Assembly: GCA_965276595.1 (NCBI GenBank) | Contig: CBDIBA010000002.1 | Coordinates: 2,802 to 66,801, forward strand | From: Beijerinckiaceae bacterium | Lineage (GTDB): Bacteria > Pseudomonadota > Alphaproteobacteria > Rhizobiales > Beijerinckiaceae | Length of the DNA: 64,000 bases | Direction of reading: 5' to 3' | In this document: positions 1-64,000 of the stretch, in pieces | How the letters are laid out: each line of letters begins with the position of its first letter | Position numbering within the stretch: position 1 is the stretch's first letter | Translations under genes and position numbers: made by a program | Notes under the pieces: model-generated | What the model was told of the DNA's origin: nothing | The model's input: the letters and a program-made list of their open reading frames with translations, nothing else | The model's database searches: none

Positions 1-146
1 CGCAGATGCCGCGCCTCCTCAATCGGGAGAGGGCGCTCGACCGCATGCTCGCGATCGATCAGCGTGACGAGGGATCGCGCGCCGGTGGCGGCGACCGTGC
101 GCTCGATATGGGCGAGCGGGCAGACGTGGATGCGGGGCATGGCGCC

Positions 147-770
147 TCATCGGGATCGCTGGGCGGCGCTTTCGCTTTCGAGGCGCCGGAACGTCGACAG
201 GAACCGCTCTTCGGCTTCGTTCGAGGGCAGCGGCGCGATCAGCGCTTGCACGTCGCGCAGGCCGACGTCCGGTCGACCGAAGAAGGATTCGGCTTCGGCG
301 ATGGTGAAACCAGCCAGTTGTGTCGCTTCTATGAAAGCGGCGGCGCGATCGGCGCGCTTGATGAGCTTGGCGGCGCCGGGCGGGGCGGCGGCCGGCAGCG
401 AGAACCGCATGTGGATCGCCGCGAGAATGCGCGCTTCCACGCTTTTGTAGCTCGCGCCGACGGCCGCCTTGAACGGCGAGATGATGTCGCCGATCACATA
501 TTCCGGCGCGTCGTGCAGCAGCGCCATGAGGCGCGGCGCCGCGGGGCTTTCGGGATCGAGCGCCGCGGCGATGCGCTCGACGAGCAGCGAATGCTGCGCG
601 ACCGAGAAGATATGCGGCCCGCGCGTCTGCCCGTTCCAGCGCGCCACGCGGGCGAGGCCGTGCGCGATGTCCTCGATCTCGACGTCGAGCGGCGAAGGGT
701 CGAGCAGATCGAGCCGGCGGCCGGACAGCATGCGCTGCCAGGCGCGCGCCGTGTCCGACCGCGCCGCCAT
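147..770 (-). CDS. HD-domain hydrolase (YfbR-like 5'-deoxynucleotidase family)
   Basis: MAARSDTARAWQRMLSGRRLDLLDP...HSLLV...LHDAPEY (H...HD motif). The ATG at 770 overlaps the tag stop (TGATG), so the longer track ORF start was not used. Confidence 0.85.
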   Translation of the reverse strand: MAARSDTARAWQRMLSGRRLDLLDPSPLDVEIEDIAHGLARVARWNGQTRGPHIFSVAQHSLLVERIAAALDPESPAAPRLMALLHDAPEYVIGDIISPFKAAVGASYKSVEARILAAIHMRFSLPAAAPPGAAKLIKRADRAAAFIEATQLAGFTIAEAESFFGRPDVGLRDVQALIAPLPSNEAEERFLSTFRRLESESAAQRSR

Positions 771-1396
771 CAGCGGGCCTTCGCCAGCGCCGCGCATTCG
801 GCGTGGCGGAAGCAGGTCGTGAGATGGTCGTTGACCATGCCGACCGCCTGCATGAAGGCGTAGACGATCGTCGGCCCGCAAAACTTGAAGCCGGCGGCTT
901 TCAGATCCTTCGAAATGCGGCTGGACAGCTCGGTCTCGGCCTGGATCTCGCTGCGGTCGCGCAGCGCGTTCTGGATCGGGCGGCCGTCCACGTATTTCCA
1001 CAGATAGGCGGAGAATCCCTCGCGCTCCTCGATGGTCAGATAGACGCGCGCGGACGCGACCGCGCCCTCGATCTTGGCGCGGTTGCGCACGATGCCGGCG
1101 TCGCGCATCAGCCGCTCGATCTTGCGCGCGTCGTAGCGCGCGATTCGCGCCGGCTCGAAGCCGTCGAAGGCGGCGCGAAAGGCGTCGCGCTTGCGCAGGA
1201 TCGTGATCCAGGACAGGCCGGCCTGAAAACCGTCGAGCAGCAACTTCTCGAACAGCGCGCGGCTGTCGTATTCCGGCGCGCCCCATTCGGCATCGTGATA
1301 GGCGACGTAGAGCGGGTCGACGCCGGGCCAGGCGCAACGGCGCCGCCCGTCCTCATGCAGAACGGGAACGCGGAGCGGCGTATCGGGCGCGGGCAT
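770..1396 (-). CDS. tag: DNA-3-methyladenine glycosylase I
   Basis: YVAYHDAEWG, LDGFQAGLSWITIL, IVRNRAKI, GFKFCGPTIVYAFMQAVGMVNDH..C motifs. Confidence 0.95.
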   Translation of the reverse strand: MPAPDTPLRVPVLHEDGRRRCAWPGVDPLYVAYHDAEWGAPEYDSRALFEKLLLDGFQAGLSWITILRKRDAFRAAFDGFEPARIARYDARKIERLMRDAGIVRNRAKIEGAVASARVYLTIEEREGFSAYLWKYVDGRPIQNALRDRSEIQAETELSSRISKDLKAAGFKFCGPTIVYAFMQAVGMVNDHLTTCFRHAECAALAKAR

Positions 1397-1405
1397 GTCG
1401 CGAGA

Positions 1406-2212
1406 TTAGCGCCGCGGCGCCGGCAGCGCGAGCGAGACGGCGCGATTGTCCAGAAGGATCGGCGCGCCGGCCGCCACCGCCTCGGCGAGCCGATCGATCC
1501 GCACGGCGGCGAGCGCATGGCCGTCCGTCGCGGAACTGACGATTCCGATCTCGACGTCGTTCGCCACGAGCGCCGCGCCGATCGCGGGAATGTCGCCGTG
1601 AAAGGCGACCCGCGCGATGCGCTTGCGCGCGGTCCCGCGATGCTCGACGCGCGAGACGACCTCCTGCCCGACGTAGCAGCCCTTCTTGAAATCGACGCCG
1701 TTCAAAAGATCCATGTTGGCCTCGTGCGGAAACGCGTCGCCATAGGCGAAATCGGCGCCGCCTTTGGGGACGCCGCAGAGGATGCGCTGCGCCTCGTAGG
1801 CCGCGGCCTCGGCGTCGTCGCGCTCCACGCCGTCGCGCGCCACGATCTCCCGCGCGCCGAGCGCCGGGTCGCGCGGGTCGGGGACGCCCGCCTCCGACGC
1901 CCCGTGCGCGACGACGCCGAGCGCCGCGCTCACGTCGTCGATCTCGACCTTGGCGCGCAGCTTGTACAGGCGCAGGCGTTTGGCGAATTCGGCCGTCCGC
2001 GCGATCGGCGCATCGAGAACGAACGCCTCGCCGTCGGAACCGGCGAGAAAGTCGCAGACGATCTTGCCTTGCGGCGTCAGCAGCGCGCCATAGGCCGCGC
2101 GCTCGCGCGAGACGGGCGTCATGTCGCAGGTGAACAGGTCCTGCAGGAACGCCCGAGCGTCGGCGCCGCCGACGCGGACCACGCCGCGATCCTCCAGAAA
2201 CGCCGAGGGCAT
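1406..2212 (-). CDS. ygfZ: Folate-binding Fe-S cluster repair protein YgfZ/GcvT-like
   Basis: LLTPQGK and the signature DFKKGCYVGQEVVSR. Confidence 0.92.
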   Translation of the reverse strand: MPSAFLEDRGVVRVGGADARAFLQDLFTCDMTPVSRERAAYGALLTPQGKIVCDFLAGSDGEAFVLDAPIARTAEFAKRLRLYKLRAKVEIDDVSAALGVVAHGASEAGVPDPRDPALGAREIVARDGVERDDAEAAAYEAQRILCGVPKGGADFAYGDAFPHEANMDLLNGVDFKKGCYVGQEVVSRVEHRGTARKRIARVAFHGDIPAIGAALVANDVEIGIVSSATDGHALAAVRIDRLAEAVAAGAPILLDNRAVSLALPAPRR

Positions 2213-2301
2213 GCCTGCGTCCTTCCCGTTCCGCCGCGCTCTTGCGGGGCGCCCGCCCGCTCGCTAAGCCGCCAGGCCGGCCACAGCGCATATGGGGGCG
2301 C

Positions 2302-2362
2302 GACGCGATGACGACGACCTACGATCTCATCCTGAAAGGCGGCGCGCTCGTCAACCACGAGG
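2302..2362 (+). repeat. Copy 1 of a 61-bp perfect direct repeat (5' end of pyrC, truncated stub)
   Basis: gacgcgatgacgacgacctacgatctcatcctgaaaggcggcgcgctcgtcaaccacgagg is identical to 3046-3106. It reads MTTTYDLILKGGALVNHE and then diverges. Confidence 0.97.
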
Positions 2363-2513
2363 CGCGGTCAGCATGGTCGCCGTCATTCTCGGCCATGCGC
2401 TGGGCCGTGCGGCTTTTTCGAACGGGAGACGACTATCGATCGGAAAAGCGCAGGGCTCGCCTCGCAGTCGACCATTCGTGGGTACGGCTCATCGCCGCCG
2501 CGAATGTCCCAGT

Positions 2514-2741
2514 CTAGTCGCACCAAAATACGTTCCACCGCGGAACCGCGACGCGCGCAGCGTCGAAAGCATCGTTGACGAGATATTCCGGCAAATGGCC
2601 GTTGTCGTTCGGTTCGCGAATGATGAGCAGTTCGTTGGTTCGGCTTCGAAAGATGACCTGATGTTCCGTTGTTCCAATCTGCCGGAAGCCGATTGTTGCA
2701 AGATAGGTCACGATCTCGCCAAAATCGACACAGTAGATCAA
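2514..2741 (-). CDS. HicA-like toxin (putative)
   Basis: 75 aa. EIVTYLATIGFRQIGTTEHQVIF...HLPEYLVNDAF follows the HicA alpha-beta-beta-beta-alpha pattern with the conserved His. Confidence 0.5.
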   Translation of the reverse strand: MIYCVDFGEIVTYLATIGFRQIGTTEHQVIFRSRTNELLIIREPNDNGHLPEYLVNDAFDAARVAVPRWNVFWCD

Positions 2742-2743
2742 CG

Positions 2744-2959
2744 CTACGCAGCCGCGTCTTCGTATACCAGGTCGATTGCCTTCAACCGGCCGATGCTGTG
2801 ACCAGCGTCCGCGCGGCGAATGAAATCAAGCACGGCGACTGCGGCGCGCTCGGCTTCCTCTTCGGTCTTTCCGGTCACGTGAAAGCCGATGATGTCAGGC
2901 GAGGTCACGACGTGATACTCGCCGACTTTTTTGTGCTCGAGGCGAATGCGGCGATCCAT
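2744..2959 (-). CDS. Short HicB-like antitoxin (N-terminal domain only)
   Basis: YHVVTSPDIIGFHVTGKTEEEAERAAVAVL resembles the HicB N-terminal motif. Alternative start at 2977. Confidence 0.6.
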   Translation of the reverse strand: MDRRIRLEHKKVGEYHVVTSPDIIGFHVTGKTEEEAERAAVAVLDFIRRADAGHSIGRLKAIDLVYEDAAA

Positions 2960-3045
2960 TGACGTCTTTCGTTGCATTACCGAAATAAACTTGGCGACGA
3001 ACGGACGATATGTGGTCTGATCGCCCTAATAAATAGGAAATGTCT

Positions 3046-3106
3046 GACGCGATGACGACGACCTACGATCTCATCCTGAAAGGCGGCGCGCTCGTCAACC
3101 ACGAGG
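3046..3106 (+). repeat. Copy 2 of the 61-bp perfect direct repeat (start of intact pyrC)
   Basis: Identical to 2302-2362. Confidence 0.97.
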
Positions 3107-4377
3107 GAACGGGCCAGCGCGACATCGGCGTCAAGGACGGCAAGATCGCCGCGATCGGCGATCTGGCGCGCGCCTCGGCCGGGGCGATCGTCGGCTGTTC
3201 GGGCCTGCACGTTCTGCCGGGCGTGATCGACAGCCAGGTGCATTTCCGCGAGCCCGGGATGGAGCACAAGGAAGACCTCGAGACGGGTTCGCGCGCCGCC
3301 GTCCTCGGCGGCGTCACGACAGTGTTCGAAATGCCCAACACCAATCCCCTCACGACGAGCGAGGAGGCCCTGGCGGACAAGGTGGCGCGCGGCCGTCATC
3401 GCATGCATTGCGACTTCGCCTTCTGGGTCGGCGGCACGCACGAGAATGCGAACGACATCCCCGACCTGGAGCGCCTGCCCGGCGCGGCGGGGATCAAGGT
3501 GTTCATGGGGTCGTCGACCGGGTCGCTGCTGGTCGAAGACGATCCCGGCGTCGCCGCGATCTTGGCCAAGACGCGCCGTCGCGCCGCCTTTCACGCCGAA
3601 GACGAATACCGGCTCGAAGCGCGCAAGGGCCTGCGCATCCCCGGCGATCCGCGCTCGCACCCGGTCTGGCGCGACGAGATGACGGCGCTGCAATGCACGC
3701 AGCGCCTCGCGCGCATCGCCCGCGCGCACCGCGCGACGATCCACGTGCTGCATGTCTCGACCGCGGACGAGATCGACTTCCTGCGCGATCACAAGGACGT
3801 GGCGAGCGTCGAGGTGACGCCGCACCACCTCACGCTCGACGCGCGTCTCTACGAGACTCTCGGAACGAAGCTTCAGATGAACCCGCCGGTGCGCGACAAG
3901 CGCCACCAGGACCGCCTCTGGCAGGGCGTCGGGCAGGGGATCGCCGACATCCTCGGCTCCGATCACGCGCCGCATACGCTGGAAGAGAAGGCCAAGGCCT
4001 ATCCGGCGAGCCCGTCGGGGATGCCGGGCGTGCAGACGCTCGTGCCGCTCATGCTCGACCATGTCGCCGCCGGGCGTCTCAGCCTCGAACGCTTCATCGA
4101 CATGTCGAGCGCCGGCCCTGCGCGGCTGTTCGGCGTCGCGGGCAAGGGCCGCGTCGCGGTCGGCTACGACGCGGATTTCACCATCGTCGATCTCAAGCGG
4201 CGCGAGACCATCCGCGACGCCTGGATCGCCTCGCGCTGCGGCTGGACGCCCTACGACGGAAAGACGGTCACGGGCTGGCCGGTGGGGACCATCGTGCGCG
4301 GCGCGCGCGTCATGTGGGAGGGCGAGATCGCGACGCCCTCGCGCGGCGAGCCCGCGCGGTTCTGGCAAGCGCTTTAG
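3052..4377 (+). CDS. pyrC: Dihydroorotase (amidohydrolase superfamily)
   Basis: PGVIDSQVHFREPG, EMPNTNP, HVLHVST, VEVTPHHL, MNPPVR, GSDHAPH. Alternative start at 3040. Confidence 0.9.
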   Translation: MTTTYDLILKGGALVNHEGTGQRDIGVKDGKIAAIGDLARASAGAIVGCSGLHVLPGVIDSQVHFREPGMEHKEDLETGSRAAVLGGVTTVFEMPNTNPLTTSEEALADKVARGRHRMHCDFAFWVGGTHENANDIPDLERLPGAAGIKVFMGSSTGSLLVEDDPGVAAILAKTRRRAAFHAEDEYRLEARKGLRIPGDPRSHPVWRDEMTALQCTQRLARIARAHRATIHVLHVSTADEIDFLRDHKDVASVEVTPHHLTLDARLYETLGTKLQMNPPVRDKRHQDRLWQGVGQGIADILGSDHAPHTLEEKAKAYPASPSGMPGVQTLVPLMLDHVAAGRLSLERFIDMSSAGPARLFGVAGKGRVAVGYDADFTIVDLKRRETIRDAWIASRCGWTPYDGKTVTGWPVGTIVRGARVMWEGEIATPSRGEPARFWQAL

Positions 4378-4380
4378 GCG
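4313..4380 (+). repeat. pyrC 3' end, duplicated in degenerate form at 9407-9458
   Basis: The 21-bp core ggagggcgagatcgcgacgcc (4317-4337) is identical to 9410-9430, and the downstream cgcgcggttctggcaagcgctttaggcg resembles tgcgcggctccggcaggcgctctaggcg. Confidence 0.85.
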
Positions 4381-4389
4381 AAGCAACGT

Positions 4390-4458
4390 CGCGCCGCCCC
4401 TCACCCTAAGCCTGTCCCCGCAAGCGGGGCGAGGGGACGCATCGAGCGCGGCATCGGC
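4390..4458. repeat. REP-like hairpin family A (cccctcaccct...tccccgcaagcggggcgaggggac)
   Basis: Palindromic and homologous to 35948-36010 and 17325-17363. Confidence 0.85.
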
Positions 4459-4466
4459 CATTGTCG

Positions 4467-4545
4467 CGGTTGCGAGCGAAGCGAACGAGACTCGCTTCGA
4501 TGGGCTGGATTCGTCGTTGCGCTCCTCGCAAGGACGACGCTGGTT
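4467..4545. repeat. REP-like family B (CGTC-tagged type, degenerate)
   Basis: ttgcgagcgaagcgaa...cgctcctcgcaaggacgacgctggtt. The right end matches 17581-17604. Confidence 0.7.
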
Positions 4546-4614
4546 GGGAGCGCCCACGCGCGAGCCGGCTGTGTCCATGATGGCCGATCGCTGCGACGCC
4601 GCGATTAATAGGCG

Positions 4615-5058
4615 CTATCGATTGATTTCGGGCTCGACGAGGCGGGCGAGATTTCGCAGCGACTCCTGCCAGCCTAGATAGCACGCTTCCACCGGAATGG
4701 CGTCGGGAATGCCTTCCTGCACGATGGTCGCCTCGGCGCCGCAGAAGACCTGCTTCAGCGCCACGCTCACCTGCATTTCGCCCGGCAAATTGGGATCGTC
4801 GAACGTGTTCGTGTAGCGCAGGCGCTCGCCGGGCGCGAGCTCCAGATATGTCCCGCCGAAAGAATGGCTCGCGCCCGTCGTGAAGTTGCGGAACGACATC
4901 TTGAAGGCGCCGCCGACTTTCGCGTCGAGGCGATGCACCGTGCAAGCAAAGCCGTTGGGCGGCAGCCATTTCGCCAGCGCGTCCGCCTCGATGAAGGCGC
5001 GATAGACCTTGTCGGGCTTCGTCGTCAGGACACGGTGCAATCGAACGGTGTTGGGCAC
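4615..5058 (-). CDS. SRPBCC/AHSA1-like domain protein
   Basis: RLHRVLTTKPDKVYRAF...KWLPPNGF...ACYLGWQESLRNLARLVE. Confidence 0.9.
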   Translation of the reverse strand: MPNTVRLHRVLTTKPDKVYRAFIEADALAKWLPPNGFACTVHRLDAKVGGAFKMSFRNFTTGASHSFGGTYLELAPGERLRYTNTFDDPNLPGEMQVSVALKQVFCGAEATIVQEGIPDAIPVEACYLGWQESLRNLARLVEPEINR

Positions 5059-5287
5059 GGCTGTTTCTCCCGAGCAGGCGCTTCGACGAGGCGACGGGTC
5101 GTGACCTTACATCGTCCGACCCGGTCCGTTAACCGAGGCGTCCGGCGTGGGTCCGATCGTCAAGGAGGGAATCGAACATCAGGATCGGCCGATACGCCGC
5201 GTTGCCAGACCCTTCGGGCCTCTTTAACCCCAGCCTCGACGGCAATGTGAGGCGCGCCATCGATTGGATTAGAGCGAACCAGCAGTC

Positions 5288-6046
5288 TCAGGTTCCCCCG
5301 GACGCAGTCCGCCAGTGCAGAAAATACGCTTCGATCTGGATGAACACGAAGTTCATGAAATAACCGAGCACGCCGAGCGTGAAAATGCCGGCGAACATCT
5401 CGGGCACGCGAAAGATGCGCTGCATGTCCAGGATGAAGTAGCCGACGCCGCTGTTGCCGCTGATCATTTCAGCGATAATCGACACGATGAGAGCAATACC
5501 CAGGCTGATCCGCATTCCGGTCAGAACGCTTGGCAATGCGGCCGGTAGGACGATCTGGCGGAGCGCCCTGCCGCCGGTCACGTTAAATGTCCGGCCGGTG
5601 TCGATCAGGATGGGATCGATCCCCCTGACGCCACCGTAGGTGTTCAGCAGGGTCGGAAACACGCACGCGATGAAGATGACAAAAATTTTCATCTCGTTTC
5701 CGATGCCGAGCAGCAAGATCGCCACTGGGATGTATGCCGAACTCGGAATTGGCCGGATGATCTCCGTTATCGGTTCTAGAAGCCGGTAGGCGAAGGGAAC
5801 CGTTCCCATCAAAAGACCCAAAGGCACGGCCACGAGGGTCGCAAGCAGGAAACCGGAGAAGAGTCGCCACAAGGTGGGGCCCAACTGCCTCGGGAGCTCG
5901 CCGTCGGCGATCGTCTCAGCCCACGACGCCAGAATGGTGCTCACGCGGGGAATGGAGACGGTATCGACAAGACCTGTCGCAGAGGCAAGCTCCCAAAGGG
6001 CGAGAAGCGCCGCGATCAGCGCAAAGCCGGGTAGACGAGCCCTCAC
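5288..6046 (-). CDS. ABC transporter permease (SsuC/TauC/NitT family)
   Basis: Multi-TM protein with EIIRPIPSSAYIP and ALPSVLTGMRISLG. GTG at 6046 with GGAGG RBS. Confidence 0.9.
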   Translation of the reverse strand: MRARLPGFALIAALLALWELASATGLVDTVSIPRVSTILASWAETIADGELPRQLGPTLWRLFSGFLLATLVAVPLGLLMGTVPFAYRLLEPITEIIRPIPSSAYIPVAILLLGIGNEMKIFVIFIACVFPTLLNTYGGVRGIDPILIDTGRTFNVTGGRALRQIVLPAALPSVLTGMRISLGIALIVSIIAEMISGNSGVGYFILDMQRIFRVPEMFAGIFTLGVLGYFMNFVFIQIEAYFLHWRTASGGT

Positions 6047-6159
6047 GCTATCGCCTCCAAGATCTCGATATCTCCAGCGTTTCAGAGCTTTCGGCGCTCC
6101 TTGCATTCAAGCTCTCATCTGTCAGTATCGTATTACTCGATGTAACGTCCAAAGGCATG

Positions 6160-6963
6160 ATGAGCGACGTTCCTGTTATTGAACTGGCCAATATCACCAA
6201 GAGCTATGGCGGCGGCGGCCGCAGTGTCTCGGTGTTCAGAGACTTCTCTTGCAAGATCTTCGCCGGCAGCTTCGTCTCCATCGTAGGGCCGTCCGGCTGT
6301 GGTAAATCAACGCTGCTCAAGCTTATCGCGGGCCTGGAGTCTACGTCGGGCGGATCCCTGTTTTTCAACGGGCGCAAAATTTCGGCGCCGCCGAAGGGCG
6401 TGATCTACGTTTTCCAACAATATACGAAGTCGATCTTTCCATGGCGGACGGTGGTTCAGAACATCGCCTTCGGCGTAAGCAACCAGCAGTCGATTGGCGG
6501 CTCGGTCCTGCGACAGAAGTGCAGCGAATATGCCAAGTTGGTGGGGCTCGAGGGATACGAAGACTACTATCCTTCGCAATTGTCGGGAGGGATGCAGCAG
6601 CGGGTCGCCATCGCGCGCGCCCTGATTTGCGAACCGCAGGTTCTTTTGATGGACGAGCCTTTCAGTGCAGTCGACGCGATGACCCGGGCGCTGCTCCAGG
6701 AGCTGCTTCTGAAGATATGGCAAACGATCCCGGTCACGATTCTTTTTGTGACCCACGACGTCGATGAGGCGGTGTTTCTGTCTGACCGTATTTTGTCGCT
6801 CGGCAGATCCCCCGCATCGCTTCGCGAAGACGTATCTGTGGATCTCCCCTACCCGCGAGACCAGATCGAAACCCGCGGCCTCGACGAGTTTCGCGCAATC
6901 CGTCAAAAGCTGTTCGCAAGTATCTTCCTTCAAGAAAAGGCGATCGCTGCGGAGCAGCACTGA
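6160..6963 (+). CDS. ABC transporter ATP-binding protein (SsuB/TauB family)
   Basis: Walker A GPSGCGKST, LSGGMQQR, LLMDEPF, VTHDVDEA. Confidence 0.93.
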   Translation: MSDVPVIELANITKSYGGGGRSVSVFRDFSCKIFAGSFVSIVGPSGCGKSTLLKLIAGLESTSGGSLFFNGRKISAPPKGVIYVFQQYTKSIFPWRTVVQNIAFGVSNQQSIGGSVLRQKCSEYAKLVGLEGYEDYYPSQLSGGMQQRVAIARALICEPQVLLMDEPFSAVDAMTRALLQELLLKIWQTIPVTILFVTHDVDEAVFLSDRILSLGRSPASLREDVSVDLPYPRDQIETRGLDEFRAIRQKLFASIFLQEKAIAAEQH

Positions 6964-7147
6964 CATGCCGCCGGCAGACTTAAGGCCGGAGTCCGAAATC
7001 AGAACCGACATCTCAGAGGCCGCAGGCCCGCAAGGAAACCCCTCGCAGCCTCCGCCCAGGACCTCCGACGCTTGCCCGAGAAGCAATCGTAAAATCGACG
7101 ATGATCGGCGCGCGTCGTGCGCTCGTTGCGAGCATGCCCAGCCTGCT

Positions 7148-8218
7148 TTATTGAACGATGCTCGTTCTCGCTCTGACCTGGGCTTCGGCCGCCGAATTGG
7201 ACAAGCCGCGTTCGCGGCCAAGCAACGGAAGGACATCCTCGGCGAACATGTCGAGCTGTTCCAGCATCGGGGAGAACTTCAGCATCAAGAGCTCGATCCC
7301 GATGTCCTCTAATCTGCGAATCCGTTCGGCGATGACCTCGGGGGCGCCGATTAGTCCGACGCCGATCCCACTGACCGCGATAGCGGGAATTCGGCCGCCC
7401 TTGCCGTAAGCCGCAAGTTCGTCTGCTCGAAGCATCGCCTCTTCGTTGGTCGTCGCGCAGACGACGTGGGCGTTGAGGGCGCAGCGGACGTTGCGGCCGT
7501 GAGCCGAGCTTCGCTGGCGCATGTCCCGAACTTCGCGCGCAATTGCAGACCAGTGTTGTTCGTGCGCCTTGTGATCCGCGCCAGCCATGATGAACCAAGT
7601 ATCGCAATGCTTCGCGATGGTATCCTTGCCCGCCTCAGTCCTGCCGGCGGCGTAGATGGGAGGGCAAGGCGATTGTTGCGGCTTGAAGGGCACCTCTCCC
7701 AGCACAACCTTGAAGAAGTCTCCGCCGAACGAGAAGTTCTCTTCGGTCCAAAGTCCCTTAAGGACTTGGATGAATTCGTCGATTCGTCGGTATCGTCCTT
7801 GGTCGTCGTCGAGCCAGCCGCCGTTGCCGAAGATATTGAACTCTTCCTTGTGCCAACCGCCGACGACATTCACCGCGCACCTTCCTCCGCTGATGCGATC
7901 AAGGGTCGCCCCCATTTTTGCGGCGATCTGCGGGCAAATGATGCCGGGATGGACCGCCGGCATGATCTTGATGCGAGTGGTCTTCGCGGCAAGGGCCGAA
8001 GACAGCATCCACGATTCAAGATCCGGCCCAAGAAAACGTTCGGCGACGAGCGTTATTGAGAACCCGTACGCTTCGGCCTTTTGCAACACGTCTATGGCGA
8101 ACTGCATCGCCAGATCGGGTTTACCGGGCCCGCGGAGCGCGCTGCTCGCTATTGCCGCGGCCATCGTGGGCTCGTCACGAATCGTATGCGGAAGAGGCGT
8201 CCAGATACCGAAGTCCAT
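7148..8218 (-). CDS. LLM-class flavin-dependent monooxygenase (SsuD-like)
   Basis: AKMGATLDRISGGRCAVNVVGGW, F.FGGDFFKV, PPIYAAG. Confidence 0.88.
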   Translation of the reverse strand: MDFGIWTPLPHTIRDEPTMAAAIASSALRGPGKPDLAMQFAIDVLQKAEAYGFSITLVAERFLGPDLESWMLSSALAAKTTRIKIMPAVHPGIICPQIAAKMGATLDRISGGRCAVNVVGGWHKEEFNIFGNGGWLDDDQGRYRRIDEFIQVLKGLWTEENFSFGGDFFKVVLGEVPFKPQQSPCPPIYAAGRTEAGKDTIAKHCDTWFIMAGADHKAHEQHWSAIAREVRDMRQRSSAHGRNVRCALNAHVVCATTNEEAMLRADELAAYGKGGRIPAIAVSGIGVGLIGAPEVIAERIRRLEDIGIELLMLKFSPMLEQLDMFAEDVLPLLGRERGLSNSAAEAQVRARTSIVQ

Positions 8219-8260
8219 CCATCGCCCCTTTTAAACAGCGTTGTTCACCCCCTTAAGTCA

Positions 8261-9229
8261 TCATCTCTCGCCCTTCCCGACCACGTATGGCGTAATCTCT
8301 TTTGAGAAATACTCGGCGGCCTGATGCGATTTTTTAAGCTCGCCTGAACTCCTGAGCAACTCGATCAACTCCTGCCACCGGTCGGGCCTAACGCGGTAGT
8401 CCCAGCCGATCAGCGGCATCATTTTGACAAGTCCCGCGTCGAGCCCCGTGAAGGCCACAACCTTCTCATGCGCCCTTTCCGGATCAGCGTTCAGGAATTC
8501 GTCGGCTTCCTTTAGCGACTTGCCGAACTTGGCCACGGCATCCCCGTTTTTCTCCAAGAAGCTGCGTTTGACCCACCACGAACCCAGAGGCTGCTGCGGG
8601 ATCGATTCGACATAGTTCCACGAGATGACCCGACCGATCCCCCTTGCGGTGAGCACCGTCGTGAAGGGGTCGACCGTCACCACGGCATCGACCTGCTTTG
8701 TCCTGAGGGCGTCCACGTGGGCTACAAAGGGCAACTCGACGAACTGAACCTTGGATAAGTCCACTCCGGCTTTCTGCATCACCGCTTGGGCGTCAAGGGT
8801 TGCTTGATTGCGAAACTGAAGGATGGCGACCTTCTTGCCTTCGAGATCGCGGAGCGTTTTGATGTCGGAATCCACGCGAACCTGAACCGAGCCGGAATCC
8901 GGCGGTGTCGCCTTCGCAATCTCGTTTTGGAAGACAAGCGCCAGGTCGAACCCGCGCTCTACAGCGATCAGCGCCCCGCCCGGAATGACCTGCACAATGT
9001 CGACGCTGCCTGCCTGCAGCGCCCCGATCATATCGGTACCGCCTTGCATTTCGACGAAGCTCACATCCAGTCCGTTCTTCTTGAAAATTCCCTCGTTTAA
9101 GGCGACCCACGCGTTGGTGAGAGCCGCGATCTTGAGGGTCCCGGCGCGCAACGTTTCTGCAGAGACCGTTGAGGCGCAAATTCCGAACAGGGAAGTTAGA
9201 ATGACGAGCTTCTGAAGCCACGCTTTCAT
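8261..9229 (-). CDS. ABC substrate-binding protein (SsuA/THI5/NitT family)
   Basis: Signal peptide, then GIFKKNGLDV, DLEGKKVAI, ALRTKQVDA. Confidence 0.88.
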   Translation of the reverse strand: MKAWLQKLVILTSLFGICASTVSAETLRAGTLKIAALTNAWVALNEGIFKKNGLDVSFVEMQGGTDMIGALQAGSVDIVQVIPGGALIAVERGFDLALVFQNEIAKATPPDSGSVQVRVDSDIKTLRDLEGKKVAILQFRNQATLDAQAVMQKAGVDLSKVQFVELPFVAHVDALRTKQVDAVVTVDPFTTVLTARGIGRVISWNYVESIPQQPLGSWWVKRSFLEKNGDAVAKFGKSLKEADEFLNADPERAHEKVVAFTGLDAGLVKMMPLIGWDYRVRPDRWQELIELLRSSGELKKSHQAAEYFSKEITPYVVGKGER

Positions 9230-9406
9230 TCTTCGTCTCCTTGCGCTCTCGCAAACTTCCCCAACACTTCAAGTCGTCAGCCTACGGACGGAAATATTAC
9301 TGTCAATCCTCTGTCCGGACTTTTGTCGATAGCTCCTGAAAATGTCCGATCTGGTAGCAAAGGCCATGTGGATCGCGCATCGCCTGATCGATGACAGCGC
9401 CTGTGG

Positions 9407-9458
9407 TGTGGAGGGCGAGATCGCGACGCCTGCGCGGCTCCGGCAGGCGCTCTAGGCG
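9407..9458 (+). repeat. Degenerate copy of the pyrC 3' end including its TAG stop
   Basis: Aligns to 4313-4380 with an internal deletion of about 15 bp and several substitutions. Confidence 0.8.
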
Positions 9459-9460
9459 CT

Positions 9461-10468
9461 TCAGGCGTCGCGCCGATAGGCCTGATACCAATCCACGAAG
9501 GCGCGCACGCCCTCTTCGATCGAGGTGTGCGGGCGATAGCCGGTGATGCGTTCGAGCGCCGCGCCGTCGGCGACGGTGCGCGGCGCGTCGCCCGGCTGCA
9601 TCGGCATGAGGTTGCGGATCGCCTTGCGCCCCAGCGCGCGCTCGATCGCATCGACGAAGTCGGTCAGCTTCACCGGCTCGCCGCGGCCGATGTTGACGAC
9701 GCGGTAGGGCGCGACGGGCGAAAGCGTGCGATCCGCGCCGGCCTCGCCCGAACCGGGCGGCGGCGGCCGCTCCATCAGAAGCTCGATCGCGTGCACGAGA
9801 TCCTCGACATAGGTGAAGTCGCGCCACATCTCGCCGTGATTGTAGAGATCGATCGGGCGTCCGTTCTCGATCGCCTCGACGAATTTGTTGAGCGCCATGT
9901 CCGGCCGCCCCCACGGGCCGTAGACGGTGAAGAAGCGGAAGCAGGTCGTGGGGATCGACCACAGATGCGCATTGGAATGCGCCATCGCCTCGCCGGCCTT
10001 CTTCGTCGCTGCATAAAGCGTCAGCGGGTAATCGGCGCGATGATCTTCTGCGAACGGAAGGATCGGGTCCGCGCCGTAGACTGAGCTCGTCGAGGCGAAC
10101 AGGAAATGCCCGACCCGCCGCGCGCGCGCCATCTCCATGACGTTGAACGCGCCGACGAGATTGGAATCGACGTAGGCGCGCGGGTTCTCGAGGCTGTAGC
10201 GAACGCCGGCCTGCGCGGCGAGATGCACGATGACGTCGGGTTGCGACGCCTCGACTGCGGCGCTCAGCGCCGGCGTATCTTCCAGCATGGCGAGATGCGC
10301 GTGAAACGCGTTGGAGCGCTGCAGGATCGCGAGACGCGCCTGCTTGAGGCGGACATCGTAATAGGGCGTCATGCCGTCGAATCCGTCGACCTCGTGGCCA
10401 TGCGCCAGCAATCGCGACGCGAGATGGAAGCCGATGAAGCCGGCCGCGCCGGTGATGAAGACGCGCAT
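9461..10468 (-). CDS. NAD-dependent epimerase (UDP-glucuronate 4-epimerase family)
   Basis: [54 protein letters not shown]. Confidence 0.92.
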
Positions 10469-10473
10469 GGCGT

Positions 10474-10974
10474 TCAGCCCTCCAAAGGTCCGAGCGGGCG
10501 CGCGCCGCCGAGGTCGATGCGCGCCAGGAGATCGGCGACGCGTTCGCCGCCGATCTGCGCGTGCGGCGCGATCTCCGCCAGCGGCCCCAGCACGAAGGCC
10601 CGCTCGCGCGCGCGCGGATGCGGGACGCTCAGGCCGGGCTCTTCGATCGTCGCGTCGCCATAGGCGATGAGGTCGACGTCGAGCGTGCGCGGTCCCCAGC
10701 GTTCGCCGCGCCGGCGGCCGCGCTCGGCTTCGACGGCGAGGCAGAGATCGAGCAGCGCGCGCGGAGACAGCGTCGTGCGCAAAACGGCGGCCATGTTGAG
10801 GAAGTCCGGCTGATCCGTCTTGCCCCAGGGCGGCGTGCGCCAGACGCTCGAAGCGATCACCTCGCGCACGCCCGCGCTCGCGCGCAGCCGCGCGAGCGCA
10901 TGACGAAAGGCGGCGCGCACGTCGCCTTCGTTGCCGCCGAGCGACAGCGTCGCGAGAACGCCCTCAGGGTTCAC
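10474..10974 (-). CDS. folK: 2-amino-4-hydroxy-6-hydroxymethyldihydropteridine diphosphokinase
   Basis: [31 protein letters not shown]. Confidence 0.95.
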
Positions 10975-11350
10975 GGGCCGCGTCTTCGCGCGTCAGCCGC
11001 AACTCGGCGCCGGCGGCGGCGATATGCTCGGGGATCGGCGGTTTCAGCTTCATCACGCGCACGAACACCGCGCTCACGGAGGGAAACCGCGACAGCAGCC
11101 CGCGCGCGAGCTCGACCGCGGCGCTCTCCACCAGCTTGTGGCGCCGCGTCGTGAAGATCTCGCGCGTCGTCGCGACGATATCGCCGTAGTCCAGCGCGTC
11201 GGCGAGGTGGTCGCTTTGCGCCGCCCGGCCGACGTCGGTTTCGAGTTCGAGGTCGATCATGTAGGGCTGCCCGAATTCGCCTTCGTGCCTGTGCCAGCCG
11301 TGATAGGCGTGCAGTTCGAGATCGTGGATCAGAACCTTGCCGACGAGCAT
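10964..11350 (-). CDS. folB: Dihydroneopterin aldolase
   Basis: HAYHG..HE...GQ, D L.DALDYG, KLVES, VMKLKPPI. Confidence 0.92.
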   Translation of the reverse strand: MLVGKVLIHDLELHAYHGWHRHEGEFGQPYMIDLELETDVGRAAQSDHLADALDYGDIVATTREIFTTRRHKLVESAAVELARGLLSRFPSVSAVFVRVMKLKPPIPEHIAAAGAELRLTREDAAREP

Positions 11351-11359
11351 ATGCTTCTC

Positions 11360-12331
11360 CTAGGCCGGACGCCGCATGATCGCCGCATAAACCTTCATCG
11401 CGTCGAGATGCTCCGCGACATCGTGCGCGCGCACGATGGCCGCCCCCGCCATCGCCCCGATGACCGCGGCGGCGAGCGAGCCGGCGAGCCGCTCGCGGGC
11501 GACGGCTCGGCCGCTCGCCTCGCCGATCGAGCGCTTGCGCGAGGCGCCGAGCAGAATCGGAAACCCGAGCTCGCGCAGGCGCGGCAACTCGCGCATCACG
11601 ATGAGACTCTGCGCGTTCGTCTTGCCGAAGCCGACGCCCGGGTCGACGATGATCTTGTCGGGCGCCACGCCGGCGGCGAGCGCGATATCGATCGAGCGGC
11701 GCAGGAAGTCGAGCACGTCGGCGACGATGTCGATCGAGGAATCGACCTCTTCGCGGTTGTGCATGACGACGATGGGAACGCCGTGCTCGGCGACGACGCG
11801 CGCCATGTCCGGGTCCTGCTGCAGACCCCACACGTCGTTGGCGACGCTGGCGCCGGCTTCGAGCGCGGCGGCGCAGACGCTCGCCTTGCGCGTGTCGATC
11901 GAGATCGGCAGATCGGTTCGCGCCGCGAGCCCGGCGACGACGGGGATCGCGCGGGCGCGCTCGTCGTCCGCATCGACCGGGCTGTGCCCGGGCCGCGTCG
12001 ATTCCCCGCCGATGTCGAGGATGTCCGCGCCGTCGTCCGCGAGGCGCAGGCCATGCGCGAGCGCGGCGGCGGAATCGAGAAAGTCGCCGCCGTCGGAGAA
12101 GGAATCGGGCGTCACGTTGACGATGCCCATGACGAGCGGGCGAGGCCCGAGCGCGAGCGGCCGGCGCGCCTTCTGGGCGCCGCGCTCGGCGAGAGGCGCG
12201 TCCGCGCCGGAGGCCGGCGGCGTGATGTCGCGCGCCCGCGACAGCGGGTCGGCCGCGCGGCCGGTGTCGTCGAGCGCCTTTTTCGCGCCGCGCACGCCGC
12301 GCCCCAAAGCGTAGAGATACTTGTCGAACAT
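11360..12331 (-). CDS. folP: Dihydropteroate synthase (start uncertain; N-terminal extension)
   Basis: MGIVNVTPDSFSDGG, DIGGESTRPG, VDPGVGFGK, GASRKR, RAHDV. Confidence 0.93.
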   Translation of the reverse strand: MFDKYLYALGRGVRGAKKALDDTGRAADPLSRARDITPPASGADAPLAERGAQKARRPLALGPRPLVMGIVNVTPDSFSDGGDFLDSAAALAHGLRLADDGADILDIGGESTRPGHSPVDADDERARAIPVVAGLAARTDLPISIDTRKASVCAAALEAGASVANDVWGLQQDPDMARVVAEHGVPIVVMHNREEVDSSIDIVADVLDFLRRSIDIALAAGVAPDKIIVDPGVGFGKTNAQSLIVMRELPRLRELGFPILLGASRKRSIGEASGRAVARERLAGSLAAAVIGAMAGAAIVRAHDVAEHLDAMKVYAAIMRRPA

Positions 12332-12369
12332 CGCCGCCCCGCAAGCGCCGTCGGCGCAGGCTCAATCGC

Positions 12370-13482
12370 TCATCGCTCGAACGGCCACGCCGGCGCCGCG
12401 CCGACCTGGCCGCGATGGCGCAGGAACGCGTCGGCCAGCACGATCGCCATCATCGCCTCGCCCACCGGAACCGCGCGGATCCCGACGCAGGGGTCGTGAC
12501 GGCCCTTGGTGCGGATTTCGGTCTCGGCGCCGAACCGGTCGATCGAGCGTCGTGGCGTCAGGATCGAGGAGGTCGGCTTGACCGCGAAACGCGCCACGAT
12601 CGGCTGCCCCGTCGAGACGCCGCCGAGCACGCCGCCGGCGTGGTTGGACAGGAACAGCGGCCGGCCGTCGTTTCCCATGCGCATCTCGTCGGCGTTCTCC
12701 TCGCCGCTGAGCGAGGCCGCCGCCACGCCGTCGCCGATCTCGACGGCTTTCACGGCGTTGATCGACATCAGCGCGCCCGCGAGCTCGGCGTCGAGCTTGC
12801 CGTAGAGCGGCGCGCCCCAGCCGGGCGGAACGCCGTCGGCGGCCAATTCGATCACCGCGCCGCAGGACGAGCCCGCCTTGCGCACGCCGTCGAGGTAGTC
12901 TTCCCAGCGCGCGGCCGCCGTGGCGTCCGGACAGAAGAACGGGTTCTCGTCGACCGCCTTCCAGTCCCAGTTCGCGCGGTCGATCGCGTGCGGGCCCATC
13001 TGCACCAGCGCGCCGCGGATCGTCACGCCGTCGACAATCTTGCGCGCCACGCCGCCGGCGGCGACGCGCATCGCGGTCTCGCGCGCCGAGGAGCGGCCGC
13101 CGCCCCGGTAGTCGCGCACGCCGTATTTGGCGTCGTAGGCGTAGTCGGCGTGGCCCGGCCGATAGGCGTCTTTGATCTCGCCGTAGTCCTTGGAGCGCTG
13201 ATCGACGTTCTCGATCATCAGGCCGATCGGCGTTCCGGTCGTCGCTTGCGCGCCGGCCTCGTCGCGCATCACGCCGGACAGGATCTTGACCTGGTCGGGC
13301 TCCTGCCGCTGCGTTGTGAAACGCGAGCGTCCCGGCCGGCGCTTGTCGAGGTAGACCTGCAGGTCGGCCTCGGTCAGCGGGAGGCGGGGCGGGCACCCGT
13401 CGATGACGCAGCCGATCGCCGGCCCATGGCTTTCGCCCCAGGTCGTCACGCGGAAGAGATGGCCAAACGTGTTGTGCGACAT
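12370..13482 (-). CDS. aroC: Chorismate synthase
   Basis: MSHNTFG...TWGESHG, RPGHAD, RSSARET, GRHDPCV. Confidence 0.97.
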
Positions 13483-13748
13483 CGGCGGGCTCGGGCGCCC
13501 GATTACTAGGGGCGGCGTTCCGCGCGGTCAAATGACGCGACCTGCGCATTGTCGCGTGTCGCAGCGGACACGACGCGAACGTCGTCGATGCGCCGTCGAG
13601 GGGAGCCGGCCGGCGTTTCGTTCCCTCGATCGTCGACAAACCGTGATAAAGGTCGTCGCCGGTTAAATTGCGGGGCGTTGTCTTCCCGCGAGCCTGGCTT
13701 GGGGGCCCGTGAGCGGGCGAGATCACGAACGACACGCGTGGTGTTTCG

Positions 13749-14759
13749 ATGCGATTCCGCCGTCCCGCCAATACGGATTGCGACATCTCCGAAATCGGCT
13801 TCGGCTGCGGCGGCAACGCCGGCCTGATGACGCGTGGAAGCGCCGCCGAACAGGAGAGGATCATCGGCCGCGCGCGCGATCTCGGCGTCAATTATTTCGA
13901 CAACGCGCCCGACTACGGCGACGGGATCGCCGAAACACATCTCGGCGATGCGCTGCGGACGCTGAAGTGGCGACCGCTGCTTACGTCGAAGGTTGAAATC
14001 CGCGCCGAGGATTTGGGCGACATCGCCGCGCATGTCGTGCGTTCGACGGAAGACAGCCTACGGCGGCTTCGCGTCGACCGGCTCGACTTTCTGCAAATCC
14101 ACAACGGCCCGACGCGCGCCGGATTCAAGCCGGAGGGCCGCGCTTACGCGCAACTGGCGTACGAGGATTTCGTGCGGGACGGCGGCGCCCTCGAAGGGCT
14201 TGCTAAGCTCCTGCGCGACGGCAAGGCCCGGTTCGTCGGCTTCGTCTGCCGCGGCGACGACGGCGCCTATGTGCGCCAATTGCTCGACGCCACGACATTC
14301 CACATGCTCAACATTCCCTACACCCTGCTCAATCCGAGCGCCGGGATGGCCAAGCCCGACGGGCTCGCCGGACGCGACTTCGGCCGTGCGATCGTCGAGG
14401 CGCAGAAGCGCGGCGTCGGGGCCGCGATCTACGCGCCGCTCGCCGGCGGCCTTCTGACCGACGCCGCCATCGACGGCGCCCCGCTGCATCCCTTGGCGCG
14501 CGTCAACGATAGGCAATCGGCGTCCGCGCAACGGATGCTCGCCATGGCGAAACGATTTCGGTTCCTGAGGCAGGAACTCGGCGGAACGCTGGCGCAGGCG
14601 GCGGTGCGCTTCATCTTGGCGCATTCCGGCGTCACGACGGCGATCGGCGGATTTTCTTCGGCCGAGCAGATGGAGGAGAGCGCCGCCGCATCGGATGCGC
14701 CGCCGCTCGACGATACGATCATGGCGCGCATCGCCGACGTCTGGCGGGCGCCGCCTTGA
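13749..14759 (+). CDS. Aldo/keto reductase
   Basis: SEIGFG, YFDNAPDYGDG, SLRRLRVDRLDFLQIH, YAPLAGGLL. Confidence 0.85.
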   Translation: MRFRRPANTDCDISEIGFGCGGNAGLMTRGSAAEQERIIGRARDLGVNYFDNAPDYGDGIAETHLGDALRTLKWRPLLTSKVEIRAEDLGDIAAHVVRSTEDSLRRLRVDRLDFLQIHNGPTRAGFKPEGRAYAQLAYEDFVRDGGALEGLAKLLRDGKARFVGFVCRGDDGAYVRQLLDATTFHMLNIPYTLLNPSAGMAKPDGLAGRDFGRAIVEAQKRGVGAAIYAPLAGGLLTDAAIDGAPLHPLARVNDRQSASAQRMLAMAKRFRFLRQELGGTLAQAAVRFILAHSGVTTAIGGFSSAEQMEESAAASDAPPLDDTIMARIADVWRAPP

Positions 14760-16115
14760 TCATTCCGCCGGCGCCGGCGCCCCCATCTGCGCCACTTGGA
14801 ATTCCTCGATGCGCCGGTGCAGTTCCTTGACGAGATCGACGGCCGGCCCGTAGCGGTCGGCGTCGTCGGTCGCAAAGCCCTTGTGATACATCTTGCGGAA
14901 CGTTTGGCTGATCGACAGGTCCCGCGACGCCCAGTCGGGCTTGACCCAGTTCTCCGGCTCCGCGCCGCCATGCAGCATTCCGGCGCGCTCCTCACGGAAC
15001 ACGTTCAGCGGATCGTCGCCGCGCTCCACCTTGGCGATTTCTTGATCGAGTTGCCGGCGCAGCAACGCGATCGGCACGTCGGTGCGCCCGAGTTTCTCCT
15101 GCGAACGATCGACGATCGGTCCTTGCGCCACCCAGACGATGATGTCCTGCGCCAGGACGAAATCGAGAATAGGCCGGCCATTCGCGTCCTTGAGCGGGGG
15201 CTCGTACCAGGGAACGATGTCCTGATGGGGCGCCTCCACGCCCGGCGGCGCGGCGTAGCACTGGTAGCAGATGTGATAGGTGTGCGTGTCGTCCATCGGC
15301 ACGCGGATCTGAAATTCGCTGCGCGGCGACCCCGGTTTGCCGGTCTGCGTATAAAACGGAAAGATCACCGCCGAGTGCTTGCGCACGCCGTCCGTGTCGG
15401 CGCCGAGCTCCCTCGAATAGGCGATGCCCTTTTCAAACCCATACTCGGTCAGGCTGGCGTTCACGTCCTTGATGCCGAGGCCCCATTTCTTGCGTGTGTG
15501 CAGCGTATGGGTCTGGCTCTCGGCGCGGTTCTGCATGCCCTGGCGCTCGAGAACGTACTCGAACATGTGGCCGTGCGTGTAGACGCTATGCGTCGGATCG
15601 CCGGTGTTCTCCTGGCACTGCAGCCAGTTGCAGTCGATGACGTTGATCCCGATCTGCCGGACGGCGTTCGGCCAAACGTAAAGGTCCCATTTCGGCAGCG
15701 CCGGCGCGGGGAGCGGACCCATATAGGCGAAGACGAGCCCGCCGAGCTCCCGCACGGGGTAGGCCTTCATCTTATGGTTGAATACGGTGTCGGGCTTCTC
15801 CATCGGCCGTTCGAGGCAGGTTCCGTCCTCGCCGAAGAGCCAGCCATGATAGGGACAGCGCAGGCCGCACTCGTCGGGGATGCCGTATTGCAGGTCGACG
15901 AGCCGGTGCAGACAGCGATCGCCGATCAACCCCAACCCGCCCTGCTTGTTGCGGTAGAGAATCAGGTCCTCGCAGAGCACGCGCACTTTACGGACCGGAT
16001 TTTCGAGCAGCTGCGCGAAGGGCCCGATCGGGATCCAATATCGGCGCATGAGTTCGCCGCAGGGCGTTCCCGGTCCGACCCGCGTCAGCCGTTCGTTTTT
16101 TTCGGGTGTGATCAC
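14760..16115 (-). CDS. Rieske non-heme iron oxygenase alpha subunit (phthalate 4,5-dioxygenase/LigX-like family)
   Basis: LTRVGPGTPCGELMRRYW, Rieske CLH...CPYHGW, ENTGDPTHSVYTH. GTG at 16115 with GGAGG RBS. Confidence 0.88.
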   Translation of the reverse strand: MITPEKNERLTRVGPGTPCGELMRRYWIPIGPFAQLLENPVRKVRVLCEDLILYRNKQGGLGLIGDRCLHRLVDLQYGIPDECGLRCPYHGWLFGEDGTCLERPMEKPDTVFNHKMKAYPVRELGGLVFAYMGPLPAPALPKWDLYVWPNAVRQIGINVIDCNWLQCQENTGDPTHSVYTHGHMFEYVLERQGMQNRAESQTHTLHTRKKWGLGIKDVNASLTEYGFEKGIAYSRELGADTDGVRKHSAVIFPFYTQTGKPGSPRSEFQIRVPMDDTHTYHICYQCYAAPPGVEAPHQDIVPWYEPPLKDANGRPILDFVLAQDIIVWVAQGPIVDRSQEKLGRTDVPIALLRRQLDQEIAKVERGDDPLNVFREERAGMLHGGAEPENWVKPDWASRDLSISQTFRKMYHKGFATDDADRYGPAVDLVKELHRRIEEFQVAQMGAPAPAE

Positions 16116-16131
16116 AGGCTCCTCCCAAGCT

Positions 16132-17172
16132 TTATGGCGCGACGTATTTGGCGGCGCGGTCGGTGACCCGCTTCGGGAACGCATACACCTTTTTAAAGAA
16201 CGCCTCGATGTCGGAAGGCCGCGCGAAATCCCGCCCCGTCGTCAGGATATTGTCGGCGTCGGCGATGAAATCGGGATCGTTCACGGCCTTTTCGAAAGCG
16301 TCTCGCAAGGCGTCGAGTCGCGCTTGCGGCACATCTTCGGGCGCCGAGAAGGTGCGCAGGAATCGTCCGGAGCCGAAAATCAGCTCCATGATCTGGCGGT
16401 CGTCGTCGTTCTTGGCGAGATCGATGGCGAGCGGCGTGTCAGCGAGGTCGGGATGCGATTTGAGCGCGAGTTGCACCAGCACGGTCACGGTTTTGTTGGC
16501 GATCCAGTCGGGATGATCGTGCTTCAGCGTTTCCCAGTCCCAGCCGGCGCGTCCATTGACCTCGCCGCGCGTGACGGCGAGGTTGATCTCGGCGCCGCCG
16601 CCCGAGTAGCCGTAGATGACCTTGAACTTGGTATCGAGCAGGTCGTTGGCGAGCACCGCATAGGCGCTGGTGGCGTCGAGCCCGGCGGCGCCAAGCAGAT
16701 CGACCTTGTCGCGCGCGGCCTCGAGGGTCGTCGCCGGCGAATCGCTGCGCACGTAAATGGTGGGCGTGCCGCGCGACGCCATCGAACCGATCCACGCCAT
16801 CTTCTGGCTGTCGAAACGGACGCCCTGCGTATTGAGCAGCTTCGCCAGGGGAATGAAGTCGGCCAGCAATCCGATCGTCGAGCCGTCGCGCGGCGCGCCG
16901 CCGTAAAGGTAATTGGCGGCGGCGACGCTGGCCGCTCCGGGCATGTTCTGCACCACGATTTGCGGCTGGCCGGGAATGTATTTGCCGAAATGTTTGGCGA
17001 GCAGCCGCGCGGCCTGATCGTAACCGCCGCCAGGCGCATAGCCGACGACGATCGTCAGCGTTTTCCCGCGATAAAAATCGGCGACGGCGTCGTCGGCCTG
17101 CGCAGCGGACGCGATGATCTGGCCCAACAGAGCGATACAGATGGCTTCGGCGAATTGCTTCAGTCGCGCCAT
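16132..17172 (-). CDS. Bug/TctC-type periplasmic substrate-binding protein
   Basis: Signal peptide, VVGYAPGGGYD..ARL, VQNMPGAAS..AANYLY. ATG at 17172 with GAGGAGG RBS. Confidence 0.88.
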   Translation of the reverse strand: MARLKQFAEAICIALLGQIIASAAQADDAVADFYRGKTLTIVVGYAPGGGYDQAARLLAKHFGKYIPGQPQIVVQNMPGAASVAAANYLYGGAPRDGSTIGLLADFIPLAKLLNTQGVRFDSQKMAWIGSMASRGTPTIYVRSDSPATTLEAARDKVDLLGAAGLDATSAYAVLANDLLDTKFKVIYGYSGGGAEINLAVTRGEVNGRAGWDWETLKHDHPDWIANKTVTVLVQLALKSHPDLADTPLAIDLAKNDDDRQIMELIFGSGRFLRTFSAPEDVPQARLDALRDAFEKAVNDPDFIADADNILTTGRDFARPSDIEAFFKKVYAFPKRVTDRAAKYVAP

Positions 17173-17324
17173 CCATAATCCTCCTCGCCCGAAATCGGCT
17201 TGCGACATCGGTAGGGCGACAGTCTAATCGTCCGCCGTCGCGCTGCAAATCGCATGAGGGGCTTTGCGGGGCGCCGAAACCAGATCGTCATTAACGCAGA
17301 TGGCGATGGCGCAATGTTGTCCCG

Positions 17325-17459
17325 CCCCTCACCCTCACCCTCCCCGCAGGCGGGGCGAGGGGATCTCCACGTCGCCAACACGCTGGCGTTTGGACGAGCG
17401 TCTGCCGCAGCGCTCCCTCTCCCCGTCGCGACGGGGAGAGGGCCGGGGTGAGGGGCGAA
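17325..17459. repeat. Inverted pair of family A REP-like hairpins
   Basis: cccctcaccct..tccccgcaggcggggcgagggga ... ctccctctccccgtcgcgacggggagagggccggggtgaggggc. The right hairpin is near-identical to 36041-36093. Confidence 0.88.
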
Positions 17460-17507
17460 CGATCATCGAGTTCGGCGTCGGCCATCGTCGGCCTTGTGAC
17501 TCCGCGT

Positions 17508-17650
17508 CGTCATTGCGAGGAGCGCAGCGCAACGTCAACCCAGCAGCGATGCGATCCCTAGGTTGCTTCGTCGCCTTCGGCTCCTCGCGATGACGACGCT
17601 GGTTCGGCCCGTCGTAACGACGGTGTGGCTTCGCTCCGCTCGCGATGACG
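17508..17650. repeat. Family B CGTC-tagged palindromic element plus an extra right end
   Basis: cgtcattgcgaggagcg...gctcctcgcgatgacg (17508-17595) and gcttcgctccgctcgcgatgacg (17628-17650). Confidence 0.85.
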
Positions 17651-17697
17651 TTGCGCTCCGCTCGAAACGCCAATGTCGCCCATCGCCCGCAATGAAC

Positions 17698-20600
17698 TTA
17701 AGCCGGCTGCGCCGGCGCGCCGATCCAGCGCGTGTGCGCCGGGATCGCCTCGCCCTTCATGATGACGGTGAGCGGGCCGAGCCGCGCGTAGGCGCCGACA
17801 TGCGTGTCGTAGAGCACCGTCGAGCCTGCGCCGACCGTCACGCCGTCGGCGACGTGAACGCGCCCGACCTTCATCACGCGGTCCTCGTAGAGGTGCGTCT
17901 GCAGCGCGCACATGGCGTTGAGCGAAACGTAGTTACCGACGCTGACGCAGTCGAATTCGGTGATGTCGGTCATGTCCATGTAGACGCCCTTGCCGATCCG
18001 CGCGCCGAACAGGCGCAGCGTCCACGGAAGGAACGGCGTTCCGCGCAGGTGTTCGAGCAGCACGCGGCCGGCGAGGCCCCAGTACATCACGGCGACCGCT
18101 TCGGTGCGCATCGCCCAGAACGACCACATCGGCTTCACCTGCGGTTCGTAGCGGCCCATCGTCGCCCATTTGATGACGATGACGACGCCCGTCATCGCGA
18201 TCGAGATCGCGAGCGAGCAGCCGATGAAGCGGAGCGCCAGCGCCAGCCAATGGCCGGCGTAGAGGTCGGCGGCGAGCGAGTCGACCGCCCACGTGCCGAA
18301 GGTGATGTAGAGCATCGTCGGCAGCGAGATGTTCACCGCCTCGAAGACGCCGCGCATGACCTTCTTCCATTTCGGCGGCTCGTAGGTCCAGTGGCCGCCG
18401 GCGTCGAACTTCTGCCGCACCGGCAGCTTGATCGGCGGCGAGCCGAACCACGTGTCGCCCGGCGACAGATCGGCGTTGGGCGGCGGCTTGGATTTGATGC
18501 CGATCAGCGCGCCGTCGGGAATGTCTGCGCCCGGCGGCACGACGCCGTCGTTGCCGATGAAGACGCGCGCGCCCGTGCGCACCTTTTGCAGATGCATGTA
18601 GCCGCGCCGCACGTCCTCGTCGCCGAGCACGACCTCGTCGGCGATGAAGCACTTCTCGCCGATCTCGACGAGGTCGTAGCGGCCGGACAGATTGGTCGAA
18701 ATCTCCGCGTCCTTGCCGATCTTCGCGCCCATCAGGCGATACCAGGCGCGCATGTAGATCGTCGCGAACAGCGAAGACAGCGTCTCGAGCGTCACTTCGG
18801 TGGCGAGCGCCACGCACCATTTGCGCACGTAGAAGCTCGAATGGATCGAATGGACCCCTTCGCTGACGCGCGGCAGGATCAGCCAGCGCGCCGCGGCGAT
18901 GAAGGCGACGGTGACGAGCACCAGCGCGAAGGAGGTCGGCCACGCCATGAGCGGGATCGAGGCGAGATAGGTCCAGCGGTCGATGTCGAGCACGCCGACG
19001 AGGTCGTCGATGCGATCGAAGATCCAGAACGCCGGCAGGATCGGCAAGAGGCCGAGCGGGGGGATGGTGAGCAGCATCGCCGTGTAGACGACGGCGTTGA
19101 AGGCGCGCCGCGCCCGCGTGGCCTGCGCCTGGGCGGGCAGCGCCGCGAGATCGACCGCGCCGACGTTGCGCGCCGGCGACCCGTCCCAGATTTCGCCCGC
19201 GCCGATCCGCGCGCCGGCCGCCGCCGAGGTCAGGTCGCGCAATTCCGCGCTCGCGCCGATCGTCACGTCGTCTTCGATCACGCAGGACGTGCCGATGTAG
19301 GCGTCCGGGCCGATGTCGATCGCGCCGACGACGAACGCGCCGCCCTCGACGCGCGCGTTGGACAGCTTCGTTTTGGAGCCCAGGCTCGATCCCGCGCCGA
19401 TCGTCACGAGGTCGTGCGCGCCGATCTCGACCTCGCCGAGGAGCGCGTCCTCGCCGACCTTGGCGCCCAGCGCGCGCAGGTAGAGCCGCATGATCGGCGT
19501 GCCCTGGAACCACTTCACATGCGTGATGATGATGAAGTGCTGCGCGAACCACCAGCGGAAGTAATAGACGCCCCAGAGCGGGTAGCGCCCGGGCTTGGCG
19601 CGCCCGAGCACCAGCCACTTGACGATCACGCCCAGCGCCGTCGTCGCCAGGTTGATGCAGGCGTAGACGCCGAGCAGCGCGACGGTCTCCTGCAGCAGGC
19701 TTGCGGTCGGGTCCGTCAGCAGCATGTAGCTGATGAAGACGCCGAGCCATTGCGCCGTCATCATGGGCACGATGACGCACAGCGCGAGCGCCTGCGCGGC
19801 GCCGCAGAGAAAGCGCCGCAGCAGCGGCGGCGGCGCGAAGCTGAGATCGCGCGGCGCGGCGGCGGTCGGCGCGCGCCCGTCGAGCAGCGCGCCCATGCCG
19901 CGCAGTGTGCGGGTCGCGTAGACGTCCTGCAAGGTCAGCGTCGAGAGCTCGTGGTGCTCACGCACGCGCCCGAGAAAGCGCGCGGCGATGAGCGAATGGC
20001 CGCCGAGATCGGTGAAGAAGTCTGCGTCGAACGGGATCGGCTGCGGCGGCAGCACGGCTTTCGCCGCCTCCAGCAGCTTCGCTTCGCTCGCCGTGCGCGG
20101 CTCCTCCTGCTCGTCCTGCGTCTGCGGCGGCGCGCTGAGCGGGGTCGCCTTGAGCAGATTGCGGTTGACCTTGCCGGAGGGCAGCCGCGGCAACTCGCGA
20201 ACGCTCTCGAACCGCGCGGGAACCATGTAGGGCGGCAGCGCGTGGCGCAGCGCGAGCCGGGTCTCGCGCGGGTCGAGCGGCTCTGCCGCGTCGCGCACGA
20301 CAAACGCCACCAGTTGATCGAGCCCGTCGTCGTTGCGCATCACGACGGTGGCGTTGACGACGCCCGGCAGGTCGCGCAGCTTGGCTTCGATCTCGCCGAG
20401 TTCAACGCGGAAGCCGCGAATCTTCACCTGATCGTCGATGCGTCCGCGAAACATGAGGTCGCCGCGCCCGTCGGCCACGACCGCGTCGCCCGATCGGTAG
20501 AGAACGGGATCGGGACCATCGAGCGCGAAGGGGTTGGCGATGAACTTTTCCGCCGTCAGCTCTTCGCGTTTGAGGTAGCCGCGCGCCACGCCGGGTCCGC

Positions 20601-21705
20601 CGATCAGAAGCTCGCCTTCGGCGCCGGGTTCGAGCAGGTTCAGCGCCTCGTCGACGACGTAGCAGGTGTAGTTCGGGATCGGCTTGCCGATCGTCACGGT
20701 CTCGCCGGCGCGCACCGGCGCGACGGTGGCGACGACCGTCGCCTCCGTCGGGCCGTAGGTGTTGAAGATGGAGCGGCCGGGCCGGCCCCAGCGCTCCGCG
20801 ATGGTCGGCGGGCAGGCTTCGCCGCCGAGCAGGATCAGGCGAAGCGAGGGCGCGTCGCGCGGGAGCATCGCGAGCAGCGTCGGCACCGTGTCGAGCGCGG
20901 TGACGCCGGCGCGCTCCATCAGGTCGGGGAGCTTGTCGACTTCGCCCATGATCGCCGGCGTCGCGACGAAGAGCGTCGCGCCGACGAGATAGGGAACCCA
21001 GATCTCCTCCATCGACAGATCGAAGGCGACGGACGCGCCCTGGAACATGACGTCGTCTTGCGTGAGGCCGTAAATTTCGTTCGCCGCGCGCAGAAAATGG
21101 CAGATGTTGCGGCCGGTGACGACGATGCCCTTCGGCGTCCCCGTCGAGCCGGACGTGTAGATCAGGTAGGCGGGGTGGTCGGGCGTCGCGCCCATCGCCC
21201 GCGGGTTGACGATCGAATGATCGGCGGGATCGACGAGGCCGCTTTCGCAATGCACGTCGCAATTGACCCGGCCCTCGGTTCCCGCGACCTGGTCGGCGCC
21301 GACGATGAGCGCGACGGCGCCGGCGTCGTCGAGGCAGACCGCGATGCGCTCCAGCGGCGCCTCTGCGTCGAACGGCAGCCACGCCGCGCCCGTCTTGGCG
21401 ACGCCGATCTGCGCGATCAGCAAATCGGGCCCGCGCGGCGCCCAAAGGCCGACGACGTCGCCGGGCCGAACGCCTTCGCGCGCCAGCCCGCGCGCGATCG
21501 CCGTCGCCCGCGCGTCGACCTGCGCATAGGTGAGAACGCCGTCCGGCGTGATCATGCAAGCCGCGTCGGGGCGGCGCGTCGCCGTCGCGCCGAAGACCTC
21601 GCACAGCAATTCGTCGCGCAGAAGCTCCGGCCGGGCGGCGCCGCGCAGGATGGGGCGGGGATCGGGCGGGGGGGCGACGTCGGCAAGCGTCAGGCTGTCG
21701 GTCAA
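17698..21705 (-). CDS. Pls/PosA-family single-module membrane NRPS (poly-amino-acid synthetase-like)
   Basis: A domain (YTSGSTGTPKG, NTYGPTE, YRSGD, QVKIRGFRVELGEIE, PSGKV), carrier motif FFTDLGGHSL, then about six TM segments with three hexapeptide-repeat-like C-terminal domains. TTG start. Confidence 0.9.
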   Translation of the reverse strand: MTDSLTLADVAPPPDPRPILRGAARPELLRDELLCEVFGATATRRPDAACMITPDGVLTYAQVDARATAIARGLAREGVRPGDVVGLWAPRGPDLLIAQIGVAKTGAAWLPFDAEAPLERIAVCLDDAGAVALIVGADQVAGTEGRVNCDVHCESGLVDPADHSIVNPRAMGATPDHPAYLIYTSGSTGTPKGIVVTGRNICHFLRAANEIYGLTQDDVMFQGASVAFDLSMEEIWVPYLVGATLFVATPAIMGEVDKLPDLMERAGVTALDTVPTLLAMLPRDAPSLRLILLGGEACPPTIAERWGRPGRSIFNTYGPTEATVVATVAPVRAGETVTIGKPIPNYTCYVVDEALNLLEPGAEGELLIGGPGVARGYLKREELTAEKFIANPFALDGPDPVLYRSGDAVVADGRGDLMFRGRIDDQVKIRGFRVELGEIEAKLRDLPGVVNATVVMRNDDGLDQLVAFVVRDAAEPLDPRETRLALRHALPPYMVPARFESVRELPRLPSGKVNRNLLKATPLSAPPQTQDEQEEPRTASEAKLLEAAKAVLPPQPIPFDADFFTDLGGHSLIAARFLGRVREHHELSTLTLQDVYATRTLRGMGALLDGRAPTAAAPRDLSFAPPPLLRRFLCGAAQALALCVIVPMMTAQWLGVFISYMLLTDPTASLLQETVALLGVYACINLATTALGVIVKWLVLGRAKPGRYPLWGVYYFRWWFAQHFIIITHVKWFQGTPIMRLYLRALGAKVGEDALLGEVEIGAHDLVTIGAGSSLGSKTKLSNARVEGGAFVVGAIDIGPDAYIGTSCVIEDDVTIGASAELRDLTSAAAGARIGAGEIWDGSPARNVGAVDLAALPAQAQATRARRAFNAVVYTAMLLTIPPLGLLPILPAFWIFDRIDDLVGVLDIDRWTYLASIPLMAWPTSFALVLVTVAFIAAARWLILPRVSEGVHSIHSSFYVRKWCVALATEVTLETLSSLFATIYMRAWYRLMGAKIGKDAEISTNLSGRYDLVEIGEKCFIADEVVLGDEDVRRGYMHLQKVRTGARVFIGNDGVVPPGADIPDGALIGIKSKPPPNADLSPGDTWFGSPPIKLPVRQKFDAGGHWTYEPPKWKKVMRGVFEAVNISLPTMLYITFGTWAVDSLAADLYAGHWLALALRFIGCSLAISIAMTGVVIVIKWATMGRYEPQVKPMWSFWAMRTEAVAVMYWGLAGRVLLEHLRGTPFLPWTLRLFGARIGKGVYMDMTDITEFDCVSVGNYVSLNAMCALQTHLYEDRVMKVGRVHVADGVTVGAGSTVLYDTHVGAYARLGPLTVIMKGEAIPAHTRWIGAPAQPA

Positions 21706-21811
21706 GGTCGGTTCGCTCTTCGTGCGTTCGCCTTAGCGGGATCGGACGCCGGCTTGCGGCGGACGCTCTTGATGGGTTCTCGGTTCGAACTCGGTGTGAC
21801 GATCGGACTTT

Positions 21812-22405
21812 TCACAGCCAGCGCATGGTTTCGTCGTCGAAGAGCAGGGCGCGCCCCTGCATGATGTTGGCCCTCGGGGCCGTCGTTTTCGCGACGCCGC
21901 CGATCATCGCCATCAGCACGCGCGCCACGCCGCCATGCGACACGACGAACGTGTCGCGACGAAGACCGTCGAGCCAGGGCCTGATTCGCTCCGCCAGCAT
22001 CGCGTAACTTTCGCCGCCCGGCGGCTGGAATGTCCACTTGTCGCCTTCGCGCGCCTGCGCGGCCCAGGGGTCGCGCGTCTTGACCTCCGACCAGGTCAGC
22101 CCCTCCCAGCGGCCGAAGGAGAGTTCGATCAGGCTGGCGTCGGTCCTGTAGGCGTTCGGCGCAAGGCCCATGGCCTCCCGCGCGAGCTCCATCGTTTCGC
22201 GGCAGCGCGCCAGCGGCGAGGCGACGAAATCGTAATCCGCGGCGTCGGGCGCGCGGGATCCTGCGAACCGGCCGCGCAGCGCGCGCCCGACCTCGCGCGC
22301 CTGATCGCGGCCGCGCCCGTTGATCGGCGTGTCGCGCTGGCCCTGGAGACGAAACTCGACGTTCCAGTCGGTCTCGCCATGTCGAACGAAAATGAGACGC
22401 GGCAT
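21812..22405 (-). CDS. Histidine phosphatase (phosphoglycerate mutase family)
   Basis: VRHGETDWN, SPL.R..ET, GESY, VSHGGV. Confidence 0.92.
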   Translation of the reverse strand: MPRLIFVRHGETDWNVEFRLQGQRDTPINGRGRDQAREVGRALRGRFAGSRAPDAADYDFVASPLARCRETMELAREAMGLAPNAYRTDASLIELSFGRWEGLTWSEVKTRDPWAAQAREGDKWTFQPPGGESYAMLAERIRPWLDGLRRDTFVVSHGGVARVLMAMIGGVAKTTAPRANIMQGRALLFDDETMRWL

Positions 22406-22477
22406 GGTCGTCCAACAGGAGTGGCGTTTCGGACGCGTCGACCCGCCGCGCGCCGCGCCATCGGGCGCGGGTCCGCG

Positions 22478-23314
22478 TCAGACGACCGAAATGTCCGGCG
22501 CCGAGGGATTTTTCATGCCGACGACATGATAGCCGGCGTCGACGTGCAAAATCTCGCCGGTGATCCCGCGCGCCATCGGCGAGACCAGGAAGGCGCCGGT
22601 TTCGCCGACCTCGTCGACCGTCACGCTGCGGCGCAGCGGGGCGTTGTATTCGTTCCACTTCAGGATATAGCGGAAATCGCCGATGCCCGAGGCCGCCAAC
22701 GTCTTGATCGGGCCGGCGGAAATGGCGTTGACGCGGATGTTCTTCTCGCCGAGGTCGGCGGCGAGGTAGCGTACGCTCGCCTCGAGCGCCGCCTTGGCGA
22801 CGCCCATGACGTTGTAGTGCGGCATCCATTTCTCGGCGCCGTAATAGGTCAGCGTCAGCATCGCGCCGCCGCCCTTCATCAGCTTTTCGGCGCGCTGCGC
22901 CACCGCCGTAAAGGAATAGCAGGAGATCAGCAGCGACTTGGTGAAATTATCCTCGGTCGTCTCGACATAGCGGCCGGTCAACTGGTCCTTGTCCGAAAAC
23001 GCGATGCAGTGGACGAGAAAGTCGAGACCGCCCCACAGCCGGTCGACTTCGGCGAAGACGGCGTCGATCGAACCGGCGTCGGTCACGTCGCAATGGCCGA
23101 CCACCGCCGCCCCGAGTTCGCCCGCCAGCGGCCGCACGCGGCGCTCCAGCGCCTCGCCCTGGTAGGTGAACGCGAGCGAGGCCCCGCAATCGTGCGAGGC
23201 CTTGGCGATGCCCCAGGCGATCGACCGGTTGTTGGCCACCCCCATCACGAGCCCGCGCTTGCCCGCCAGGATGCCGGAGGAGGTCTGGCCTGGTTGGCGG
23301 CCGTCTTGGGTCAT
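22478..23314 (-). CDS. fabI: Enoyl-ACP reductase
   Basis: GVANNRSIAWGIA, TYYGAEK..PHYNVMGVAKAALE, AGPIKTLAA. Confidence 0.96.
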   Translation of the reverse strand: MTQDGRQPGQTSSGILAGKRGLVMGVANNRSIAWGIAKASHDCGASLAFTYQGEALERRVRPLAGELGAAVVGHCDVTDAGSIDAVFAEVDRLWGGLDFLVHCIAFSDKDQLTGRYVETTEDNFTKSLLISCYSFTAVAQRAEKLMKGGGAMLTLTYYGAEKWMPHYNVMGVAKAALEASVRYLAADLGEKNIRVNAISAGPIKTLAASGIGDFRYILKWNEYNAPLRRSVTVDEVGETGAFLVSPMARGITGEILHVDAGYHVVGMKNPSAPDISVV

Positions 23315-23471
23315 GGTCTCAGCTGGGTTTCGCGCGCCCGCGTAGGGCGCGACCTGCGGCCGCGTTTAATAGCGCGGCGGACAATAGGCAAGCGCGGCCA
23401 TCGGCAAGCAAAAATCCCCCGGAAAAATCCCGCCAAGCTGAGCCGCGTATAGGCGCCGCGCGTTAGGAGGG

Positions 23472-23487
23472 TTAAGATCGCGTTAAC
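23472..23487 (+). promoter_or_regulatory. CtrA box (TTAA-N7-TTAAC)
   Basis: ttaagatcgcgttaac is a perfect consensus immediately upstream of the ECF sigma gene. Confidence 0.7.
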
Positions 23488-23502
23488 GGAGGCCGCGCCG
23501 CG

Positions 23503-24015
23503 TTGATCAAGGACCCAGTCGCACCCCATACTGAGATCGAGCACCTGATCCCCGGCTTGCGCCGCTACGCGAACGCGCTCGTGGCGCTCGATTCGCCGGA
23601 GCCGGCCCGGGACGCCGACGCGCTGACGCGCGACACCGTCGCTCGCGCGCTGCGGGTCGCCGCCGGCGGCCCCGACCTGCGCATCTGGCTCTACGCGACG
23701 CTGACCACGCTGAACCGCGTCCGCGCGCGGGCGCGGGGCGGCGATGCGCCGGCGTTCGCCGGAGCTGACTCGGCCGGGCAGGGCGTGACCGACGCGCTGA
23801 CCGCGCTGTCGCTCGACCAGCGGGAAGTCTACCTGCTGGTCGTGCTGGAAGGTCTGACCTACGCGGAGGCGTCCGACACGCTGGGCCTGTCCCGCGCCGT
23901 CGTCGCCGCGCGGGTCGCCCGCTCGCGCGCCTTCCTGGAAGACCGGCTCGATGTCGCCCGGCGCGTCGCCGATCGCGCCAGGCGGCAACCGCCCTATCTC
24001 CGCCTGGTCAAGTAA
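23503..24015 (+). CDS. ECF sigma factor (short, divergent region 2)
   Basis: IPGLRRYA (region 2) and QREVYLLVVLEGLTYAEASDTLG...RVARSR (region 4). TTG start with GGAGG. Confidence 0.8.
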   Translation: MIKDPVAPHTEIEHLIPGLRRYANALVALDSPEPARDADALTRDTVARALRVAAGGPDLRIWLYATLTTLNRVRARARGGDAPAFAGADSAGQGVTDALTALSLDQREVYLLVVLEGLTYAEASDTLGLSRAVVAARVARSRAFLEDRLDVARRVADRARRQPPYLRLVK

Positions 24016-24021
24016 GCGGCC

Positions 24022-24933
24022 ATGGGCGCGTCGAGTTTCGGCGATGTCGAACTGAGCGCCTGGCTCGACGGCGAGGCGCCGATCGAGCGGCGCGAGGCGA
24101 TCGAGCGCTGGCTGCGCACGGCGCCGGAGGCGGCCGCCCGCCTCGACCTGTGGCGGCGGCAAAACGATGTCGTGCGCGCCCGTTTCGCGCGGATCGCCGC
24201 CGACGCCATCCCCGATCGGCTGTGGCCGACCGCAAGCGAGGCGCGCCGGCGCGAACCCGTGTGGCCCGGTCCCTCGCCCGGCCTGCTGCAGCCGCCCATC
24301 CTCGCCCCCGATCGCGGCGCGGGCCGGTCGCGGTGGCGCGGCGGCCTCGCCACGCTCGCGGCGGGCTCGTTCCTGGCGGGGGCGGCGGCGGCGCTGATCG
24401 GCGCGGCGGCGGTGAGCTACGCGCCGGCGATGCTGACCGGCCTGCGCGTCATCGCGGCGCGGCCGGTCGAAGCCGCGGCCATCGAGGACCCGATGCGCGG
24501 CCTGCTCGAGCGCGCGATCGACGCGCACCGAACCTTCGTGCGCGACGTGCGGCCCGTGGAAATCCCGCCGGAGGATTTGCCGCGTCTGAAGCGGTTTCTG
24601 ACCCGCCGGATCGGCTTTTCCGTGGCGCCGCCGGTTTTCGACAACGACGAGCCGCGTCTGCTCGGCGGCCGCATCACGCCCGGCGACGCCGGACCCGACG
24701 GGTTGCTCGTCTACGAGGACGCGCAGGGCGAACGCTACGGCCTCGTCATCGGCCGAATCGCGGCGGCAGATGCGCCGCTACGGGTCGCCGAGCGCGGGGA
24801 CGGCGCTGTGGCGACCTGGTCGGCGCACGGCGCGGGCTTCGCGTTGTCGGGGCCCGGCGATCCGGCCCGCCTTCGCCGCCTGGCGATGGCGGCGATGCTC
24901 CGCGATCCCGCGCCGAACGGCGGCGAGCGCTGA
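24022..24933 (+). CDS. Transmembrane anti-sigma factor (RsiW/PrtR-like)
   Basis: ELSAWLDGE N-terminus, TM helix, periplasmic LLGGR..P domain. Follows the ECF gene. Confidence 0.85.
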   Translation: MGASSFGDVELSAWLDGEAPIERREAIERWLRTAPEAAARLDLWRRQNDVVRARFARIAADAIPDRLWPTASEARRREPVWPGPSPGLLQPPILAPDRGAGRSRWRGGLATLAAGSFLAGAAAALIGAAAVSYAPAMLTGLRVIAARPVEAAAIEDPMRGLLERAIDAHRTFVRDVRPVEIPPEDLPRLKRFLTRRIGFSVAPPVFDNDEPRLLGGRITPGDAGPDGLLVYEDAQGERYGLVIGRIAAADAPLRVAERGDGAVATWSAHGAGFALSGPGDPARLRRLAMAAMLRDPAPNGGER

Positions 24934-24945
24934 AGACGCCGCGGG

Positions 24946-25914
24946 TCAGTCGCGCGGACGATAGGGCTTCTGATCCCGCCAGCGCTTCATCAGGGCCTCG
25001 AGGTCGGGGTCGGGCGCCTCCGGCAGAACGATCTTCAGGCGCACCAGGAGGTCGCCCGCGCCGTTCGCGCCCGAAGCCGGCAATCCTTTGCCGCGCAGAC
25101 GCATGACGCGGCCGGAATTGCTGTTGGGCGGAACCGAGAGTTCGACGGCGCCGGTCAGCGTTCGGGTTTCCACCTTGCCGCCGAGCACCGCTTCATAGAG
25201 CGTGACCGGCAGATCGACGCGCAGGTCGCGGCCGACGATCTCGAACAGCGGGTGCTTGGCGACGCGCACCGTGATGATCGCGTCTCCGGCTTCGCCGCCG
25301 TGGGGGCTGATGGCGCCCTGGCTTTTCAGCCGGATCTGCTTGCCGTCCTCGATCCCGGCCGGAATCTTGACCTCGAGCGTGCGCCCGTTGGGCAGGATCA
25401 CCCGGGTGTCGCCGCCAAGCGCCGCCTGCTCCAGCGAAACGGTCACGGTTCCCGTCAGGTCGTCGCCGCGCGGCGGGGGCCGCGCCGCGCCGCGCGTGCG
25501 GCCGCCGAAGATGCCCTCGAAAAGATCGGACGGATCGAAGCCGCCGGCGCGCGCGCTTGCGCCTGGGTTGGGGCCGGGGCCTCCGGGAGCGCCGCCGAAA
25601 TTGAAGTCGAAATGCTCGAAGCCGCCCGCGCCGGCCTGCCGGCGGAAGCCGCCGCCGGGAGCGCCTGCGCCCAGCCCTTCGAAGCCGCGCGGCTTGCCTT
25701 CCGCGTCGATCTCGCTGCGATCGAACTGACCCTTCTTCTTCTCGTCGCCGAGGATTTCATAGGCGGTGTTGGCCTCGGCGAATTTCTCCTTCGCCTTCGG
25801 GTCGGTCTTGTTGTGGTCCGGATGGTATCTCTTCGCCAGCCGCCGGTAGGCCTTTTTGATCTCATCGGCGCCGGCGGATTTCCCCACCCCCAGGACGGTA
25901 TAAGGATCGCGCAT
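24946..25914 (-). CDS. DnaJ-class co-chaperone lacking the zinc finger (CbpA-like)
   Basis: J domain with HPD motif, G/F-rich linker, DnaJ C-terminal domain. Confidence 0.92.
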
Positions 25915-26083
25915 GCGGAGCCCACTCCAGCGCCCGCCCGTTGTGGCGCGGACGCAATGTCTCCGCCGCTATATGGTCCGGACGCGCGCGAGTCGCAAGG
26001 ATCGCGCCGGACAGGATCGCGCCGGGCGTTTGCGGGCGCATCCGCGCGGCTCTAAGCTCGCGCGATCGGGGAGGACGAGGGAC

Positions 26084-27367
26084 ATGAACGCACCGCTGGC
26101 GCCCGCATCCTGGGAGGCCGCGCCCGGCGGCGCGTCTGCGCCGCCGACGCCGACGCTCGATGCGCGCCTGAGCCGCCGCTTCCTCAATATCGAGGACTTG
26201 CGCGCGGGCGCCGCGCGGCGCTTGCCGAAGGGCGTCTACGAGTTCATCGCCCGCGGTTCGGAGGACGAGGCGACGCTGCGCGACAATCGCACGAGTTTCC
26301 AGCGCTACAAGCTGCGCAACAGGGCGCTCGTCGACGTCTCGGTCCGCAGCGCGCGAGCGGAGCTCTTCGGCAAGCCGCTTTCGATGCCGGCGGCGATCGC
26401 GCCGACGGGCGTTGCGGGCGTCGCCTGGTATGGGGGCGAGTTGGAGCTCGCCCGCGCCGCGGCGCGCTCCGGCGTGCCGTTCACGCTGGCGACGCCGTCG
26501 ATCACCTCGATCGAGACGATCGCTTCGGTCGAAGCCGGCCGCAAATGGTATCAGCTCTACATGTGGCGCGATCGCGCGGCTTCCCACGCGCTCGTCAGGC
26601 GGGCGCGCGACGCCGGCTTCGAGGCGCTGATCCTCACCGTCGACACGGCCGTGCCGCCGATTCGCGAGTATAATTTCCGCAACGGCTTCAACAGCCCCTT
26701 CACCCTCAACGGGCGGATCGCCGCCGACGTCGTCCTGCATCCGCGATGGCTGGCCTCCGTGCTTCTGCGCTATCTGCGGACGAGCGGCATGCCGCGCCCG
26801 GTCCACTACCCGCTGAGGGGGGCGACGCGCACGAGCGGGCTCGGCTTCGCCGACAGCGTGCGCGGCGACAACCTGACCTGGGATGACATCGGCCGCCTGC
26901 GCGACCTTTGGAAAGGCCCGATCCTCCTCAAAGGCGTGCAGAGGCCCGACGACGCCGAGCGCGGCCTGCGCGAAGGGATCGACGGCCTGATCGTCTCGAA
27001 CCACGGCGGCCGCAATCTCGACACCGCCGTCGCGGCGCTCGACGCGCTGCCCGAGATCGTCGCGGCCGTCGGGGACGCGATTCCCGTGCTCCTCGACAGC
27101 GGCGTGCGGCGCGGCGGGGACATCCTCAAGGCGCTGGCGCTCGGCGCGAAAGCCGTGCTGCTCGGCCGCCCGACGCTGTACGGCGTGTCGGTCGCGGGAG
27201 AGGCCGGCGCGGCGCATGCGCTCGGGCTCCTGCACCGCGAGTTCGATACGGCGATGGCCTATACCGGCTGCCGCTCGATCGCGGAGATTTCCCGCGACGT
27301 CCTCTGGACGCCGCCGCAGGGGCCGCCGCTTGAGACGAGGCCATTGCGGGATCGGGCGAAGACATGA
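26084..27367 (+). CDS. FMN-dependent alpha-hydroxy acid dehydrogenase/oxidase (mandelate/lactate dehydrogenase family)
   Basis: APTG, WYQLY, LTVD, VSNHGGRN, DSGVRRGGD. ATG at 26084 after GGAGG/GAGG. Confidence 0.92.
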   Translation: MNAPLAPASWEAAPGGASAPPTPTLDARLSRRFLNIEDLRAGAARRLPKGVYEFIARGSEDEATLRDNRTSFQRYKLRNRALVDVSVRSARAELFGKPLSMPAAIAPTGVAGVAWYGGELELARAAARSGVPFTLATPSITSIETIASVEAGRKWYQLYMWRDRAASHALVRRARDAGFEALILTVDTAVPPIREYNFRNGFNSPFTLNGRIAADVVLHPRWLASVLLRYLRTSGMPRPVHYPLRGATRTSGLGFADSVRGDNLTWDDIGRLRDLWKGPILLKGVQRPDDAERGLREGIDGLIVSNHGGRNLDTAVAALDALPEIVAAVGDAIPVLLDSGVRRGGDILKALALGAKAVLLGRPTLYGVSVAGEAGAAHALGLLHREFDTAMAYTGCRSIAEISRDVLWTPPQGPPLETRPLRDRAKT

Positions 27368-28749
27368 ACGAAGTCAACATCACTGATCTCGTCGACACGA
27401 CCAGGCTCCGGCCATTTCATCTCTGGCTGACGTTCTGGTGCCTGCTCGCGATGATGGCCGATGGGTTCGACCTGCTGAACGCCAGCATCGCGCTTCCCGC
27501 CATCATCAAGGAATGGCGCGTCAGCCCGAGCGCGCTCGGCCCGGTGTTCAGCGCCAGTCTGGCCGGCTTTCTCATCGGGGCGCCGTTCTTCGGGTGGCTC
27601 GGCGATCGGTTCGGCCGCCGCATCGCGATTATCAGCGGCCTGTTCTTGGTGGGCGGCACGACGCTGGCCTGCGCCTGGGCCACAAACCTTCAGGGGTTGT
27701 TCTGGCTACGCCTCCTGAGCGGTCTTGGCCTCGGCGGCGTGATTCCGAACGTGATCGCGCTCAACGCGGAATTTTCGCCGAAACGGCTGCGCGCCACGAT
27801 GCTGGTCGTCATGTCGGTGGGCATCTCGCTGGGCGGCGCCGTTCCGGGCGTCGTCGGAGCCACTCTGATGCCGACGTATGGCTGGCCGATCATCTTCGTC
27901 GTCGGCGGCGTCGTTCCGATCCTGGTGGGAGCCTGCCTGATCTTCGTCCTGCCCGAGTCGATCAAGTTCAGGGTGCTGCGCGGCGGCCAAGACGAAGCGG
28001 TAGGGCGCCTGGCGCGCAAACTCGATCCTGCCCTGATCGTCGGGCCGGAGACCCGGTTCGTCTTGAACAGCGAGGAGGGGAGCGCCCAGACGCGGGGTTC
28101 GCCCATCGCGCTTTTCCGCAACGGCTGGGCTCCGGTCACCGTGCTTGTGTGGCTGATCTTCGTCCTCAATCTCATGGCCAACAACTTGATGAACGCCTGG
28201 CTACCGATGATCGTCCAGAGCAGCGGGCGCAGCGCCGTAGAGGGGGCCTACGCCGGCTCGCTCTATCAACTCGGCGGCTCGGTCGGCGGCTTGTGCATCG
28301 GCGTTCTGATCGATCGCTTCGGGCTAAAAGTGCTGGTGGCGTTATTTCTGCTCGCCGTTCCGGTCGTCGCCTTCACCGGCGCTCCCGGCATCTCCGACTT
28401 GGTGTTGCTCTCGTTCGCCTTTTTTACCGGCTGCGTCGTGACCGGCATGCAGAACGGCCTTAACGCCGGAGCCGGCCTGATCTATCCCACCGCTCTGCGC
28501 GCCAATGGCGTCGGCTACGCCCTCGGCGTGGGGCGCCTCGGCTCGATCGCCGGGCCCCTGGTCGGCAGCCTGCTGGTGAGCCTGAAGGCGCCGACGGGCA
28601 TGTTTTTCTATGTCACCGCGGTCGAGCCGCTGTTGTGCGCGGGCTGCTGCGTCCTGCTGTTACGGCAGCTCCGCGTCGCGCGCGGGGAAACGGCGGGCGC
28701 GGCAGCGAGGGACGGCCGTCACGAATTGAGCTTGAATCACGGGCCTTGA
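27364..28749 (+). CDS. MFS aromatic acid:H+ symporter (PcaK/BenK-like)
   Basis: DGFD in TM1, LGDRFGRR, EFSPKRLRA, YPTALRANGVG.ALGVGRLG. Confidence 0.88.
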   Translation: MNEVNITDLVDTTRLRPFHLWLTFWCLLAMMADGFDLLNASIALPAIIKEWRVSPSALGPVFSASLAGFLIGAPFFGWLGDRFGRRIAIISGLFLVGGTTLACAWATNLQGLFWLRLLSGLGLGGVIPNVIALNAEFSPKRLRATMLVVMSVGISLGGAVPGVVGATLMPTYGWPIIFVVGGVVPILVGACLIFVLPESIKFRVLRGGQDEAVGRLARKLDPALIVGPETRFVLNSEEGSAQTRGSPIALFRNGWAPVTVLVWLIFVLNLMANNLMNAWLPMIVQSSGRSAVEGAYAGSLYQLGGSVGGLCIGVLIDRFGLKVLVALFLLAVPVVAFTGAPGISDLVLLSFAFFTGCVVTGMQNGLNAGAGLIYPTALRANGVGYALGVGRLGSIAGPLVGSLLVSLKAPTGMFFYVTAVEPLLCAGCCVLLLRQLRVARGETAGAAARDGRHELSLNHGP

Positions 28750-28774
28750 GCGCGTTCCGCGGGAGGAAAGAGCC

Positions 28775-29854
28775 ATGCAGACCTGGATCAAAAACGCCTG
28801 GCAGGTTGTCGCCTATCCTCACGAGATCGGCCGGACGCTGCTGGCGCGTCGCATTCTCGACGAACCGGTCGTGTTCTTCCGAACCGAGGCCGGCGCGATC
28901 GTCGCCATGGAGGATCGCTGCCCGCATCGGCTGGTTCGGCTGTCGCTGGGGCAGTTGAGCGGCGACCGGCTGCGCTGCGGCTACCATGGCCTTGAATTCG
29001 GGCCCGACGGCGTCTGCCGCCACGTCCCCGGACAGGATCGCATTCCCGCGAACGCGCGGGCCCGCGTCTATCCCGTCGTCGAGCGCCACAACGTGGTCTG
29101 GATGTGGACGGGCGACGCCGCCCTCGCCGATCCCGCTCTCGTGCCGGACATCCATTGGCTCGATCATCCCGGCTGGACGCCGAGCGCGGGCTATCATCAC
29201 ATGGCGTGCGACTTCCGTCTCGTGACGGACAACCTGCTCGATCTGTCGCACGAGACCTATGTCCATAAGCACACGATCGGCAACGCGGCCGTGGCGGACT
29301 CGCCGGTGCATGTGGAGCTCGATCGCGGACGCGTCATCCGGGCCCACCGCGAGATGCCCAACATCGATCCGCCGCCGTTTTTCTCGCGTCTGCTGGGCTA
29401 CGACGGACGCATCGATCGCTGGCAGACCGCGATCTACCTGCCGCCGGGGATTCACGTCACGGAGGCCGGATTTCACCCGGTGGGAGCCAATCGAAGCGGC
29501 GCGTTCGTGCATCGCGTGCTGCATCTCCTCACGCCGGAGACCGAACACAGCGCCCATTACTTCTGGGCGACGTGCCGCAACTATCGCCGCGACGACGAGG
29601 CGCTGACCCGCTACACGATCGAAGCGACGATGTTCACCTTCAACGAAGACAAGGCCATGCTGGAGCCGCAGCAGAAAGCGCTGCTCGAACTCGGAAGTCC
29701 GGACATCCCGCGCGTCACGATTTCCGTGGACGCCGCGCCCATCCAGGCGCGCAGGCTGCTCGCCAGGGCGGTCGAGGCCGAACTGGCGGACAGCCGTCGC
29801 GTTCAGCCTTTCGTCCCCGTCATCGAGGAAAGCTCGGAGCCGATCGCGGCGTGA
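28775..29854 (+). CDS. Rieske monooxygenase, VanA-like O-demethylase family
   Basis: KNAWQV, DRCPHR, CGYHGL, DNLLDLSHETYVH, F.EDK.MLE.QQ. Confidence 0.9.
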   Translation: MQTWIKNAWQVVAYPHEIGRTLLARRILDEPVVFFRTEAGAIVAMEDRCPHRLVRLSLGQLSGDRLRCGYHGLEFGPDGVCRHVPGQDRIPANARARVYPVVERHNVVWMWTGDAALADPALVPDIHWLDHPGWTPSAGYHHMACDFRLVTDNLLDLSHETYVHKHTIGNAAVADSPVHVELDRGRVIRAHREMPNIDPPPFFSRLLGYDGRIDRWQTAIYLPPGIHVTEAGFHPVGANRSGAFVHRVLHLLTPETEHSAHYFWATCRNYRRDDEALTRYTIEATMFTFNEDKAMLEPQQKALLELGSPDIPRVTISVDAAPIQARRLLARAVEAELADSRRVQPFVPVIEESSEPIAA

Positions 29855-29869
29855 CCGGCTCGCCCGGTC

Positions 29870-30910
29870 CTAACGCGCCGCCGGCGTGACGAGACGCTTC
29901 GCCCGCGCGACGACGTCTTTGGGCGTGGCGTAGACGCGCGCGATCAACGCCTGCGCGTCGGCGCCGCTCGTCGGCGAGATTTCCGCCATCATGGTCTTGC
30001 CGTCTTGCAGAAACGCCGGATCTTTCATCGTTTCGTCGAACCCGCGCCGCAACAGCTCGACCGCCCCCTTCGTCGTGTCGGGCGGCGCCGCGAAGGGCCG
30101 GCTCAGCGCCGTGCCCGCCACGAACATCGAGAGAAGCTGCTTGTCGGCGTCCGATTTCAAAAGATCGAAGATCAGCGGCGCGTCGCCCGCCCTCGGGCTC
30201 TTCTCCAAGCCGAGCTGCAGCAGGATGTTGATCTTGTGGTCGCGCAGCCAATCGGGCTTGGCGGCTTCGAGCGAGGACAGCGTGATCCCGCAGCGGCCGT
30301 TCACCTCGCCGTTCTCCATCGCCAGGAACGTCTCCTTCGAGCCGAGATAGCCGGTGATGATCTTGAATTTCGTGCCGATCGTGTCGTTGAGGATCAGCGG
30401 GAACGTGTCGGTCTCCGAGCCCGCGCCGGTGCCGGCGAGCTGCATGACCTTGGTTTTCGCGTCGTCGATCGTCTTGAACGGGCTGTCGGCCCACGCGATG
30501 CAAAGGCTCACGTCGCGGCTGATCGCGCCGATCCAGTTGAACGCGCTCATGTCGTAGCCGGGATTGCGGGCTCCGATCAGCGGCTCGATCAGCGGGCCGC
30601 CGGGAAACACCGCCAGCGCCGTCCCGTCCTTGGGCGCGCCTTTCGCGAGGAAATTGGCGGCGCGGATGCCGCCGGCGCCCGGCATGTCCTCCACGTTGAC
30701 GGCCGGCGAGCCGGGGATGCGACGGCCGAGATGGCGCCCGAGCAGCCGCGCGTAGAGGTCGACGCCGCCGCCCGCCGTCCCCGCGACATAGATCGTGATC
30801 GGCTTGCTGATCGTTTCTTGCGCGCTCGTGGCGGGCGGCGCCGCCATCGCCGCGCCCATCGCTACCCCGATGGCGCGGCCGGCCCAGCGCCCGCGAACCG
30901 TGCATCCCAT
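29870..30910 (-). CDS. Bug/TctC-type periplasmic substrate-binding protein (start uncertain)
   Basis: GTAGGGVDLYARLLGRHL, EDMPGAGGIRAANFL, LAMENGEVNG. Confidence 0.85.
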   Translation of the reverse strand: MGCTVRGRWAGRAIGVAMGAAMAAPPATSAQETISKPITIYVAGTAGGGVDLYARLLGRHLGRRIPGSPAVNVEDMPGAGGIRAANFLAKGAPKDGTALAVFPGGPLIEPLIGARNPGYDMSAFNWIGAISRDVSLCIAWADSPFKTIDDAKTKVMQLAGTGAGSETDTFPLILNDTIGTKFKIITGYLGSKETFLAMENGEVNGRCGITLSSLEAAKPDWLRDHKINILLQLGLEKSPRAGDAPLIFDLLKSDADKQLLSMFVAGTALSRPFAAPPDTTKGAVELLRRGFDETMKDPAFLQDGKTMMAEISPTSGADAQALIARVYATPKDVVARAKRLVTPAAR

Positions 30911-30985
30911 TGCGTTCCGCCCCGATGATCGTTGCGACGATCGTATCCTTACGGGCCGCGACGCGGCAAGCGCGCGCATCGACGC

Positions 30986-31801
30986 TCAATACCCGTGTTC
31001 GGCGGCCGGAAAGGCGCCGGTCTTCACGGCGTCCACATAGGCTTTCACCGCGCCCTCAATGGTGCCCGTCTCCGGAATGAAGTCTTTTACGAAACGCGGC
31101 CGCTTGCCGGGAAAGACGCCGATCATGTCGTGCAGAACGAGCACCTGCCCGTCGCAATCGGGCCCGGCGCCGATGCCGATCGTCGCCGTCCTCGTCATCG
31201 ACCGCGTCACGGCGGCCGCGACATCGGACGGCGTCATCTCGATGACCATCAGCGCCGCGCCCGCGTCTTCCAGCGCGCGCGCGTCAGCCTTCATCTGCGC
31301 CGCCGCCTCTTCGCCCTTGCCCTGCACGCGATAGCCGCCGAGTTGATGCACGGATTGCGGCGTCAGACCGATGTGCGCGCACACCGGCGCGCCGCGCTCG
31401 ACAAGAAAGCGCACGGTCTCGGCCATGTAGGCGCCGCCCTCGAGCTTCACCATCTGCGCGCCCGTGCGCATCAGCAGCGCGGCGTTGCGCATCGCCTGCT
31501 CGCGGCTCTCCTGATACGAGCCGAACGGCATGTCCGCGATGAGGAAGGCGCGTCTCATGCCTCGGAACACGCATTCCGTGTGATAGATCATCTGCTCCAG
31601 CGTGACGGCGAGCGTCGTCGGCAAGCCTTGAATGACGTTGCCGAGCGAATCGCCGACGAGCACCACGTCAACGCCGCAGCGGTCGAGCATCGCGGCGAAG
31701 CTGGCGTCGTAGCTCGTCAGCATGGCGATCTTCTCGCCGCGCGCGCGCATCTGCGCGAGGTCGCCGAGCTTCAAGGGCTTCAGGTCGTCGAGGTAGGCCA
31801 T
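30986..31801 (-). CDS. panB: 3-methyl-2-oxobutanoate hydroxymethyltransferase
   Basis: LTSYD, LVGDSLG, ADMPF, VKLEGG, HIGLTPQ, DGQVLV.HD. Confidence 0.96.
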
Positions 31802-31810
31802 GGCGTCGCC

Positions 31811-32668
31811 TTAGTCGCTCACCGCGACGTTGTCGATCAGCCGCGTGGCGCCGATGCGCGCCGCGCCGAGCAGGCGCCAGTCGCGAAGGGTCTGTCCGGC
31901 GATCGGCGCGCCGAGCGTTTGCGCATCGCGCAGCTCGACATAGTCGATCTCGAAGCCGGCGGCGGCGATCGCCGCGCTCGCCTCGTGCAAGGTCGGCTCG
32001 AGCGCCGCGCCCTGACGCAGACGCTCCGCCGCCGCGCGCAAGGCGCGGTAGAGGGCGGGGGCGCGCTCGCGCTGCGCGGGGTCGAGATAGGCGTTGCGCG
32101 AGGAGAGGGCGAGCCCGCTGGCTTCGCGCAGCGTCGGCGCGCCGACGATCTCGACGGGGATGTCGAGATCGCGAACCATCCGCCGGATCACCGCGAGCTG
32201 CTGAAAGTCCTTCTCGCCGAAGATCGCGGCATCGGGCGAGGCCTGCAGCAGCAGCTTCGCGACGACCGTCGCGACGCCTTGGAAATGCGTCGGCCGAAAC
32301 CGATCCTCCAGACCCGCGGCCGCCGGTCCTTGCGGCGCGATCGAGGTCGCGAAACCAGGCGGGTACATCTCGGCGGCGTCCGGATGGAAGGCGGCGTCGG
32401 CGCCCGCCGCCGCCAGTTTCGCGAGGTCGGCTTCGAAGGCGCGCGGATAGCGAGCGAAGTCTTCGTCCGGTCCAAATTGGGCCGGGTTGACGAAGATCGA
32501 AACGACGACGCGCGCCGCGCGCCGTCTCGCCAGCGCGACAAGCGAGACATGCCCGTCGTGCAGCGCGCCCATCGTCGGGACGAGCGCGATCGTCTCGCCC
32601 GCGGCGCGCCAGGCGCGGACGCGCGCGCGCAGGCGGCCGATCGTGCGGATGATCTCCGGCTGCGTCAT
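31811..32668 (-). CDS. panC: Pantoate--beta-alanine ligase
   Basis: VPTMGALHDGH, SIFVNPAQF, RPTHF.GV, FGEKDFQQ, GLALSSRN, RLIDN. Confidence 0.96.
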   Translation of the reverse strand: MTQPEIIRTIGRLRARVRAWRAAGETIALVPTMGALHDGHVSLVALARRRAARVVVSIFVNPAQFGPDEDFARYPRAFEADLAKLAAAGADAAFHPDAAEMYPPGFATSIAPQGPAAAGLEDRFRPTHFQGVATVVAKLLLQASPDAAIFGEKDFQQLAVIRRMVRDLDIPVEIVGAPTLREASGLALSSRNAYLDPAQRERAPALYRALRAAAERLRQGAALEPTLHEASAAIAAAGFEIDYVELRDAQTLGAPIAGQTLRDWRLLGAARIGATRLIDNVAVSD

Positions 32669-32707
32669 GGGCGCCTTTTCCGCTTAAATCGATCCGCTCG
32701 CAAGCCG
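32606..32707 (-). repeat. panC 5' end plus upstream sequence; copy attached to the intact gene
   Basis: 32628-32707 matches 34066-34145 at 77/80. The match extends to gcgccaggc (32606-32614 / 34053-34061) across a 9-bp indel. Confidence 0.95.
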
Positions 32708-34052
32708 CCATGCCTCTTGCGCCATGGCGAGGCCCCGAGCGAAAGACCCACGCGTCAGCCTGGAGCGGACGGCAGCGCGCTGCAGTTGCTCGTCGCCGGC
32801 GCGCCCTCGAAGCGCTCCCGCACCCAGGCGACCGCGTCGTCGTTCCCTTGCTCCACAATGGATTCGTGATCGGCAGTCGGGAATAGCCGATAAAGCAACT
32901 CGTTTCCGTTCGCGCACAGCTTGCGGGCGACGGCGTCGGTGGTGGACGGCGGAACCGTGACGTCCGCGCCGCCCTGCATGATGAAGGTGGGCGCAGCGAT
33001 ACGCAGACCGCCAGGATCGTTCGCAGCGGCCAGTTTGAGGACCGCCGAGAGATCGGCGCCGGGCAGGAACTGATCCTTCGGGACCGCCGTGGCCCAATAG
33101 CCCTTGGACAGCGTTGGCGACACGCACTCCTGCCGGGTCTGCGCCAGGTGGGCGAGAGCCTGCGGGCTTAGGATGCGGCCGAGGTCGATACCGGGATGGT
33201 TGGATGCGACCGACTGCAGGAAGTACATCGCGTAGATCAGCGCACCCGAGGGTTGCGAGGCTGTTGTCAGCCCCTGGATACGGCCTCCCATGTCGGACGC
33301 CGGCGCGAAGGCGACGTTCCCGAGAAGCGTCAGATCCGGCGCATAGGAGGGTCCAAACCGAGCCGTGAACAGGTCCGCCTGGCCGCCTTCCGAGTGACCC
33401 ATGACGACGTAGCGCGCGCCGACGCCCGGATCGATCTGGCGCGCCGCGCGCATGATATCGAGCGCCCCCCGGGCCTCCGCTTCGCCTTGCAGGAACGGAT
33501 GGATGTCGCCGCCCGTCACGCCGAGGCCCTGGAAGTCGCTGAAGACCACCGCGTAGCCCTGCCGCACGAATTGATCGAGTCTCGATCGGCTCGGTCCGAG
33601 ATAGTAGTGTTCCGTGCTGTCCGGCGTGTCGAGGGACGGGGCGCATGCGGGCGACAGGCCGGTGGTCCCATGCGTCCAGGTGATCAGCGGCCATCCGCCC
33701 GCCGGCGGCGCGCCGCGCGGGACGGAGAGCGTTCCGGAAACGGCGATGGGCGCGCCATCGAGCCTTCGCGATTGATACAGGACGAGCAGGTTGCGCGCGG
33801 CGCTCGGCAGGGAGACGTCCGCGGCCGCGTCCCTCGCCCAGATCGCTGCGCCGTGCTCTGCATTGGGAAGCGGAGATGGCGGGACATAGAACGCCATCCC
33901 CGCCGGCCCTTCGGAAACCTGAGCCGCTTCCGCGCTTGAATCCGTTACGAGAGCGCACATCGCGAGAATGAGCGGGACCGTGCGAAAGACGTTCAATCTC
34001 ATGGCGCTTTTCCGTTGCAAGGTCTGGAAGGAGCCCGGCCTCGTCAGCGATT
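32708..34052. mobile_element. Single-gene islet (lipase) between panC 5' repeats; no integrase
   Basis: Bounded by the duplicated panC 5' end. Confidence 0.65.
32755..34002 (-). CDS. Secreted lipase/alpha-beta hydrolase (LIP secretory lipase-like)
   Basis: Signal peptide, WTHGTTG, GHSEGG nucleophile elbow, QGGAD, DH catalytic region. Confidence 0.88.
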   Translation of the reverse strand: MRLNVFRTVPLILAMCALVTDSSAEAAQVSEGPAGMAFYVPPSPLPNAEHGAAIWARDAAADVSLPSAARNLLVLYQSRRLDGAPIAVSGTLSVPRGAPPAGGWPLITWTHGTTGLSPACAPSLDTPDSTEHYYLGPSRSRLDQFVRQGYAVVFSDFQGLGVTGGDIHPFLQGEAEARGALDIMRAARQIDPGVGARYVVMGHSEGGQADLFTARFGPSYAPDLTLLGNVAFAPASDMGGRIQGLTTASQPSGALIYAMYFLQSVASNHPGIDLGRILSPQALAHLAQTRQECVSPTLSKGYWATAVPKDQFLPGADLSAVLKLAAANDPGGLRIAAPTFIMQGGADVTVPPSTTDAVARKLCANGNELLYRLFPTADHESIVEQGNDDAVAWVRERFEGAPATSNCSALPSAPG

Positions 34053-34145
34053 GCGCCAGGCCCGTCGCAGGCGGCCGATCGTGCGGATGATCTCCGGCTG
34101 CGTCATGCGCGCCTTGTCCGCTTAAATCGATCCGTTCGCAAGCCG
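34053..34145 (-). repeat. Truncated panC 5' stub (MTQPEIIRTIGRLRRAWRNR*)
   Basis: Homologous to 32606-32707. Confidence 0.95.
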
Positions 34146-34259
34146 GCTTTCCCGTCGGGCGGCGGCGCGCGGCGCGCGAATCTTTCGCTTGTCGCTGGCG
34201 CGAGCGGGGTCCACAATCGCGTGAAAGACTGCGCCAAGCGCAGCGGCCGGGAGGATCGA

Positions 34260-35942
34260 ATGCCAATCGCCAAAGATCTCGCGCGCGCTCTGGGCGCGGT
34301 CGTCTGCCTGTCGGCGCCGACGCTGGGGCTGGCGCAGCAGGCGACGCTGCATGGCGAGGCGCGGTCGGACCGCGAGGGTCTCATGGAAGGCGTCGTGGTG
34401 AGCGCCGCGCGCGAAGGCTCGACCATCGCCTACAGCGTCGTGACCGACGATCATGGCCGCTACAGCTTCCCGCCCGGCCGCTTGGCGCCCGGATCCTACA
34501 AGATGTCGATGCGCGCGACGGGCTACGACCTCGCCGCGCCGGTGGCGGCGACGGTCGCCGAAGACGGCGACGGCGCCGCCGATCTCAAACTCGTGCCGAC
34601 GAAGGATCTCGCCGCCCAACTCACGAGCGCGGAATGGCTCGCCAGCGTCCCCGGCTCGGACGCGCAAAAGAAGCTGCTGCTGAACTGCACCGACTGCCAC
34701 ACGATCGAACGCATCGTGCAGTCTCAGCACACCCCGCAGGAGTTCGAGCAGGTCTTCGAGCGGATGTCGGGCTATTATCCCGGCGCCTCGCCCGAGCAGC
34801 CGCAGCGGCTCGTCGGCGACGCGCGCAGGCCGGCCGTCCCGCCCAACCGCGTGAAGGAGTTTTCCGAATATCTGGCGAGCATCAATCTCAGCGCCACCGA
34901 GGCGCATCCCTACGAGCTGAAGGCCTTCCAGCGGCCAAAGGGACGCGCCACCCGCGTCTTCATCACGGAATACGCGCTGCCGCGAAAGGTCATTCAGCCC
35001 CACGACGTCGTGGTCGATAAGGACGGGATGGTCTGGTACTCGAATTTCGAGGAGCAGTACCTTTCGAAATTGGATCCCAAGACCGGGAAGGTGACCGAAT
35101 TTCCCATCGCCGAGCAGAAGAAGGGATTTCCGACCGGCACGCTCGACCTCGAGACCGACGCGGACGGGAATTTCTGGCTCGGCCTGATGTATCAGACGGG
35201 CGTCGCGAAATTCGATCCCAAGAGCGAGACCTTTCGTTACTACCCGCTTCCCGCCGACTGGCAGACCAATCTGACGCAGCAGGCGCATCTGTCGCCCGCG
35301 GCGAGCAAGGTCGACGGCAAGATCTGGATCAAGGATTCCGACCGGTCGCAAATCCTGCGGCTCGACGTCGCGACGGGCCAATACGAGAAGCTCGGAACCA
35401 TGAAGGATCCGGCCAATCGTCCGGTCAGCGTGTATGGGATCGCCGCCGACCGCGACAACAACGGCTACCTTCTCGACTTCGTCGGCGGCAGCATCGGCAG
35501 GATCGACGCGAAGACGCAAGCCTTCACGGTCTTTCCGACCCCGACCGCGGGCGCGCGGGCGCGGCGCGGACGCTTCGATGCGCAAAATCGCCTCTGGTTC
35601 GGCGAATACGGCACGAACGCCATCGGCATGTTCGACGCGAATACGCATCAGATGCGTGAATGGACGATGCCGTTGCCCTGGGAGCAGCCCTACGACGTGG
35701 CGTTCGATCGGAGCGGGGCGGCCTGGACCGGCTCCGTCATGTCGGATCGCGTCTCGCGCCTCGACGTCAAGACCGGCGAGTTCGCCGAATATCTGATGCC
35801 CCGGCCGACCAACATCCGGCGCGTCTTCGTCGACGACAACGCGAAGCCCGCCGCCTTTTGGGTCGGCAGCGACCACGGCGCCTCGATCGTCAAGGTGGAG
35901 CCGCTCGACATTCCCGGCGAACCCCTGGCGCCGGCGCGATAG
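34260..35942 (+). CDS. Periplasmic protein: carboxypeptidase-regulatory-like domain + c-type heme motif + Vgb-like beta-propeller
   Basis: Signal peptide; VVTDDHGRYSFP; CTDCH at 34686-34700; repeated PHDV..DKDG.VWY / D..G..W propeller blades. Confidence 0.8.
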   Translation: MPIAKDLARALGAVVCLSAPTLGLAQQATLHGEARSDREGLMEGVVVSAAREGSTIAYSVVTDDHGRYSFPPGRLAPGSYKMSMRATGYDLAAPVAATVAEDGDGAADLKLVPTKDLAAQLTSAEWLASVPGSDAQKKLLLNCTDCHTIERIVQSQHTPQEFEQVFERMSGYYPGASPEQPQRLVGDARRPAVPPNRVKEFSEYLASINLSATEAHPYELKAFQRPKGRATRVFITEYALPRKVIQPHDVVVDKDGMVWYSNFEEQYLSKLDPKTGKVTEFPIAEQKKGFPTGTLDLETDADGNFWLGLMYQTGVAKFDPKSETFRYYPLPADWQTNLTQQAHLSPAASKVDGKIWIKDSDRSQILRLDVATGQYEKLGTMKDPANRPVSVYGIAADRDNNGYLLDFVGGSIGRIDAKTQAFTVFPTPTAGARARRGRFDAQNRLWFGEYGTNAIGMFDANTHQMREWTMPLPWEQPYDVAFDRSGAAWTGSVMSDRVSRLDVKTGEFAEYLMPRPTNIRRVFVDDNAKPAAFWVGSDHGASIVKVEPLDIPGEPLAPAR

Positions 35943-35947
35943 AGCTT

Positions 35948-36093
35948 CGCGCCGCCCCTAACCCTCTCCCCGCAGGCGGGGAGAGGGGACGCATCGAGCG
36001 CGTCATCGGCGAGCGATGCCGATTCGCATGAGTGGGCGCGGCAGCGCTCCCTCTCCCCGTTGCGACGGGGAGAGGGCCGGGGTGAGGGGCGAA
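35948..36093. repeat. Inverted pair of family A REP-like hairpins between convergent genes
   Basis: The left part matches 4390-4458 and the right part matches 17408-17459. Confidence 0.88.
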
Positions 36094-36146
36094 AGATCGT
36101 CGAGCGCATCATCGGCTAGCGTCGTCATGTATGGACACTCGATCGG

Positions 36147-36815
36147 CTAACAGCACTCGTCCAGCAGTTCGGCGAGGCCTGTCAGCGTCCGCGCGGGCGC
36201 AAGATCGAAATATTCGTCTGGCAGACCGGTCCGGTTGATCCACACGCCGCGAAACCCCGCGCGAACCGCGCCCGCGATGTCCCAGCGGTTCGACGACTGG
36301 AAGGAGACGTCGCTCGCCGCCACGCCCAGGCGCCGCGCAACGAGCGCGTAGGCCGACGGCGCCGTCTTGAAGGCGCCGATCTCGTCGATCGAGAGGCAGG
36401 CGTCGAGAACGCCGTCGAGACCCGCCGAGGCGGTGGCGCTAGCAAGCATGTCGGGCGTCCCGTTCGAGAGGATGGCGACCCCAGCCCCTGCGTCCTTCAG
36501 CGCGCGCAGGGTCGGCCGCGCATCCGGGAACGCGTCGAGCGTGTCGTAGGCGGCGAGCAGAGCCGCACGGGTTTGCGGCGACAGGCCGCCGCATTGCGCG
36601 CTCGCGTAATCGAGCGACAGCGCGGTGAGGTCGCGGAAGTCGCGGTAGGCGCCCATCAGGGTGCGGGTCCAGGTGTATTCAAGCTGCTTCAGGCGCCAGA
36701 TCTCGGACAGGCGGTCCGCGTGCGGCCCGATGGCGTCGCGATGCCGCGCCACGGCCGAATGCACGTCGAACAGCGTGCCGTAGGCGTCGAAGACGTAGGC
36801 GCGGTAGACAGCCAT
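36147..36815 (-). CDS. Haloacid dehalogenase type II
   Basis: VFDAYGTLFDV, WRLKQLEY, ILSNG, FKTAP, QSSNRWDIAGA. Confidence 0.92.
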   Translation of the reverse strand: MAVYRAYVFDAYGTLFDVHSAVARHRDAIGPHADRLSEIWRLKQLEYTWTRTLMGAYRDFRDLTALSLDYASAQCGGLSPQTRAALLAAYDTLDAFPDARPTLRALKDAGAGVAILSNGTPDMLASATASAGLDGVLDACLSIDEIGAFKTAPSAYALVARRLGVAASDVSFQSSNRWDIAGAVRAGFRGVWINRTGLPDEYFDLAPARTLTGLAELLDECC

Positions 36816-36839
36816 GGCGCTCTCCCGGCGCGCCTGGCC

Positions 36840-38375
36840 TCACGCGCGGCGCGGCCGCGCGAGCCGAACGCCCAGCGCGCGCAGCGCGACGGCCAGCGCC
36901 GCAGCATAGACGATCGCGCCGGCGGCGCCGAGAAGAACGAGCCCGACCTCCGCGCGCAGCACGCCGATGGCGTCGGCGGCGGCCATCGCGGGCGCCCGGC
37001 CCGCCAGCGCGACGAAGGCCAGCGCGACGCAGGCGATGGCGACCGCGGCGCAGACGCGCCACAAGGTCGGGTCGGGCCGCATCAGCTTGCGGCGCAGCGC
37101 CAGCGCCACGAGGACGACGACGTTGATCCACGCGCCGACGGCGGTCGCCATGGCGAGGCCCGGCGCGCCGAACGGCTTGTAGAGCGCGACCTTCAGCGCG
37201 ACGTTCAACGCCACGGCGGCGAGCGAGACCAGCATCGGCGTGCGCGTGTCGCCTTTCGATTGGAAGCTCGCGCGCGCCGAGGCGATGAGCACGATCGCCA
37301 TCAGCCCCACGCCATAGGCGGCGAGCACCGCGGCGGAGGATTCGGCGGCGGCCTCGGTGAAGCGGCCGCGGAGGAATACGCCGCGCATGATGTCGAGCGG
37401 GATCGTGAGGAACGCCACGAAGAACGGCGCGCCGAGCGCGATGGTGAGCGCCATGGTGCGGTTCTGCGCATGAAAGGCCGCGCCGTCGTCGCCCGCCGCG
37501 AAGCGCCGGCTCATCTCGGGCAGCAGCACGGAGCCGGCCGCGATGCCGATGACGCCGATGGGAAGCTGATAGATGCGGTCCGCATAGTAGATCGAGGACA
37601 CCGCGCCGGTCGGCAACAGGGACGCGATGATCGTGTCGGCGAAGAGCGCGATCTGGAACCCGGCCGAGCCGATGACGGCGGGCGCCAGCGCCGCGAAGAA
37701 TTGCCTTGTGTCGCGCGTCCAGCGCGGCCGCGTGAGCCCGCCGAAGGCCCGCGCGCGCTTCGCCGCGATGACGATGAAGACGAGTTGCGCCGCGCCCGAC
37801 AGCGTGACGGCGACGGCGGACGCGTAGGCCGCGTCGGGAAAAAGATAGGCGAGCGGCAGGACGACGATCATCGCGAGGTTCAGCAGAACGGGCGCGAAAG
37901 CGCCGGCGGCGAAGCGGCGATGCGCATTGAGCGCGCCCGTGTGCAGCGTGACGAGGGTGACGAACAGAAGATAGGGGAACGTGATGCGCGTCAGCGAGAC
38001 GGCGAGCGCGAACTTCGTCGGGTCGTCTTCGAAGCCCGGCGCCAGAAGCCGCACCAGCTCCGGGGTGAAGGCGAGCGCGAGCGCGAGCACGACGATCTGC
38101 GACAGCGCGAGCAGCGTCAGCACCTGGCCCGAGAAGGTCCGCGCCTCATCGCCGCCTTGCGCTTCGAGCACCCGCGAATAGGTCGGCACGAAGGCGGCGT
38201 TGAAGGCGCCTTCGGCGAAGATCGCGCGGAAGTGGTTGGGCAGGCGGAAGGCGACATAGAAGGCGTCGGCGAGCAGGCCGGCGCCGAGGACCGCGCCGAG
38301 CATGACGTCGCGCAAGAAGCCGGTCGCGCGCGACAGCAGCGTCAGGGTCGCCACCGAAAAGAGATTGCGATACAT
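36840..38375 (-). CDS. murJ: Lipid II flippase MurJ/MviN
   Basis: LLSRATGFLRD, AFRLPNHFR.IFAEGAF..AFVP, YYADRIYQLPIG. Confidence 0.95.
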   Translation of the reverse strand: MYRNLFSVATLTLLSRATGFLRDVMLGAVLGAGLLADAFYVAFRLPNHFRAIFAEGAFNAAFVPTYSRVLEAQGGDEARTFSGQVLTLLALSQIVVLALALAFTPELVRLLAPGFEDDPTKFALAVSLTRITFPYLLFVTLVTLHTGALNAHRRFAAGAFAPVLLNLAMIVVLPLAYLFPDAAYASAVAVTLSGAAQLVFIVIAAKRARAFGGLTRPRWTRDTRQFFAALAPAVIGSAGFQIALFADTIIASLLPTGAVSSIYYADRIYQLPIGVIGIAAGSVLLPEMSRRFAAGDDGAAFHAQNRTMALTIALGAPFFVAFLTIPLDIMRGVFLRGRFTEAAAESSAAVLAAYGVGLMAIVLIASARASFQSKGDTRTPMLVSLAAVALNVALKVALYKPFGAPGLAMATAVGAWINVVVLVALALRRKLMRPDPTLWRVCAAVAIACVALAFVALAGRAPAMAAADAIGVLRAEVGLVLLGAAGAIVYAAALAVALRALGVRLARPRRA

Positions 38376-38381
38376 CGCCGA

Positions 38382-39398
38382 TCAGATCCGCCGCGATTGC
38401 GACCGGGGCGTGGGGTCGAGCGGCGCCTGCGCGTCGGCGCCGATGCGCTCGCCGATGAGATAGAGCGGGCGGCGTTTCACTTCGGCGAAGATGCGGCCGA
38501 TATATTCTCCGAGCACGCCGAGCGAGAGCAGCTGAACGCCGCCGAGGAACATCACCGAGACGATGAGCGAGGCGAAGCCGGGCGTGTCGACGCCGTAGAT
38601 GACCGTCTCCAGCACGAACCGCAGCGCGGTGAGGATCGCGATCAGCGAGACCGCGGTGCCGATATAGGTCCACACCATCAGCGGCATGGTCGAGAAGGAC
38701 ATCAGCCCGTCGAGCGCGAAGCGCGTCAGCTTGCGGTAGCTGAACTTCGACTGGCCCGCGGCGCGCTCGGCGACGGCGAAGGGCACGCCCGTCGATTTGA
38801 AGCCGATCCAGGCGTAGAGGCCTTTCGAGAAGCGGGCGCGCTCCGGCATTGAACGCAGCGCCAGCACGGCGGCGCGATCGAGAAGGCGGAAGTCGCCGGC
38901 GCCTTCCGGCAGCGACGTTTCGCCGAGCGCCGCGAACGTCTTGTAGAAACGCCGCGTGAACATCCGGCGCAACGCGCTGTCCGTCGAGCGGTCGATGCGC
39001 TGGCCGTAGACGTTCTTATAGCCTTCGCGCCATTTCGCGACGAACGTCTCGATGGTTTCCGGCGGGTGCTGCAGGTCGGCGTCCATGATGACGACCGCCG
39101 CGCCGTCGGCGTGGTCGAGACCGGCGGCGATCGCGATCTCCTTGCCGAAGTTGCGCGAGAACGACAGCGCGACCGCGCGGGGATCGGCGGCGTTGATCGC
39201 GCGCAGCGCGGCGAGCGTGGCGTCGCGCGAGCCGTCGTCGACGAAGATGATCTCGTGGGTGGCGACGAGGCGCTCGAGCAGCGGCGTCAGCCGCGCGACC
39301 AAGGGCGCGACGTTCTCCGCTTCGTTGTAGACGGGAACGATCACGCTCAGTTCGACTGACGGCTGGGCGTGCGCCGCAACCCCTTCCATCGCGTTCAT
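38382..39398 (-). CDS. Glycosyltransferase family 2 (GtrB/ArnC-like, polyprenol-phosphate type)
   Basis: IVPVYNEAEN, VDDGSRD, SRNFGKE, MDADLQHPP, two C-terminal TMs, GEYIGRIF.EVK.RP. Confidence 0.92.
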   Translation of the reverse strand: MNAMEGVAAHAQPSVELSVIVPVYNEAENVAPLVARLTPLLERLVATHEIIFVDDGSRDATLAALRAINAADPRAVALSFSRNFGKEIAIAAGLDHADGAAVVIMDADLQHPPETIETFVAKWREGYKNVYGQRIDRSTDSALRRMFTRRFYKTFAALGETSLPEGAGDFRLLDRAAVLALRSMPERARFSKGLYAWIGFKSTGVPFAVAERAAGQSKFSYRKLTRFALDGLMSFSTMPLMVWTYIGTAVSLIAILTALRFVLETVIYGVDTPGFASLIVSVMFLGGVQLLSLGVLGEYIGRIFAEVKRRPLYLIGERIGADAQAPLDPTPRSQSRRI

Positions 39399-39480
39399 GC
39401 GATCGGACCTCCAGCGTCGGCGTCGCCGACGCCGCCCTGCCTAGGCAAGCGCGCGCGGGAACGCAACCATGACGATCCGT

Positions 39481-41088
39481 TTACGCCGCCTCGCGGATGA
39501 GGTCGGCGGCCTTCTCGCCGATCATCAGCACGCAGGCGTTGATGTGCGCCGAAACGAGGTCGGGCATGGCGGACGCATCGACGACGCGCAGGCCGTCGAT
39601 CCCGCGCAGCCGCAGCGAGGCGTCGAGCGGCGACAGCGCATCCTCGCCCATGCGGCACGTGCTGCTCGGATGATGCGCGGTCAGCGCGGTGCGGCGGATC
39701 ATCGCCTCGATCTCCGCATCGGTGCGGCACGCCGGGCCGGGCGAGACCTCCGCGGCGCGGTAGGGCGCCATCGCCGGCTGCTCGCCGACCTCGCGCGCCG
39801 CCTTGAAGCCGGCGACGAGACGCGGCATGTCCGGCGGCGCCGAAAAGAAATTGTAGCAGATGCGCGGCGGGTCGCGCGGATCGGCCGAGCGCAGCAGGAT
39901 TTCGCCGCGGCTTTCGGGGTGCAGCAGCGTCGGGCGGATGCCGTAGGCGTCCTGATAGGCTTTCACGATCCCCGGAAACCACAGGCCCGTCTGGGGGGGC
40001 ACCGTGTGGAACATGAACTCGATGTCGGGCACCGCGACGCTCTTGTCGATCTTGACGAAGGCGTGCAGGCCGCCGGGAACCACCGTCGCCGGTCCCGAGC
40101 CGAAGGCGTAGGCGCGCAGCATGCTGAGCGCGATGCGGTCGAACCGCATTTCCTTGTGGAAGCGGCCGGGCGACTTGCGAGTCCAGGTGATCCAGACGCC
40201 GAGATGGTCCTGCAGATGCTTGCCGACGCCCGGCGCATCGAGCACCGGCGCGACGCCCATCGCCTTGAGATGGTCGGCCGGCCCGATGCCCGACAGCATC
40301 AGAAGATGCGGCGTGTTGAACGAGCCGGCCGACACGATGACCTCGCGCTCGGCGCGGACCGTCGACACGACCGAGTCCTTGACGTAGTCGACGCCGGTCG
40401 CCCGCTTGTTCTGCGTCGCGACTTTGAGCGCATGGGCGCGCGTCTCGATCGTCAGGTTGCGGCGGCCGCGGATCGGCCGCAGATAGGCGCGCGCCGAAGA
40501 CGAGCGCCGGCCGTCGCGGATCGTGAACTGGCCGCGGCCAAACCCCTCCTGCTGCTGCGCGTTGTAGTCGGGCGTCACGGGAAAGCCGGCTTGCTCGCCG
40601 GCCTGCGACCAGGCGTCGAAGATCGTGTCGGGCGTCTTGGCGAATTGCGTGCCGACGGGTCCGTCGCCGCCGCGGAACTGGTCCATGCCGGCCTCGAACG
40701 TCTCGCCGCGCCGAAAGTAGGGCAGTACGTCGCCATAGGACCAGTTCTTCGCGCCGTTGCGCGCCCAGCGGTCGAAATCGCCGGGGTTGCCGCGCGTATA
40801 AGCCATCACGTTGACGGAGGAACTGCCGCCCATGACCTTGCCGCGCATCGCTTCGAGACGCCGCCCGTCAAGACCGGTCTCGGGCTCGGTTTCGTAGCCC
40901 CAGTCATGCAGCCGGTATTGATGCATCTTGCCCATGCCGAGCGGGATCGAAATGAGCGGGTCGACGTCGCGGCCGCCCGCTTCGAGCAGCAGCACGCTGA
41001 CGCCGGGGTCTTCCGACAGGCGCGCGGCGAGCACGCAACCTGCCGATCCTGCGCCGACGATCACGTAGTCATAGGCCCGCGCGCTCAT
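39481..41088 (-). CDS. GMC oxidoreductase (choline dehydrogenase-like family)
   Basis: VIVGAGSAG, RGKVMGGSSSVN, HLQDH, HHPSSTCRMG, VVDASAMP. Confidence 0.93.
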   Translation of the reverse strand: MSARAYDYVIVGAGSAGCVLAARLSEDPGVSVLLLEAGGRDVDPLISIPLGMGKMHQYRLHDWGYETEPETGLDGRRLEAMRGKVMGGSSSVNVMAYTRGNPGDFDRWARNGAKNWSYGDVLPYFRRGETFEAGMDQFRGGDGPVGTQFAKTPDTIFDAWSQAGEQAGFPVTPDYNAQQQEGFGRGQFTIRDGRRSSSARAYLRPIRGRRNLTIETRAHALKVATQNKRATGVDYVKDSVVSTVRAEREVIVSAGSFNTPHLLMLSGIGPADHLKAMGVAPVLDAPGVGKHLQDHLGVWITWTRKSPGRFHKEMRFDRIALSMLRAYAFGSGPATVVPGGLHAFVKIDKSVAVPDIEFMFHTVPPQTGLWFPGIVKAYQDAYGIRPTLLHPESRGEILLRSADPRDPPRICYNFFSAPPDMPRLVAGFKAAREVGEQPAMAPYRAAEVSPGPACRTDAEIEAMIRRTALTAHHPSSTCRMGEDALSPLDASLRLRGIDGLRVVDASAMPDLVSAHINACVLMIGEKAADLIREAA

Positions 41089-41209
41089 CCCGTTACGCCC
41101 TTTCCATCGCGCGATGCGCCGCGCCTCGCGCAATTTGACAACCCCTAGGCCCGCTGGCAACCTCGCGCGACAACAACGCGACAGAAGTCGAGGCGAGGGG
41201 AAGCGACCG

Positions 41210-42517
41210 ATGAGCGCGACGGAATTGCCTCGTGCGGGCGAGGCGGCCCCCTCTCAGACGATCGTGGCGAGCAGCGTGCGATGGACGCATATCGCGCCGA
41301 CGCTGCTCATCATCTGGATCATCTCCATGTTCGACAAGGCGAACATGGCGATCGTGCAGAACAACCCATCGTTCCTCGACGAATTCGGTCTCGTCGGCCA
41401 GCAGGCGAGGATCGGCTGGATCACGACGGCGATGTTCCTGGCCTACGGTCTGTGCGCGCCGTTCTGGGGCTATCTCGTCGACCGCATCGGCGCCCGCAGG
41501 ACCGCGGCGCTCAGTCTGCTCGTGTGGGCCGCGACCTGCTTCTGGTCCGGTCTTGCGGGAAGCTACGGCGCGCTCGTGTGGTCGCGCGTCATTCTCGGGT
41601 TCGGCGAGGCCGCGCTCTATCCCTGCACCCTGGCGTTGGTGGCGCGCTGGTTCGCGCTGCGGGAGCGCGGCCGCGCGACATCGTTCTGGTGGATCGGCAC
41701 GATGATCGGCCCAATGTTGATGGGCCTCGTCGTGACCTACCTCATTCTGCAATTCGGCTGGCGCGGACAGTTCTTCGCGCTGGGCGCGCTGGCGCTCATC
41801 CTGCCGTTGCCCATGGTCTGGTTCCTGGTGCGCGACACGCCGCGGCAGCATCGCGCGGTCGATGCGACCGAAGCCGATTTCGTCGCCGCCGGCGCCTTGG
41901 CGCAAAACACCGATGCGCCCGGCCGCGCCATCAAGGCGGCCGGATCGGCCTGGGCGCGCAACCCGCGGTTCTGGCTGGCGACCGCCGCCATCTCGTGCAA
42001 CGGCATCGAATATTGGGGCTGGTCGATCTGGCTGCCGACCTATCTGCGCACGCAGCGGGGCTTTTCCTTCGCCGTGTCGGGATACCTGACCTTCGTGATT
42101 TTCGGCTTCGCGGTCGCGACGATCCTGATCGTCGGCCATGTCTCCGATCGCATCTTCCGCCGCGCCCCGCTCGCCGGCGCGGGCTGGTTCGTCTCGGCGA
42201 TCTTCCTGATGGCCTCCGCGCTCGCGCCCAGCCCTCTGTGGAGCGTGATCTTTTCCATTTGCGCCCTCTGCGCGCAACAGGTCGGCATCGCCTGCGCCGA
42301 AATGCTGGTGCATTCGATCTGCCCGGAAGACAACATGGGCGCCTCGCAAGGCGTGCGCGCCTTCGTGGTTCTCACCATCGGCGCCTTGTCGCCGCTGATG
42401 ATGGGCGCCATCCTGCAGGCGTCCGGCAACAATTACGTCATGGCGTTCGGCGTCCTCGCCGCGGCGGTGATCGTCTCGGCCGGGTGCATGGTGCGGCTTG
42501 CGCGCGAAGGATTCTGA
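41210..42517 (+). CDS. MFS transporter (anion:cation symporter-like)
   Basis: About 12 TM segments, GYLVDRIGAR, GFGEAALYP, WFALRERGRA. Confidence 0.9.
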   Translation: MSATELPRAGEAAPSQTIVASSVRWTHIAPTLLIIWIISMFDKANMAIVQNNPSFLDEFGLVGQQARIGWITTAMFLAYGLCAPFWGYLVDRIGARRTAALSLLVWAATCFWSGLAGSYGALVWSRVILGFGEAALYPCTLALVARWFALRERGRATSFWWIGTMIGPMLMGLVVTYLILQFGWRGQFFALGALALILPLPMVWFLVRDTPRQHRAVDATEADFVAAGALAQNTDAPGRAIKAAGSAWARNPRFWLATAAISCNGIEYWGWSIWLPTYLRTQRGFSFAVSGYLTFVIFGFAVATILIVGHVSDRIFRRAPLAGAGWFVSAIFLMASALAPSPLWSVIFSICALCAQQVGIACAEMLVHSICPEDNMGASQGVRAFVVLTIGALSPLMMGAILQASGNNYVMAFGVLAAAVIVSAGCMVRLAREGF

Positions 42518-42536
42518 CGATCGTGGAGACGCGCCG

Positions 42537-43358
42537 ATGACGCCATCGTTCAAGGTCGGCGACCTCGAGATCAAAGGCTACAGCGACGGCATCCTCAAAA
42601 CGTCGCTCGATCTGATCGTCAACATGGATCGCGCGACCTCGGAGGCGCTCGTGGGCGGGACGGACGGCGGCTCGCTGTTCATCCCCGTCAACAACTTCCT
42701 CTTTCGGCGCGACGGCAAAACGATCCTGATCGACGCGGGCGCCGGAAACACCATGCAGGCGACGCTCGGCAAGTTGCCCGATAACTTGCGCGCCGGCGGG
42801 ATCGAGCCCGCCGCCGTCGACTGCATTCTGTTGACGCATATCCATCCCGACCACGCCAACGGTCTCGTCGACGATCATGGCGAGGCGGTCTACCCGAACG
42901 CCGAAATCCTCGTGCACGAAAAGGAACACGACTTCTGGATGGCCGAAGGCGACCCGACCGAGCCCGAGGCCGTCAAACGCAGCCGCGCGCGCAACAAGAT
43001 CAACATGAAACCGTATCGCGAACGCACGCGGCGCATGCGCGACGGCGAGGAGGCGCTCGGCTGCGCGCCGATTCTCGCCGCCGGGCACACGCCGGGCCAT
43101 ACGTGCTGGCGCATCGGCTCGGGGCGCGAGGCGTTCCTCGCCTGGGGCGACATCGTGCATCTCTCGGCCGTCCAGATCTCGCATCCCGATACGGCGCTCG
43201 TCTACGACATCGACCCGGATGAAGCGCGTCGCTCGCGCCATCGTATTCTCGACATGATGGCGAACGAGCGGATCATCGTCGCCGGCGCGCATGTCAACGC
43301 GCCGGGTTTCGGGCGCATCGTCCGCAAGGGCGGCTCGTACGCGTTCGAGGCCGCCTGA
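42537..43358 (+). CDS. MBL-fold metallo-hydrolase (methyl-parathion hydrolase/lactonase-like subfamily)
   Basis: LIDAG, THIHPDHANGL, GHTPGH, WGDIVH, AHV. Confidence 0.9.
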   Translation: MTPSFKVGDLEIKGYSDGILKTSLDLIVNMDRATSEALVGGTDGGSLFIPVNNFLFRRDGKTILIDAGAGNTMQATLGKLPDNLRAGGIEPAAVDCILLTHIHPDHANGLVDDHGEAVYPNAEILVHEKEHDFWMAEGDPTEPEAVKRSRARNKINMKPYRERTRRMRDGEEALGCAPILAAGHTPGHTCWRIGSGREAFLAWGDIVHLSAVQISHPDTALVYDIDPDEARRSRHRILDMMANERIIVAGAHVNAPGFGRIVRKGGSYAFEAA

Positions 43359-43398
43359 ACGGGCTGACGGGGCCGCGCGCGCCGTGCTATGGCGGCCC

Positions 43399-44241
43399 GT
43401 GCCCGCGACGACGATCATGCTTTGCGCCGACGATTACGCGCTGTCGCCAGGCGTCAGCCGCGGCATCCTCGAAGCGCTCGACGCCCGGCGGCTGACCGCC
43501 ACGAGCGCGATGGCCAATCGTCCGTCTTGGGGCGACGCCGCGCGCGATCTCGCGCCCTTCGGCGACATCGCGGACATCGGGCTTCATCTCACGCTGACCG
43601 CCGGCGGGCCGCTCGGCGCCATGCCGTCCTTCGCGCCCTCGGGCGGCTTTCCTTCGCTTGGCGCGCTCGTGCGCCGCGCCGTGTCGGGGCGCCTGCCGGA
43701 AGCGGAGGTCCGCGCGGAGATCGCGCGCCAGTTGGACGCCTTCGAGAACGCCATGGGGCGGCCGCCGGATTTCGTCGACGGCCATCAGCATGTGCAGATT
43801 CTGCCGGGGGTGCGCCGTTGGCTTCTGGAGGAACTCGCGCGGCGCGGGCTCGCGGGCGCAACCTGGCTGCGCGACAGCGCCGATCGGCCGGGCGCGATCC
43901 TCGCCCGCAAAGTCGAGGCGGTGAAAGCGCTTCAGGTCGCGTCGCTGGCGGCGGGGTTCGCGGCGTCGGCCCGGAAGGCCGGCTTTGCGGTCAACCGCGG
44001 CTTCTCCGGCTTTTCCGCGTTCGATCCGTCGCGATCCGTCGCGGAGGACTTCGGCCGCGCTCTCGTTTCGCCCGGCGGCCGCCACCTCGTCATGTGCCAT
44101 CCGGGCTACGTCGACGCGGCCCTGAAAGAGGTCGACGACGTGACGGTCACGCGCGAACGCGAACTCGCCTTCCTCCTGTCGCCGGATTTCCACGCGCTTC
44201 TCGCCGCGCACGGCGTCGCGCTCGCCCGCTGGCGGCGATAG
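43399..44241 (+). CDS. ChbG/HpnK (YdjC) family deacetylase
   Basis: LCADDY, GLHLTLT, DGHQHV, MCHPG, RELAFL. Start uncertain (43399 GTG or 43417 ATG). Confidence 0.9.
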
Positions 44242-44243
44242 GC

Positions 44244-44259
44244 TTAACCGGTCCTTAAC
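44244..44259 (+). promoter_or_regulatory. CtrA box (TTAA-N7-TTAAC)
   Basis: ttaaccggtccttaac is a perfect consensus upstream of the MCP gene. Confidence 0.75.
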
Positions 44260-44332
44260 GGCGCCGGGCGAGTATGGCTTGCGCTTGATGGCGGCTGCCG
44301 GCCGCCGGGCGCGCCATGAACGCGAGCCGCCG

Positions 44333-45637
44333 ATGCGCATCAGCAAATCCATGGCCCTGGCGCGTCCAGCGGCCGGTCGCGCGCCGAAGGAAGCGGACCG
44401 CCGGGCCTCGCTGCGCACCGTGATCGTGCTGAAAGCCACGATGGTCGTCGGCGCCGTCGTCGCCTCGCTGTTCGCGGCCATTCTGCTCGGCCGCGGCGCC
44501 ACGTCGATCGCCGAGGTCGGCTGGTCGATTCTGATGTGCGCGCTCATCGTCGGCAGCGTGGCCGCCGTCATGCGCCTCATCCTGATGCGCGTCACCGCGC
44601 CGATCGAAGACTTGACGACGAGCATGTTGAAGCTCGCGGAGGGCGATCTCTCCACTGACGTGCCGGCGCTCGACCGCGCCGACGAAATCGGAGCGATGGC
44701 GGGCGCCGTGCAGCATTTCAAGGATGGCTTGACGGAACGCCTGCGATTGCAGGACGAAGTCGCCTCGCGCGTGGCGAGCGCCTCGGATCGGCAAAAGAAC
44801 GTCGACGCGCTGATCCACGACTTTCGCCACACCGTCAGCGGCGCCTTGCGCAAGGTCGCCGATCACACCGACCAGATGACGGCCGCGGCCGACAACCTTT
44901 CGTCGATCGCCGCCGACAGCGCGCGCCGCTCGCGCGCCGCGGCGGGCGCGACGGCGGAGGCCTCGAGCAACGTCAGGGGCGTCGCCAACGCCGCCGAGGA
45001 ACTTTCGGCCTCGATCGGCGAGATCGAGCATCAGGTCATCCGCACGCGATCCGTCGTGGTCGAGGCGGCGCGCACCACGACGAGCACGACGCAGACGATC
45101 GGCGGCCTCGCGGAGAAGGCGCAGAAGATCGGCGAGATCATCGGCCTCATTCAAGCGATCGCCGCGCAGACCAACCTGCTGGCCCTGAACGCCACGATCG
45201 AGGCGGCGCGCGCCGGCGAGGCCGGCCGCGGCTTCGCCGTCGTCGCGCAGGAGGTCAAATCCCTCGCCAACCAGACGGCGCGCGCGACCGACCGCATCGC
45301 CGAGCACGTGCAGGCGATCCAGAGCGCAACAAGCGAGGCCGTGCAGGCGATCGACTCCATCGTCACCACGATGAACCAGGCGGAAGGCTTCACCGCCGGC
45401 ATCGCCGTCGCGATCGAAGAGCAGGCGGCGGCGACGAACCAGATTTCGCGCGGCGTCGCCGACGCCGTCGCGGGCGCGGGCACGGCGGCGCAGAACATGG
45501 AAGGGCTCTCGACGATGGTGGCGCGCACCGATCAGTCCGCGACGCAGGTGCATCAGGCCGCCAACGATGTCGCCGCGCAGGCGCGTCAGCTCAACCACAC
45601 GATCGAGGCGTTTCTCGACAACGTCGCGCGCGGCTGA
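44333..45637 (+). CDS. Methyl-accepting chemotaxis protein
   Basis: Two TMs, HAMP (LAEGDL..DVP...DEIGAMA), signalling hairpin [30 protein letters not shown]. Confidence 0.95.
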
Positions 45638-45804
45638 TCGCGAAACGGTCTTACCAATTTAGTCGGCGCCATTTTTGTTCCGCGTTGGCGGCACAAATTT
45701 GTTCGCGCGGTTGAGGCTTTTCGTCCCGGCGTTCCGTTGCGCGCCGAATCGGATTGGCGTTAGTATCCAACGACGCTCGCCATCCCGATGTTGAGGAGAC
45801 ACGC

Positions 45805-46404
45805 ATGGAACTGACGCTGCCCCCGCTGCCCTACGCCTACGACGCGCTGCAGCCGTACATGTCGAAGGAAACGCTGGAGTTCCATCACGACAAGCACCAT
45901 CAGGCCTACGTGACGACGGGCAACACCCTGCTCAAGGACTCCGACCTGAAGGACAAGAGCCTCGAAGAGATCATCAAGGGTTCGTTCAACAAGACGCCCG
46001 CTCTGTTCAACAATGCGGCGCAGGCCTGGAACCACACCCATTTCTGGAAATGGATGAAGCCGAACGGCGGCGGCAAGATTCCCGGCAAGCTCGAAAAGGC
46101 GCTGACGGACTCCTTCGGCTCGCTCGACAAGATGAAGGAAGAGTTCATCCAGGCGGGCGTGACGCAATTCGGCTCGGGCTGGAGTTGGCTCGTCGTGAAG
46201 GACGGCAAGATCGCCGTCGCCAAGACGCCGAACGGCGAGAATCCGCTGGTGCATGGCGGAACGGCGATTCTCGGCAACGACGTGTGGGAGCACAGCTACT
46301 ACATCGACTACCGCAACCGGCGCCCCGATTATTGCAAGGCCTTCATCGAGAACCTCGTCAATTGGGATTACGTGTCTGAACTTTACGACGCCGCGGCCAA
46401 GTAA
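45805..46404 (+). CDS. sodB: Superoxide dismutase, Fe-type signature
   Basis: HHDKHH..YV, FNNAAQAWNH, FGSGW.WL, DVWEHSYY. Confidence 0.95.
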   Translation: MELTLPPLPYAYDALQPYMSKETLEFHHDKHHQAYVTTGNTLLKDSDLKDKSLEEIIKGSFNKTPALFNNAAQAWNHTHFWKWMKPNGGGKIPGKLEKALTDSFGSLDKMKEEFIQAGVTQFGSGWSWLVVKDGKIAVAKTPNGENPLVHGGTAILGNDVWEHSYYIDYRNRRPDYCKAFIENLVNWDYVSELYDAAAK

Positions 46405-46427
46405 GCCTCGCAGTCTACACGGCAAAG

Positions 46428-46458
46428 ACCACGGCGTCGTCGCGACGCCGTGGTTTTT
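46428..46458 (+). terminator. Rho-independent terminator after sodB
   Basis: accacggcgtcg-tcg-cgacgccgtggt followed by a T run. Confidence 0.85.
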
Positions 46459-46532
46459 CATTCGTCGACGCGCTTGGACTGGTCTAAGAGCGGCGGCAAG
46501 ACCGGCGAACGTGAAGGCCGGCGGAAAGCGGC

Positions 46533-47192
46533 ATGTCGAAGATCGTCGTCATGGCTCTGGGCCTTTTGCTGATCGCCGCCGGCGCGGCGTCGATCATCCA
46601 GGGCTACCCCATCGTCGTCGTCGAGCGCGGCTGGACGCAGGTGATCGCCGGCGCGACGGCGCTCAGCGCCGGCGTCGTGACGCTGGCGATCGGATTTCTC
46701 ATCGGCGCCGTCAACCGGCTGCGGCGCGCTCTCGCGCCCGCCGCTGCGGCGCATCCGCCCGAGCCGGTCGCGATCGCCGCGCCGGATCCGTTCGCGCCGC
46801 CGCCGTCAAAGGACCCGATCGAACCGCTGCCGCCGCCGCGGACGGCGCCCCTCGACGCCGCGCCGGAGGCGGAGATCGCGGGCGGCCGAGGGTCCTGGAT
46901 CGACGAGGCTCTGTCGCAGGACGCCGGGCCTCGCCGCGACGAGCCCGCGCCGGCGGCCGCCGATGCGCCGTCGTTCGACCAGGGGGAGGCGGCGCCCCCC
47001 GAGCCCGAGCCCGTCAAGACCGCGCGAAAACCGCCTACGCTCGTCGGCCGCTACGCCTTCGGCGGCGCGGACTACCTGCTCTACGACGACGGGTCGATCG
47101 ACGCGACGACGCCGGCCGGCGTCGTGCGCTTCAACTCGCTCGCCGAACTGCGCGCGCATCTGCACGACCCCGATCAGCGGCCGGCGGGCTGA
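46533..47192 (+). CDS. Membrane-anchored hypothetical protein
   Basis: Two N-terminal TMs, Pro-rich linker, C-terminal LVGRY.FGG..Y.LY.DGSI motif. Confidence 0.7.
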   Translation: MSKIVVMALGLLLIAAGAASIIQGYPIVVVERGWTQVIAGATALSAGVVTLAIGFLIGAVNRLRRALAPAAAAHPPEPVAIAAPDPFAPPPSKDPIEPLPPPRTAPLDAAPEAEIAGGRGSWIDEALSQDAGPRRDEPAPAAADAPSFDQGEAAPPEPEPVKTARKPPTLVGRYAFGGADYLLYDDGSIDATTPAGVVRFNSLAELRAHLHDPDQRPAG

Positions 47193-49306
47193 CCCGGCGT
47201 CTCGCTCGCCGCGACGACGGCGAGCGCGAAGGCGAACTCGATCGCGGCGTCCTTCAACGAATCGAAACGCCCCGACGCGCCGCCGTGGCCAGCCGCCATG
47301 TTGGTCTTCATCAGGATAGGGCCGCCGCCGCTCATGGTCGCGCGCAGACGCGCCACCCATTTGGCGGGCTCCCAATAGGTCACGCGCGGATCGGTCAGGC
47401 CCGCGAGCGCGAGGATCGCGGGATAGCGCGTCGCGCGCACGTTGTCGTAGGGCGAGTAGGACAGCATCGTCCGGAAGGCTTGCGCGTCCTCGATCGGATT
47501 GCCCCATTCGAGCCATTCGGGCGGGGTCAACGGCAGCGAGCCGTCCATCATCGTGTTGATGACATCGACGAAGGGCACGTCGGCGACGACGCCGGCGAAC
47601 AGCTCGGGCGCGAGATTGGCGATCGCGCCCATCAGCATGCCGCCCGCGCTGCCGCCGCTCGCCACGATGCGGCCCTTCGCCGTCAGACCGCGCGCGATCA
47701 GATCTTCGGCGACGGCGATGAAGTCGTGAAAGGTGTTCGGCTTGTTTTCGAGCTTGCCGTCGAGATACCAGCGCCAGCCTTTTTCGGTCCCGCCGCGCAC
47801 ATGCGCGATGGCGTAAAGAAAGCCGCGGTCGACCAGCGAAAGCCGCCGCGCGCCGAACGAGGCGGGCGAGGCGTAGCCATAGGCGCCGTAGCCGGTCAGG
47901 AACAGCGGTTCGCTTCCGTCGAGCCGCGCATCGCGCCGATACAGGAGCGAGATCGGCACGAGCGCGCCGTCGGGGGCCTTGGCGAACAGCCGCCGCGTCA
48001 CGTAGTCCGAGGGGTCGTGGCCGGACGGAATTTCCTGCCGCTTTCGCAGGATGCGCTCGCGCGTGCGCATGTCGTAATCGTAGACCTCTCGCGGCGTCGT
48101 CATCGACGAATAGGCGAAGCGCATGACGGACGTGTCGAACTCGCGCGTGGCTTGCATCGAGAGGGCGTAGGCTTCTTCGTCGAAGCCGATCGTGTGTTCG
48201 TCGCCGCTCGCCAAATCGCGGACGACGATGCGCGGCAAGCTGTTCTCGCGTTCGAGACGCACGAGATGGCCGGCGAACACGTCGAAGGCGATGATCATGC
48301 GCCCGGCGCGATGCGCGACGAGATCGCGCCAGTGCGCGCGGCCGGGCGAGGCGATGGGGGCCTCGACGATCTTGAAGTCTTCGGCGCCGTCGGCGTTGGT
48401 GCGGATCAGCAGCCGATCGCCCAGCGTCTCGACGTCGTAGCGCTCGCCGCGAAGGCGGGGCGCGATGAGCCGCGGCGCCGCCTGCTCCTCGCGCAGGTCG
48501 ATGAGCCAGGCTTCGGCGGAATCGTGATCGGTGACGTGGATGACGGCCGTCTCGCCCGAGCGGCCCTTGCGCACGCCGACGAACCAACTGGGATCGGTCT
48601 CTCCGTAGATCAGGGCGTCCTGCGCGGGCTCGTCGCCGAGCCGATGGCGGAACACCCGGGTCGGACGATGATTCTCGTCGAGCCGCACGTAGTAGAAGGC
48701 GCGCGCATCCGCGCTCCACACGGCGCCGCCTTCCGTATCGGTCGCGACGTCGGCGAGGTCCTGTCCGCTCGCGAGGTCGCGGACGCGCAGCGTGTAATAT
48801 TCCGACCCTTTGTCGTCGGCGCTCCAGGCGAGCAACGCATGGTCGGGCGACACCTGCGCCTCGCCGATCTCGAAAAACGCCGCGCCTTGCGCCAGAGCGT
48901 CGCCGTCGAGCATCACCTGCTCGGCGCCGCCGCCGCCGCGCGGACGGCGGCAGACGAGCTCGTGCTCGCCGCCTTCGCGGTAGCGGTCGTAATATTCGTA
49001 GGGCCCTTCCGGCGAGGGCGCATCGGAATCGTCTTCCTTCATGCGGCCGCGCATCTCCTTCACGAGCCCGGCCTGCAGCGTCGCGGTCGGGGACAGCACG
49101 GCCTGCGCGTAGGCGTTCTCCGCGTCGAGCACAGCGCGGATGTCGTGCGGCAGCGCGTTCGGCGACTTCAAGATGTCGCGCCAGTTCTCGGCGCGCAGCC
49201 AGGCCCAGTCGTCGGCGAACGTCACGCCGTGCGCCTGCCGGGTCTGCGGGCGCCGCTCGGCCGCGGCGGGCGGCTGCGGCGTCAGATCGAGGCGGGCTGC
49301 GGCCAT
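47174..49306 (-). CDS. ptrB: Oligopeptidase B (S9 family)
   Basis: DDWAWLR, HVRGG, GGSAGG, D.RVTYWEPAKW, AGHGG. Confidence 0.93.
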   Translation of the reverse strand: MAAARLDLTPQPPAAAERRPQTRQAHGVTFADDWAWLRAENWRDILKSPNALPHDIRAVLDAENAYAQAVLSPTATLQAGLVKEMRGRMKEDDSDAPSPEGPYEYYDRYREGGEHELVCRRPRGGGGAEQVMLDGDALAQGAAFFEIGEAQVSPDHALLAWSADDKGSEYYTLRVRDLASGQDLADVATDTEGGAVWSADARAFYYVRLDENHRPTRVFRHRLGDEPAQDALIYGETDPSWFVGVRKGRSGETAVIHVTDHDSAEAWLIDLREEQAAPRLIAPRLRGERYDVETLGDRLLIRTNADGAEDFKIVEAPIASPGRAHWRDLVAHRAGRMIIAFDVFAGHLVRLERENSLPRIVVRDLASGDEHTIGFDEEAYALSMQATREFDTSVMRFAYSSMTTPREVYDYDMRTRERILRKRQEIPSGHDPSDYVTRRLFAKAPDGALVPISLLYRRDARLDGSEPLFLTGYGAYGYASPASFGARRLSLVDRGFLYAIAHVRGGTEKGWRWYLDGKLENKPNTFHDFIAVAEDLIARGLTAKGRIVASGGSAGGMLMGAIANLAPELFAGVVADVPFVDVINTMMDGSLPLTPPEWLEWGNPIEDAQAFRTMLSYSPYDNVRATRYPAILALAGLTDPRVTYWEPAKWVARLRATMSGGGPILMKTNMAAGHGGASGRFDSLKDAAIEFAFALAVVAASETPGQPAGR

Positions 49307-49578
49307 GATGTCTCCCGTGCGGCTCTTGCGTGAGGCGCAGGGCCGACGCGCGGCCGATATATCCTGCGCGCGCGCCGGCACAAAGCCCCGCGGACTTTGG
49401 CGGCGATCTTCGCAAGGTCGCGGGGTGAATTATCGGAGGTAACGACGACTCAATACGTCGGCATGACGATCATTGCTTGCGGCCTATGCTGGAATCATCT
49501 AGCCTCGTCAGTATTCGATAGAACAGCCTCTGCGATTCACCGGATATGGATCGGGAGCCAAAAGGATGCGGGACAGCC

Positions 49579-49995
49579 ATGAGCGAGACGACAAGCCAGA
49601 GTTTCATCGACTTGGCGGCCGATATCGTCTCGGCCTACGTCAGCAACAACACGGTCGCGGCGAGCGAACTGCCCTCGCTGATCAGCGACGTGCACTCGGC
49701 GTTGCTGAAGGTGACGGGCGGGACCACGATCGCCGCCCCGGAGGCGCTGAAGCCGGCGGTGCCGGCGAAAAAATCGATCACCAACGAGTATCTTGTCTGT
49801 CTGGAGGACGGCAAGAAGTTCAAGTCGCTCAAGCGGCACTTGCGCACGCAATACAACATGTCGCCTGAGGACTACCGCGAAAAATGGGGCCTGCCGGCGG
49901 ACTATCCCATGGTCGCGCCGCATTACGCGCAGGCGCGGTCGAACCTCGCCAAGCAGATGGGCCTCGGGCAGCAGCGCCGCAAATCCAAGCGCTGA
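49579..49995 (+). CDS. mucR: MucR/Ros nucleoid-associated regulator
   Basis: AADIVSAYVSNN, CLEDGKKFKSLKRHL, WGLPADYPMVAP.YA..RS.LAK.MGLG. Confidence 0.96.
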   Translation: MSETTSQSFIDLAADIVSAYVSNNTVAASELPSLISDVHSALLKVTGGTTIAAPEALKPAVPAKKSITNEYLVCLEDGKKFKSLKRHLRTQYNMSPEDYREKWGLPADYPMVAPHYAQARSNLAKQMGLGQQRRKSKR

Positions 49996-50060
49996 ACGGG
50001 TCTACGGAAGCCGGATTTCGGCGGCCGCCCGTTCCGGCCCTGGCTCGGTTCGCCGATCGG

Positions 50061-50486
50061 TCACAGGGAAGCGTTCCACGGGTTCATGAGCGGGACGCCG
50101 GTCGCCGCGAAATCTGCGACGTTCCGAGTCACGATTGTCATGCCATGCGCCAGAGCGGTCGCTGCGATGAGCGCATCGCGCTCGGCGCGCGGGTCAGGCA
50201 CATGCAGGCGCGCGCAGCGTTGTGCGACGATCGTATCAACCGGAAAAATCCGGCCGTTGAACTCGGGCAACACGCGTGTATCGAGCCACGTGCGCAGTAT
50301 CGCGCCTTGCAGGGGGTCTTTGCGTTCGATCTGCAAAATGCCGATTTCCAGTTCAAGAACGGTGATGGCCGAGATGTGCAGGCTGGCCGCCTCCGCGCTG
50401 TTGGCCCACTCTGTGACGTGCGGGTCAGCTTTCCCCAAGCGTATCTTGCGCAGTTCGGAAACGACGTTGGTGTCGAGGATGAACAT
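50061..50486 (-). CDS. vapC: PIN-domain toxin
   Basis: ILDTNVVSE, ITVLEL..G, DALIAATAL.H, VTRN..DF. The start overlaps the antitoxin stop. Confidence 0.93.
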   Translation of the reverse strand: MFILDTNVVSELRKIRLGKADPHVTEWANSAEAASLHISAITVLELEIGILQIERKDPLQGAILRTWLDTRVLPEFNGRIFPVDTIVAQRCARLHVPDPRAERDALIAATALAHGMTIVTRNVADFAATGVPLMNPWNASL

Positions 50487-50740
50487 CAAGAGAAATCGGC
50501 TGGCCGGATGACGATGTTGACGCGAGGCGGATCGAACTCGATGTCCTCAAGCCCCGGCATGGAGAGGGCGTCAACGATGCTCCGACGCTTGCCGGTGATG
50601 CGCCGATATTCCTCGATGCTGAGCAGGACATGGGCGGGCTTGCCCCGGTCGGTGATAAACACCGGCCCCTCGGAGGCGGCTTTCTTGGCCCGGCTGGTGT
50701 CCTGATTGAACTCGCGGCTGGAGAGGGTGGTGATGGTCAT
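50486..50740 (-). CDS. Phd/YefM-family antitoxin
   Basis: LSSREFNQD..RAKKAA..GPVFITDRGKPAHVLLSIEEY. Confidence 0.92.
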   Translation of the reverse strand: MTITTLSSREFNQDTSRAKKAASEGPVFITDRGKPAHVLLSIEEYRRITGKRRSIVDALSMPGLEDIEFDPPRVNIVIRPADFS

Positions 50741-50820
50741 GGGCGGCGCTCCCGTTGGCGGCGGCGATCTGTATTGTAGAAACGTAACTATATCAAGCCT
50801 TCTCTCGTCAAGCGCCGCCC
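50741..50820. promoter_or_regulatory. AT-rich phd-vapC promoter region flanked by a 10-bp inverted repeat, with an imperfect palindrome tagaaacgtaacta
   Basis: gggcggcgct (50741-50750) and agcgccgccc (50811-50820) are reverse complements. Confidence 0.4.
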
Positions 50821-50924
50821 GTAGGCCGCAGTAAAAGCAAGCGTAAGAAAAAAATCTCTTGCAAATAGGATCATAATCTGTCATACGCCTCGGGTCGCTG
50901 GAGTCTGGCCTCGAGGAGATCATC

Positions 50925-51335
50925 ATGTCCGTGTCTTCGTCCGCTGCTCCGGCCCTCGGCCGGGATGCGTTTGCTCCGGCCTTCGGCCGGGATTGCTGGG
51001 CGCTGTCCCTCTGCGGTCTCATCGTCTCGCTTGTCGCGAACGGTTTCCGCATCGAGGCTGCCGGCCTCGCCTCCGCCAGCCGCCAGGTCGCGCCCATCGC
51101 GCGCGCCCGGCAGATGGCGATGTACCTCGTCCACACCGGCTTCGGCTTGTCCTTCGCGACGATCGCCCGCGCCTTTCGTCGCGACGCCGCGACCGTTCGG
51201 CACGCCTGCGCCCGCATCGAAACGCTGCGGGAATCCGGTCGCTTCGACGGCGCGCTGCGGGCGCTCGAAGCGAGCGCGCGGCGGCGCATCGCCGGCGTCT
51301 CCTCCGATTGCGGCCGCACCTTCAAGCGCCATTGA
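50925..51335 (+). CDS. DnaA C-terminal-like helix-turn-helix protein
   Basis: ARARQMAMYL.H..FGLS...IARAF.RD..TVRHAC..IE. GAGGAG RBS. Confidence 0.8.
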   Translation: MSVSSSAAPALGRDAFAPAFGRDCWALSLCGLIVSLVANGFRIEAAGLASASRQVAPIARARQMAMYLVHTGFGLSFATIARAFRRDAATVRHACARIETLRESGRFDGALRALEASARRRIAGVSSDCGRTFKRH

Positions 51336-51347
51336 AGCGGGGTCGCC

Positions 51348-52226
51348 ATGCCGCACACGCCCGTCTCATCGAACGACAATCTTTCGCGCGACGCCTTGGC
51401 GCTGCTCGCCGCGCTCGCCGCCGAGGCCGCTTACGGGATCGAGGACCATGACCGCGGCCAATCGCGTCTCGCCGTCGCGGCCGCCCGGCGCGGCGTCTCC
51501 GTTCGCGTGGCGAGCTTTCCGCTCGCCGCCGCGCAAGCGGTCGAGGCCGCCGGGCTCGCGCGCTGGGACGTCGGCGAAGCGTCCGGACGGCGACGCCTCG
51601 TCATCGCGTGCGAAGGGCGCGCGCGCCTCGCGCGGCGCTCCGCGCCGGCGGGCGCCGATCCCTTCCTCGCGCAGCACACGCCGCTGGTCCGCGCGGTCGC
51701 GCGGACGCCGGAGGCGCCGGCCGACGCCGCTTTCGTCGACGCCGCCGAGAGCCCGCTCGCCTGGCTGGCGACGCGCAAGAGCCGCGACGGCGCGCCGCTC
51801 ATCGACGCGGCCTGCCTGCAAGCGGGCGAACGCCTGCGGCGCGACCTGACCCTCGCCCACATGCTGCCGCGGGTGACGGTGAACTGGTCTGCGGCAGGAC
51901 GCGCGAAGGGCGCCGAGCCGACGAGCTACTCCGATCTGACCATCGCGGCGCGCCAGCGCGTGCGTGCGGCGCTCGATTTCGTCGGCGACGATTTCGCCGG
52001 ATTGCTCATCGACGTCTGCGGCTTTCTGAAGGGCGTTGAAACGGTCGAACGCGAACGCGGCTGGCCGCGCCGGTCGGCGAAACTGGCGCTGGTCCTGGCG
52101 CTGCGCCAGCTTGCGCGCCACTACGGCGTCGAGACGGAGGCGGTGGGTCCGAGCCGCTCGCGCGGCGTGCGGCGATGGGGCGCCGAGGATTACCGGCCCG
52201 CGATCGCGCCGGACGAGGAGGATTAG
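51348..52226 (+). CDS. DUF6456-like protein
   Basis: AESPLAWLA.RK, AGERLRRD, LIDVCGFLKG.E.VERERGWP.RSAK. Confidence 0.8.
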   Translation: MPHTPVSSNDNLSRDALALLAALAAEAAYGIEDHDRGQSRLAVAAARRGVSVRVASFPLAAAQAVEAAGLARWDVGEASGRRRLVIACEGRARLARRSAPAGADPFLAQHTPLVRAVARTPEAPADAAFVDAAESPLAWLATRKSRDGAPLIDAACLQAGERLRRDLTLAHMLPRVTVNWSAAGRAKGAEPTSYSDLTIAARQRVRAALDFVGDDFAGLLIDVCGFLKGVETVERERGWPRRSAKLALVLALRQLARHYGVETEAVGPSRSRGVRRWGAEDYRPAIAPDEED

Positions 52227-52654
52227 GCGGCCGGTTGAAGCGCTTGGCGCGCATCGGCCTTGATGCGCTCGACCATCGCGCGCACGCCGTTGGAGCGCTG
52301 CGGCGTCAAATGCGAGTCCAAGCCGAGCTTCTGGAACAGGTCGCCGGCGTCGGTGTCGGCGATCTCGGTCGCGGAATGGCCGGAGTAGAGCGTCAGAATG
52401 AGGCGAATGAGGCCGCGCACGATATGCGCGTCGCTGTCGCCGACGAAGCGCAGCACGGGCGGCCCGCCGTCAGGACGCTCGACAATGGTCTCGAGCCAGA
52501 CTTGGCTGGCGCAGCCGCGGACCTTGTTTTCGTCGTTATGGGCGGCCTCGGGCAGGGGCTCGAGGTCGCGGCCAAGCTCGATCAGATAGCGGTAGCGATC
52601 CTCCCAGTCGTCGAGAAGCTCGAAATCGTCGATGATCGATTGAAGCGTCGCCAT
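52223..52654 (-). CDS. sufE: Fe-S assembly sulfur acceptor
   Basis: DWEDRYRYLIELG, VRGCASQVW, SDAHIVRGL, LTPQRSNG. Confidence 0.95.
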   Translation of the reverse strand: MATLQSIIDDFELLDDWEDRYRYLIELGRDLEPLPEAAHNDENKVRGCASQVWLETIVERPDGGPPVLRFVGDSDAHIVRGLIRLILTLYSGHSATEIADTDAGDLFQKLGLDSHLTPQRSNGVRAMVERIKADARQALQPAA

Positions 52655-53036
52655 GATCCAAACCGCGGGAGTCGGACCCTATATGGGCGAAGCGGCGACC
52701 CGACGCCACCCGATTGTCGTCGTCGGTCCTCGCCGACCGCTTAAGCGCGGCAGGCGGCGCTCATGCAGCGACCGAATGAAGGCCAGGGCGGCGAGCCTGT
52801 GCGCAGATGCAGATCAACGGCGAACGATGCGGACCGCGCCGTGGCCGACACGCTGAGCCCATGATACGTTTCCTCGGATGAAAGCTCAGGCAATCCGAGG
52901 ACCCGTATCAACGGAGCCCCGCACTCAAAGGGAACGCCTCGCTGCGTGATCTTCATATCAGGTCGCACGATTGATGATTGACTTCGCCGAAGCGCGATCC
53001 GGCGCCGCGTTCAGCAAAGCCGTTGCGGCATTCGAC

Positions 53037-54095
53037 CTATCCCGGCGTCAGCGGACCAGCTTCATTCGGATCGACGGTATGCGCCACCTCCGCATGCAAA
53101 CGCAAAAGGTCCATCACGCGGTTCGGCGTCTTGCAACGGCTGAGCCCGCATTCGGCGGCGATGCCGAAGGCGGGGGCGAATTCTTGCGCCGCGGCGATCC
53201 TCCGCTTTGCGCCTTCGCGGCCGTCGTCTCCATGGACGAGCCCGAGATAGAGTTCCGTACCGGCCTGGAGCCGCAAATTGCGCAAGGGCTCAAAAAAGGC
53301 ACGATCGCTTCGATCGATCGGAACCGGCATATGGATAAATGCGACCTGCCGTGGCGCGCGCTGGGCAATGTCGTTGGCGAACGCCGTCATGCGCTCTGCG
53401 TCTTTGGGCTCGACGAAATGCTTTGCTTCCCAGTCGCCGTAGCACAAATGAAAGCCGAGCTCGACGTCCTCCGGAACGGCGCTCGATATCCGAGCAAGAC
53501 GCGTCAGAATGTCCTCTTCCGAGGGAGCCAAAGCGTTCGGATGACGCAGTTGGCCGTCCCAGATGACCATCTCGATCGCGAGGTCCCATTGAATGCAAAG
53601 ATCGTCATGAGCGATCTCTGCGCACATCATCGCCACTTCGCGCAGCATCGCGTCTTCATAAGCAGGTTCGATATCCGGTACGGCGTCCGGAGCGCAGAAC
53701 GCGTTTACGACGGCGAACGGCGTCGGCAGGCAGACTTGAAAACGACCTCTCGCCGGAATTTCGCCTCGATTCCGCGCGCGCACGAAATCTTGGTACGACG
53801 CCCGCGCCTCGCGGGCGTAGCCGAGTTCGCCGAAGCTCAGCTCCGAAGACGTGACGCCGGGCGAGAGCCGCAGTTTCCGAAACCCGGCCGCCGAGCCGGA
53901 GCCATCGCCGCTTGCGACGAGAAAGGGGTTGGCCAGGAGAAGCGGGTACTGCCAGGAGATCCAGCAGCGCCGGCCGCCAGGCTCCCCATCCGGCACACGC
54001 TTGACGACATCGCCAAGAATGCCGCCCGTGGCGCGAAAGGTTTCCGCGACGCTGTCCAAGCCGATGCTTCCTACCAGATGAACCGGAACGCTCAT
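53037..54095 (-). CDS. MetE/URO-D superfamily-like Zn-binding protein of unknown function
   Basis: HLVGS N-terminus, VPDGEPGGR..WI, GFHLCYGD, AECGL. AT-richer than the flanks. Confidence 0.65.
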   Translation of the reverse strand: MSVPVHLVGSIGLDSVAETFRATGGILGDVVKRVPDGEPGGRRCWISWQYPLLLANPFLVASGDGSGSAAGFRKLRLSPGVTSSELSFGELGYAREARASYQDFVRARNRGEIPARGRFQVCLPTPFAVVNAFCAPDAVPDIEPAYEDAMLREVAMMCAEIAHDDLCIQWDLAIEMVIWDGQLRHPNALAPSEEDILTRLARISSAVPEDVELGFHLCYGDWEAKHFVEPKDAERMTAFANDIAQRAPRQVAFIHMPVPIDRSDRAFFEPLRNLRLQAGTELYLGLVHGDDGREGAKRRIAAAQEFAPAFGIAAECGLSRCKTPNRVMDLLRLHAEVAHTVDPNEAGPLTPG

Positions 54096-54183
54096 AAAGA
54101 TTTCCTATTCTGTCAGGTCCGCGAGTTATAGCGTCCCGCTTCCCGGCGCCAAGGCGCCACGGACGCAGAGGAGACAGCCCCGC

Positions 54184-54663
54184 ATGTCGAACGTCAGCAC
54201 CTGCCTCTGGTTCGGGAGAGATGCGGAGGCGGCCGTCCGCTTCTATGTCTCTGTCACGCCCGGCTCCAGCATCGAAACCGTCCTGCGCTCCCCAGGGGCG
54301 TGGCCCGGCGGGAACGCGGGCGACGTGATCCTGGTGAGCTTCACGCTCGGCGGCCAGAGCTTTCAAGCCTTGAACGGCGGCGCGCCGGCGAGCTACGGAA
54401 CCGCCGCTTCGATCTCGGTGGAATGCCCCGACCAAGCGGAGGTCGATCGGCTTTGGGCCGCGCTCACCGCCGACGGCGGAGCGGAAATCCAGTGCGGCTG
54501 GCTGCGCGATCGGTGGGGCGTGCCGTGGCAAATCGTCCCCGCGGTTCTGCCGCGCCTCCTGGCCCATTCGGATCCGGCCGTCGCGGGCCGCGTCTTCGAC
54601 GCCATGACAAAGATGGTCAAGCTGGATATCGCCGCCCTTGAGCGTGCGGCCGCCGGATCCTAA
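54184..54663 (+). CDS. VOC/PhnB family protein (3-demethylubiquinone-9 3-methyltransferase domain)
   Basis: CLWF..DAEAA..FY, ALNGG, EVDRLW, CGWL.DRWGVPWQIVP. Confidence 0.92.
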   Translation: MSNVSTCLWFGRDAEAAVRFYVSVTPGSSIETVLRSPGAWPGGNAGDVILVSFTLGGQSFQALNGGAPASYGTAASISVECPDQAEVDRLWAALTADGGAEIQCGWLRDRWGVPWQIVPAVLPRLLAHSDPAVAGRVFDAMTKMVKLDIAALERAAAGS

Positions 54664-54735
54664 TCACTCACCACGAAAGATCTCGGGTCGCGCGGCCGCG
54701 CTCCGCGCGGTTTGGCGTTTGAAGGAGTTCGAGCT

Positions 54736-55806
54736 TTGAAGATATTGATCACCGGGAACATGGGCTACGTCGGCCCCGCGCTCGTGCGGTTCCTGCGTCA
54801 AAACCGTCCGGACGCGTTCCTGCTCGGCTTCGACAGCGGTTTCTTCGGGCAGTCGCTGACCGGCTGCGCCGTCTTGCCGGAAACCTTGCTCGATCGCCAG
54901 GTCTTCGGCGACGTGCGCGATCTGCCCGATGAGCTTCTCGAAGGCGTCGACGCGGTCGTCTCGCTCGCCGCGATCTCCAACGATCCGATGGGGAAGACGT
55001 TCGAGACCGCCACCGGCGACATCAACCTCATGGCCAACGTCGCGCTCGCCAAAAAATGCCGCGCCGCGGGCGTCAGGGCGTTCGTGTTCGCGTCGAGTTG
55101 CAGCCTGTACGGGGCGTCGGCGGGGGGCGCCCGCAAGGAGACCGATCCGGCCAACCCGCTGACCGCCTACGCCCGCTCCAAGATCGGGACCGAGGACGCG
55201 CTGCGCGCGATGGACCTCGGCGAGATGGTCGTCACGAGCCTGCGCTTCGCGACCGCCTGCGGCATGTCGGACCGGCTCCGGCTCGATCTCGTGCTCAACG
55301 ATTTCGTCGCCTGCGCCCTGGCGTCGCGGGAAATCACCGTCCTGAGCGACGGGACGCCGTGGCGGCCCTTGATCGACGTGAACGACATGGCCCGCGCGAT
55401 CGATTGGGCGATCGGGCGCGGCCCGATCGGATCCGAGCGGTTTCTCGCGGTCAACGTCGGCCGGGACGAGGCGAACTATCAGGTCAAGGATTTGGCCGAG
55501 GCCGTCGCGGCGGCCGTGCCGGGAACCAAGGTCTCGATCAACACGTCCGCGCCGCCGGATCTCCGCTCCTACAAGGTCGATTTTTCGCTGTTGCGCTCGT
55601 TGGCTCCCTCGGCGGTTCCCCAAATTTCGCTGCACGACTCGATCGTCGGGCTGCGCGACGGGCTGAGCGCGATGGGATTCGCCGACGCCGACTTCCGAAG
55701 CTCGCCGTTCATGCGGCTCAAGACGCTGGAGAGCCACATCGCCCAGCGCAGGCTCGACGCCGATCTCCGCTGGCTGCGCGACGGATCGGCGGCGCGGACC
55801 GCGTGA
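54736..55806 (+). CDS. NAD-dependent sugar epimerase/dehydratase
   Basis: TGNMGYVG, LAAISND, ASSCSLYG, YARSK. TTG start with GAAGGAG RBS. Confidence 0.88.
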   Translation: MKILITGNMGYVGPALVRFLRQNRPDAFLLGFDSGFFGQSLTGCAVLPETLLDRQVFGDVRDLPDELLEGVDAVVSLAAISNDPMGKTFETATGDINLMANVALAKKCRAAGVRAFVFASSCSLYGASAGGARKETDPANPLTAYARSKIGTEDALRAMDLGEMVVTSLRFATACGMSDRLRLDLVLNDFVACALASREITVLSDGTPWRPLIDVNDMARAIDWAIGRGPIGSERFLAVNVGRDEANYQVKDLAEAVAAAVPGTKVSINTSAPPDLRSYKVDFSLLRSLAPSAVPQISLHDSIVGLRDGLSAMGFADADFRSSPFMRLKTLESHIAQRRLDADLRWLRDGSAARTA

Positions 55807-55810
55807 GCCT

Positions 55811-56056
55811 TCACGACCGCGGCGCTTGCCGGTTGCGAACCGGGTCGCCGGCGGCGGCGATCGCCGGGGCGGCGCGGGCGGCCTGCCGGGCGACGCGAAG
55901 GCAGGCGCCGGGATGCTGCGCGCAGAGCGAGGCGGCGCCTGTTGCAGCGCTGTCGGCGATCGCCGCGGCGTCGGGCGGCGTCGGCGCGCCGCCCGGCCAG
56001 TCGATCCAGGAAAAGACGAGGCCCAGCCAGAAGGCCGAGCGGATCAGAAACCACAT
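55811..56056 (-). CDS. DUF5330-like small protein
   Basis: MWFLIRSAFWLGLV...LC...P.AC. Lies upstream of sufE in the backbone order. Confidence 0.7.
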   Translation of the reverse strand: MWFLIRSAFWLGLVFSWIDWPGGAPTPPDAAAIADSAATGAASLCAQHPGACLRVARQAARAAPAIAAAGDPVRNRQAPRS

Positions 56057-56269
56057 GAAGCGACCCGCGAACGCCAATGCCCACCGTGCGACCCTACAGG
56101 CGCCGGCTCAAGGCGCTCTCAACATTTTGCGCCAAATCGCCGCGGCGGCGCTTGCCGTTCGTTAGCCATGCCGGACCGCGCCTGTGGAAACGCCTCCTAA
56201 ACCATGGCGCGGGAAAGCGCCCCGCGCGCCCGCGCCGCGGCGGCCGGCGCGGCGTTTCGAGGGGTCCGA

Positions 56270-56284
56270 TTAGCGCTCGCTTAA
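56270..56284 (+). promoter_or_regulatory. Near-consensus CtrA box (TTAG-N7-TTAA)
   Basis: ttagcgctcgcttaa upstream of the DivJ-like kinase. Confidence 0.4.
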
Positions 56285-56346
56285 GGCGGCGTCGCCAAGG
56301 TGGCGATGACGAGCGGCCGGATGGCGCCGCGCGTGGAGTGCGTTGA

Positions 56347-58194
56347 GTGAGTGTCGTGGCCCATCTTCGCGACCGGCTGGCCGGATGGGTGCACGAAAGC
56401 GTCCGCGGCGACCCGATCGAAGCGAGCTTCCACCAGACGTTCATCTGGATGCGTCTGGCGAGCGCGCTCTGCACGATCGCGCTCATCCCGCCCTATATGG
56501 CGCTGCAAGGCGGCTTGTCCGGCCGCGAGGCGCTGATCGTCCTCTGCGCGGCGGCGCCGCTCGCGAGCTTCGCAGTGTTGTCGCGCACCGGCCGCTTCGG
56601 CCGCGCGCAGGCGGTCGCGACGCTGGCGTACCTGATCGTCGGCGTCGCCTTCGCGCTCGCCGCCGGCGGACTGTCGGGGCCGGCCATGGCGTGGCTGGTT
56701 CTCGCGCCCGTGGAAAGCCTGTTCGTCTTCTCCGCCGCGTCGGTCCTCGCCGCGGGCGGCCTCTCGCTGGCGATCCTGATCGTTTTCGGCGTCGCCGGCG
56801 ATCTCGGCTGGCTTTCCGCCGGCGCGTCGGCGCCGGCGCGCCACGACGTTTTCGTCATCGCGCCGGCGTTCATCTACGCGAGCCTGCTGGCGCTCGCCGC
56901 GGTGCGCATGCGCGCGCTTCACGCCCGCAGCGAACGCATCGGCGCGGCGCGCTATCAGACGCTCTCCAACGTGATGGGCGATCTGATCCTGCGGCACGAT
57001 CGCGGCGGCGCCGTGCTCTTCGCCAGCCGCGCAAGCGAGAGCCTGTTCGGCCTGCGCGCCCGCGACCTGATGGGACGCGGCCTGTTCGAGCGGCTGCTGG
57101 TCCAGGACCGGCCGACGTTCCTCAAGACGATCGCGGAAGCCTGCGACAGCCCCGGCGCGGTGAGCTGCCACGTGCGGCTGCGCACCGCCTCCGCGCCGAG
57201 CGCCCAAGGCGGCTTCGAGGAGCCGGTCTTCACCTGGATCGAACTGCGCGCGCATCGCCTCGTCGCCGAGGGCGATGCGACGGACGAAGACGACGGCGCC
57301 CGCGTGCTCGCCGTGGCGCGCGACATCAGCCGCGAGAAACGCCACGAGCAGGAACTCGAATCGGCGCGCGCCGAGGCCGAGCGCGCGAACGCGTGGAAGG
57401 ATCGCTTCCTCGCCAACATGAGCCACGAACTGCGCACGCCGCTCAACGCGATCATCGGGTTCTCGGAAATCCTCGGCAATGCCGACCTCGCCCCGGCCGA
57501 TCCCGCCAAGCGCCGGGAATACGCCGGCATCATCCACAGTTCCGGCGAGCATCTGCTCGAAGTCGTCAACTCGATCCTCGACATCTCCAAGATCGAAGCC
57601 GGCCGCTTCGCCATCACGCCCGAGCCCTTCGACGTCGCGGCGCTGATCGACGCCTGCTGCGACATGATCAGCCTGAAGGCCGCGCAGGCCGGCGTGACGA
57701 TCAAGCGCGTCTGCGAGCCGGTCGAAGAACTCGTCGCCGACAAGCGCGCGTGCCGCCAGGTGCTGATCAACCTCGTCGGCAATGCGCTGAAGTTCACGCC
57801 GCGCGACGGCGTCGTCACGGTCGGCGCGCGCCGCGACGGATCGCGCCTCGCGCTTTTCGTCTCCGACACCGGCTGCGGCATGTCGGCCTACGATCTGCCG
57901 CGCCTCGGGGGCGCCTTCTTCCAGGCGGGACAGCCGAGCGATCGCACGTACGAGGGCACGGGCCTCGGCCTGTCGGTCGTGCGCGGGCTCGTCGGCCTGC
58001 ACGGCGGGGAGATCCTCGTGGAAAGCGGCCCGGGCGCGGGAACCTGCGTCACCGTGCGGCTGCCGATGGATTGCCGCGACGCCGCCCCGGCGGCTTCGTC
58101 CGCGCGCATCATCGCCATCCCGCGCGAGGCCGCCGCCAACGATCGCATCGAACCCGCCCACGCCCCGATCGCCGGAGTGAGAAAAAGTGCCTGA
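56347..58194 (+). CDS. Membrane PAS sensor histidine kinase (DivJ/PleC/PdhS family)
   Basis: Multi-TM N-terminus, PAS, FLANMSHELRTPLNAIIGFSE, NLVGNALKFT, DTGCGM, GTGLGLS. Confidence 0.9.
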   Translation: MSVVAHLRDRLAGWVHESVRGDPIEASFHQTFIWMRLASALCTIALIPPYMALQGGLSGREALIVLCAAAPLASFAVLSRTGRFGRAQAVATLAYLIVGVAFALAAGGLSGPAMAWLVLAPVESLFVFSAASVLAAGGLSLAILIVFGVAGDLGWLSAGASAPARHDVFVIAPAFIYASLLALAAVRMRALHARSERIGAARYQTLSNVMGDLILRHDRGGAVLFASRASESLFGLRARDLMGRGLFERLLVQDRPTFLKTIAEACDSPGAVSCHVRLRTASAPSAQGGFEEPVFTWIELRAHRLVAEGDATDEDDGARVLAVARDISREKRHEQELESARAEAERANAWKDRFLANMSHELRTPLNAIIGFSEILGNADLAPADPAKRREYAGIIHSSGEHLLEVVNSILDISKIEAGRFAITPEPFDVAALIDACCDMISLKAAQAGVTIKRVCEPVEELVADKRACRQVLINLVGNALKFTPRDGVVTVGARRDGSRLALFVSDTGCGMSAYDLPRLGGAFFQAGQPSDRTYEGTGLGLSVVRGLVGLHGGEILVESGPGAGTCVTVRLPMDCRDAAPAASSARIIAIPREAAANDRIEPAHAPIAGVRKSA

Positions 58195-58885
58195 AGCCAT
58201 CGCTCGTTTCGATCAGGACGACATGCTCGTCGCGCCGCGCCCGCGCCGCCGCGCCTCCAAGAAAACCAAACGCTCGTCCGGCTGGTTCGCCTTCGTGCGT
58301 CGCCAGCCCGGACGCGTCTTCGTCACCGCTCTCGGCGGCGCGGTGCTGATCGGCATCGTCGGCAACGCCACGCTGATGCAGAACGCGCGCCACCCCGCGC
58401 CGTTGCTGTTCGGCCTCGCGCCCTCGCGTCCCTCGCAGGCGCCGGCTAGCCCGCCGGCGCCGGCGCCGCGTCCGGTGGACCTTGCGGCCGCGCCGGCCGC
58501 GCCGGCCGCCGTCGCGCCGATGCAGAAGCCGGCGCCGTCCACGCCGCACGCAAGCCTCGATGCGTCGCCTTCGCCGCACAAGGACGCCATCGCGGCGCTC
58601 CTGCGCAACGAGGCGCCGAGCGCTGAGCCCGCGTCGCGCGCCGCGGCCGTTCGCCACGGGCTCGTGAAAGGCGATGCGGCGGCGGATGCCTCGCCGCGGG
58701 TCGCGGCCGCGCAGCGCGCGCTCATGCGCGTCGGCTTCGTCGTCCGGCCGAACGGCCTCTTGGGGGCCGACACGCGACAGGCGATCGAGCGCTTCGAGAA
58801 GGATCGCGGCCTCACGGTGACGGGCGCGCTCAGCGCGCGTACGCTCAAGGAACTGTCGGCGCGCTCGGGCGTCGCCATTCCCTGA
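58187..58885 (+). CDS. Peptidoglycan-binding domain protein
   Basis: N-terminal TM, C-terminal AQRALMRVGF....G.LG..TR.AI..FE...GL..TG. Confidence 0.85.
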   Translation: MPEAIARFDQDDMLVAPRPRRRASKKTKRSSGWFAFVRRQPGRVFVTALGGAVLIGIVGNATLMQNARHPAPLLFGLAPSRPSQAPASPPAPAPRPVDLAAAPAAPAAVAPMQKPAPSTPHASLDASPSPHKDAIAALLRNEAPSAEPASRAAAVRHGLVKGDAAADASPRVAAAQRALMRVGFVVRPNGLLGADTRQAIERFEKDRGLTVTGALSARTLKELSARSGVAIP

Positions 58886-58894
58886 CGCGAGCCG

Positions 58895-59236
58895 ATGCGG
58901 CTTCGTTCCGATCTCTGGGTATCGGCCTACCTGCGTCGTTGCGCCGTCGAAAACGTCGTCGCCGTGCTGCGGCGGCGCGGCGCGGCGGAAGCGGGCGCCG
59001 TCTTCGTCAAAGTCGATCGGCTCGACGGCCGCGCGGCGATCTTCGGCCCGGCGCCGCAGAGCGAGACCGGAGAGCGCGGCGTCGATCGCCTGTGGACGCG
59101 TCTGCACCGCGACGAGTGGATCGATCCGGCGAGCGCCGAAGAGCGGCTCCGCAAAGAGGTCGCCTTCGACTCCGATCTCTGGATCGTCGAAGTCGAGAGC
59201 CGCGACGGCCGAACCTTCCTCGACCTGGCGGCGTGA
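58895..59236 (+). CDS. DUF1491 family protein
   Basis: MRLRSDLWVSAYLRR, GAEEAG-like GAAEAGAVFVK, FDSDLWIVEVE. Confidence 0.88.
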   Translation: MRLRSDLWVSAYLRRCAVENVVAVLRRRGAAEAGAVFVKVDRLDGRAAIFGPAPQSETGERGVDRLWTRLHRDEWIDPASAEERLRKEVAFDSDLWIVEVESRDGRTFLDLAA

Positions 59237-59245
59237 CGCGCCGCC

Positions 59246-60391
59246 TCACGCCGGACGGCGGAACACGAAAAGACCCTTGTTCGGCCGGCGCGAGAGATCG
59301 TCGCGGTCGGTCGTCGCGGCCCGGCTCGGCGTCGCGGCGGCGCGATGATCGCTCGCGGGGACATAGGCCGCCCGACGCGGCTCGGCCGCGTTGCCGATCA
59401 TCGCCTCGACGAGACGGCGCGCCAGGCCCGGCGCGAGATCGATCGCGAGTTCGCTCAGCATGCGTACGCGGGCGTGCGAATGCGCGATGGCGGGGTCGAG
59501 CGACATGAAGATGCGCGCCGCCGCGTCCACGGGAACGCGCAGCGCGGCGAGCGCGACCGCCATCGGCTCGCCATGCGGATCGTCGATGATCGTCGTCGCC
59601 TCGCTCAGCGTCGCGCCGAGCGCGCGCGACACGAGCGCGGCGAGCAGCGGCTTGTCGCCGGCGACGGCGGCGCGCTCGATCTCCGCGCCGGTCATCTCCT
59701 CGACGAACCTGCGCCGCGGCCGCATCGGATCGACCAACTCTTCGCGCCGCAGAACGCGGATGATCGCTGCGCGCTGCGACGACGACGCGTAGAGAAACAA
59801 CGGCGCGATCGTCGCCGCGTCGGGAAGCCGCCGGCAGAGCGCGCGCGCGAGGTCGCCGTCGCGGCGCGCACCGGCGACAAGCGCTTGCTGGGCGGCCTGC
59901 GGCAGCGGCGAAACGGGATTGGCGATCAGCGCGCGGGCGATTTCGCTTTCGGGGCGGCGCGCGAGCGCGGTGGCGATCGCCTCGTCGAGATCGAGCCGCG
60001 CGGCGACCGCGACCGCCAGCGTCGTCTCGCCGGCCTCGGCGAGCGCGAGCAGGCGCGCTGGATCGACCAGCGTCGAACGGCGGAGGACTTCTTGCGCGCC
60101 CGCGCCGCCGCGCTCGATCAGCTTGTCGACGACGGCGGCCGGCGTCGCGCCGAAGTTTGCGAGTTTCGCCGCGACGATCGCCAGCGTCGGCGCATCGGTC
60201 TTGTCGATCAGACCGAGCGCGATCGTCTCGTAGCGGCCGATCTCGTCGCGCGGATGATCGGCGCGCGAAACGAACAGGTCGGTGAGAACGCGCAGCAGCA
60301 CGGGCTGCATGTCCATGCCGCCGCTTTGGCCAAGCGCCGCGAGCCCTTGAAGGGCGGCCGGCAGATCGTTCGATTGAGATATTTTCGCCAC
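59246..60391 (-). CDS. DUF2336 domain protein (start uncertain)
   Basis: LLRVLTDLFV, E...Y......LI, LAVAVAAR.DL. Typical neighbour of DUF1491. Confidence 0.75.
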   Translation of the reverse strand: MAKISQSNDLPAALQGLAALGQSGGMDMQPVLLRVLTDLFVSRADHPRDEIGRYETIALGLIDKTDAPTLAIVAAKLANFGATPAAVVDKLIERGGAGAQEVLRRSTLVDPARLLALAEAGETTLAVAVAARLDLDEAIATALARRPESEIARALIANPVSPLPQAAQQALVAGARRDGDLARALCRRLPDAATIAPLFLYASSSQRAAIIRVLRREELVDPMRPRRRFVEEMTGAEIERAAVAGDKPLLAALVSRALGATLSEATTIIDDPHGEPMAVALAALRVPVDAAARIFMSLDPAIAHSHARVRMLSELAIDLAPGLARRLVEAMIGNAAEPRRAAYVPASDHRAAATPSRAATTDRDDLSRRPNKGLFVFRRPA

Positions 60392-60445
60392 GCGCGTCAA
60401 ACTTTCACAGGGCCTGAAGCCATGCGCGACCTTAGAGCGACTTTG

Positions 60446-60461
60446 TTGACACAACTTTAAC
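60446..60461. promoter_or_regulatory. Near-consensus CtrA box (TTGA-N7-TTAAC)
   Basis: ttgacacaactttaac between the divergent DUF2336 and small ORF genes. Confidence 0.5.
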
Positions 60462-60539
60462 CATCGACGCCCCGTTATGGCTGCGCGATCCATTTCGTGT
60501 CTGGGGACCGCGGGCATATCGGGGCTGGAGGTCGCGGGA

Positions 60540-60719
60540 ATGGGAGAGATCATAGCGTTCAGGACGCGCATCGAGGGCGCAGCGCGCGGCGCGGACGTCG
60601 GGCCGAACGGCGCGGAGATCCTGTTCTTTCTAGGCGTGCGCTACGAGCGACAGGCGCCCGCGACAATCCCAGCGCCCAAGAAAAAACGCGCGCCGCGCGC
60701 CCGCAAGCGACAAGCCTGA
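60540..60719 (+). CDS. Small hypothetical protein (59 aa)
   Basis: GGAGGT RBS, MGEIIAF...AEILFFLGVRYER, basic C-terminal tail. Confidence 0.65.
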   Translation: MGEIIAFRTRIEGAARGADVGPNGAEILFFLGVRYERQAPATIPAPKKKRAPRARKRQA

Positions 60720-60726
60720 TCGCCGC

Positions 60727-61326
60727 TCAACTTTTCACGTTGCGGTCGAGGCCGCAGGCGATCGCGGCGATGCGGCTTCGCGCGTCCTCGTAATCGCTGG
60801 CGCGCTGCGCGAGCGCGCGGAAGAGCACGAAGCCGCGCAAGCTCGGCGCGACGATGCGCAACTCGCTCGGCAAAGCGTCCTCGTCGTCGTTGGCTTCCAC
60901 GTCGTCGAGCTGCGGCTGCGTCAGCAGGAGAACGTCGAGCCGCCCGCGCGTCGCGCCGCGGTCGGTCATCGAATAGAACACGCCGCCGTAGCGCGCATGG
61001 AAGGAGAGCATCGTGAGCTCCTCGACCGGGAGCGTCGCGCGCAGCCGCAACGGCCCCTGCGCGAGATCGTAACGGCAGACGCCGCGCGCGAGCGCGGGGT
61101 CGTCGATCGGCGGCTGCGACTGCGCGTCTTCCGGCGTCAACAGCGTCGTCTGATTGAGCGGCGCCAGCGCTTCCATCCGCGCGAAGGCGTCGCGCGGCGC
61201 GAGCCGCGGCATGGCGAGGATCGAGACGATGTGCGTGACGCCCGCGACGACGACCATCGCGGTGAGCCAGACGAGCAAGCTCGTCGCCGCATCGGCGATG
61301 CGGCCGCGGCGGCCCGGATCGCTCAT
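60727..61326 (-). CDS. DUF1254-like membrane-anchored protein
   Basis: N-terminal TM, DPALARGVCRYDL..GP. Paired with DUF1214. Confidence 0.7.
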   Translation of the reverse strand: MSDPGRRGRIADAATSLLVWLTAMVVVAGVTHIVSILAMPRLAPRDAFARMEALAPLNQTTLLTPEDAQSQPPIDDPALARGVCRYDLAQGPLRLRATLPVEELTMLSFHARYGGVFYSMTDRGATRGRLDVLLLTQPQLDDVEANDDEDALPSELRIVAPSLRGFVLFRALAQRASDYEDARSRIAAIACGLDRNVKS

Positions 61327-61901
61327 TCGCAGCGTCCGCGGCGCAGCGAGGGCGTGAGGCTCTCATCGATGGCGTTCGACGTGGAGCCGAGCGGCGTGTC
61401 GTAGATGCGCAGCATCAGCATGAACGGTCGATCGGGCGCGACGGGCAGCCAATTGCCGGGCCTCGCCTGGCTCGCGACGTCGATCGAGAAGCCGCCGTCG
61501 GGATCGCGCGTCAGTTCCGAGGACGTGAGGCCATGCCGGCCGAGCTTCGTCTCGATCAGGCGGCCTCGCGGCGTCAGCGCGGTCAGCGTCCAGAAGCGCG
61601 CCGGCGGCGTCGCGCCGCCGACCAGAAGGTCGCAGCGCGATTGCAGCGGCGCGCCCGTATCGTCGCCTCGCGCGTAGAACGTGAGGCCTTCCGCGACGCC
61701 GAGCGGAACCTCGCCGTCGCGCGCGCGCTCGGCGCGCAGGTAGGGATCGGCGTCGGGCGATCCGGCTTTGGGGTAGACGATCCAGGCGCCGGCGCGCACC
61801 GCGCCGAAGCGGAGATTGCGATGGAGCGTCCAGGAGACGCTCGCAAGGCCGAGCGCGACGCCCAGCGCGACGACGATCAGCGATTTGAGGATCAGGACCA
61901 A
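61323..61901 (-). CDS. DUF1214 domain protein
   Basis: G.PDADPY.RA, PPARFWTLT, PGNWLP, F.LMLRIYDT. Confidence 0.8.
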   Translation of the reverse strand: MVLILKSLIVVALGVALGLASVSWTLHRNLRFGAVRAGAWIVYPKAGSPDADPYLRAERARDGEVPLGVAEGLTFYARGDDTGAPLQSRCDLLVGGATPPARFWTLTALTPRGRLIETKLGRHGLTSSELTRDPDGGFSIDVASQARPGNWLPVAPDRPFMLMLRIYDTPLGSTSNAIDESLTPSLRRGRCE

Positions 61902-61971
61902 GCGTCGGGCTCAGCGGCGGAGAGGCCGTTCCGTGTGCACCGCCGCGCTGCGCGACGCAAGCCGCGCGCGC

Positions 61972-64000
61972 TCAGTCGACCTTGGCGCCGCGCTCTAGCG
62001 CGCGCGCGGCGCCATCGCCGACGTTGGCGAAGGCGTTGTTGGGCGACCCCAGCCGGTCGGCGCGCTTGCGGCCGCCGGTGGCGGAGCGGATCATGTCTTC
62101 GATGCCCGACAGCGTCTCGCTCGTCTTGCGCGAGAGCGTCACGGGACGCTGCGGCGCGCCGAGGCTCGAGGCGTCGGACGCCGCGGCGACCGCCGGCGGC
62201 GGCTCGTCGGTGACGCCATAGGGGTTCTTCAGTTCGACGCCTTGGTGCGCATAGGCCATGATCTCATGCCAGGTGCGCGCCGGCAGCGTGCCGCCCGTCA
62301 TGTTGTTGGTCGACGCGCTGTCGTCGTTGCCGAACCAGACCGAGCCGACGTAATTGCCGGTGAAGCCGTCGAACCAGGCGTCGCGGTAGGCGTTGGTCGT
62401 TCCGGTCTTGCCGGCCGCGACCACGCCGTCGAGCCGCGCCGCGCGGCCGGTGCCGTCCGTGACGACATGCTTGAGCAGGTTGTTCATCTCGGCGATCTTG
62501 GCCGCAGGCAGGATCTGCTGGTAGGGCGGCCCGTCGCGGTCGCGGCGATAGATCGCCTCGCCATGCGAGTTGCGCACCTCGACCGCCGCGAAGGCCGGCG
62601 CGCGCTTGCCGCCGTTGGCGAGAACCGAATAGGCCGACACCATATCGATCATCTTCACCTCGTCGGCGCCGAGCGGCAGCGACACGGTGTCGGCGAGCGG
62701 CGTATGCACGACGCCCATCGCGCGCGCGACCTGCACGATGCGGTCGCGGCCGGCGCGTGCGGCGACCCAGTCGCCGGGATATTTCTTCGGCGCGAACTGC
62801 GCGCGGCCGATCTGCACGGACAGCCACACGGCGGCGGTGTTCAGCGATTTTTCGAGCGCGACGACCATCGGAATGCGGCCGGCCGATTCGCCGTTGTAAT
62901 TGTGCGGGCACCAATTGCCGAGACAGATGCCGCCGGCGTCGACCAGCGTGTCGGCGTGGAAGCGTCCGGTCAGCACCGCGCTCAGGTAGACGAACGGCTT
63001 GAACGAGGAGCCGGGCTGGCGCGCCGCGTCGATCGCGCGGTTGAACTGGCTGCGGCCGTAATCGCGGCCGCCGACGATCGCGCGCACGAGGCCGTTGGGT
63101 TCGGCGATGACGGCGGAGCCCTGCGAGGCGTGGTATTGCTTGCCGTACTGGCGCAGCGCGTCCTCGATCGAGGTCTCGGCCTTGTGCTGGATGTTGAGGT
63201 CGAGGCCCGTGCGCACGGTCAGCACGCGGTCGTTGCCGAACTTGTTGTCTTCGGCGAGCGCGCGCACTTCGTTGTAGGCGAAGTCGAGATACCAGTCGGG
63301 GCTCGAATCGCGGCGCCGATCGACCGGCGTCGCGGGGTTGCGCCGCGCGGCGTAGACCTGTCCCTCGGTCAGATAGCCGGCGTCGACGAGGTTCGACAAG
63401 ACGTCGTTGGCGCGCGCCCGCGCCGCCGGCAGGTTGACGTGCGGCGCGTATTTCGTCGGCGCCTTGAAGAGGCCCGCGAGCATCGCGGCTTCGGCGAGCG
63501 TCACGTCGCGCACGCTCTTGCCGAAGTAGAACTCCGCGGCGGCCTGCACGCCGAAGGCGCCGCCGCCCATGTAGGCGCGATCGAAGTAGAGCTGCAAGAT
63601 GTCGCGCTTGCTGAGACGCCGTTCGAGCCAGGCGGCGAGAAAGGCTTCGCGGATCTTCCTCTGCAGCGTGCGCTCGTTCGACAGGAACAGGTTCTTGGCG
63701 AGCTGCTGGGTGATCGTCGATCCGCCCTGCACGACGCCGGACGACCGCGCGTTGACGGTCAGCGCGCGCAGCGTGCCGACCGGGTCGACGCCCCAATGAT
63801 CGTAGAAGCGGCGGTCTTCCGTGGCGATCGCCGCCTCGACGAGGTAATCGGGATATTGCTCGATCGGAACGGCGTCGTCGTGCTTGATGCCGCGCCGCCC
63901 GATCTCCGCGCCGTAGCGGTCGAGGAAGGTGACGGCGATGTCCTGTTTCTTCAGCCAGTTCGGGTCGGCCGTATCCTCGAACGCGCCTTGCGCGAGCGCC
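61972..64000 (-). CDS. Class A penicillin-binding protein 1A (5' end outside the window)
   Basis: EDRRFY.H.GVD, QGGSTITQQLAKN, RQPGSSFKP, SLN, GKTGTTN. Confidence 0.95.
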   Translation of the reverse strand, partial: ALAQGAFEDTADPNWLKKQDIAVTFLDRYGAEIGRRGIKHDDAVPIEQYPDYLVEAAIATEDRRFYDHWGVDPVGTLRALTVNARSSGVVQGGSTITQQLAKNLFLSNERTLQRKIREAFLAAWLERRLSKRDILQLYFDRAYMGGGAFGVQAAAEFYFGKSVRDVTLAEAAMLAGLFKAPTKYAPHVNLPAARARANDVLSNLVDAGYLTEGQVYAARRNPATPVDRRRDSSPDWYLDFAYNEVRALAEDNKFGNDRVLTVRTGLDLNIQHKAETSIEDALRQYGKQYHASQGSAVIAEPNGLVRAIVGGRDYGRSQFNRAIDAARQPGSSFKPFVYLSAVLTGRFHADTLVDAGGICLGNWCPHNYNGESAGRIPMVVALEKSLNTAAVWLSVQIGRAQFAPKKYPGDWVAARAGRDRIVQVARAMGVVHTPLADTVSLPLGADEVKMIDMVSAYSVLANGGKRAPAFAAVEVRNSHGEAIYRRDRDGPPYQQILPAAKIAEMNNLLKHVVTDGTGRAARLDGVVAAGKTGTTNAYRDAWFDGFTGNYVGSVWFGNDDSASTNNMTGGTLPARTWHEIMAYAHQGVELKNPYGVTDEPPPAVAAASDASSLGAPQRPVTLSRKTSETLSGIEDMIRSATGGRKRADRLGSPNNAFANVGDGAARALERGAKVD

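Follow-up and report, generated by a model that had tools for sequence, protein, structure and literature searches.

Our data indicate that two, and probably three, foreign gene blocks adjoin essential biosynthetic genes in the 64-kb window (i.e., the whole stretch of DNA analyzed here), each bracketed by a short duplicated gene end. These events, referred to here as A (pyrC 5' end), B (pyrC 3' end), and C (panC 5' end), look more like scars of homology-assisted recombination than like a new mobile element. The direct repeats measure 61, ~64, and ~109 nt for A, B, and C, and each spans a gene boundary. In every event a stub occupies the ancestral position or flank; beyond the cargo, the intact copy runs on uninterrupted into the gene body. 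Coding stub lengths are similar (55, ~60, and ~63 nt). A prior sequence-only reading of this DNA had proposed three cargo blocks flanked by duplicated gene ends, each leaving an intact gene. We found that the gene was indeed regenerated in each event. The flanking duplication stands for A (61 bp) and C (~109 bp), whose repeats are beyond chance, while for B it is probable only and is credible mainly through its context.

Event A lies between pyrC and ygfZ, which starts at position 2212. The ancestral ygfZ-pyrC spacer (2213 to 2301) contains a ctaag(t)aagccgc motif that the closest relatives (L001-L004 and L007) also have upstream of pyrC. The native pyrC promoter presumably lies in this spacer, from where it now serves the stub alone. 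Repeat A is perfect: 2302-2362 and 3046-3106, both on the plus strand, match at 61 of 61 nt, and each copy consists of 6 nt of upstream DNA and the first 55 nt of pyrC (-6 to +55). The first copy leads into a stub ORF (2308-2517, plus strand, in the frame of ORF 2242-2517) in which 18 native pyrC codons are fused in frame to cargo, for 69 codons in total. The second copy is the start of intact pyrC, encoding dihydroorotase (3052-4377, plus strand; NCBIfam NF006559, 788 bits; 85% amino acid identity to L001). Between them lies cargo A (2363-3045), a 683-bp cassette of 56.5% GC, compared to 67.8% for the whole window, with a terminator-like hairpin at 2396-2411 and its own AT-rich promoter region adjoining pyrC.

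Cargo A appears to be a toxin-antitoxin cassette. Its 75-amino-acid product (2514-2741, minus strand) is a candidate HicA-like toxin: a search for sequence families gave no match, and the AF2 model (pLDDT 64) has an alpha-beta-beta-beta-alpha fold whose top Foldseek matches are the HicA structures 1whz, 6g26_E, and 5yrz_B (TM 0.63-0.79). The 71-amino-acid product (2744-2959, minus strand) is a candidate antitoxin that is weakly HicB-like, with matches to Pfam HicB_lk_antitox (E 0.029, below the cut-off) and to the PDB HicB structure 6g1c (E 0.22); one homolog, P0242, is named 'HicB family' by JGI. Toxin-antitoxin homologs form only three clusters among 5.8 billion proteins, and no plasmid match was found for cargo A.

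Event C has the same layout on the minus strand. Repeat C, approximately 109 bp, comprises a functional copy (32606-32714, panC -46 to +63) and a stub copy (34053-34152). When re-measured, -46 to +41 of panC gave 87 nt with three mismatches, which all precede the ATG; next, the stub lacks 9 nt, after which 9 further nt are identical. The lower identity in the sequence-only reading, and alignments at 84-87%, came from extension into non-homologous GC-rich flanks. Intact panC (pantoate-beta-alanine ligase; 31811-32668, minus strand; Pfam) is followed by panB (30986-31801), and the stub ORF (34106-34044, minus strand) has 20 codons. Both 5' events have the arrangement the sequence-only reading described. 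Cargo C (32715-34052, 1.34 kb) consists of a single gene for a LIP-family secretory lipase (32755-34002, minus strand; Pfam LIP, 6e-21) oriented as panC, with only ~40 nt upstream of the lipase ATG. Homologs of the lipase (73-83% amino acid identity) and of the cargo A cassette lie in unrelated contexts, and DNA homology stops at the lipase CDS and is confined to ~490 nt of the cassette. These comparisons indicate that the cargo genes are mobile as bare units. The ancestral HAD-panC spacer of 47 nt holds two stacked insertions, the earlier of which (34181-36146) contains a Vgb_lyase-like gene (34221-35942, plus strand; Pfam) and a REP-like element (35926-36124); a flanking repeat was looked for around this earlier insertion and none was found.

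Event B is weaker. The last ~60 nt of pyrC resemble a segment on the far side of the cargo: the functional copy of repeat B (4317-4380, plus strand) consists of the terminal 61 nt of pyrC, with its stop codon at 4375-4377, and 3 further nt, and the stub copy lies at 9409-9458 (plus strand). Only a 21-nt core is exact (4317-4337 and 9410-9430), after which the stub has a 15-nt in-frame deletion and 27 nt with four to five differences, ending with the TAG stops aligned. The longest exact direct matches in the window are those of A (61 nt), C (42 nt), and one REP element (32 nt), followed by the 21-mer of B, whose alignment score (44 bits) is statistically marginal and lies inside the GC-rich noise of other gene ends. 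The two copies nevertheless sit exactly at both edges of a block of 58-60% GC, one at the pyrC stop and the other 5 nt from the stop of an intact, convergent NAD-dependent epimerase/dehydratase gene (9461-10468, minus strand; Pfam). This block, cargo B (4381-9408; 5.0 kb, 59% GC), is a low-GC sulfonate-type transporter/monooxygenase islet whose genes were assigned by Pfam: SRPBCC/AHSA1 (4615-5058, minus), ABC permease (5288-6106, minus), ABC ATPase (6157-6963, plus), luciferase-like monooxygenase (7148-8218, minus), and NMT1/SsuA-like binding protein (8261-9229, minus). Gene GC3 is 0.71-0.73, compared to 0.85-0.92 in neighbors. At its left edge, directly 3' of the pyrC stop, is a REP-like palindromic element (4378-4560) that shares 80-84% identity with two others, at 17301-17490 and 35926-36124.

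Comparison with relatives, which the sequence-only reading had called for, yielded uninterrupted counterparts of the 5' sites; the collections hold no conspecific genome. Measured against the ancestral gene order, the blocks are true insertions. Wherever ygfZ is adjacent to pyrC (~70 of 80 species loci), the two genes are divergent with ~80-240 nt between them, versus 839 nt here, and in the nearest panC relatives HAD is followed directly by panC across a 47-nt spacer. The pyrC 5' end is not supported as an integration site, with insertions there in 0 of the ~70 relatives that have ygfZ adjacent. Even the closest relative has different DNA downstream of pyrC, and the sites resemble variable hotspots located between core genes. 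The host is an uncultured soil or freshwater alphaproteobacterium. In B and C, derived states and deletions lie in the stubs while the functional copies match relatives; for C, the functional copy has the ancestral base at three of three variable positions (versus L164 and L167) and the stub carries the three substitutions and the 9-nt deletion. This pattern fits copies that were at first identical or almost identical, with later decay of the non-functional one. Comparable scars number at most one or two in 2.09 Mb of relatives' loci versus two or three in 32 kb here, in a window chosen for these events; a raised rate in this lineage is possible and unproven.

Given these structures, we tentatively favor, at a little under an even chance, the reading that A and C, and probably B, are independent insertion-duplication scars made without an element-encoded recombinase, either by homology-facilitated illegitimate recombination (HFIR) or by a single crossover of a circle. 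We infer that the incoming DNA would have carried cargo already attached to a short segment from the end of the host gene itself. If linear, this fragment may have crossed over homologously within pyrC or panC while its other end was joined illegitimately (HFIR); if circularized, it may have entered through one Campbell-type crossover, an entry through gene-end homology that the sequence-only reading had also suggested and that has a precedent in Escherichia coli. Both routes would give the same product: ancestral flank, gene-end stub, cargo, second gene-end copy, and intact gene. The stub would then be free to decay, and the events may form an age series, from A (no changes) through C (three substitutions and one deletion) to B (still more changes). 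Only products that leave pyrC, panC, and their neighbors intact would survive, and long repeats would be removed again when their two copies recombined. Since the ancestral spacers are very short (~95, ~5, and ~47 nt), an insertion with a duplication of 60-110 bp cannot avoid taking in a gene end. The gene ends are duplicated, as claimed earlier, but the link is probably a survivorship effect of short spacers, a selection filter being simpler than targeting. Several points weigh against insertion-duplication: event B is statistically weak, the route needs a prior step that placed cargo beside the gene in some donor, ordinary double-crossover replacement is expected to dominate when both flanks are homologous, and a random illegitimate join does not predict similar stub lengths unless selection or detection limits shape them. 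A search for a donor allele with cargo beside the gene and no stub found none, among relatives whose closest pyrC and panC are 85 and 72% identical in amino acids.

An unlikely alternative is that the target was doubled in one step, with foreign DNA captured either at a break whose ends were staggered by 60-110 nt or through template switching during replication that left the gene at +55/+63, copied foreign DNA, and re-entered at -6/-46; selection would again account for the position at gene ends. No conspecific donor is then necessary, and direct capture predicts the foreign composition of cargos A and B (56-59% GC). Repeats that look initially identical, with only the stub decaying later, and that are similar in scale also agree with it, as does the finding that the pyrC 5' end is not a shared hotspot. 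Against it, the repeat length is not constant, and the cargos are neat, complete units (a toxin-antitoxin operon, a lipase gene, and a transporter cluster). Their edges contain no truncated genes, which is unexpected for random capture. Known transposases, casposases, and Cas1-Cas2 make target duplications of 2-37 bp, and we know of no bacterial process that makes duplications of 60-110 bp around captured DNA.

We consider it quite improbable that the events are remnants of site-specific islands that lost their integrase, or cassettes mobilized by an integrase whose gene lies elsewhere. The hallmark of such islands is a pair of direct repeats that restores a gene end, a toxin-antitoxin module would be the last to go from a decaying one, and the identical 21-nt core beside a diverged segment in B looks like an att core with a surrogate gene end adjoining it. 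The differences in B and C are, however, derived in the stub, which fits decay rather than an element-supplied surrogate end. As the sequence-only reading had noted, recombination genes and signals are absent: Pfam searches of ~60 ORFs covering the whole window found no integrase, transposase, or remnant of one, no tRNA or tmRNA gene occurs in the window, and the cargo edges have no terminal inverted repeats. Non-coding DNA amounts to only ~150 and ~85 nt in cargo A and ~40 and ~45 nt in cargo C, which leaves no room for island remnants. The suggestion, in the sequence-only reading, of an integrase acting in trans is not supported, since no common core was seen when the three repeats were compared by eye and three separate specificities would therefore be needed. 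The repeat cores are also absent from 2.9 million viral contigs, and relatives leave the pyrC 5' site unused.

An assembly artefact (arising in a low-coverage metagenome from mis-joined strain variants, or from small circles alongside an empty site) is very improbable: coverage is only ~2-8x per run and a k=31 graph alone cannot separate the integrated form from an empty site plus circle for A and C, but Logan per-run contigs from three to four independent runs of one sample reproduce all junctions, including both of A and both of C, with an X4 contig (2164-2560) running from upstream DNA through repeat A into cargo A, contigs 32640-34095 and 32640-34107 spanning cargo C, one 7-9 kb contig per run spanning the whole of B with no differences, and the 61-nt and 42-nt repeat unitigs at exactly twice flank depth while cargo depth equals flank depth.

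Among known systems, insertion-duplication/HFIR, reportedly described by de Vries and Wackernagel in 2002, Prudhomme et al. in 2002, and Meier and Wackernagel in 2003, is similar in that foreign DNA enters through one short homologous stretch, which is duplicated in direct orientation around the insert, with no element-encoded recombinase. Site-specific islands share the gene-end direct repeats, the restored gene, the stub left behind, and, in the 5' cases, new DNA upstream of the gene. Elements that target dusA restore its 5' end, and e14 and phage 21 insert at the icd 3' end. Such islands differ from the events here in their size (10-100 kb versus 0.7-5 kb) and in their defining integrase, absent here; furthermore, the sites here are not reused in relatives, and derived changes lie in the stub, not the functional copy. 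DusA-type integrases use the dusA 5' end as their insertion site (PMC4482086). Only cargo A recalls HicAB type II modules, as a two-gene operon (71 and 75 amino acids) with a predicted HicA fold and a weakly HicB-like partner; it differs in having the antitoxin first and in sequence similarity under family thresholds. In E. coli, single crossover of recircularized DNA gave duplications of 109-950 bp, which overlap the sizes found here, and outnumbered classical HFIR (PMC3240628). Those were laboratory events with designed homology, whereas the events here are natural and fixed, with homology of only 61-109 nt of a housekeeping gene end and two to three events within 32 kb. HFIR was also proposed for stacked orphan modules at Vibrio cholerae T6SS effector-immunity loci and at Rhs loci, where new modules are added via a conserved anchor in integrase-free arrays and what they displace, the earlier gene end or module, persists as a remnant (PMC5361080). 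In those loci a polymorphic toxin gene supplies the anchor with its conserved 5' part, and a functional immunity gene is displaced; in the events here pyrC and panC serve as anchors, leaving stubs of 18-20 codons as remnants.

Most bacterial accessory genes lie in hotspots between core genes, without nearby mobile-element genes, and their arrival is usually inferred rather than seen. We found that the window contains well-preserved, integrase-free insertion-duplication scars that keep the junctions of accessory-gene arrival beside essential genes, with the gene end as the only repeated sequence. These insertions lie at the pyrC 5' end (event A), the pyrC 3' end (event B) and the panC 5' end (event C), each between the two copies of a direct repeat. 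We refer to the repeat at the intact gene as the functional copy and to the repeat on the ancestral flank, beyond the cargo, as the stub copy. The sequence-only reading had described this anatomy of stub, cargo and intact gene at duplicated gene ends correctly; events A and C are certain while event B is probable. The cargo ranges from 0.7 to 5 kb and comprises a putative toxin-antitoxin pair, a lipase, and a sulfonate-type uptake and monooxygenase cluster. As had also been proposed, the 5' cases place new DNA upstream of a biosynthetic gene, with cargo now preceding intact pyrC and panC. On sequence grounds, both 5' insertions would also alter expression of an essential gene.

The window has a GC content of 67.8% and is part of a 71-kb contig from an uncultured bacterium akin to Hyphomicrobiales or Beijerinckiaceae. 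A scan of a genome collection with pyrC returned different species only (at most 85% amino acid identity) and no same-species empty-site allele; the best match, at 85%, was to freshwater "Rhizobiales" MAGs, followed by Methylocapsa and Methylocella at 74-77%. Exact-protein look-ups of pyrC and panC returned no record. The nearest panC shares 72% amino acid identity, and the best relatives among the matches listed in a panC metagenome scan reach at most 64%. Near-identical DNA was confined to a single metagenome sample (four runs, approximately 2-8x depth), except that another sequencing run, X5, contained two 151-nt pieces matching cargo A.

Repeat A is 61 nt long and identical in both copies (2302-2362 and 3046-3106), comprising 6 nt upstream and the first 55 nt of pyrC. 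It encloses 683 bp of cargo with 56.5% GC and two short genes on the minus strand. A HicAB module would combine a toxin of the HicA double-stranded-RNA-binding fold with a HicB antitoxin in a two-gene operon. Similarity of the 71-aa product to HicB is weak (Pfam E 0.029, PDB HicB E 0.22, both below threshold). The 75-aa product had no sequence match; its modelled structure (pLDDT 64) follows an alpha-beta-beta-beta-alpha order and most closely matches HicA toxins (TM 0.63-0.79, Foldseek E 0.01-0.1). Operon pairing of the 71-aa and 75-aa genes is kept in the homolog-bearing loci L173-L176. The divergent genes ygfZ and pyrC are separated by approximately 80-240 nt in all relatives in which ygfZ is adjacent (roughly 70 of 80 species) and by 839 nt in the window. 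Stub copy A adjoins the ancestral spacer with a motif conserved in the closest relatives, while the DNA upstream of intact pyrC is AT-rich cargo. This arrangement would deprive pyrC of both the native promoter and the native ribosome-binding site and leave its expression dependent on cargo DNA. Close to the edge of cargo A, at 2396-2411, the pyrC strand carries a terminator-like hairpin with a T-run after it. This hairpin might end native-promoter pyrC transcripts soon past the stub, although it is weak evidence since our scan detected 2 sites of this type where 1.0 would be expected.

At panC, on the minus strand, homology between the repeat copies extends from -46 to +41 (87 nt) with 3 mismatches, all 5' of the ATG. 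Stub copy C has a 9-nt deletion after +41 followed by 9 identical nt, and the repeat totals approximately 109 nt. Cargo C consists of one LIP-family secretory lipase gene. Because it is in panC orientation with only approximately 40 nt upstream of its ATG, transcription of the lipase gene probably starts at the native panC promoter and reads through the 20-codon stub, and the gene appears now to lie inside a panC-panB transcription unit. The nearest panC relatives (70-72% amino acid identity) share the order GMC oxidoreductase, GT2, MurJ, HAD, a 47-nt spacer, panC and panB. This whole order is retained in the window, with two insertions now in the 47-nt spacer. The second (34181-36146) contains a Vgb_lyase-like beta-propeller gene (34221-35942, plus strand) and a REP-like element. 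It has no flanking repeat and is older than the lipase insertion at the same site.

Repeat B (approximately 64 nt) has a 21-nt exact core (4317-4337 and 9410-9430), which is the longest exact direct match in the window after A, C and one REP element. Past this core, stub copy B has a 15-nt in-frame deletion and then 27 nt with 4-5 differences and aligned TAG stops. Alongside a REP-like element, cargo B contains 5 kb with a GC content of 58-60% that encodes an SRPBCC protein, an ABC permease, an ABC ATPase, a luciferase-like monooxygenase and an SsuA-like binding protein. A convergent epimerase gene has its stop 5 nt beyond the end of stub copy B. The alignment score of repeat B falls inside GC-rich noise, and it is on context that we accept event B as real, with good confidence.

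The REP-like palindromic family occurs at 4378-4560, 17301-17663 and 35926-36124 (hairpins GGGGAGAGGG/CCCTCTCCCC). The elements at 4378 and 35926-36124 begin at or overlap stop codons (of pyrC and the Vgb_lyase-like gene, respectively), and two of the three lie at the edges of inserted blocks, namely cargo B and the Vgb_lyase-like insertion. Beside a REP-like element, positions 17698-21705 encode a 1,335-aa single-module NRPS-like protein with AMP-binding and carrier domains and hexapeptide-transferase repeats. Two paralogous TctC-like solute receptors (16132-17208 and 29870-30979; DNA approximately 59% identical over 0.8 kb) each adjoin a Rieske oxygenase gene (14760-16184 and 28775-29854).

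In-frame indels and AT-to-GC differences at first suggested that B and C each pair one native and one foreign (surrogate) copy. We rejected a foreign surrogate gene end because, compared to relatives, the functional copies are ancestral and the stubs derived. Functional copy C has the state of the relative L167 at all three variable positions, and also that of L164 at one, while stub copy C carries derived states and the deletion. Functional copy B retains the ancestral length and the 'ttc' codon found in the relative L001, so stub copy B again appears to be a decaying copy. GC3 along pyrC and panC showed no donor tract.

We found that lipase homologs (83-73% amino acid identity) sit in unrelated neighbourhoods and that their DNA similarity is confined to the coding sequence, in one homolog-bearing locus (L082) up to the stop codon. 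A donor allele with the lipase adjoining panC was not found among these closest homologs. The 71-aa and 75-aa pair recurs in a few metagenome contigs; two of these (L176 and L173) have in common, in different contexts, only approximately 490 nt, a stretch that begins approximately 40 nt before the first gene and runs to the stop codon of the second. Long flanking repeats are absent from the homologous toxin-antitoxin cassettes (L170-L177), in which the sole candidate was a 17-nt pair (E 0.036). Since homologs share only gene DNA, in unrelated contexts, these comparisons indicate that the cargo genes travel as bare units and that long repeats are a feature of the insertion events in this genome, not of the cassettes. 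A plasmid search left cargo A unmatched and matched cargo B only at the SRPBCC gene (78%). In run X5, which comes from a different sample and study, two 151-nt contigs match cargo A (2480-2630 and 2768-2918) with 0-1 differences, and the run yielded no words matching either the pyrC flanks or 9.9 kb of host core. Since these are two 151-nt contigs only, possibly from one read pair, they weakly hint that the cargo-A cassette exists elsewhere.

We compared 177 loci from relatives (2.09 Mb) with themselves for direct repeats of 35-250 nt with at least 85% identity, 0.2-12 kb apart. Nine pairs were found, nearly all of them REP/MITE-like hairpin elements or tandem-paralog termini. The only possible gene-end pair (12082-12133 and 13505-13557) was in L009, a locus from a related long-read MAG. 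This 52-nt direct repeat (87%) surrounds one gene (12256-13233, minus strand) just 3' of pyrC; one copy lies within the 3' part of the next gene, and homology stops short of the gene end. The pair may represent a further insertion-duplication. Identical criteria gave two pairs in the window, plus B, which suggests a lineage with a higher rate or better retention, although this excess is not a clean statistic since the window was selected for these very events. Other accessory insertions in the window have no repeats (the Vgb_lyase-like gene and a PIN/Phd pair, 50061-50740). The latter is a second toxin-antitoxin pair, composed of a PIN-domain toxin (50061-50489, minus strand) and a Phd/YefM antitoxin (approximately 50486-50740, minus strand); its neighbours on the two sides are a MucR/Ros regulator and a DUF6456 gene, and it has lower GC (61%) and no flanking direct repeat. 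The scars represent, in an unusual cluster, naturally occurring cases of a process familiar from laboratory work. If their excess over relatives holds genome-wide, this organism would serve as a natural model in which to measure gene acquisition without a recombinase.

We tentatively favour insertion-duplication, either by homology-facilitated illegitimate recombination (HFIR) or by single crossover of a circularised fragment. By the first route, one-ended homologous recombination would be combined with an illegitimate join; by the second, a circularised fragment with a short gene piece would enter by a single crossover. The expected product of either route would be ancestral flank, stub, cargo and regenerated gene, which is the structure seen. 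We favour insertion-duplication because it needs no unknown enzyme, fits the hotspot-like behaviour of the sites and explains their constant polarity, in which the stub adjoins the ancestral flank and the intact copy runs without a break into the conserved gene, the presumed anchor. Each of the two routes has experimental precedent. In Escherichia coli conjugation, single-crossover products were more frequent than those of classical HFIR and had duplications of 109-950 bp (PMC3240628), and HFIR has been put forward to explain orphan modules stacked at T6SS and Rhs loci (PMC5361080). The Campbell-type entry suggested by the sequence-only reading is one form of this explanation and fits the structure, but donor DNA with cargo already abutting the gene would be required, and no such allele was found.

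One-step duplication in situ, through a staggered break or template switching, is unlikely. Under this and every other model, a survivorship filter is the simplest account of the association with gene ends, since only gene-preserving products persist: with ancestral spacers of approximately 95, 5 and 47 nt, a duplication of 60-110 nt at a tolerated site must include a gene terminus. Survivorship therefore accounts better than targeting for what had been read as anchoring on housekeeping gene ends. We consider improbable a dedicated lineage route that would make target duplications of approximately 60-110 bp and place small promoter-poor cassettes at gene boundaries, through an unrecognised enzyme with its gene elsewhere in the genome or through DNA uptake or gene-transfer-agent delivery coupled to end-joining. 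If true, such a route would be a means of acquiring cassettes that differs from integrons, transposons and integrase islands alike.

Decayed or in-trans integrase elements are similarly improbable. As in integrase islands, direct repeats (61, approximately 64 and approximately 109 nt) bound the insertions and pyrC and panC are regenerated intact, but there is neither an integrase gene inside or beside the element nor, at ygfZ-pyrC, a reused att site. Comparison with relatives found the insertions absent both at ygfZ-pyrC, where the spacer is at most approximately 240 nt in the roughly 70 species that keep ygfZ adjacent, and, in the nearest panC relatives (70-72% amino acid identity), at HAD-panC (47 nt). 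Pfam scans of approximately 60 ORFs spanning 64 kb found no Phage_integrase, Resolvase, Recombinase or transposase, ARAGORN found no tRNA or tmRNA in the window, and no inverted repeats were found at cargo edges, all of which confirms the earlier observation that such features were lacking. No shared motif or core was seen across the three repeats and six junctions (compared by eye), and in viral-contig scans neither the cores of the repeats nor the two toxin-antitoxin proteins had a match. An integrase acting in trans, as previously suggested, is inconsistent with three repeats of unrelated sequence. An assembly artefact is a very remote explanation, as both junctions of A and of C are reproduced in per-run assembled (Logan) contigs, one of which, from run X4 (2164-2560), connects upstream DNA, the repeat and cargo A, and B is covered by single contigs of 7.0 kb and 8.8 kb with zero differences. 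Furthermore, unitigs of the 61-nt and 42-nt repeats have twice the depth of their flanks while cargo depth equals flank depth. No empty-site joint or circular form was present in the Logan contigs, which at k=31 are blind to such forms at A and C.

The scars also differ from other known classes of element. CIME-, integron- or dif-module-like cassettes have a common core or attC/dif-like inverted sites, neither of which was seen here. Transposons and insertion sequences have a transposase, terminal inverted repeats and target duplications of 2-14 bp, whereas here neither a transposase nor terminal inverted repeats were found and the duplications span 61-109 nt. Campbell-type or HFIR products are characterized by direct duplication of the recipient locus around the insert and by an intact copy continuous with the anchor, and both are present here.

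Follow-up and report, generated by a model that had tools for sequence, protein, structure and literature searches.

We found that the start of pyrC, the dihydroorotase gene, is duplicated as a perfect 61-bp direct repeat in the window (that is, the whole 64-kb stretch of DNA analyzed), and that the two copies enclose a compositionally foreign islet of 683 bp carrying a hicBA-like gene pair. The first copy occupies the ancestral position of the pyrC start and the second heads the intact gene. The route of entry, which was probably illegitimate, left a perfect target duplication of unusual length. The features of the locus, in window coordinates, are as follows.

770-1396, minus strand: 3-methyladenine glycosylase gene, tag (PF03352)
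1406-2212, minus strand: ygfZ, encoding a CAF17/YgfZ folate-binding Fe-S assembly factor (TIGR03317, 2e-26; PF25455; PF01571)
2213-2301, plus strand: native intergenic region between ygfZ and pyrC, where the original pyrC promoter and 5' UTR presumably lie, including a Shine-Dalgarno-like GGGGG at 2295-2299
2302-2362, plus strand: repeat copy 1, in the ancestral position, with 61-bp identity to 3046-3106
2308-2517, plus strand: orphan fusion ORF (from translation), retaining the native upstream signals
2363-2513, minus strand: islet tail, 151 bp lying 3' of the hicA-like gene, 64% GC
2514-2741, minus strand: hicA-like putative toxin gene, 75 aa, TTG start, predicted HicA fold (AlphaFold2, Foldseek)
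2744-2959, minus strand: hicB-like putative antitoxin gene, 71 aa, predicted HicB fold; homologs begin at the equivalent Met
2960-3045, no strand assigned: islet head, 86 bp, 43% GC, presumed hicBA promoter region
3046-3106, plus strand: repeat copy 2, heading intact pyrC
3052-4377, plus strand: pyrC, intact, dihydroorotase (NF006559, 1.4e-237, 788 bits)

The 61 bp at 2302-2362 are shared exactly with 3046-3106 and comprise 6 bp of 5' UTR and the first 55 nucleotides of pyrC. A search with this 61-mer returned just these two sites even when up to three mismatches were allowed, 100 dinucleotide-preserving shuffles gave no match (chance expectation, 0), and the pair was the sole long exact direct repeat in the 64 kb. 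Identity ends sharply on both sides (2301 c vs. 3045 t on the left; 2363 c vs. 3107 g on the right): copy 1 is preceded by ...catatgggggcgc and followed by cgcggtcagc..., and copy 2 is preceded by ...taaataggaaatgtct and followed by gaacgggcca.... Copy 1 has native ygfZ-pyrC intergenic DNA before it and unrelated sequence after it. The insertion point lies after nucleotide 55 of pyrC; the islet (2363-3045) and one repeat together measure 744 bp. The windowed GC content was 0.52-0.61 in the islet versus approximately 0.70 in its surroundings, with segment values of 0.64 for the tail (2363-2513), 0.53 for the hicA-like gene, 0.60 for the hicB-like gene, and 0.43 for the head (2960-3045). GC3 was 0.90 in ygfZ and pyrC, compared with 0.645 and 0.72 in the islet pair. 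Judged by its composition, the islet DNA is foreign.

We investigated the ancestral arrangement by scanning for PyrC in relatives, with one genome per species, which yielded 80 loci. PyrC identity to Hyphomicrobiales relatives ranged from 72 to 83%; the best match reached 83%, and the relatives were uncultured Rhizobiales and Beijerinckiaceae MAGs, Methylocapsa, and Methylocella, followed by Phyllobacterium, Mesorhizobium, Brucella, and Roseibium. The gene ygfZ was located divergently upstream of pyrC at 76 of the 80 loci, with a gap between start codons of 70-225 bp (median: 97), and none of these 76 syntenic relatives had a HicA- or HicB-like sequence between the two genes. The corresponding gap from ygfZ in the window is 95 bp to the ATG in copy 1 and 839 bp to that in copy 2. 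Furthermore, an empty site reconstructed by joining 2362 to 3107 was colinear with the relatives from the intergenic region across the ATG and into the first codons. Given this ancestral spacing and colinearity, copy 1 is in the ancestral position and the 744 bp are an insertion of this lineage. Compared with the homologous stretch in the 12 nearest relatives compared, the repeat differed at 11-22 of its 61 positions, which indicates that both copies are this lineage's own host DNA. The original prediction had described a perfect duplication of the pyrC start, in which the second copy begins the intact gene after an AT-rich leader. The duplication was borne out by its exact identity, its uniqueness in the window, and the blank shuffles; the arrangement was borne out by the synteny of relatives, the colinear empty site, and the NF006559 match of pyrC; and the synteny check that the prediction had proposed, with the islet in 0 of 76 relatives, identified the empty ygfZ-pyrC arrangement as ancestral.

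The islet genes form a co-oriented minus-strand bicistron with a gap of 2 nt. The hicB-like ORF runs from 2959 to 2744 (starting at the in-frame ATG further upstream, at 2977, would lengthen the product by six residues to 77 aa), and the hicA-like ORF runs from 2741 to 2514, its TTG start lying 2 nt past the hicB stop. No Pfam (E ≤ 0.1) or NCBIfam model, PF07927 included, matched the 75-aa protein, for which we found 13 homolog clusters of 74-76 aa. PF07927 (HicA_toxin) matched 3 of the 14 subfamily sequences (best, 4e-6). The AlphaFold2 model of the 75-aa protein had a pLDDT of 95.6, and its top three Foldseek matches were HicA structures (6g26_E/F and 1whz; probability 1.0, TM 0.61-0.74, rmsd 2.3-2.4). 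A subfamily profile recovered 47 proteins at E ≤ 0.001 among 1.84 billion cluster representatives and found no canonical HicA among solved structures. On the strength of its modeled fold and these searches, we assign the 75-aa protein to a small, distinct, and rare HicA-fold subfamily, in which an N-terminal MIYCV, an NDAFD in the second helix, and a C-terminal VFWCD are invariant. His27 of the protein lies in the expected strand region, in a column that varies across the subfamily (H/R/E/G/A/L/D/I), and His49 is present in 10 of 14 members; the catalytic histidines of studied HicA toxins are His23/24/28/36 (PMC11594946).

The 71-aa protein had only three other homolog clusters (66-75% identity, 69-71 aa) among 5.8 billion proteins searched, one of which bears the source name HicB-family nuclease. 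Its match to PF15919 was sub-threshold (E = 0.029), and the best PDB sequence match of its family profile was HicB 6g1c (E = 0.037). In the structure model, the core had a pLDDT of 84-92 and the top Foldseek matches were HicB structures (6g1n, 6g1c, 1wv8, and 3k6q; probability 0.95-0.98), and the helix at 33-53 was followed by nothing but a low-confidence tail. As modeled, therefore, the 71-aa protein is the HicB N-terminal domain alone (partial RNase H fold), lacking the DNA-binding domain. Both HicB proteins of this kind and the hicB-hicA gene order have been reported as common variants (PMC11594946).

The predicted folds and the gene arrangement support the assignment of the islet pair to HicBA, with the 75-aa protein as the putative toxin. 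Like type II HicAB (HicA, PF07927; HicB, PF15919/COG1598), the pair is a two-gene operon of small proteins that combines a dsRBD-like HicA fold with a partial RNase H fold of HicB. However, the column expected to hold the catalytic His is variable in the subfamily of the putative islet toxin, and the PF07927 model does not match the islet protein. The islet had been called toxin-antitoxin (TA)-like, and this held at the level of fold, the top Foldseek matches being HicA and HicB, and of pair arrangement, which recurs in seven of eight other loci. The islet is thus a rare-subfamily addition to HicAB-type modules, not a new kind of system.

We compared the islet with eight other independent loci of the hicBA-like family (L081-83, L084-85, L086, L087-89, L090, L091, L092-93, and L094). 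Seven of them contained a pair of 68-87 aa (mostly 71 aa) and 74-76 aa; in L081-83, the HicB homolog is followed by a 328-aa protein and there is no HicA-like gene. In the seven pair loci, the module stands alone amid unrelated housekeeping or metabolic genes (e.g., amidohydrolases, homoserine dehydrogenase/glpX, and TctC/EamA). DNA similarity between the window and the other loci was confined to the coding region (66-70%), and the DNA common to L090 and L087 amounted to just 489 bp, from position -41 of hicB to the hicA stop. These comparisons indicate that the hicBA-like module moves as a nearly bare gene pair. None of the eight loci had long flanking direct repeats. We accordingly rejected such repeats as a family trait; on this comparison, the 61-bp duplication is peculiar to the pyrC insertion. 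Since the other loci lack it, the repeat is no signature of a family-specific transposition machine. As a side observation, one of the eight loci adjoins an IS1595 transposase fragment.

Mobile-element machinery was searched for in and around the islet. Pfam scans of the neighboring genes revealed no integrase or transposase in the islet or in 147 to 13482, a region that encodes tag, ygfZ, pyrC, an AHSA1-like protein, an ABC transporter, a luciferase-like monooxygenase, an epimerase, folK, folP, and aroC. There was no tRNA gene in the window and no terminal inverted repeat at the islet ends (2363/3045). The islet matched no Rfam family and no plasmid or phage DNA, and the toxin profile recovered no viral or metagenome locus. 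The ygfZ-pyrC site was not reused by insertions in any of the 76 syntenic relatives. The pyrC start also matches 2375-2386 in inverted orientation over 12 nt, which was taken as chance (approximately one such match is expected in 900 bp). We found nothing specific in the literature on TA islets with long target duplications.

The reading that we prefer, to which we give about even chances of being right, is that both 61-bp copies are host DNA templated when the foreign fragment was inserted, rather than sequence borne by an element, and that the route was illegitimate. A 683-bp foreign fragment, in which the hicB-like/hicA-like bicistron is the sole content and has 86 bp of DNA before it and 151 bp after it, would have entered pyrC of a Beijerinckiaceae-like alphaproteobacterium. 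This could have happened at a break whose two strands were cut 61 nt apart, where the foreign fragment was ligated and the ends were filled in; alternatively, replication could have switched template into the foreign DNA and returned 61 nt behind its departure point. We know of no documented bacterial enzyme that makes cuts staggered by 61 nt. As the duplication begins 6 bp before the pyrC ATG, a complete frame is regenerated downstream of the insert, which presumably let the insertion persist in a gene for pyrimidine biosynthesis. Duplication in situ also means that the perfect identity of the copies needs no further assumptions. The insertion with its 61-bp duplication is a single instance and is metagenome-derived.

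Known modes of insertion each share part of this structure. A transposon or IS likewise leaves a perfect direct copy of the host target on both sides, but it has a transposase and terminal inverted repeats, whereas the islet has neither and its duplication is 61 bp long; to our knowledge, bacterial target-site duplications span approximately 2-15 bp. Illegitimate integration resembles the islet in taking up arbitrary foreign fragments with arbitrary end points and without mobile-element hallmarks, as in the eight unrelated contexts of the family, although a 61-bp flanking duplication is no documented standard outcome of it. Its routes include homology-facilitated illegitimate recombination (HFIR), double illegitimate recombination, and capture by NHEJ or template switching, and they are defined by microhomologies at the junctions. 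HFIR is described as a route by which foreign DNA is integrated in bacteria during transformation (PMC3240628).

The main rival to templated duplication, possible though rather unlikely, is Campbell-type integration of a small circle that already carried the 61-bp pyrC start, so that the repeats would be attL and attR. The integrase could have acted in trans (on a CIME-like remnant, or on a large island since shrunk to its TA pair), or the circle could have entered by a RecA-mediated single crossover. Integrative elements are classically recognized by direct repeats that copy the end of their target gene and leave that gene intact. Both features were found here, and an attL-insert-attR structure would look identical to the one observed. 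In addition, the foreign composition of the insert fits such an origin, as does the fact that TA pairs often travel as cargo and outlast the decay of islands, and the de Bruijn graph would accommodate a circle form just as well. A known parallel is provided by SXT/R391 ICEs, which integrate in prfC and give the target gene a new upstream region. Like the islet, they sit in the 5' end of a key gene, are bounded by direct repeats of the target, and supply element-derived upstream DNA; however, they are tens of kilobases long and encode their own tyrosine integrase, whereas the islet is 683 bp long and has no recombinase. Moreover, their att cores are short and imperfect (17 bp in SXT), whereas the islet repeat is 61 bp long, perfect, and host-specific. 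This host specificity means that an element would have to have captured the 61 bp earlier from the same species. Furthermore, the lack of an integrase extends from the islet to the whole of 147 to 13482, the eight other family loci lack such repeats, and pyrC was unoccupied in all 80 relatives examined, all of which argue against a circle.

We regard it as unlikely that the insertion is older and that the two copies have been held identical by gene conversion or selection. The event is only loosely bracketed, as the nearest genomes share just 83% identity in PyrC, and the islet also occurred in a 2021 sample of a second study. Against an older date, the GC3 of the islet (0.65-0.72) has not ameliorated towards that of the host (0.90), and there are no mismatches in 61 positions, though copy 1 is no longer under coding constraint. 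The original prediction had suggested a recent event. This part of it is favored by the flawless match of the two copies, by the foreign composition of the islet, and by its absence from 76 syntenic relatives; how recent the event was is less firm, because the relatives reach at most 83% in PyrC, no conspecific empty allele was found, and gene conversion could preserve identity.

Still less probable, in our judgment, is that the 744-bp unit is a minimal recombinase-less mobile circle that uses recombination provided by the host or in trans, or that naked TA modules insert by a dedicated process leaving long duplications. Were either true, the locus would give a first direct view of TA spread without mobile-element machinery.

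The arrangement was also checked in independent Logan contigs (k = 31), at contig level only, from three runs of one sample. The contigs break into a left flank ending at 2331 and a right flank beginning at 3077, with one node of 61 nt for the repeat and another for the islet (2333-3075), as a 61-bp exact repeat produces at k = 31. Both islet junctions were present in contigs of all three runs. In the first run (X1), depths were 5.7 for the left flank, 14 for the repeat, 7.6 for the islet, and 7.26 for the right flank; the corresponding depths in the second (X2) were 2, 6, 3.05, and 3.9, and in the third the islet was at approximately 2 and the flank at 2.1. Ratios of approximately 1:2:1:1 fit two repeats and one islet per genome, with the restriction that contigs at k = 31 cannot link across 61 bp. 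It is very improbable that the chromosome is empty and that the islet with one repeat is a 744-bp circle or DNA of another genome threaded into the assembly: at k = 31, at the level of contigs, flank-repeat-islet-repeat-flank does equal flank-repeat-flank plus a loop, but both junctions recur in independent contigs of the three runs, the islet matches the flank in depth in each run with the repeat at twice that depth, a 744-bp circle without a replication function would hardly keep a 1:1 ratio in every library, and a standard assembler would have resolved the 61-bp repeat from 150-nt reads, which span it. We also rejected a large tandem duplication followed by internal deletion, which predicts a second islet copy; none was present in the window, and islet depth equals flank depth.

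In the second study (X5; the 2021 sample), two 151-nt pieces of the islet were found, with 0 and 1 differences, and 32% of islet words but 0% of flank words were covered, with nothing further from positions 1-20000 of the window. Further 151-nt pieces were located at 34677, 44108, 45355, and 50083. A second genomic context for the islet was rejected, as these sparse pieces from elsewhere in the window were also present; X5 includes the same species, only very thinly covered, and its two islet pieces resemble a single read pair. A pattern accepting either the empty or the occupied allele had no match in JGI metagenomes, and the exact PyrC, YgfZ, and HicB proteins were not on record in the databases searched.

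Repeats of 61 bp have the length needed for RecA to delete the intervening DNA now and then, and such a deletion would return the locus to wild type. If the pair is an active toxin-antitoxin, cells in which the repeats recombine and the islet is lost would be selected against, and stabilization of the islet by the putative TA pair, which the original prediction had proposed, is plausible. It presumes an active toxin, yet the canonical catalytic His column of HicA is variable in the subfamily. Chromosomal TA pairs are notoriously mobile, usually without mobility genes, and their entry into new sites is poorly documented. The scar described here looks fresh and unambiguous: the fragment barely exceeds two genes, and a perfect host duplication of 61 bp rescues a housekeeping gene. 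It offers a useful lead on the spread of TA modules in bare form and, if the joining mechanism were established, would become a concrete example of illegitimate TA-module capture. In that case it would also show the promoter and ribosome-binding region of a core biosynthetic gene being rewired by an insertion, with the gene brought into convergent transcription with a TA operon. In addition, the rare HicA-fold subfamily, with its invariant MIYCV, NDAFD, and VFWCD, is a modest biochemical target.

The insertion leaves intact pyrC with a new upstream region. The intact dihydroorotase comprises 441 aa from the ATG at 3052, or 445 aa if the islet-derived ATG at 3040 is used. NF006559 aligned over profile positions 1-441, and its position 1 corresponded to residue 5 of the 445-aa reading; therefore, the native ATG is that at 3052 (2308 in copy 1). 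The native GGGGG sits 8 nt before the ATG at 2308 and is now 744 bp further from intact pyrC. The islet supplies an AGGAA (3035-3039) located 12 nt before the ATG at 3052, as well as the in-frame ATG at 3040. Intact pyrC could be translated from islet-derived signals, namely the AGGAA before 3052 or the ATG at 3040. Its transcription could start in the AT-rich head, neither strand of which gave a sigma-70-like promoter, or could come from the native promoter, with the transcript reading through the islet antisense to hicBA.

The islet tail would lie in the path of such read-through. No similarity was found for the tail, and no similar DNA occurred in the other loci of the hicBA-like family. 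Its plus-strand RNA is predicted to form a stable structure over 2363-2470 (MFE, -49.4 kcal/mol; z = -2.68) and includes a weak terminator-like hairpin with a T-run at 2396-2411. A transcript from the native promoter would therefore, we infer, cross a structured region, a weak hairpin, and then antisense hicBA before reaching pyrC. The dependence of pyrC expression on islet signals, also part of the original prediction, is plausible. The native signals are now followed by the orphan ORF from the ATG at 2308, which consists of 18 PyrC codons and 51 unrelated codons; the latter run antisense to the islet tail and the 3' end of hicA, and the fusion ORF is probably a by-product.

The islet, a lower-GC insert at the start of pyrC (dihydroorotase), ends in a tail next to its hicA-like gene. 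The features concerned, in window positions, are:

2213-2301, presumed native pyrC promoter region
2308-2517, orphan pyrC'-fusion ORF
2363-2470, folded segment of the islet tail
2514-2741, minus strand, hicA-like gene (75 aa)
3052-4377, plus strand, intact pyrC

Any transcript that starts at the native pyrC promoter and runs towards the intact gene would pass through the folded segment. As plus-strand RNA this segment was more stable than its shuffles, with a folding energy of −49.4 kcal/mol (z = −2.68; 2 of 200 shuffles equally stable), and minus-strand RNA of the same segment showed no excess stability over shuffles (z = 0.11). The stop codon of the orphan ORF (2515-2517) overlaps that of the hicA-like gene (2514-2516) in antisense, which is probably a coincidence.

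Homologues of the islet proteins were found in other settings. At L081:4001-5333, and likewise at loci L082 and L083, the nearest homologue of the HicB-like protein, P0004, is followed downstream by a 328-aa protein in place of the 75-aa HicA-like protein; comparison of this protein with Pfam gave no match, and it may be an alternative partner of the short HicB. At L089, a DDE_Tnp_IS1595 transposase fragment (251-682) lies approximately 220 bp upstream of a P0003-type hicBA pair; L087 and L088 represent the same locus at 99% identity. The profile search with the HicA-like subfamily also retrieved four large proteins, P0045 (1369 aa), P0050 (533 aa), P0054 (503 aa), and P0064 (381 aa). Since each was matched in 5-6 distinct stretches by the C-terminal portion of the profile, these are, judging from their sequences, repeat proteins with a motif like the invariant NDAFD.

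Around pyrC, a four-gene block at 5288-9229 (ABC permease, ABC ATPase, luciferase-like monooxygenase, and NMT1/SsuA-like binding protein) may be an older acquired operon, because its GC3 is 0.72-0.74 versus approximately 0.9 for adjoining genes. The repeat search found a GC-rich palindromic interspersed repeat, CCCTAAGCCTGTCCCCGCAAGCGGGGCGAGGGGACGCATCGAGCGCGGCATCGGC, at 4404-4458 (immediately 3' of pyrC), 17340-17363, and 35956-36010. Its copies are 91-96% identical to one another, and in appearance it is an intergenic element of the REP-like type. The window also contains two 102-nt direct repeat pairs, at 32628-32729 and 34066-34167 (87% identity) and at 17389-17490 and 36023-36124 (82% identity).

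Follow-up and report, generated by a model that had tools for sequence, protein, structure and literature searches.

A lipase gene lies between two copies of the panC start in a Beijerinckiaceae genome

Known bacterial transposons generate target-site duplications of 2–15 bp. Small variable segments are common in bacterial genomes, and in E. coli, S. aureus and S. pyogenes the repeats flanking such segments are mostly shorter than 30 bp (PMC2884548). NHEJ capture of heterologous DNA by Ku/LigD has been shown experimentally in a Rhizobiales species (PMC6379672). Here we describe a secreted-type lipase gene flanked by direct copies of the start of panC within a 64,000-nucleotide stretch of a Beijerinckiaceae genome (the window). 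Like illegitimate-recombination insertions (NHEJ capture at double-strand breaks and homology-facilitated illegitimate recombination, HFIR), the insert is a bare gene lacking mobility genes, inverted repeats or an att core, in a host belonging to Hyphomicrobiales/Rhizobiales; unlike the described cases, which leave small deletions or microhomology joints, the window holds target duplications of about 100 bp at panC and 61 bp at a second gene. Site-specific integrative islands and cis-mobilisable elements (CIMEs; attL/attR) share with this locus direct repeats containing the end of a housekeeping gene, with the intact gene on one side, a stub on the other and accessory cargo between them, but the present insert is a single gene with no integrase and its target is a 5′ end with a promoter rather than a tRNA or a 3′ end. 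Direct target repeats around inserted DNA likewise recall transposon or IS insertion, from which the locus differs in the 61- and ~100-bp duplications and in having neither transposase nor terminal inverted repeats.

A repeat search of the window returned a direct repeat of 102 nt at 87% identity (32628–32729 versus 34066–34167; spacing 1438), and BLAST delimits within it a core of 80 nt (32628–32707 versus 34066–34145) at 96.25% identity with 3 mismatches (E = 3e-29), inside which 42 nt are exactly identical. Gapped alignment continues past the core, where the distal copy lacks 9 nt, into 13 nt matching at 11/13 positions, so that the homologous span covers 32606–32707 (102 nt) in the proximal copy and 34053–34145 (93 nt) in the distal copy. 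Repeat search, BLAST and gapped alignment thus agree with an initial annotation of this DNA, which described 80-bp copies with 3 mismatches extending across a 9-bp indel. That annotation placed about 40 bp upstream of the ATG inside the copies; we find about 39 nt, both copies corresponding to panC −39 to +63. The minus-strand order it gave is also borne out, running from a stub through the lipase gene (34002–32755) and panC (32668–31811) to panB (31801–30986), with the lipase gene just upstream of the two vitamin B5 genes. The proximal copy, on the minus strand, consists of the pan spacer (−39 to −1) and nucleotides 1–63 of intact panC, which encodes pantoate-beta-alanine ligase (PF02569, E = 1.7e-101) and is followed by the ketopantoate hydroxymethyltransferase gene panB (PF02548, E = 3e-108). 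The distal copy, on the same strand, holds the pan spacer and a truncated panC start which, by gapped alignment and comparison with relatives, carries a 9-bp deletion and derived substitutions.

Comparison with related genomes polarizes the rearrangement. In all five of the closest relatives (panC 67–72% identical), genes are ordered GMC-GT2-MurJ-HAD-panC-panB, the lipase gene is absent and HAD and panC are separated by 38–48 bp. The same flanking order (GMC oxidoreductase-GT2-MurJ-HAD ... panC-panB) is held in the window, where about 3.4 kb breaks the block: palindromic elements, a Vgb-lyase-like gene on the opposite strand, then the stub and the lipase gene. Because HAD and panC lie together without the lipase in all five relatives, the window arrangement is derived; an arrangement ancestral across the family, which the initial annotation had set against its own reading, is contradicted by the same 5/5 adjacency. 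Its proposal that the lipase gene was placed behind the original pan upstream region stands in part: the insertion does lie behind the ancestral spacer copy, but the 'region' amounts to only the ~45-bp spacer, with HAD a further ~2 kb away. The HAD hydrolase gene (36147–36815, minus strand), identified by domain match and by synteny with relatives as the gene that ancestrally lay immediately upstream of panC, is separated from the spacer by a gene for a Vgb_lyase-like/CarboxypepD_reg secreted beta-propeller, assigned by domain match (34260–35942, plus strand), and by two palindromic REP-like elements (CCCTCTCCCCG..CGGGGAGAGGG; 35956–36124) between the 3′ ends of these two genes. When metagenomes were scanned for the Vgb-like protein, the best match reached 54% identity and none was linked to the lipase gene or to panC; in L101/L102 the Vgb-like homologue does have panB nearby, which looks coincidental. 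We found no relative with panC identity above 72%, whether with an empty or a filled site, and searching metagenomes for the coding pattern of the panC N terminus returned no match. In GTDB genomes, the best panC identity among the matches listed was 63%, with no near relative among them.

The distal copy opens a 20-codon reading frame, and translation of 34106–34044 on the minus strand yields MTQPEIIRTIGRLRRAWRNR*, the 20-aa stub ORF of the initial annotation. Its codons 1–14 are perfectly conserved relative to panC, a frame-preserving deletion follows and the stop derives from lipase-associated DNA, the TGA falling within sequence homologous to the 5′ UTR of the L081 lipase gene. Asked which copy resembles the panC upstream sequence of relatives, the data divide. 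The ancestral left edge AAAG(T/C)CGGCTTGCG is retained by the distal copy alone (AAAGcC at 34146–34151), whereas the ancestral continuation into panC is retained by the proximal copy, which follows the relatives wherever they agree, including the A at −11 in 5/5, and which matches L087 at 15/15 positions in GAAAAGGCGCCCATG and L170 at 15/15 positions from +49 to +63. Of the differences between the copies, those that can be polarized are derived in the stub copy: A>C at −11, loss of the 9 bp and, near +54, C>G. Since the polarizable changes are derived in the stub, the stub is decaying in place, and a donor allele, offered earlier as one source of the divergence, is not needed.

Between the copies lies about 1345 bp of inserted DNA (32708–34052, minus strand), comprising the lipase coding sequence with about 48 nt of its own 5′ UTR and RBS and 46 nt of 3′ flank. 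The lipase gene is the only ORF in the insert, which contains no integrase, transposase or terminal inverted repeats. DNA homology to lipase homologues spans the coding sequence and UTR and ends there, and the RBS/UTR motif GGAA(A/C)AGCGCC-ATGAGA is common to the window gene and L083/L081. The nearest homologues (73–85%) occupy four unrelated contexts, one of them adjoining ICE/plasmid genes (DUF736, RovC, HTH_17, RPA and ParA), and none of the homologue loci has flanking direct repeats, indicating that the lipase gene does not recur as a repeat-flanked cassette. In one and the same database the top homologue of the lipase is 83–85% identical and that of panC 72%, and the GC3 of the lipase gene is 0.80, while the host averages 0.87 (sd 0.035). 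Matches to the lipase in a plasmid database were only distant (<37%), and no recorded sequence was found to match the window lipase exactly. From these comparisons we infer that the lipase gene was acquired horizontally.

The encoded protein of 415 aa (32755–34002, minus strand) is a LIP-family (CalA/LipA-like) lipase/esterase predicted to be secreted. It matches PF03583 over residues 145–406 (75.4 bits versus a cut-off of 23, E = 6e-21), and its PDB sequence matches are 3h2g, 2veo and 3guu. An AF2 model (pLDDT 92.6, pTM 0.90) retrieved 2veo_A (E = 1.4e-23, TM 0.74) and 3h2j (E = 3e-20) in Foldseek; the predicted fold aligns at TM 0.74 to 2veo/3guu and 0.66 to 3h2j/3h2g. The nucleophile motif GHSEGG occupies residues 202–207, and S204, D347 and H379 are invariant in a 60-sequence homologue alignment; by position and analogy, these residues are assigned as a candidate Ser-Asp-His triad. 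A signal-peptide-like N-terminal segment was read by eye as MRLNVFRTVPLILAMCALVTDSSAEA/AQ, and residues 1–28 have low pLDDT. The Pfam match, the predicted fold and the conserved Ser (GHSEG), Asp and His establish membership of the LIP/CalA-like secretory lipases, with an alpha/beta-hydrolase core and a cap; these features and the signal-like N terminus are shared with Candida antarctica lipase A (2veo/3guu) and Xanthomonas oryzae LipA (3h2g), although identity to the solved CalA/LipA structures is only 16–19%. The enzyme may act as a lipase or as a cell-wall/cutin-type esterase.

An assembly artefact was raised in the initial annotation as a possible source of the repeat. Logan contigs from runs X1–X3 match each copy's two unique flanks at 100% identity (4/4 arms), and the 42-mer common to both copies forms a separate unitig at a depth of 5–6 versus 2–3 for the arms; a core at about twice arm depth fits two genomic copies, and its recurrence with all four arms in three independent run assemblies argues against an artefact. 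The contigs from these runs all end inside the 42-nt exact core, so the arms cannot be linked across it, and the organism is covered at a depth of only ~3x; in addition, run X4 holds a ~98% relative for which 4/7 high-identity pieces fall within the lipase gene. Such observations would suit a true genome reading Vgb-like gene–spacer–panC without the lipase, the lipase gene and one repeat copy belonging instead to a separate circular or tandem molecule or to another strain and having been mis-joined across the core. We consider this very unlikely, as all four arms have equal depth in each of the three runs, the other pairing of arms requires a 1438-bp circle without a replication function, the copies differ on either side of the core and are resolvable by any assembler with k > 42 or by read pairs, and a single contig (32640–34095) joins decayed distal panC sequence to the lipase 5′ UTR.

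The repeated segment includes a candidate pan promoter, present in the proximal copy at 32676–32703 (minus strand) as TTGCGA at −35 to −30 and CGGAAA at −13 to −8 from the A of the ATG, and in the distal copy at 34114–34141 (minus strand) with A>C in the −10-like hexamer. The geometry CTTGCG-N17-hexamer-N7-ATG is conserved in relatives L084, L170, L087, L089 and L172, and would yield a leaderless mRNA. The window candidate, with its −10-like hexamer CGGAAA, is weak and fails a consensus scan; neither a consensus sigma-70 promoter nor a terminator was found in 30.9–36.9 kb, and the Rfam search gave no match. A hairpin at the 3′ end of the insert (CGCCATG..CATGGCG; 32708–32731, minus strand) lacks a U-tract and was not called a terminator; with z = −1.5, the fold across the junction between the lipase 3′ flank and the repeat does not reach significance. 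The lipase gene and panC lie on the same strand across an 86-nt gap with no intrinsic terminator found, making co-transcription of the lipase gene with panCB plausible. Only by its geometry is the stub a candidate leader ORF. Looking for the features expected of leader-peptide or uORF attenuation, we found the stub stop 41 nt ahead of the lipase ATG, folding from stub to lipase no better than that of shuffled sequences (z = −0.2), no terminator and no Rfam family. Arrangement on one strand with short gaps and no terminator, together with the perfect conservation of the first 14 stub codons, would also suit an ancestral or old, functional, designed stub–lipase–panCB operon in which the stub serves as a regulatory leader peptide and from which relatives lost the lipase. 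That history is most improbable given HAD directly upstream of panC in five relatives from at least four lineages, a stub that is the cut-down N terminus of a catalytic protein, carries a deletion and follows a mutated −10-like element, the lack of any attenuator-like structure and the absence of pan linkage in the lipase homologue contexts examined.

The window contains a second event of the same architecture, in which a toxin-antitoxin-like pair sits in a pyrC-like gene between perfect 61-bp copies (61/61). The initial annotation suggested that the panC event might be the older of the two, which is supported by the identity of the pyrC-like copies versus 3 mismatches in the panC core. The toxin-antitoxin-like insert is clearly foreign (GC3 0.63–0.69 versus a host mean of 0.87). 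Its homologues are only ~70% identical at the DNA level and lack flanking repeats, giving no evidence of a mobile unit, and a plasmid database held no match for the insert. A distant donor would be an improbable source of an identical 61-bp anchor; one could, however, be carried by an element that had previously excised from the same pyrC-like site. Among other loci totalling 1.42 Mb, a census of short-range direct repeats yielded about 11, of which two were inspected and looked different in kind: one is probably a tRNA-associated att duplication, and in the other the repeats enclose a small gene. Enrichment of such repeats in the window relative to other loci is suggestive, the numbers being small.

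We favour, with moderate confidence, a history in which a horizontally gained lipase gene was integrated by illegitimate recombination that duplicated the panC start and its promoter. The ancestor carried HAD, a ~45-bp spacer and panC-panB within the GMC oxidoreductase-GT2-MurJ-HAD-panC-panB block. A complete accessory lipase gene now lies 63 nt within the former panC, flanked by a direct duplication of panC −39 to +63; the downstream copy runs on into intact panC, and the upstream copy is the stub, which has since lost 9 bp and gained at least two derived substitutions. The recombination was probably not site-specific and would have duplicated about 100 bp of target, possibly when a double-strand break with staggered ends was repaired (Ku/LigD end-joining capture followed by fill-in is one such route) or through replicative template switching; the insert junctions show no obvious or informative microhomology. 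Because panC is regenerated together with its spacer, only duplicating events would survive at panC. Functionally, the duplicated spacer would carry the pan promoter, its TTG lying exactly at −35 and its hexamer at −13 to −8 being rich in A, with the distal copy driving the stub and lipase gene and the proximal copy still driving panCB, to which lipase read-through would add because no terminator intervenes.

The duplication might instead reflect homology brought by the incoming DNA, either a lipase-spacer-panC5′ fragment or circle from a sister strain, recombining with the resident panC through HFIR (homologous on one side, illegitimate on the other) or a Campbell-type single crossover, or the attL/attR of a CIME-like site-specific islet whose integrase was lost or acts in trans. 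The proximal copy begins only ~7 nt into the ancestral spacer, placing the lipase gene almost exactly at the former HAD stop, a position explained equally well by incoming lipase-spacer-panC from a sister strain; the same HAD/spacer junction also took the Vgb-like block, suggesting a hot spot. Divergence of 3–4% between copies could be allelic, one lipase homologue sits on an ICE/plasmid-like segment and HFIR is established in several bacteria (PMC2884548, PMC3240628). Against this, no tyrosine or serine recombinase is encoded between the repeats or in 29–41 kb, although a trans-acting integrase encoded elsewhere in the genome is possible; the polarizable differences all lie in the stub, as decay in place predicts and a donor allele does not; the lipase gene adjoins panC in none of the lipase or panC contexts examined; and the sister event is 61/61 identical around DNA of very different composition. 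No donor with the lipase gene beside a pan spacer appeared among the lipase contexts examined, in a sample with no close relatives, nor did panC relatives and database matches include another genome with an insert at panC. On balance, we regard homology carried in with the lipase gene as unlikely. Integration with target duplication, as favoured above, may in turn be one instance of a route recurrent in this lineage, by which compact cassettes without mobility genes (one lipase gene; one toxin-antitoxin-like pair) enter housekeeping genes a short way past their 5′ ends, with long target duplications (61 and ~100 bp). Such a route might involve end-joining capture at long-staggered, transcription-start-associated breaks or the insertion of transcript-sized units, and the lipase insert, extending from ~48 nt before the ATG to the hairpin 46 nt beyond the stop, may be compared with such a unit; at present, we view this generalization as a long shot.

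Taken alone, the lipase/panC case is a tidy and fairly ordinary scar of foreign-DNA integration with modest biological consequences. It offers a clean natural example of a single foreign gene taken up inside an essential-pathway operon with the operon kept, in which the duplicated promoter and gene start would leave panC intact and hand the newcomer a ready-made expression signal. Two like-built events of different ages within 64 kb make this genome a reasonable place to ask whether long duplications mark an integration pathway, with stress-induced NHEJ in soil alphaproteobacteria as one example to consider. If a recurrent route proves true and general, it would constitute a distinct mode of gene acquisition in which the newcomer is automatically given a copy of a host promoter.

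A direct-repeat search placed the longest short-range direct repeat of the window at the start of panC (32628-32729 and 34066-34167; 102 nt, 87% identity, spacing 1438), and BLAST defined an 80-nt core of 96.25% identity (E = 3e-29). In a gapped alignment all three core mismatches (−30, −11 and −2) lie within the 39 nt 5′ of the ATG, and after 41 identical coding nucleotides the distal copy lacks 9 nt, beyond which 13 more nucleotides match at 11 of 13 positions; the homologous span is thus panC −39 to +63, at 32606-32707 in the proximal copy at intact panC and at 34053-34145 in the distal copy. The distal copy translates to a 20-codon truncated panC start, MTQPEIIRTIGRLRRAWRNR and a stop (the stub; 34106..34044, minus strand), succeeded on the same strand by a lipase gene (34002..32755), panC (32668..31811) and panB (31801..30986). 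The alignment, BLAST and coordinates bear out the initial annotation, which had described this gene order and 80-nt copies with three mismatches, about 13–22 bp of further similarity across a 9-bp indel, and about 40 bp of sequence upstream of the ATG.

The nearest panC among 5.8 billion proteins is at best 72% identical, and a metagenome scan found the window's panC N-terminus in no contig. Five distinct relatives (67–72%) all share the order GMC oxidoreductase–GT2–MurJ–HAD hydrolase (HAD)–panC–panB, with 38–48 bp from the HAD stop to the panC ATG. The minus strand of the window repeats this gene order (GMC oxidoreductase, 41160..39481; GT2, 39398..38382; MurJ, 38375..36840; HAD, 36815..36147; then panC and panB), with about 3.4 kb of REP-like elements, a Vgb-lyase-like gene, the stub and the lipase gene between HAD and panC. 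Because HAD directly adjoins panC in all five relatives, the window arrangement is derived, contrary to the possibility raised beforehand that it is ancestral across the family. HAD–panC spacers of the window (32669-32707 and 34107-34145) were compared with those of relatives (loci L084, L087, L089, L170 and L172). Every relative reads AAAG(T/C)CGGCTTGCG directly after the HAD stop, and the distal copy has this sequence too; in the proximal copy the similarity starts only at CGGCTTGCG, and what precedes it is the lipase 3′ flank. The 9 nt absent from the stub are present in all relatives and the proximal copy, position −11 is A in every relative and the proximal copy and C in the stub, and around +54 a 15-nt stretch of the proximal copy matches L170 perfectly, unlike that of the stub; the two remaining mismatches sit at positions variable among relatives. 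This comparison, proposed in the initial annotation, matches the left flank to the distal copy and the right flank to the proximal copy, and indicates that each has kept that ancestral flank, with the derived changes in the stub. The pattern is the signature of insertion with target duplication, after which the non-functional copy decayed, and a donor allele, once suggested as the source of divergence, is not required as the stub carries derived changes. Structurally, we conclude with high confidence that this is a derived, HGT-type duplicative insertion.

The region is present in three sequencing runs of one sample (X1–X3), whose independently built contigs reproduce all four arms at 100% identity, including the panC side as far as the core, the Vgb-side arm and one contig that covers the lipase gene completely, starting in the proximal spacer and reaching into the decayed stub (32640-34095/34107). 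These contigs end at the exact 42-nt core and do not join the arms across it, as would also be seen if the assembly had merged an empty site with a separate 1438-bp lipase circle. The core forms its own unitig at depth 5–6 versus 2–3 for every arm, as two genomic copies predict, and the sole alternative pairing implausibly needs such a circle at equal depth; together the four arms and core depth make an assembly artefact, another refutation named in advance, highly improbable. An unrelated 2021 run, X4, contains a relative about 98% identical at depth about 2 (compared over window 23000-42999). The 1.25-kb lipase gene contains four of its seven high-identity pieces, possibly because this gene also occurs in another, more abundant genome of that run.

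At the DNA level, homology with the closest lipase genes (85%, 80% and 75%) is restricted to the coding sequence, weaker similarity reaching about 48 nt upstream across the RBS region GGAA(A/C)AGCGCC-ATGAGA, a stretch in which the stub's terminating TGA falls, and little similarity to homologue loci exists 3′ of the stop. These limits delineate an insert of about 1345 bp (32708-34052) that comprises a single gene with very short flanks and terminates in a hairpin lacking a U-tract. It contains no inverted repeats and encodes neither a transposase nor an integrase, and the feature was rejected as a transposon (no transposase or inverted repeats) and as an integrase-borne island (no integrase). 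The closest lipase homologues occupy four unrelated neighbourhoods, one adjoining ICE/plasmid genes, and no flanking repeats were found at their loci. The lipase GC3 of 0.80 is at the low end of the host range (0.87, s.d. 0.035), and its best homologue, 83–85% identical, is nearer than any housekeeping homologue; horizontal acquisition is the economical reading. At locus L091 (4209-10456), a 73%-identical homologue lies next to genes of ICE/plasmid type (YAcAr, DUF736, RovC/DUF2285, HTH_17, replication protein A and ParA), which shows the lipase family travelling on conjugative elements. The lipase gene encodes 415 aa, with a signal-like segment at the N-terminus, and its product matches PF03583 (secretory lipase) at 75 bits and, by sequence, the LipA esterase of Xanthomonas oryzae and lipase A of Candida antarctica. 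Its confident AlphaFold model (pLDDT 92.6) has CalA (TM 0.74) and LipA as top PDB matches, and its Ser (GHSEGG), Asp and His residues are invariant across 60 homologues; these results support its prediction as a secreted lipase/esterase.

Spacer geometry is fixed clade-wide (CTTGCG, 17 nt, A-rich hexamer, 7 nt, ATG), setting TTG at exactly −35 to −33 and the hexamer at −13 to −8, counted from the A of the ATG, and the 9-mer CGGCTTGCG is likewise clade-conserved. These features suggest a candidate promoter for a leaderless panC mRNA; the window's own hexamer is weak (CGGAAA), and a consensus scan of the region returned no promoter. If the promoter reading is right, the upstream edge of the repeat would coincide with the −35 element, both copies would hold the whole promoter, and the distal copy, with its −10-like element now mutated, would drive the stub and lipase. 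Read-through from lipase into panC is plausible, since no terminator was found between them. An Rfam family search and a fold test of the stub–lipase region gave no support for an attenuator role, and the stub/lipase feature was rejected as a leader-peptide attenuator on its defining tests.

A Vgb-lyase-like/CarboxypepD_reg beta-propeller gene (34260-35942, plus strand; best homologue 54%) and two palindromic REP-like elements (35956-36124) are inserted precisely where the HAD stop and the pan spacer would otherwise meet, so the HAD/panC junction has been hit at least twice. At 34147-34190 (minus strand), AGCGAAAG matches the relatives' sequence after the HAD stop, and a 30-nt GC-rich segment follows before a second GAAAG joins the spacer; this stretch may hold a small extra insertion with a 5-nt duplication. 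REP-like palindromes, CCCTCTCCCCG(N2-4)CGGGGAGAGGG, are intergenic at 4410-4435, 17336-17361, 17415-17442, 35962-35987 and 36049-36076 (six strand-matches at three sites versus 0.01 expected), embedded in longer repeats at 4404-4458/35956-36010 (91%) and 17389-17490/36023-36124 (82%). Elsewhere, a low-GC island (~5200-9300; 57–61% versus ~69%) carries an ssu-like set of ABC permease, ABC ATPase, luciferase-like monooxygenase and NMT1/sulfonate-type binding protein genes, with no integrase seen.

A perfect 61-bp repeat (2302-2362 and 3046-3106), covering −6 to +55 of a pyrC-like amidohydrolase gene, encloses a 683-bp AT-richer segment of foreign composition (GC3 0.63–0.69). Its weak HicB-like ORF (2977..2744, minus) and 75-aa partner (2741..2514, minus) form a conserved two-gene unit on the opposite strand that recurs as a pair at loci L167–L169, in homologues too divergent to reveal whether the pair moves as a recurrent unit. 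This sister event has the same architecture as the lipase/panC event and is younger, its copies being identical at 61 of 61 positions, in agreement with the earlier relative dating. Perfect identity between the copies, around an insert of such alien composition, makes it unlikely that a distant donor supplied the duplicated sequence as a homologous anchor. Integration probably duplicated a stretch of the recipient's own DNA, and homology brought by an element earlier excised from the same site is possible.

Since the sister duplication probably arose in this way, we favour by analogy a de novo long target duplication at the lipase, a reading to which we give nearly even weight: a long-staggered break repaired with captured foreign DNA could yield such a duplication, and replicative template switching could be an alternative route. 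For Sinorhizobium meliloti, capture of heterologous DNA by NHEJ has been described in a study that did not report long duplications (PMC6379672). Homology might instead have been carried by the incoming DNA, through homology-facilitated illegitimate recombination, Campbell-type integration or att sites. The proximal copy begins about 7 nt into the spacer, at the same junction as the Vgb-like block, hinting at a hot spot or a sister allele with lipase–spacer–panC; but no recombinase was found in or next to the repeat-flanked segment and no donor with that arrangement among the lipase and panC loci compared, and the polarity, with changes derived in the stub, and the perfect 61-bp sister event also count against this route, which we regard as unlikely. 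Whatever its route, the lipase/panC feature behaves like an insertion by illegitimate recombination that duplicated its target. It is quite doubtful that a distinct, recurrent integration route underlies both events, and the only unusual aspect is the recurrence of ~100-bp and 61-bp duplications in one 64-kb window.
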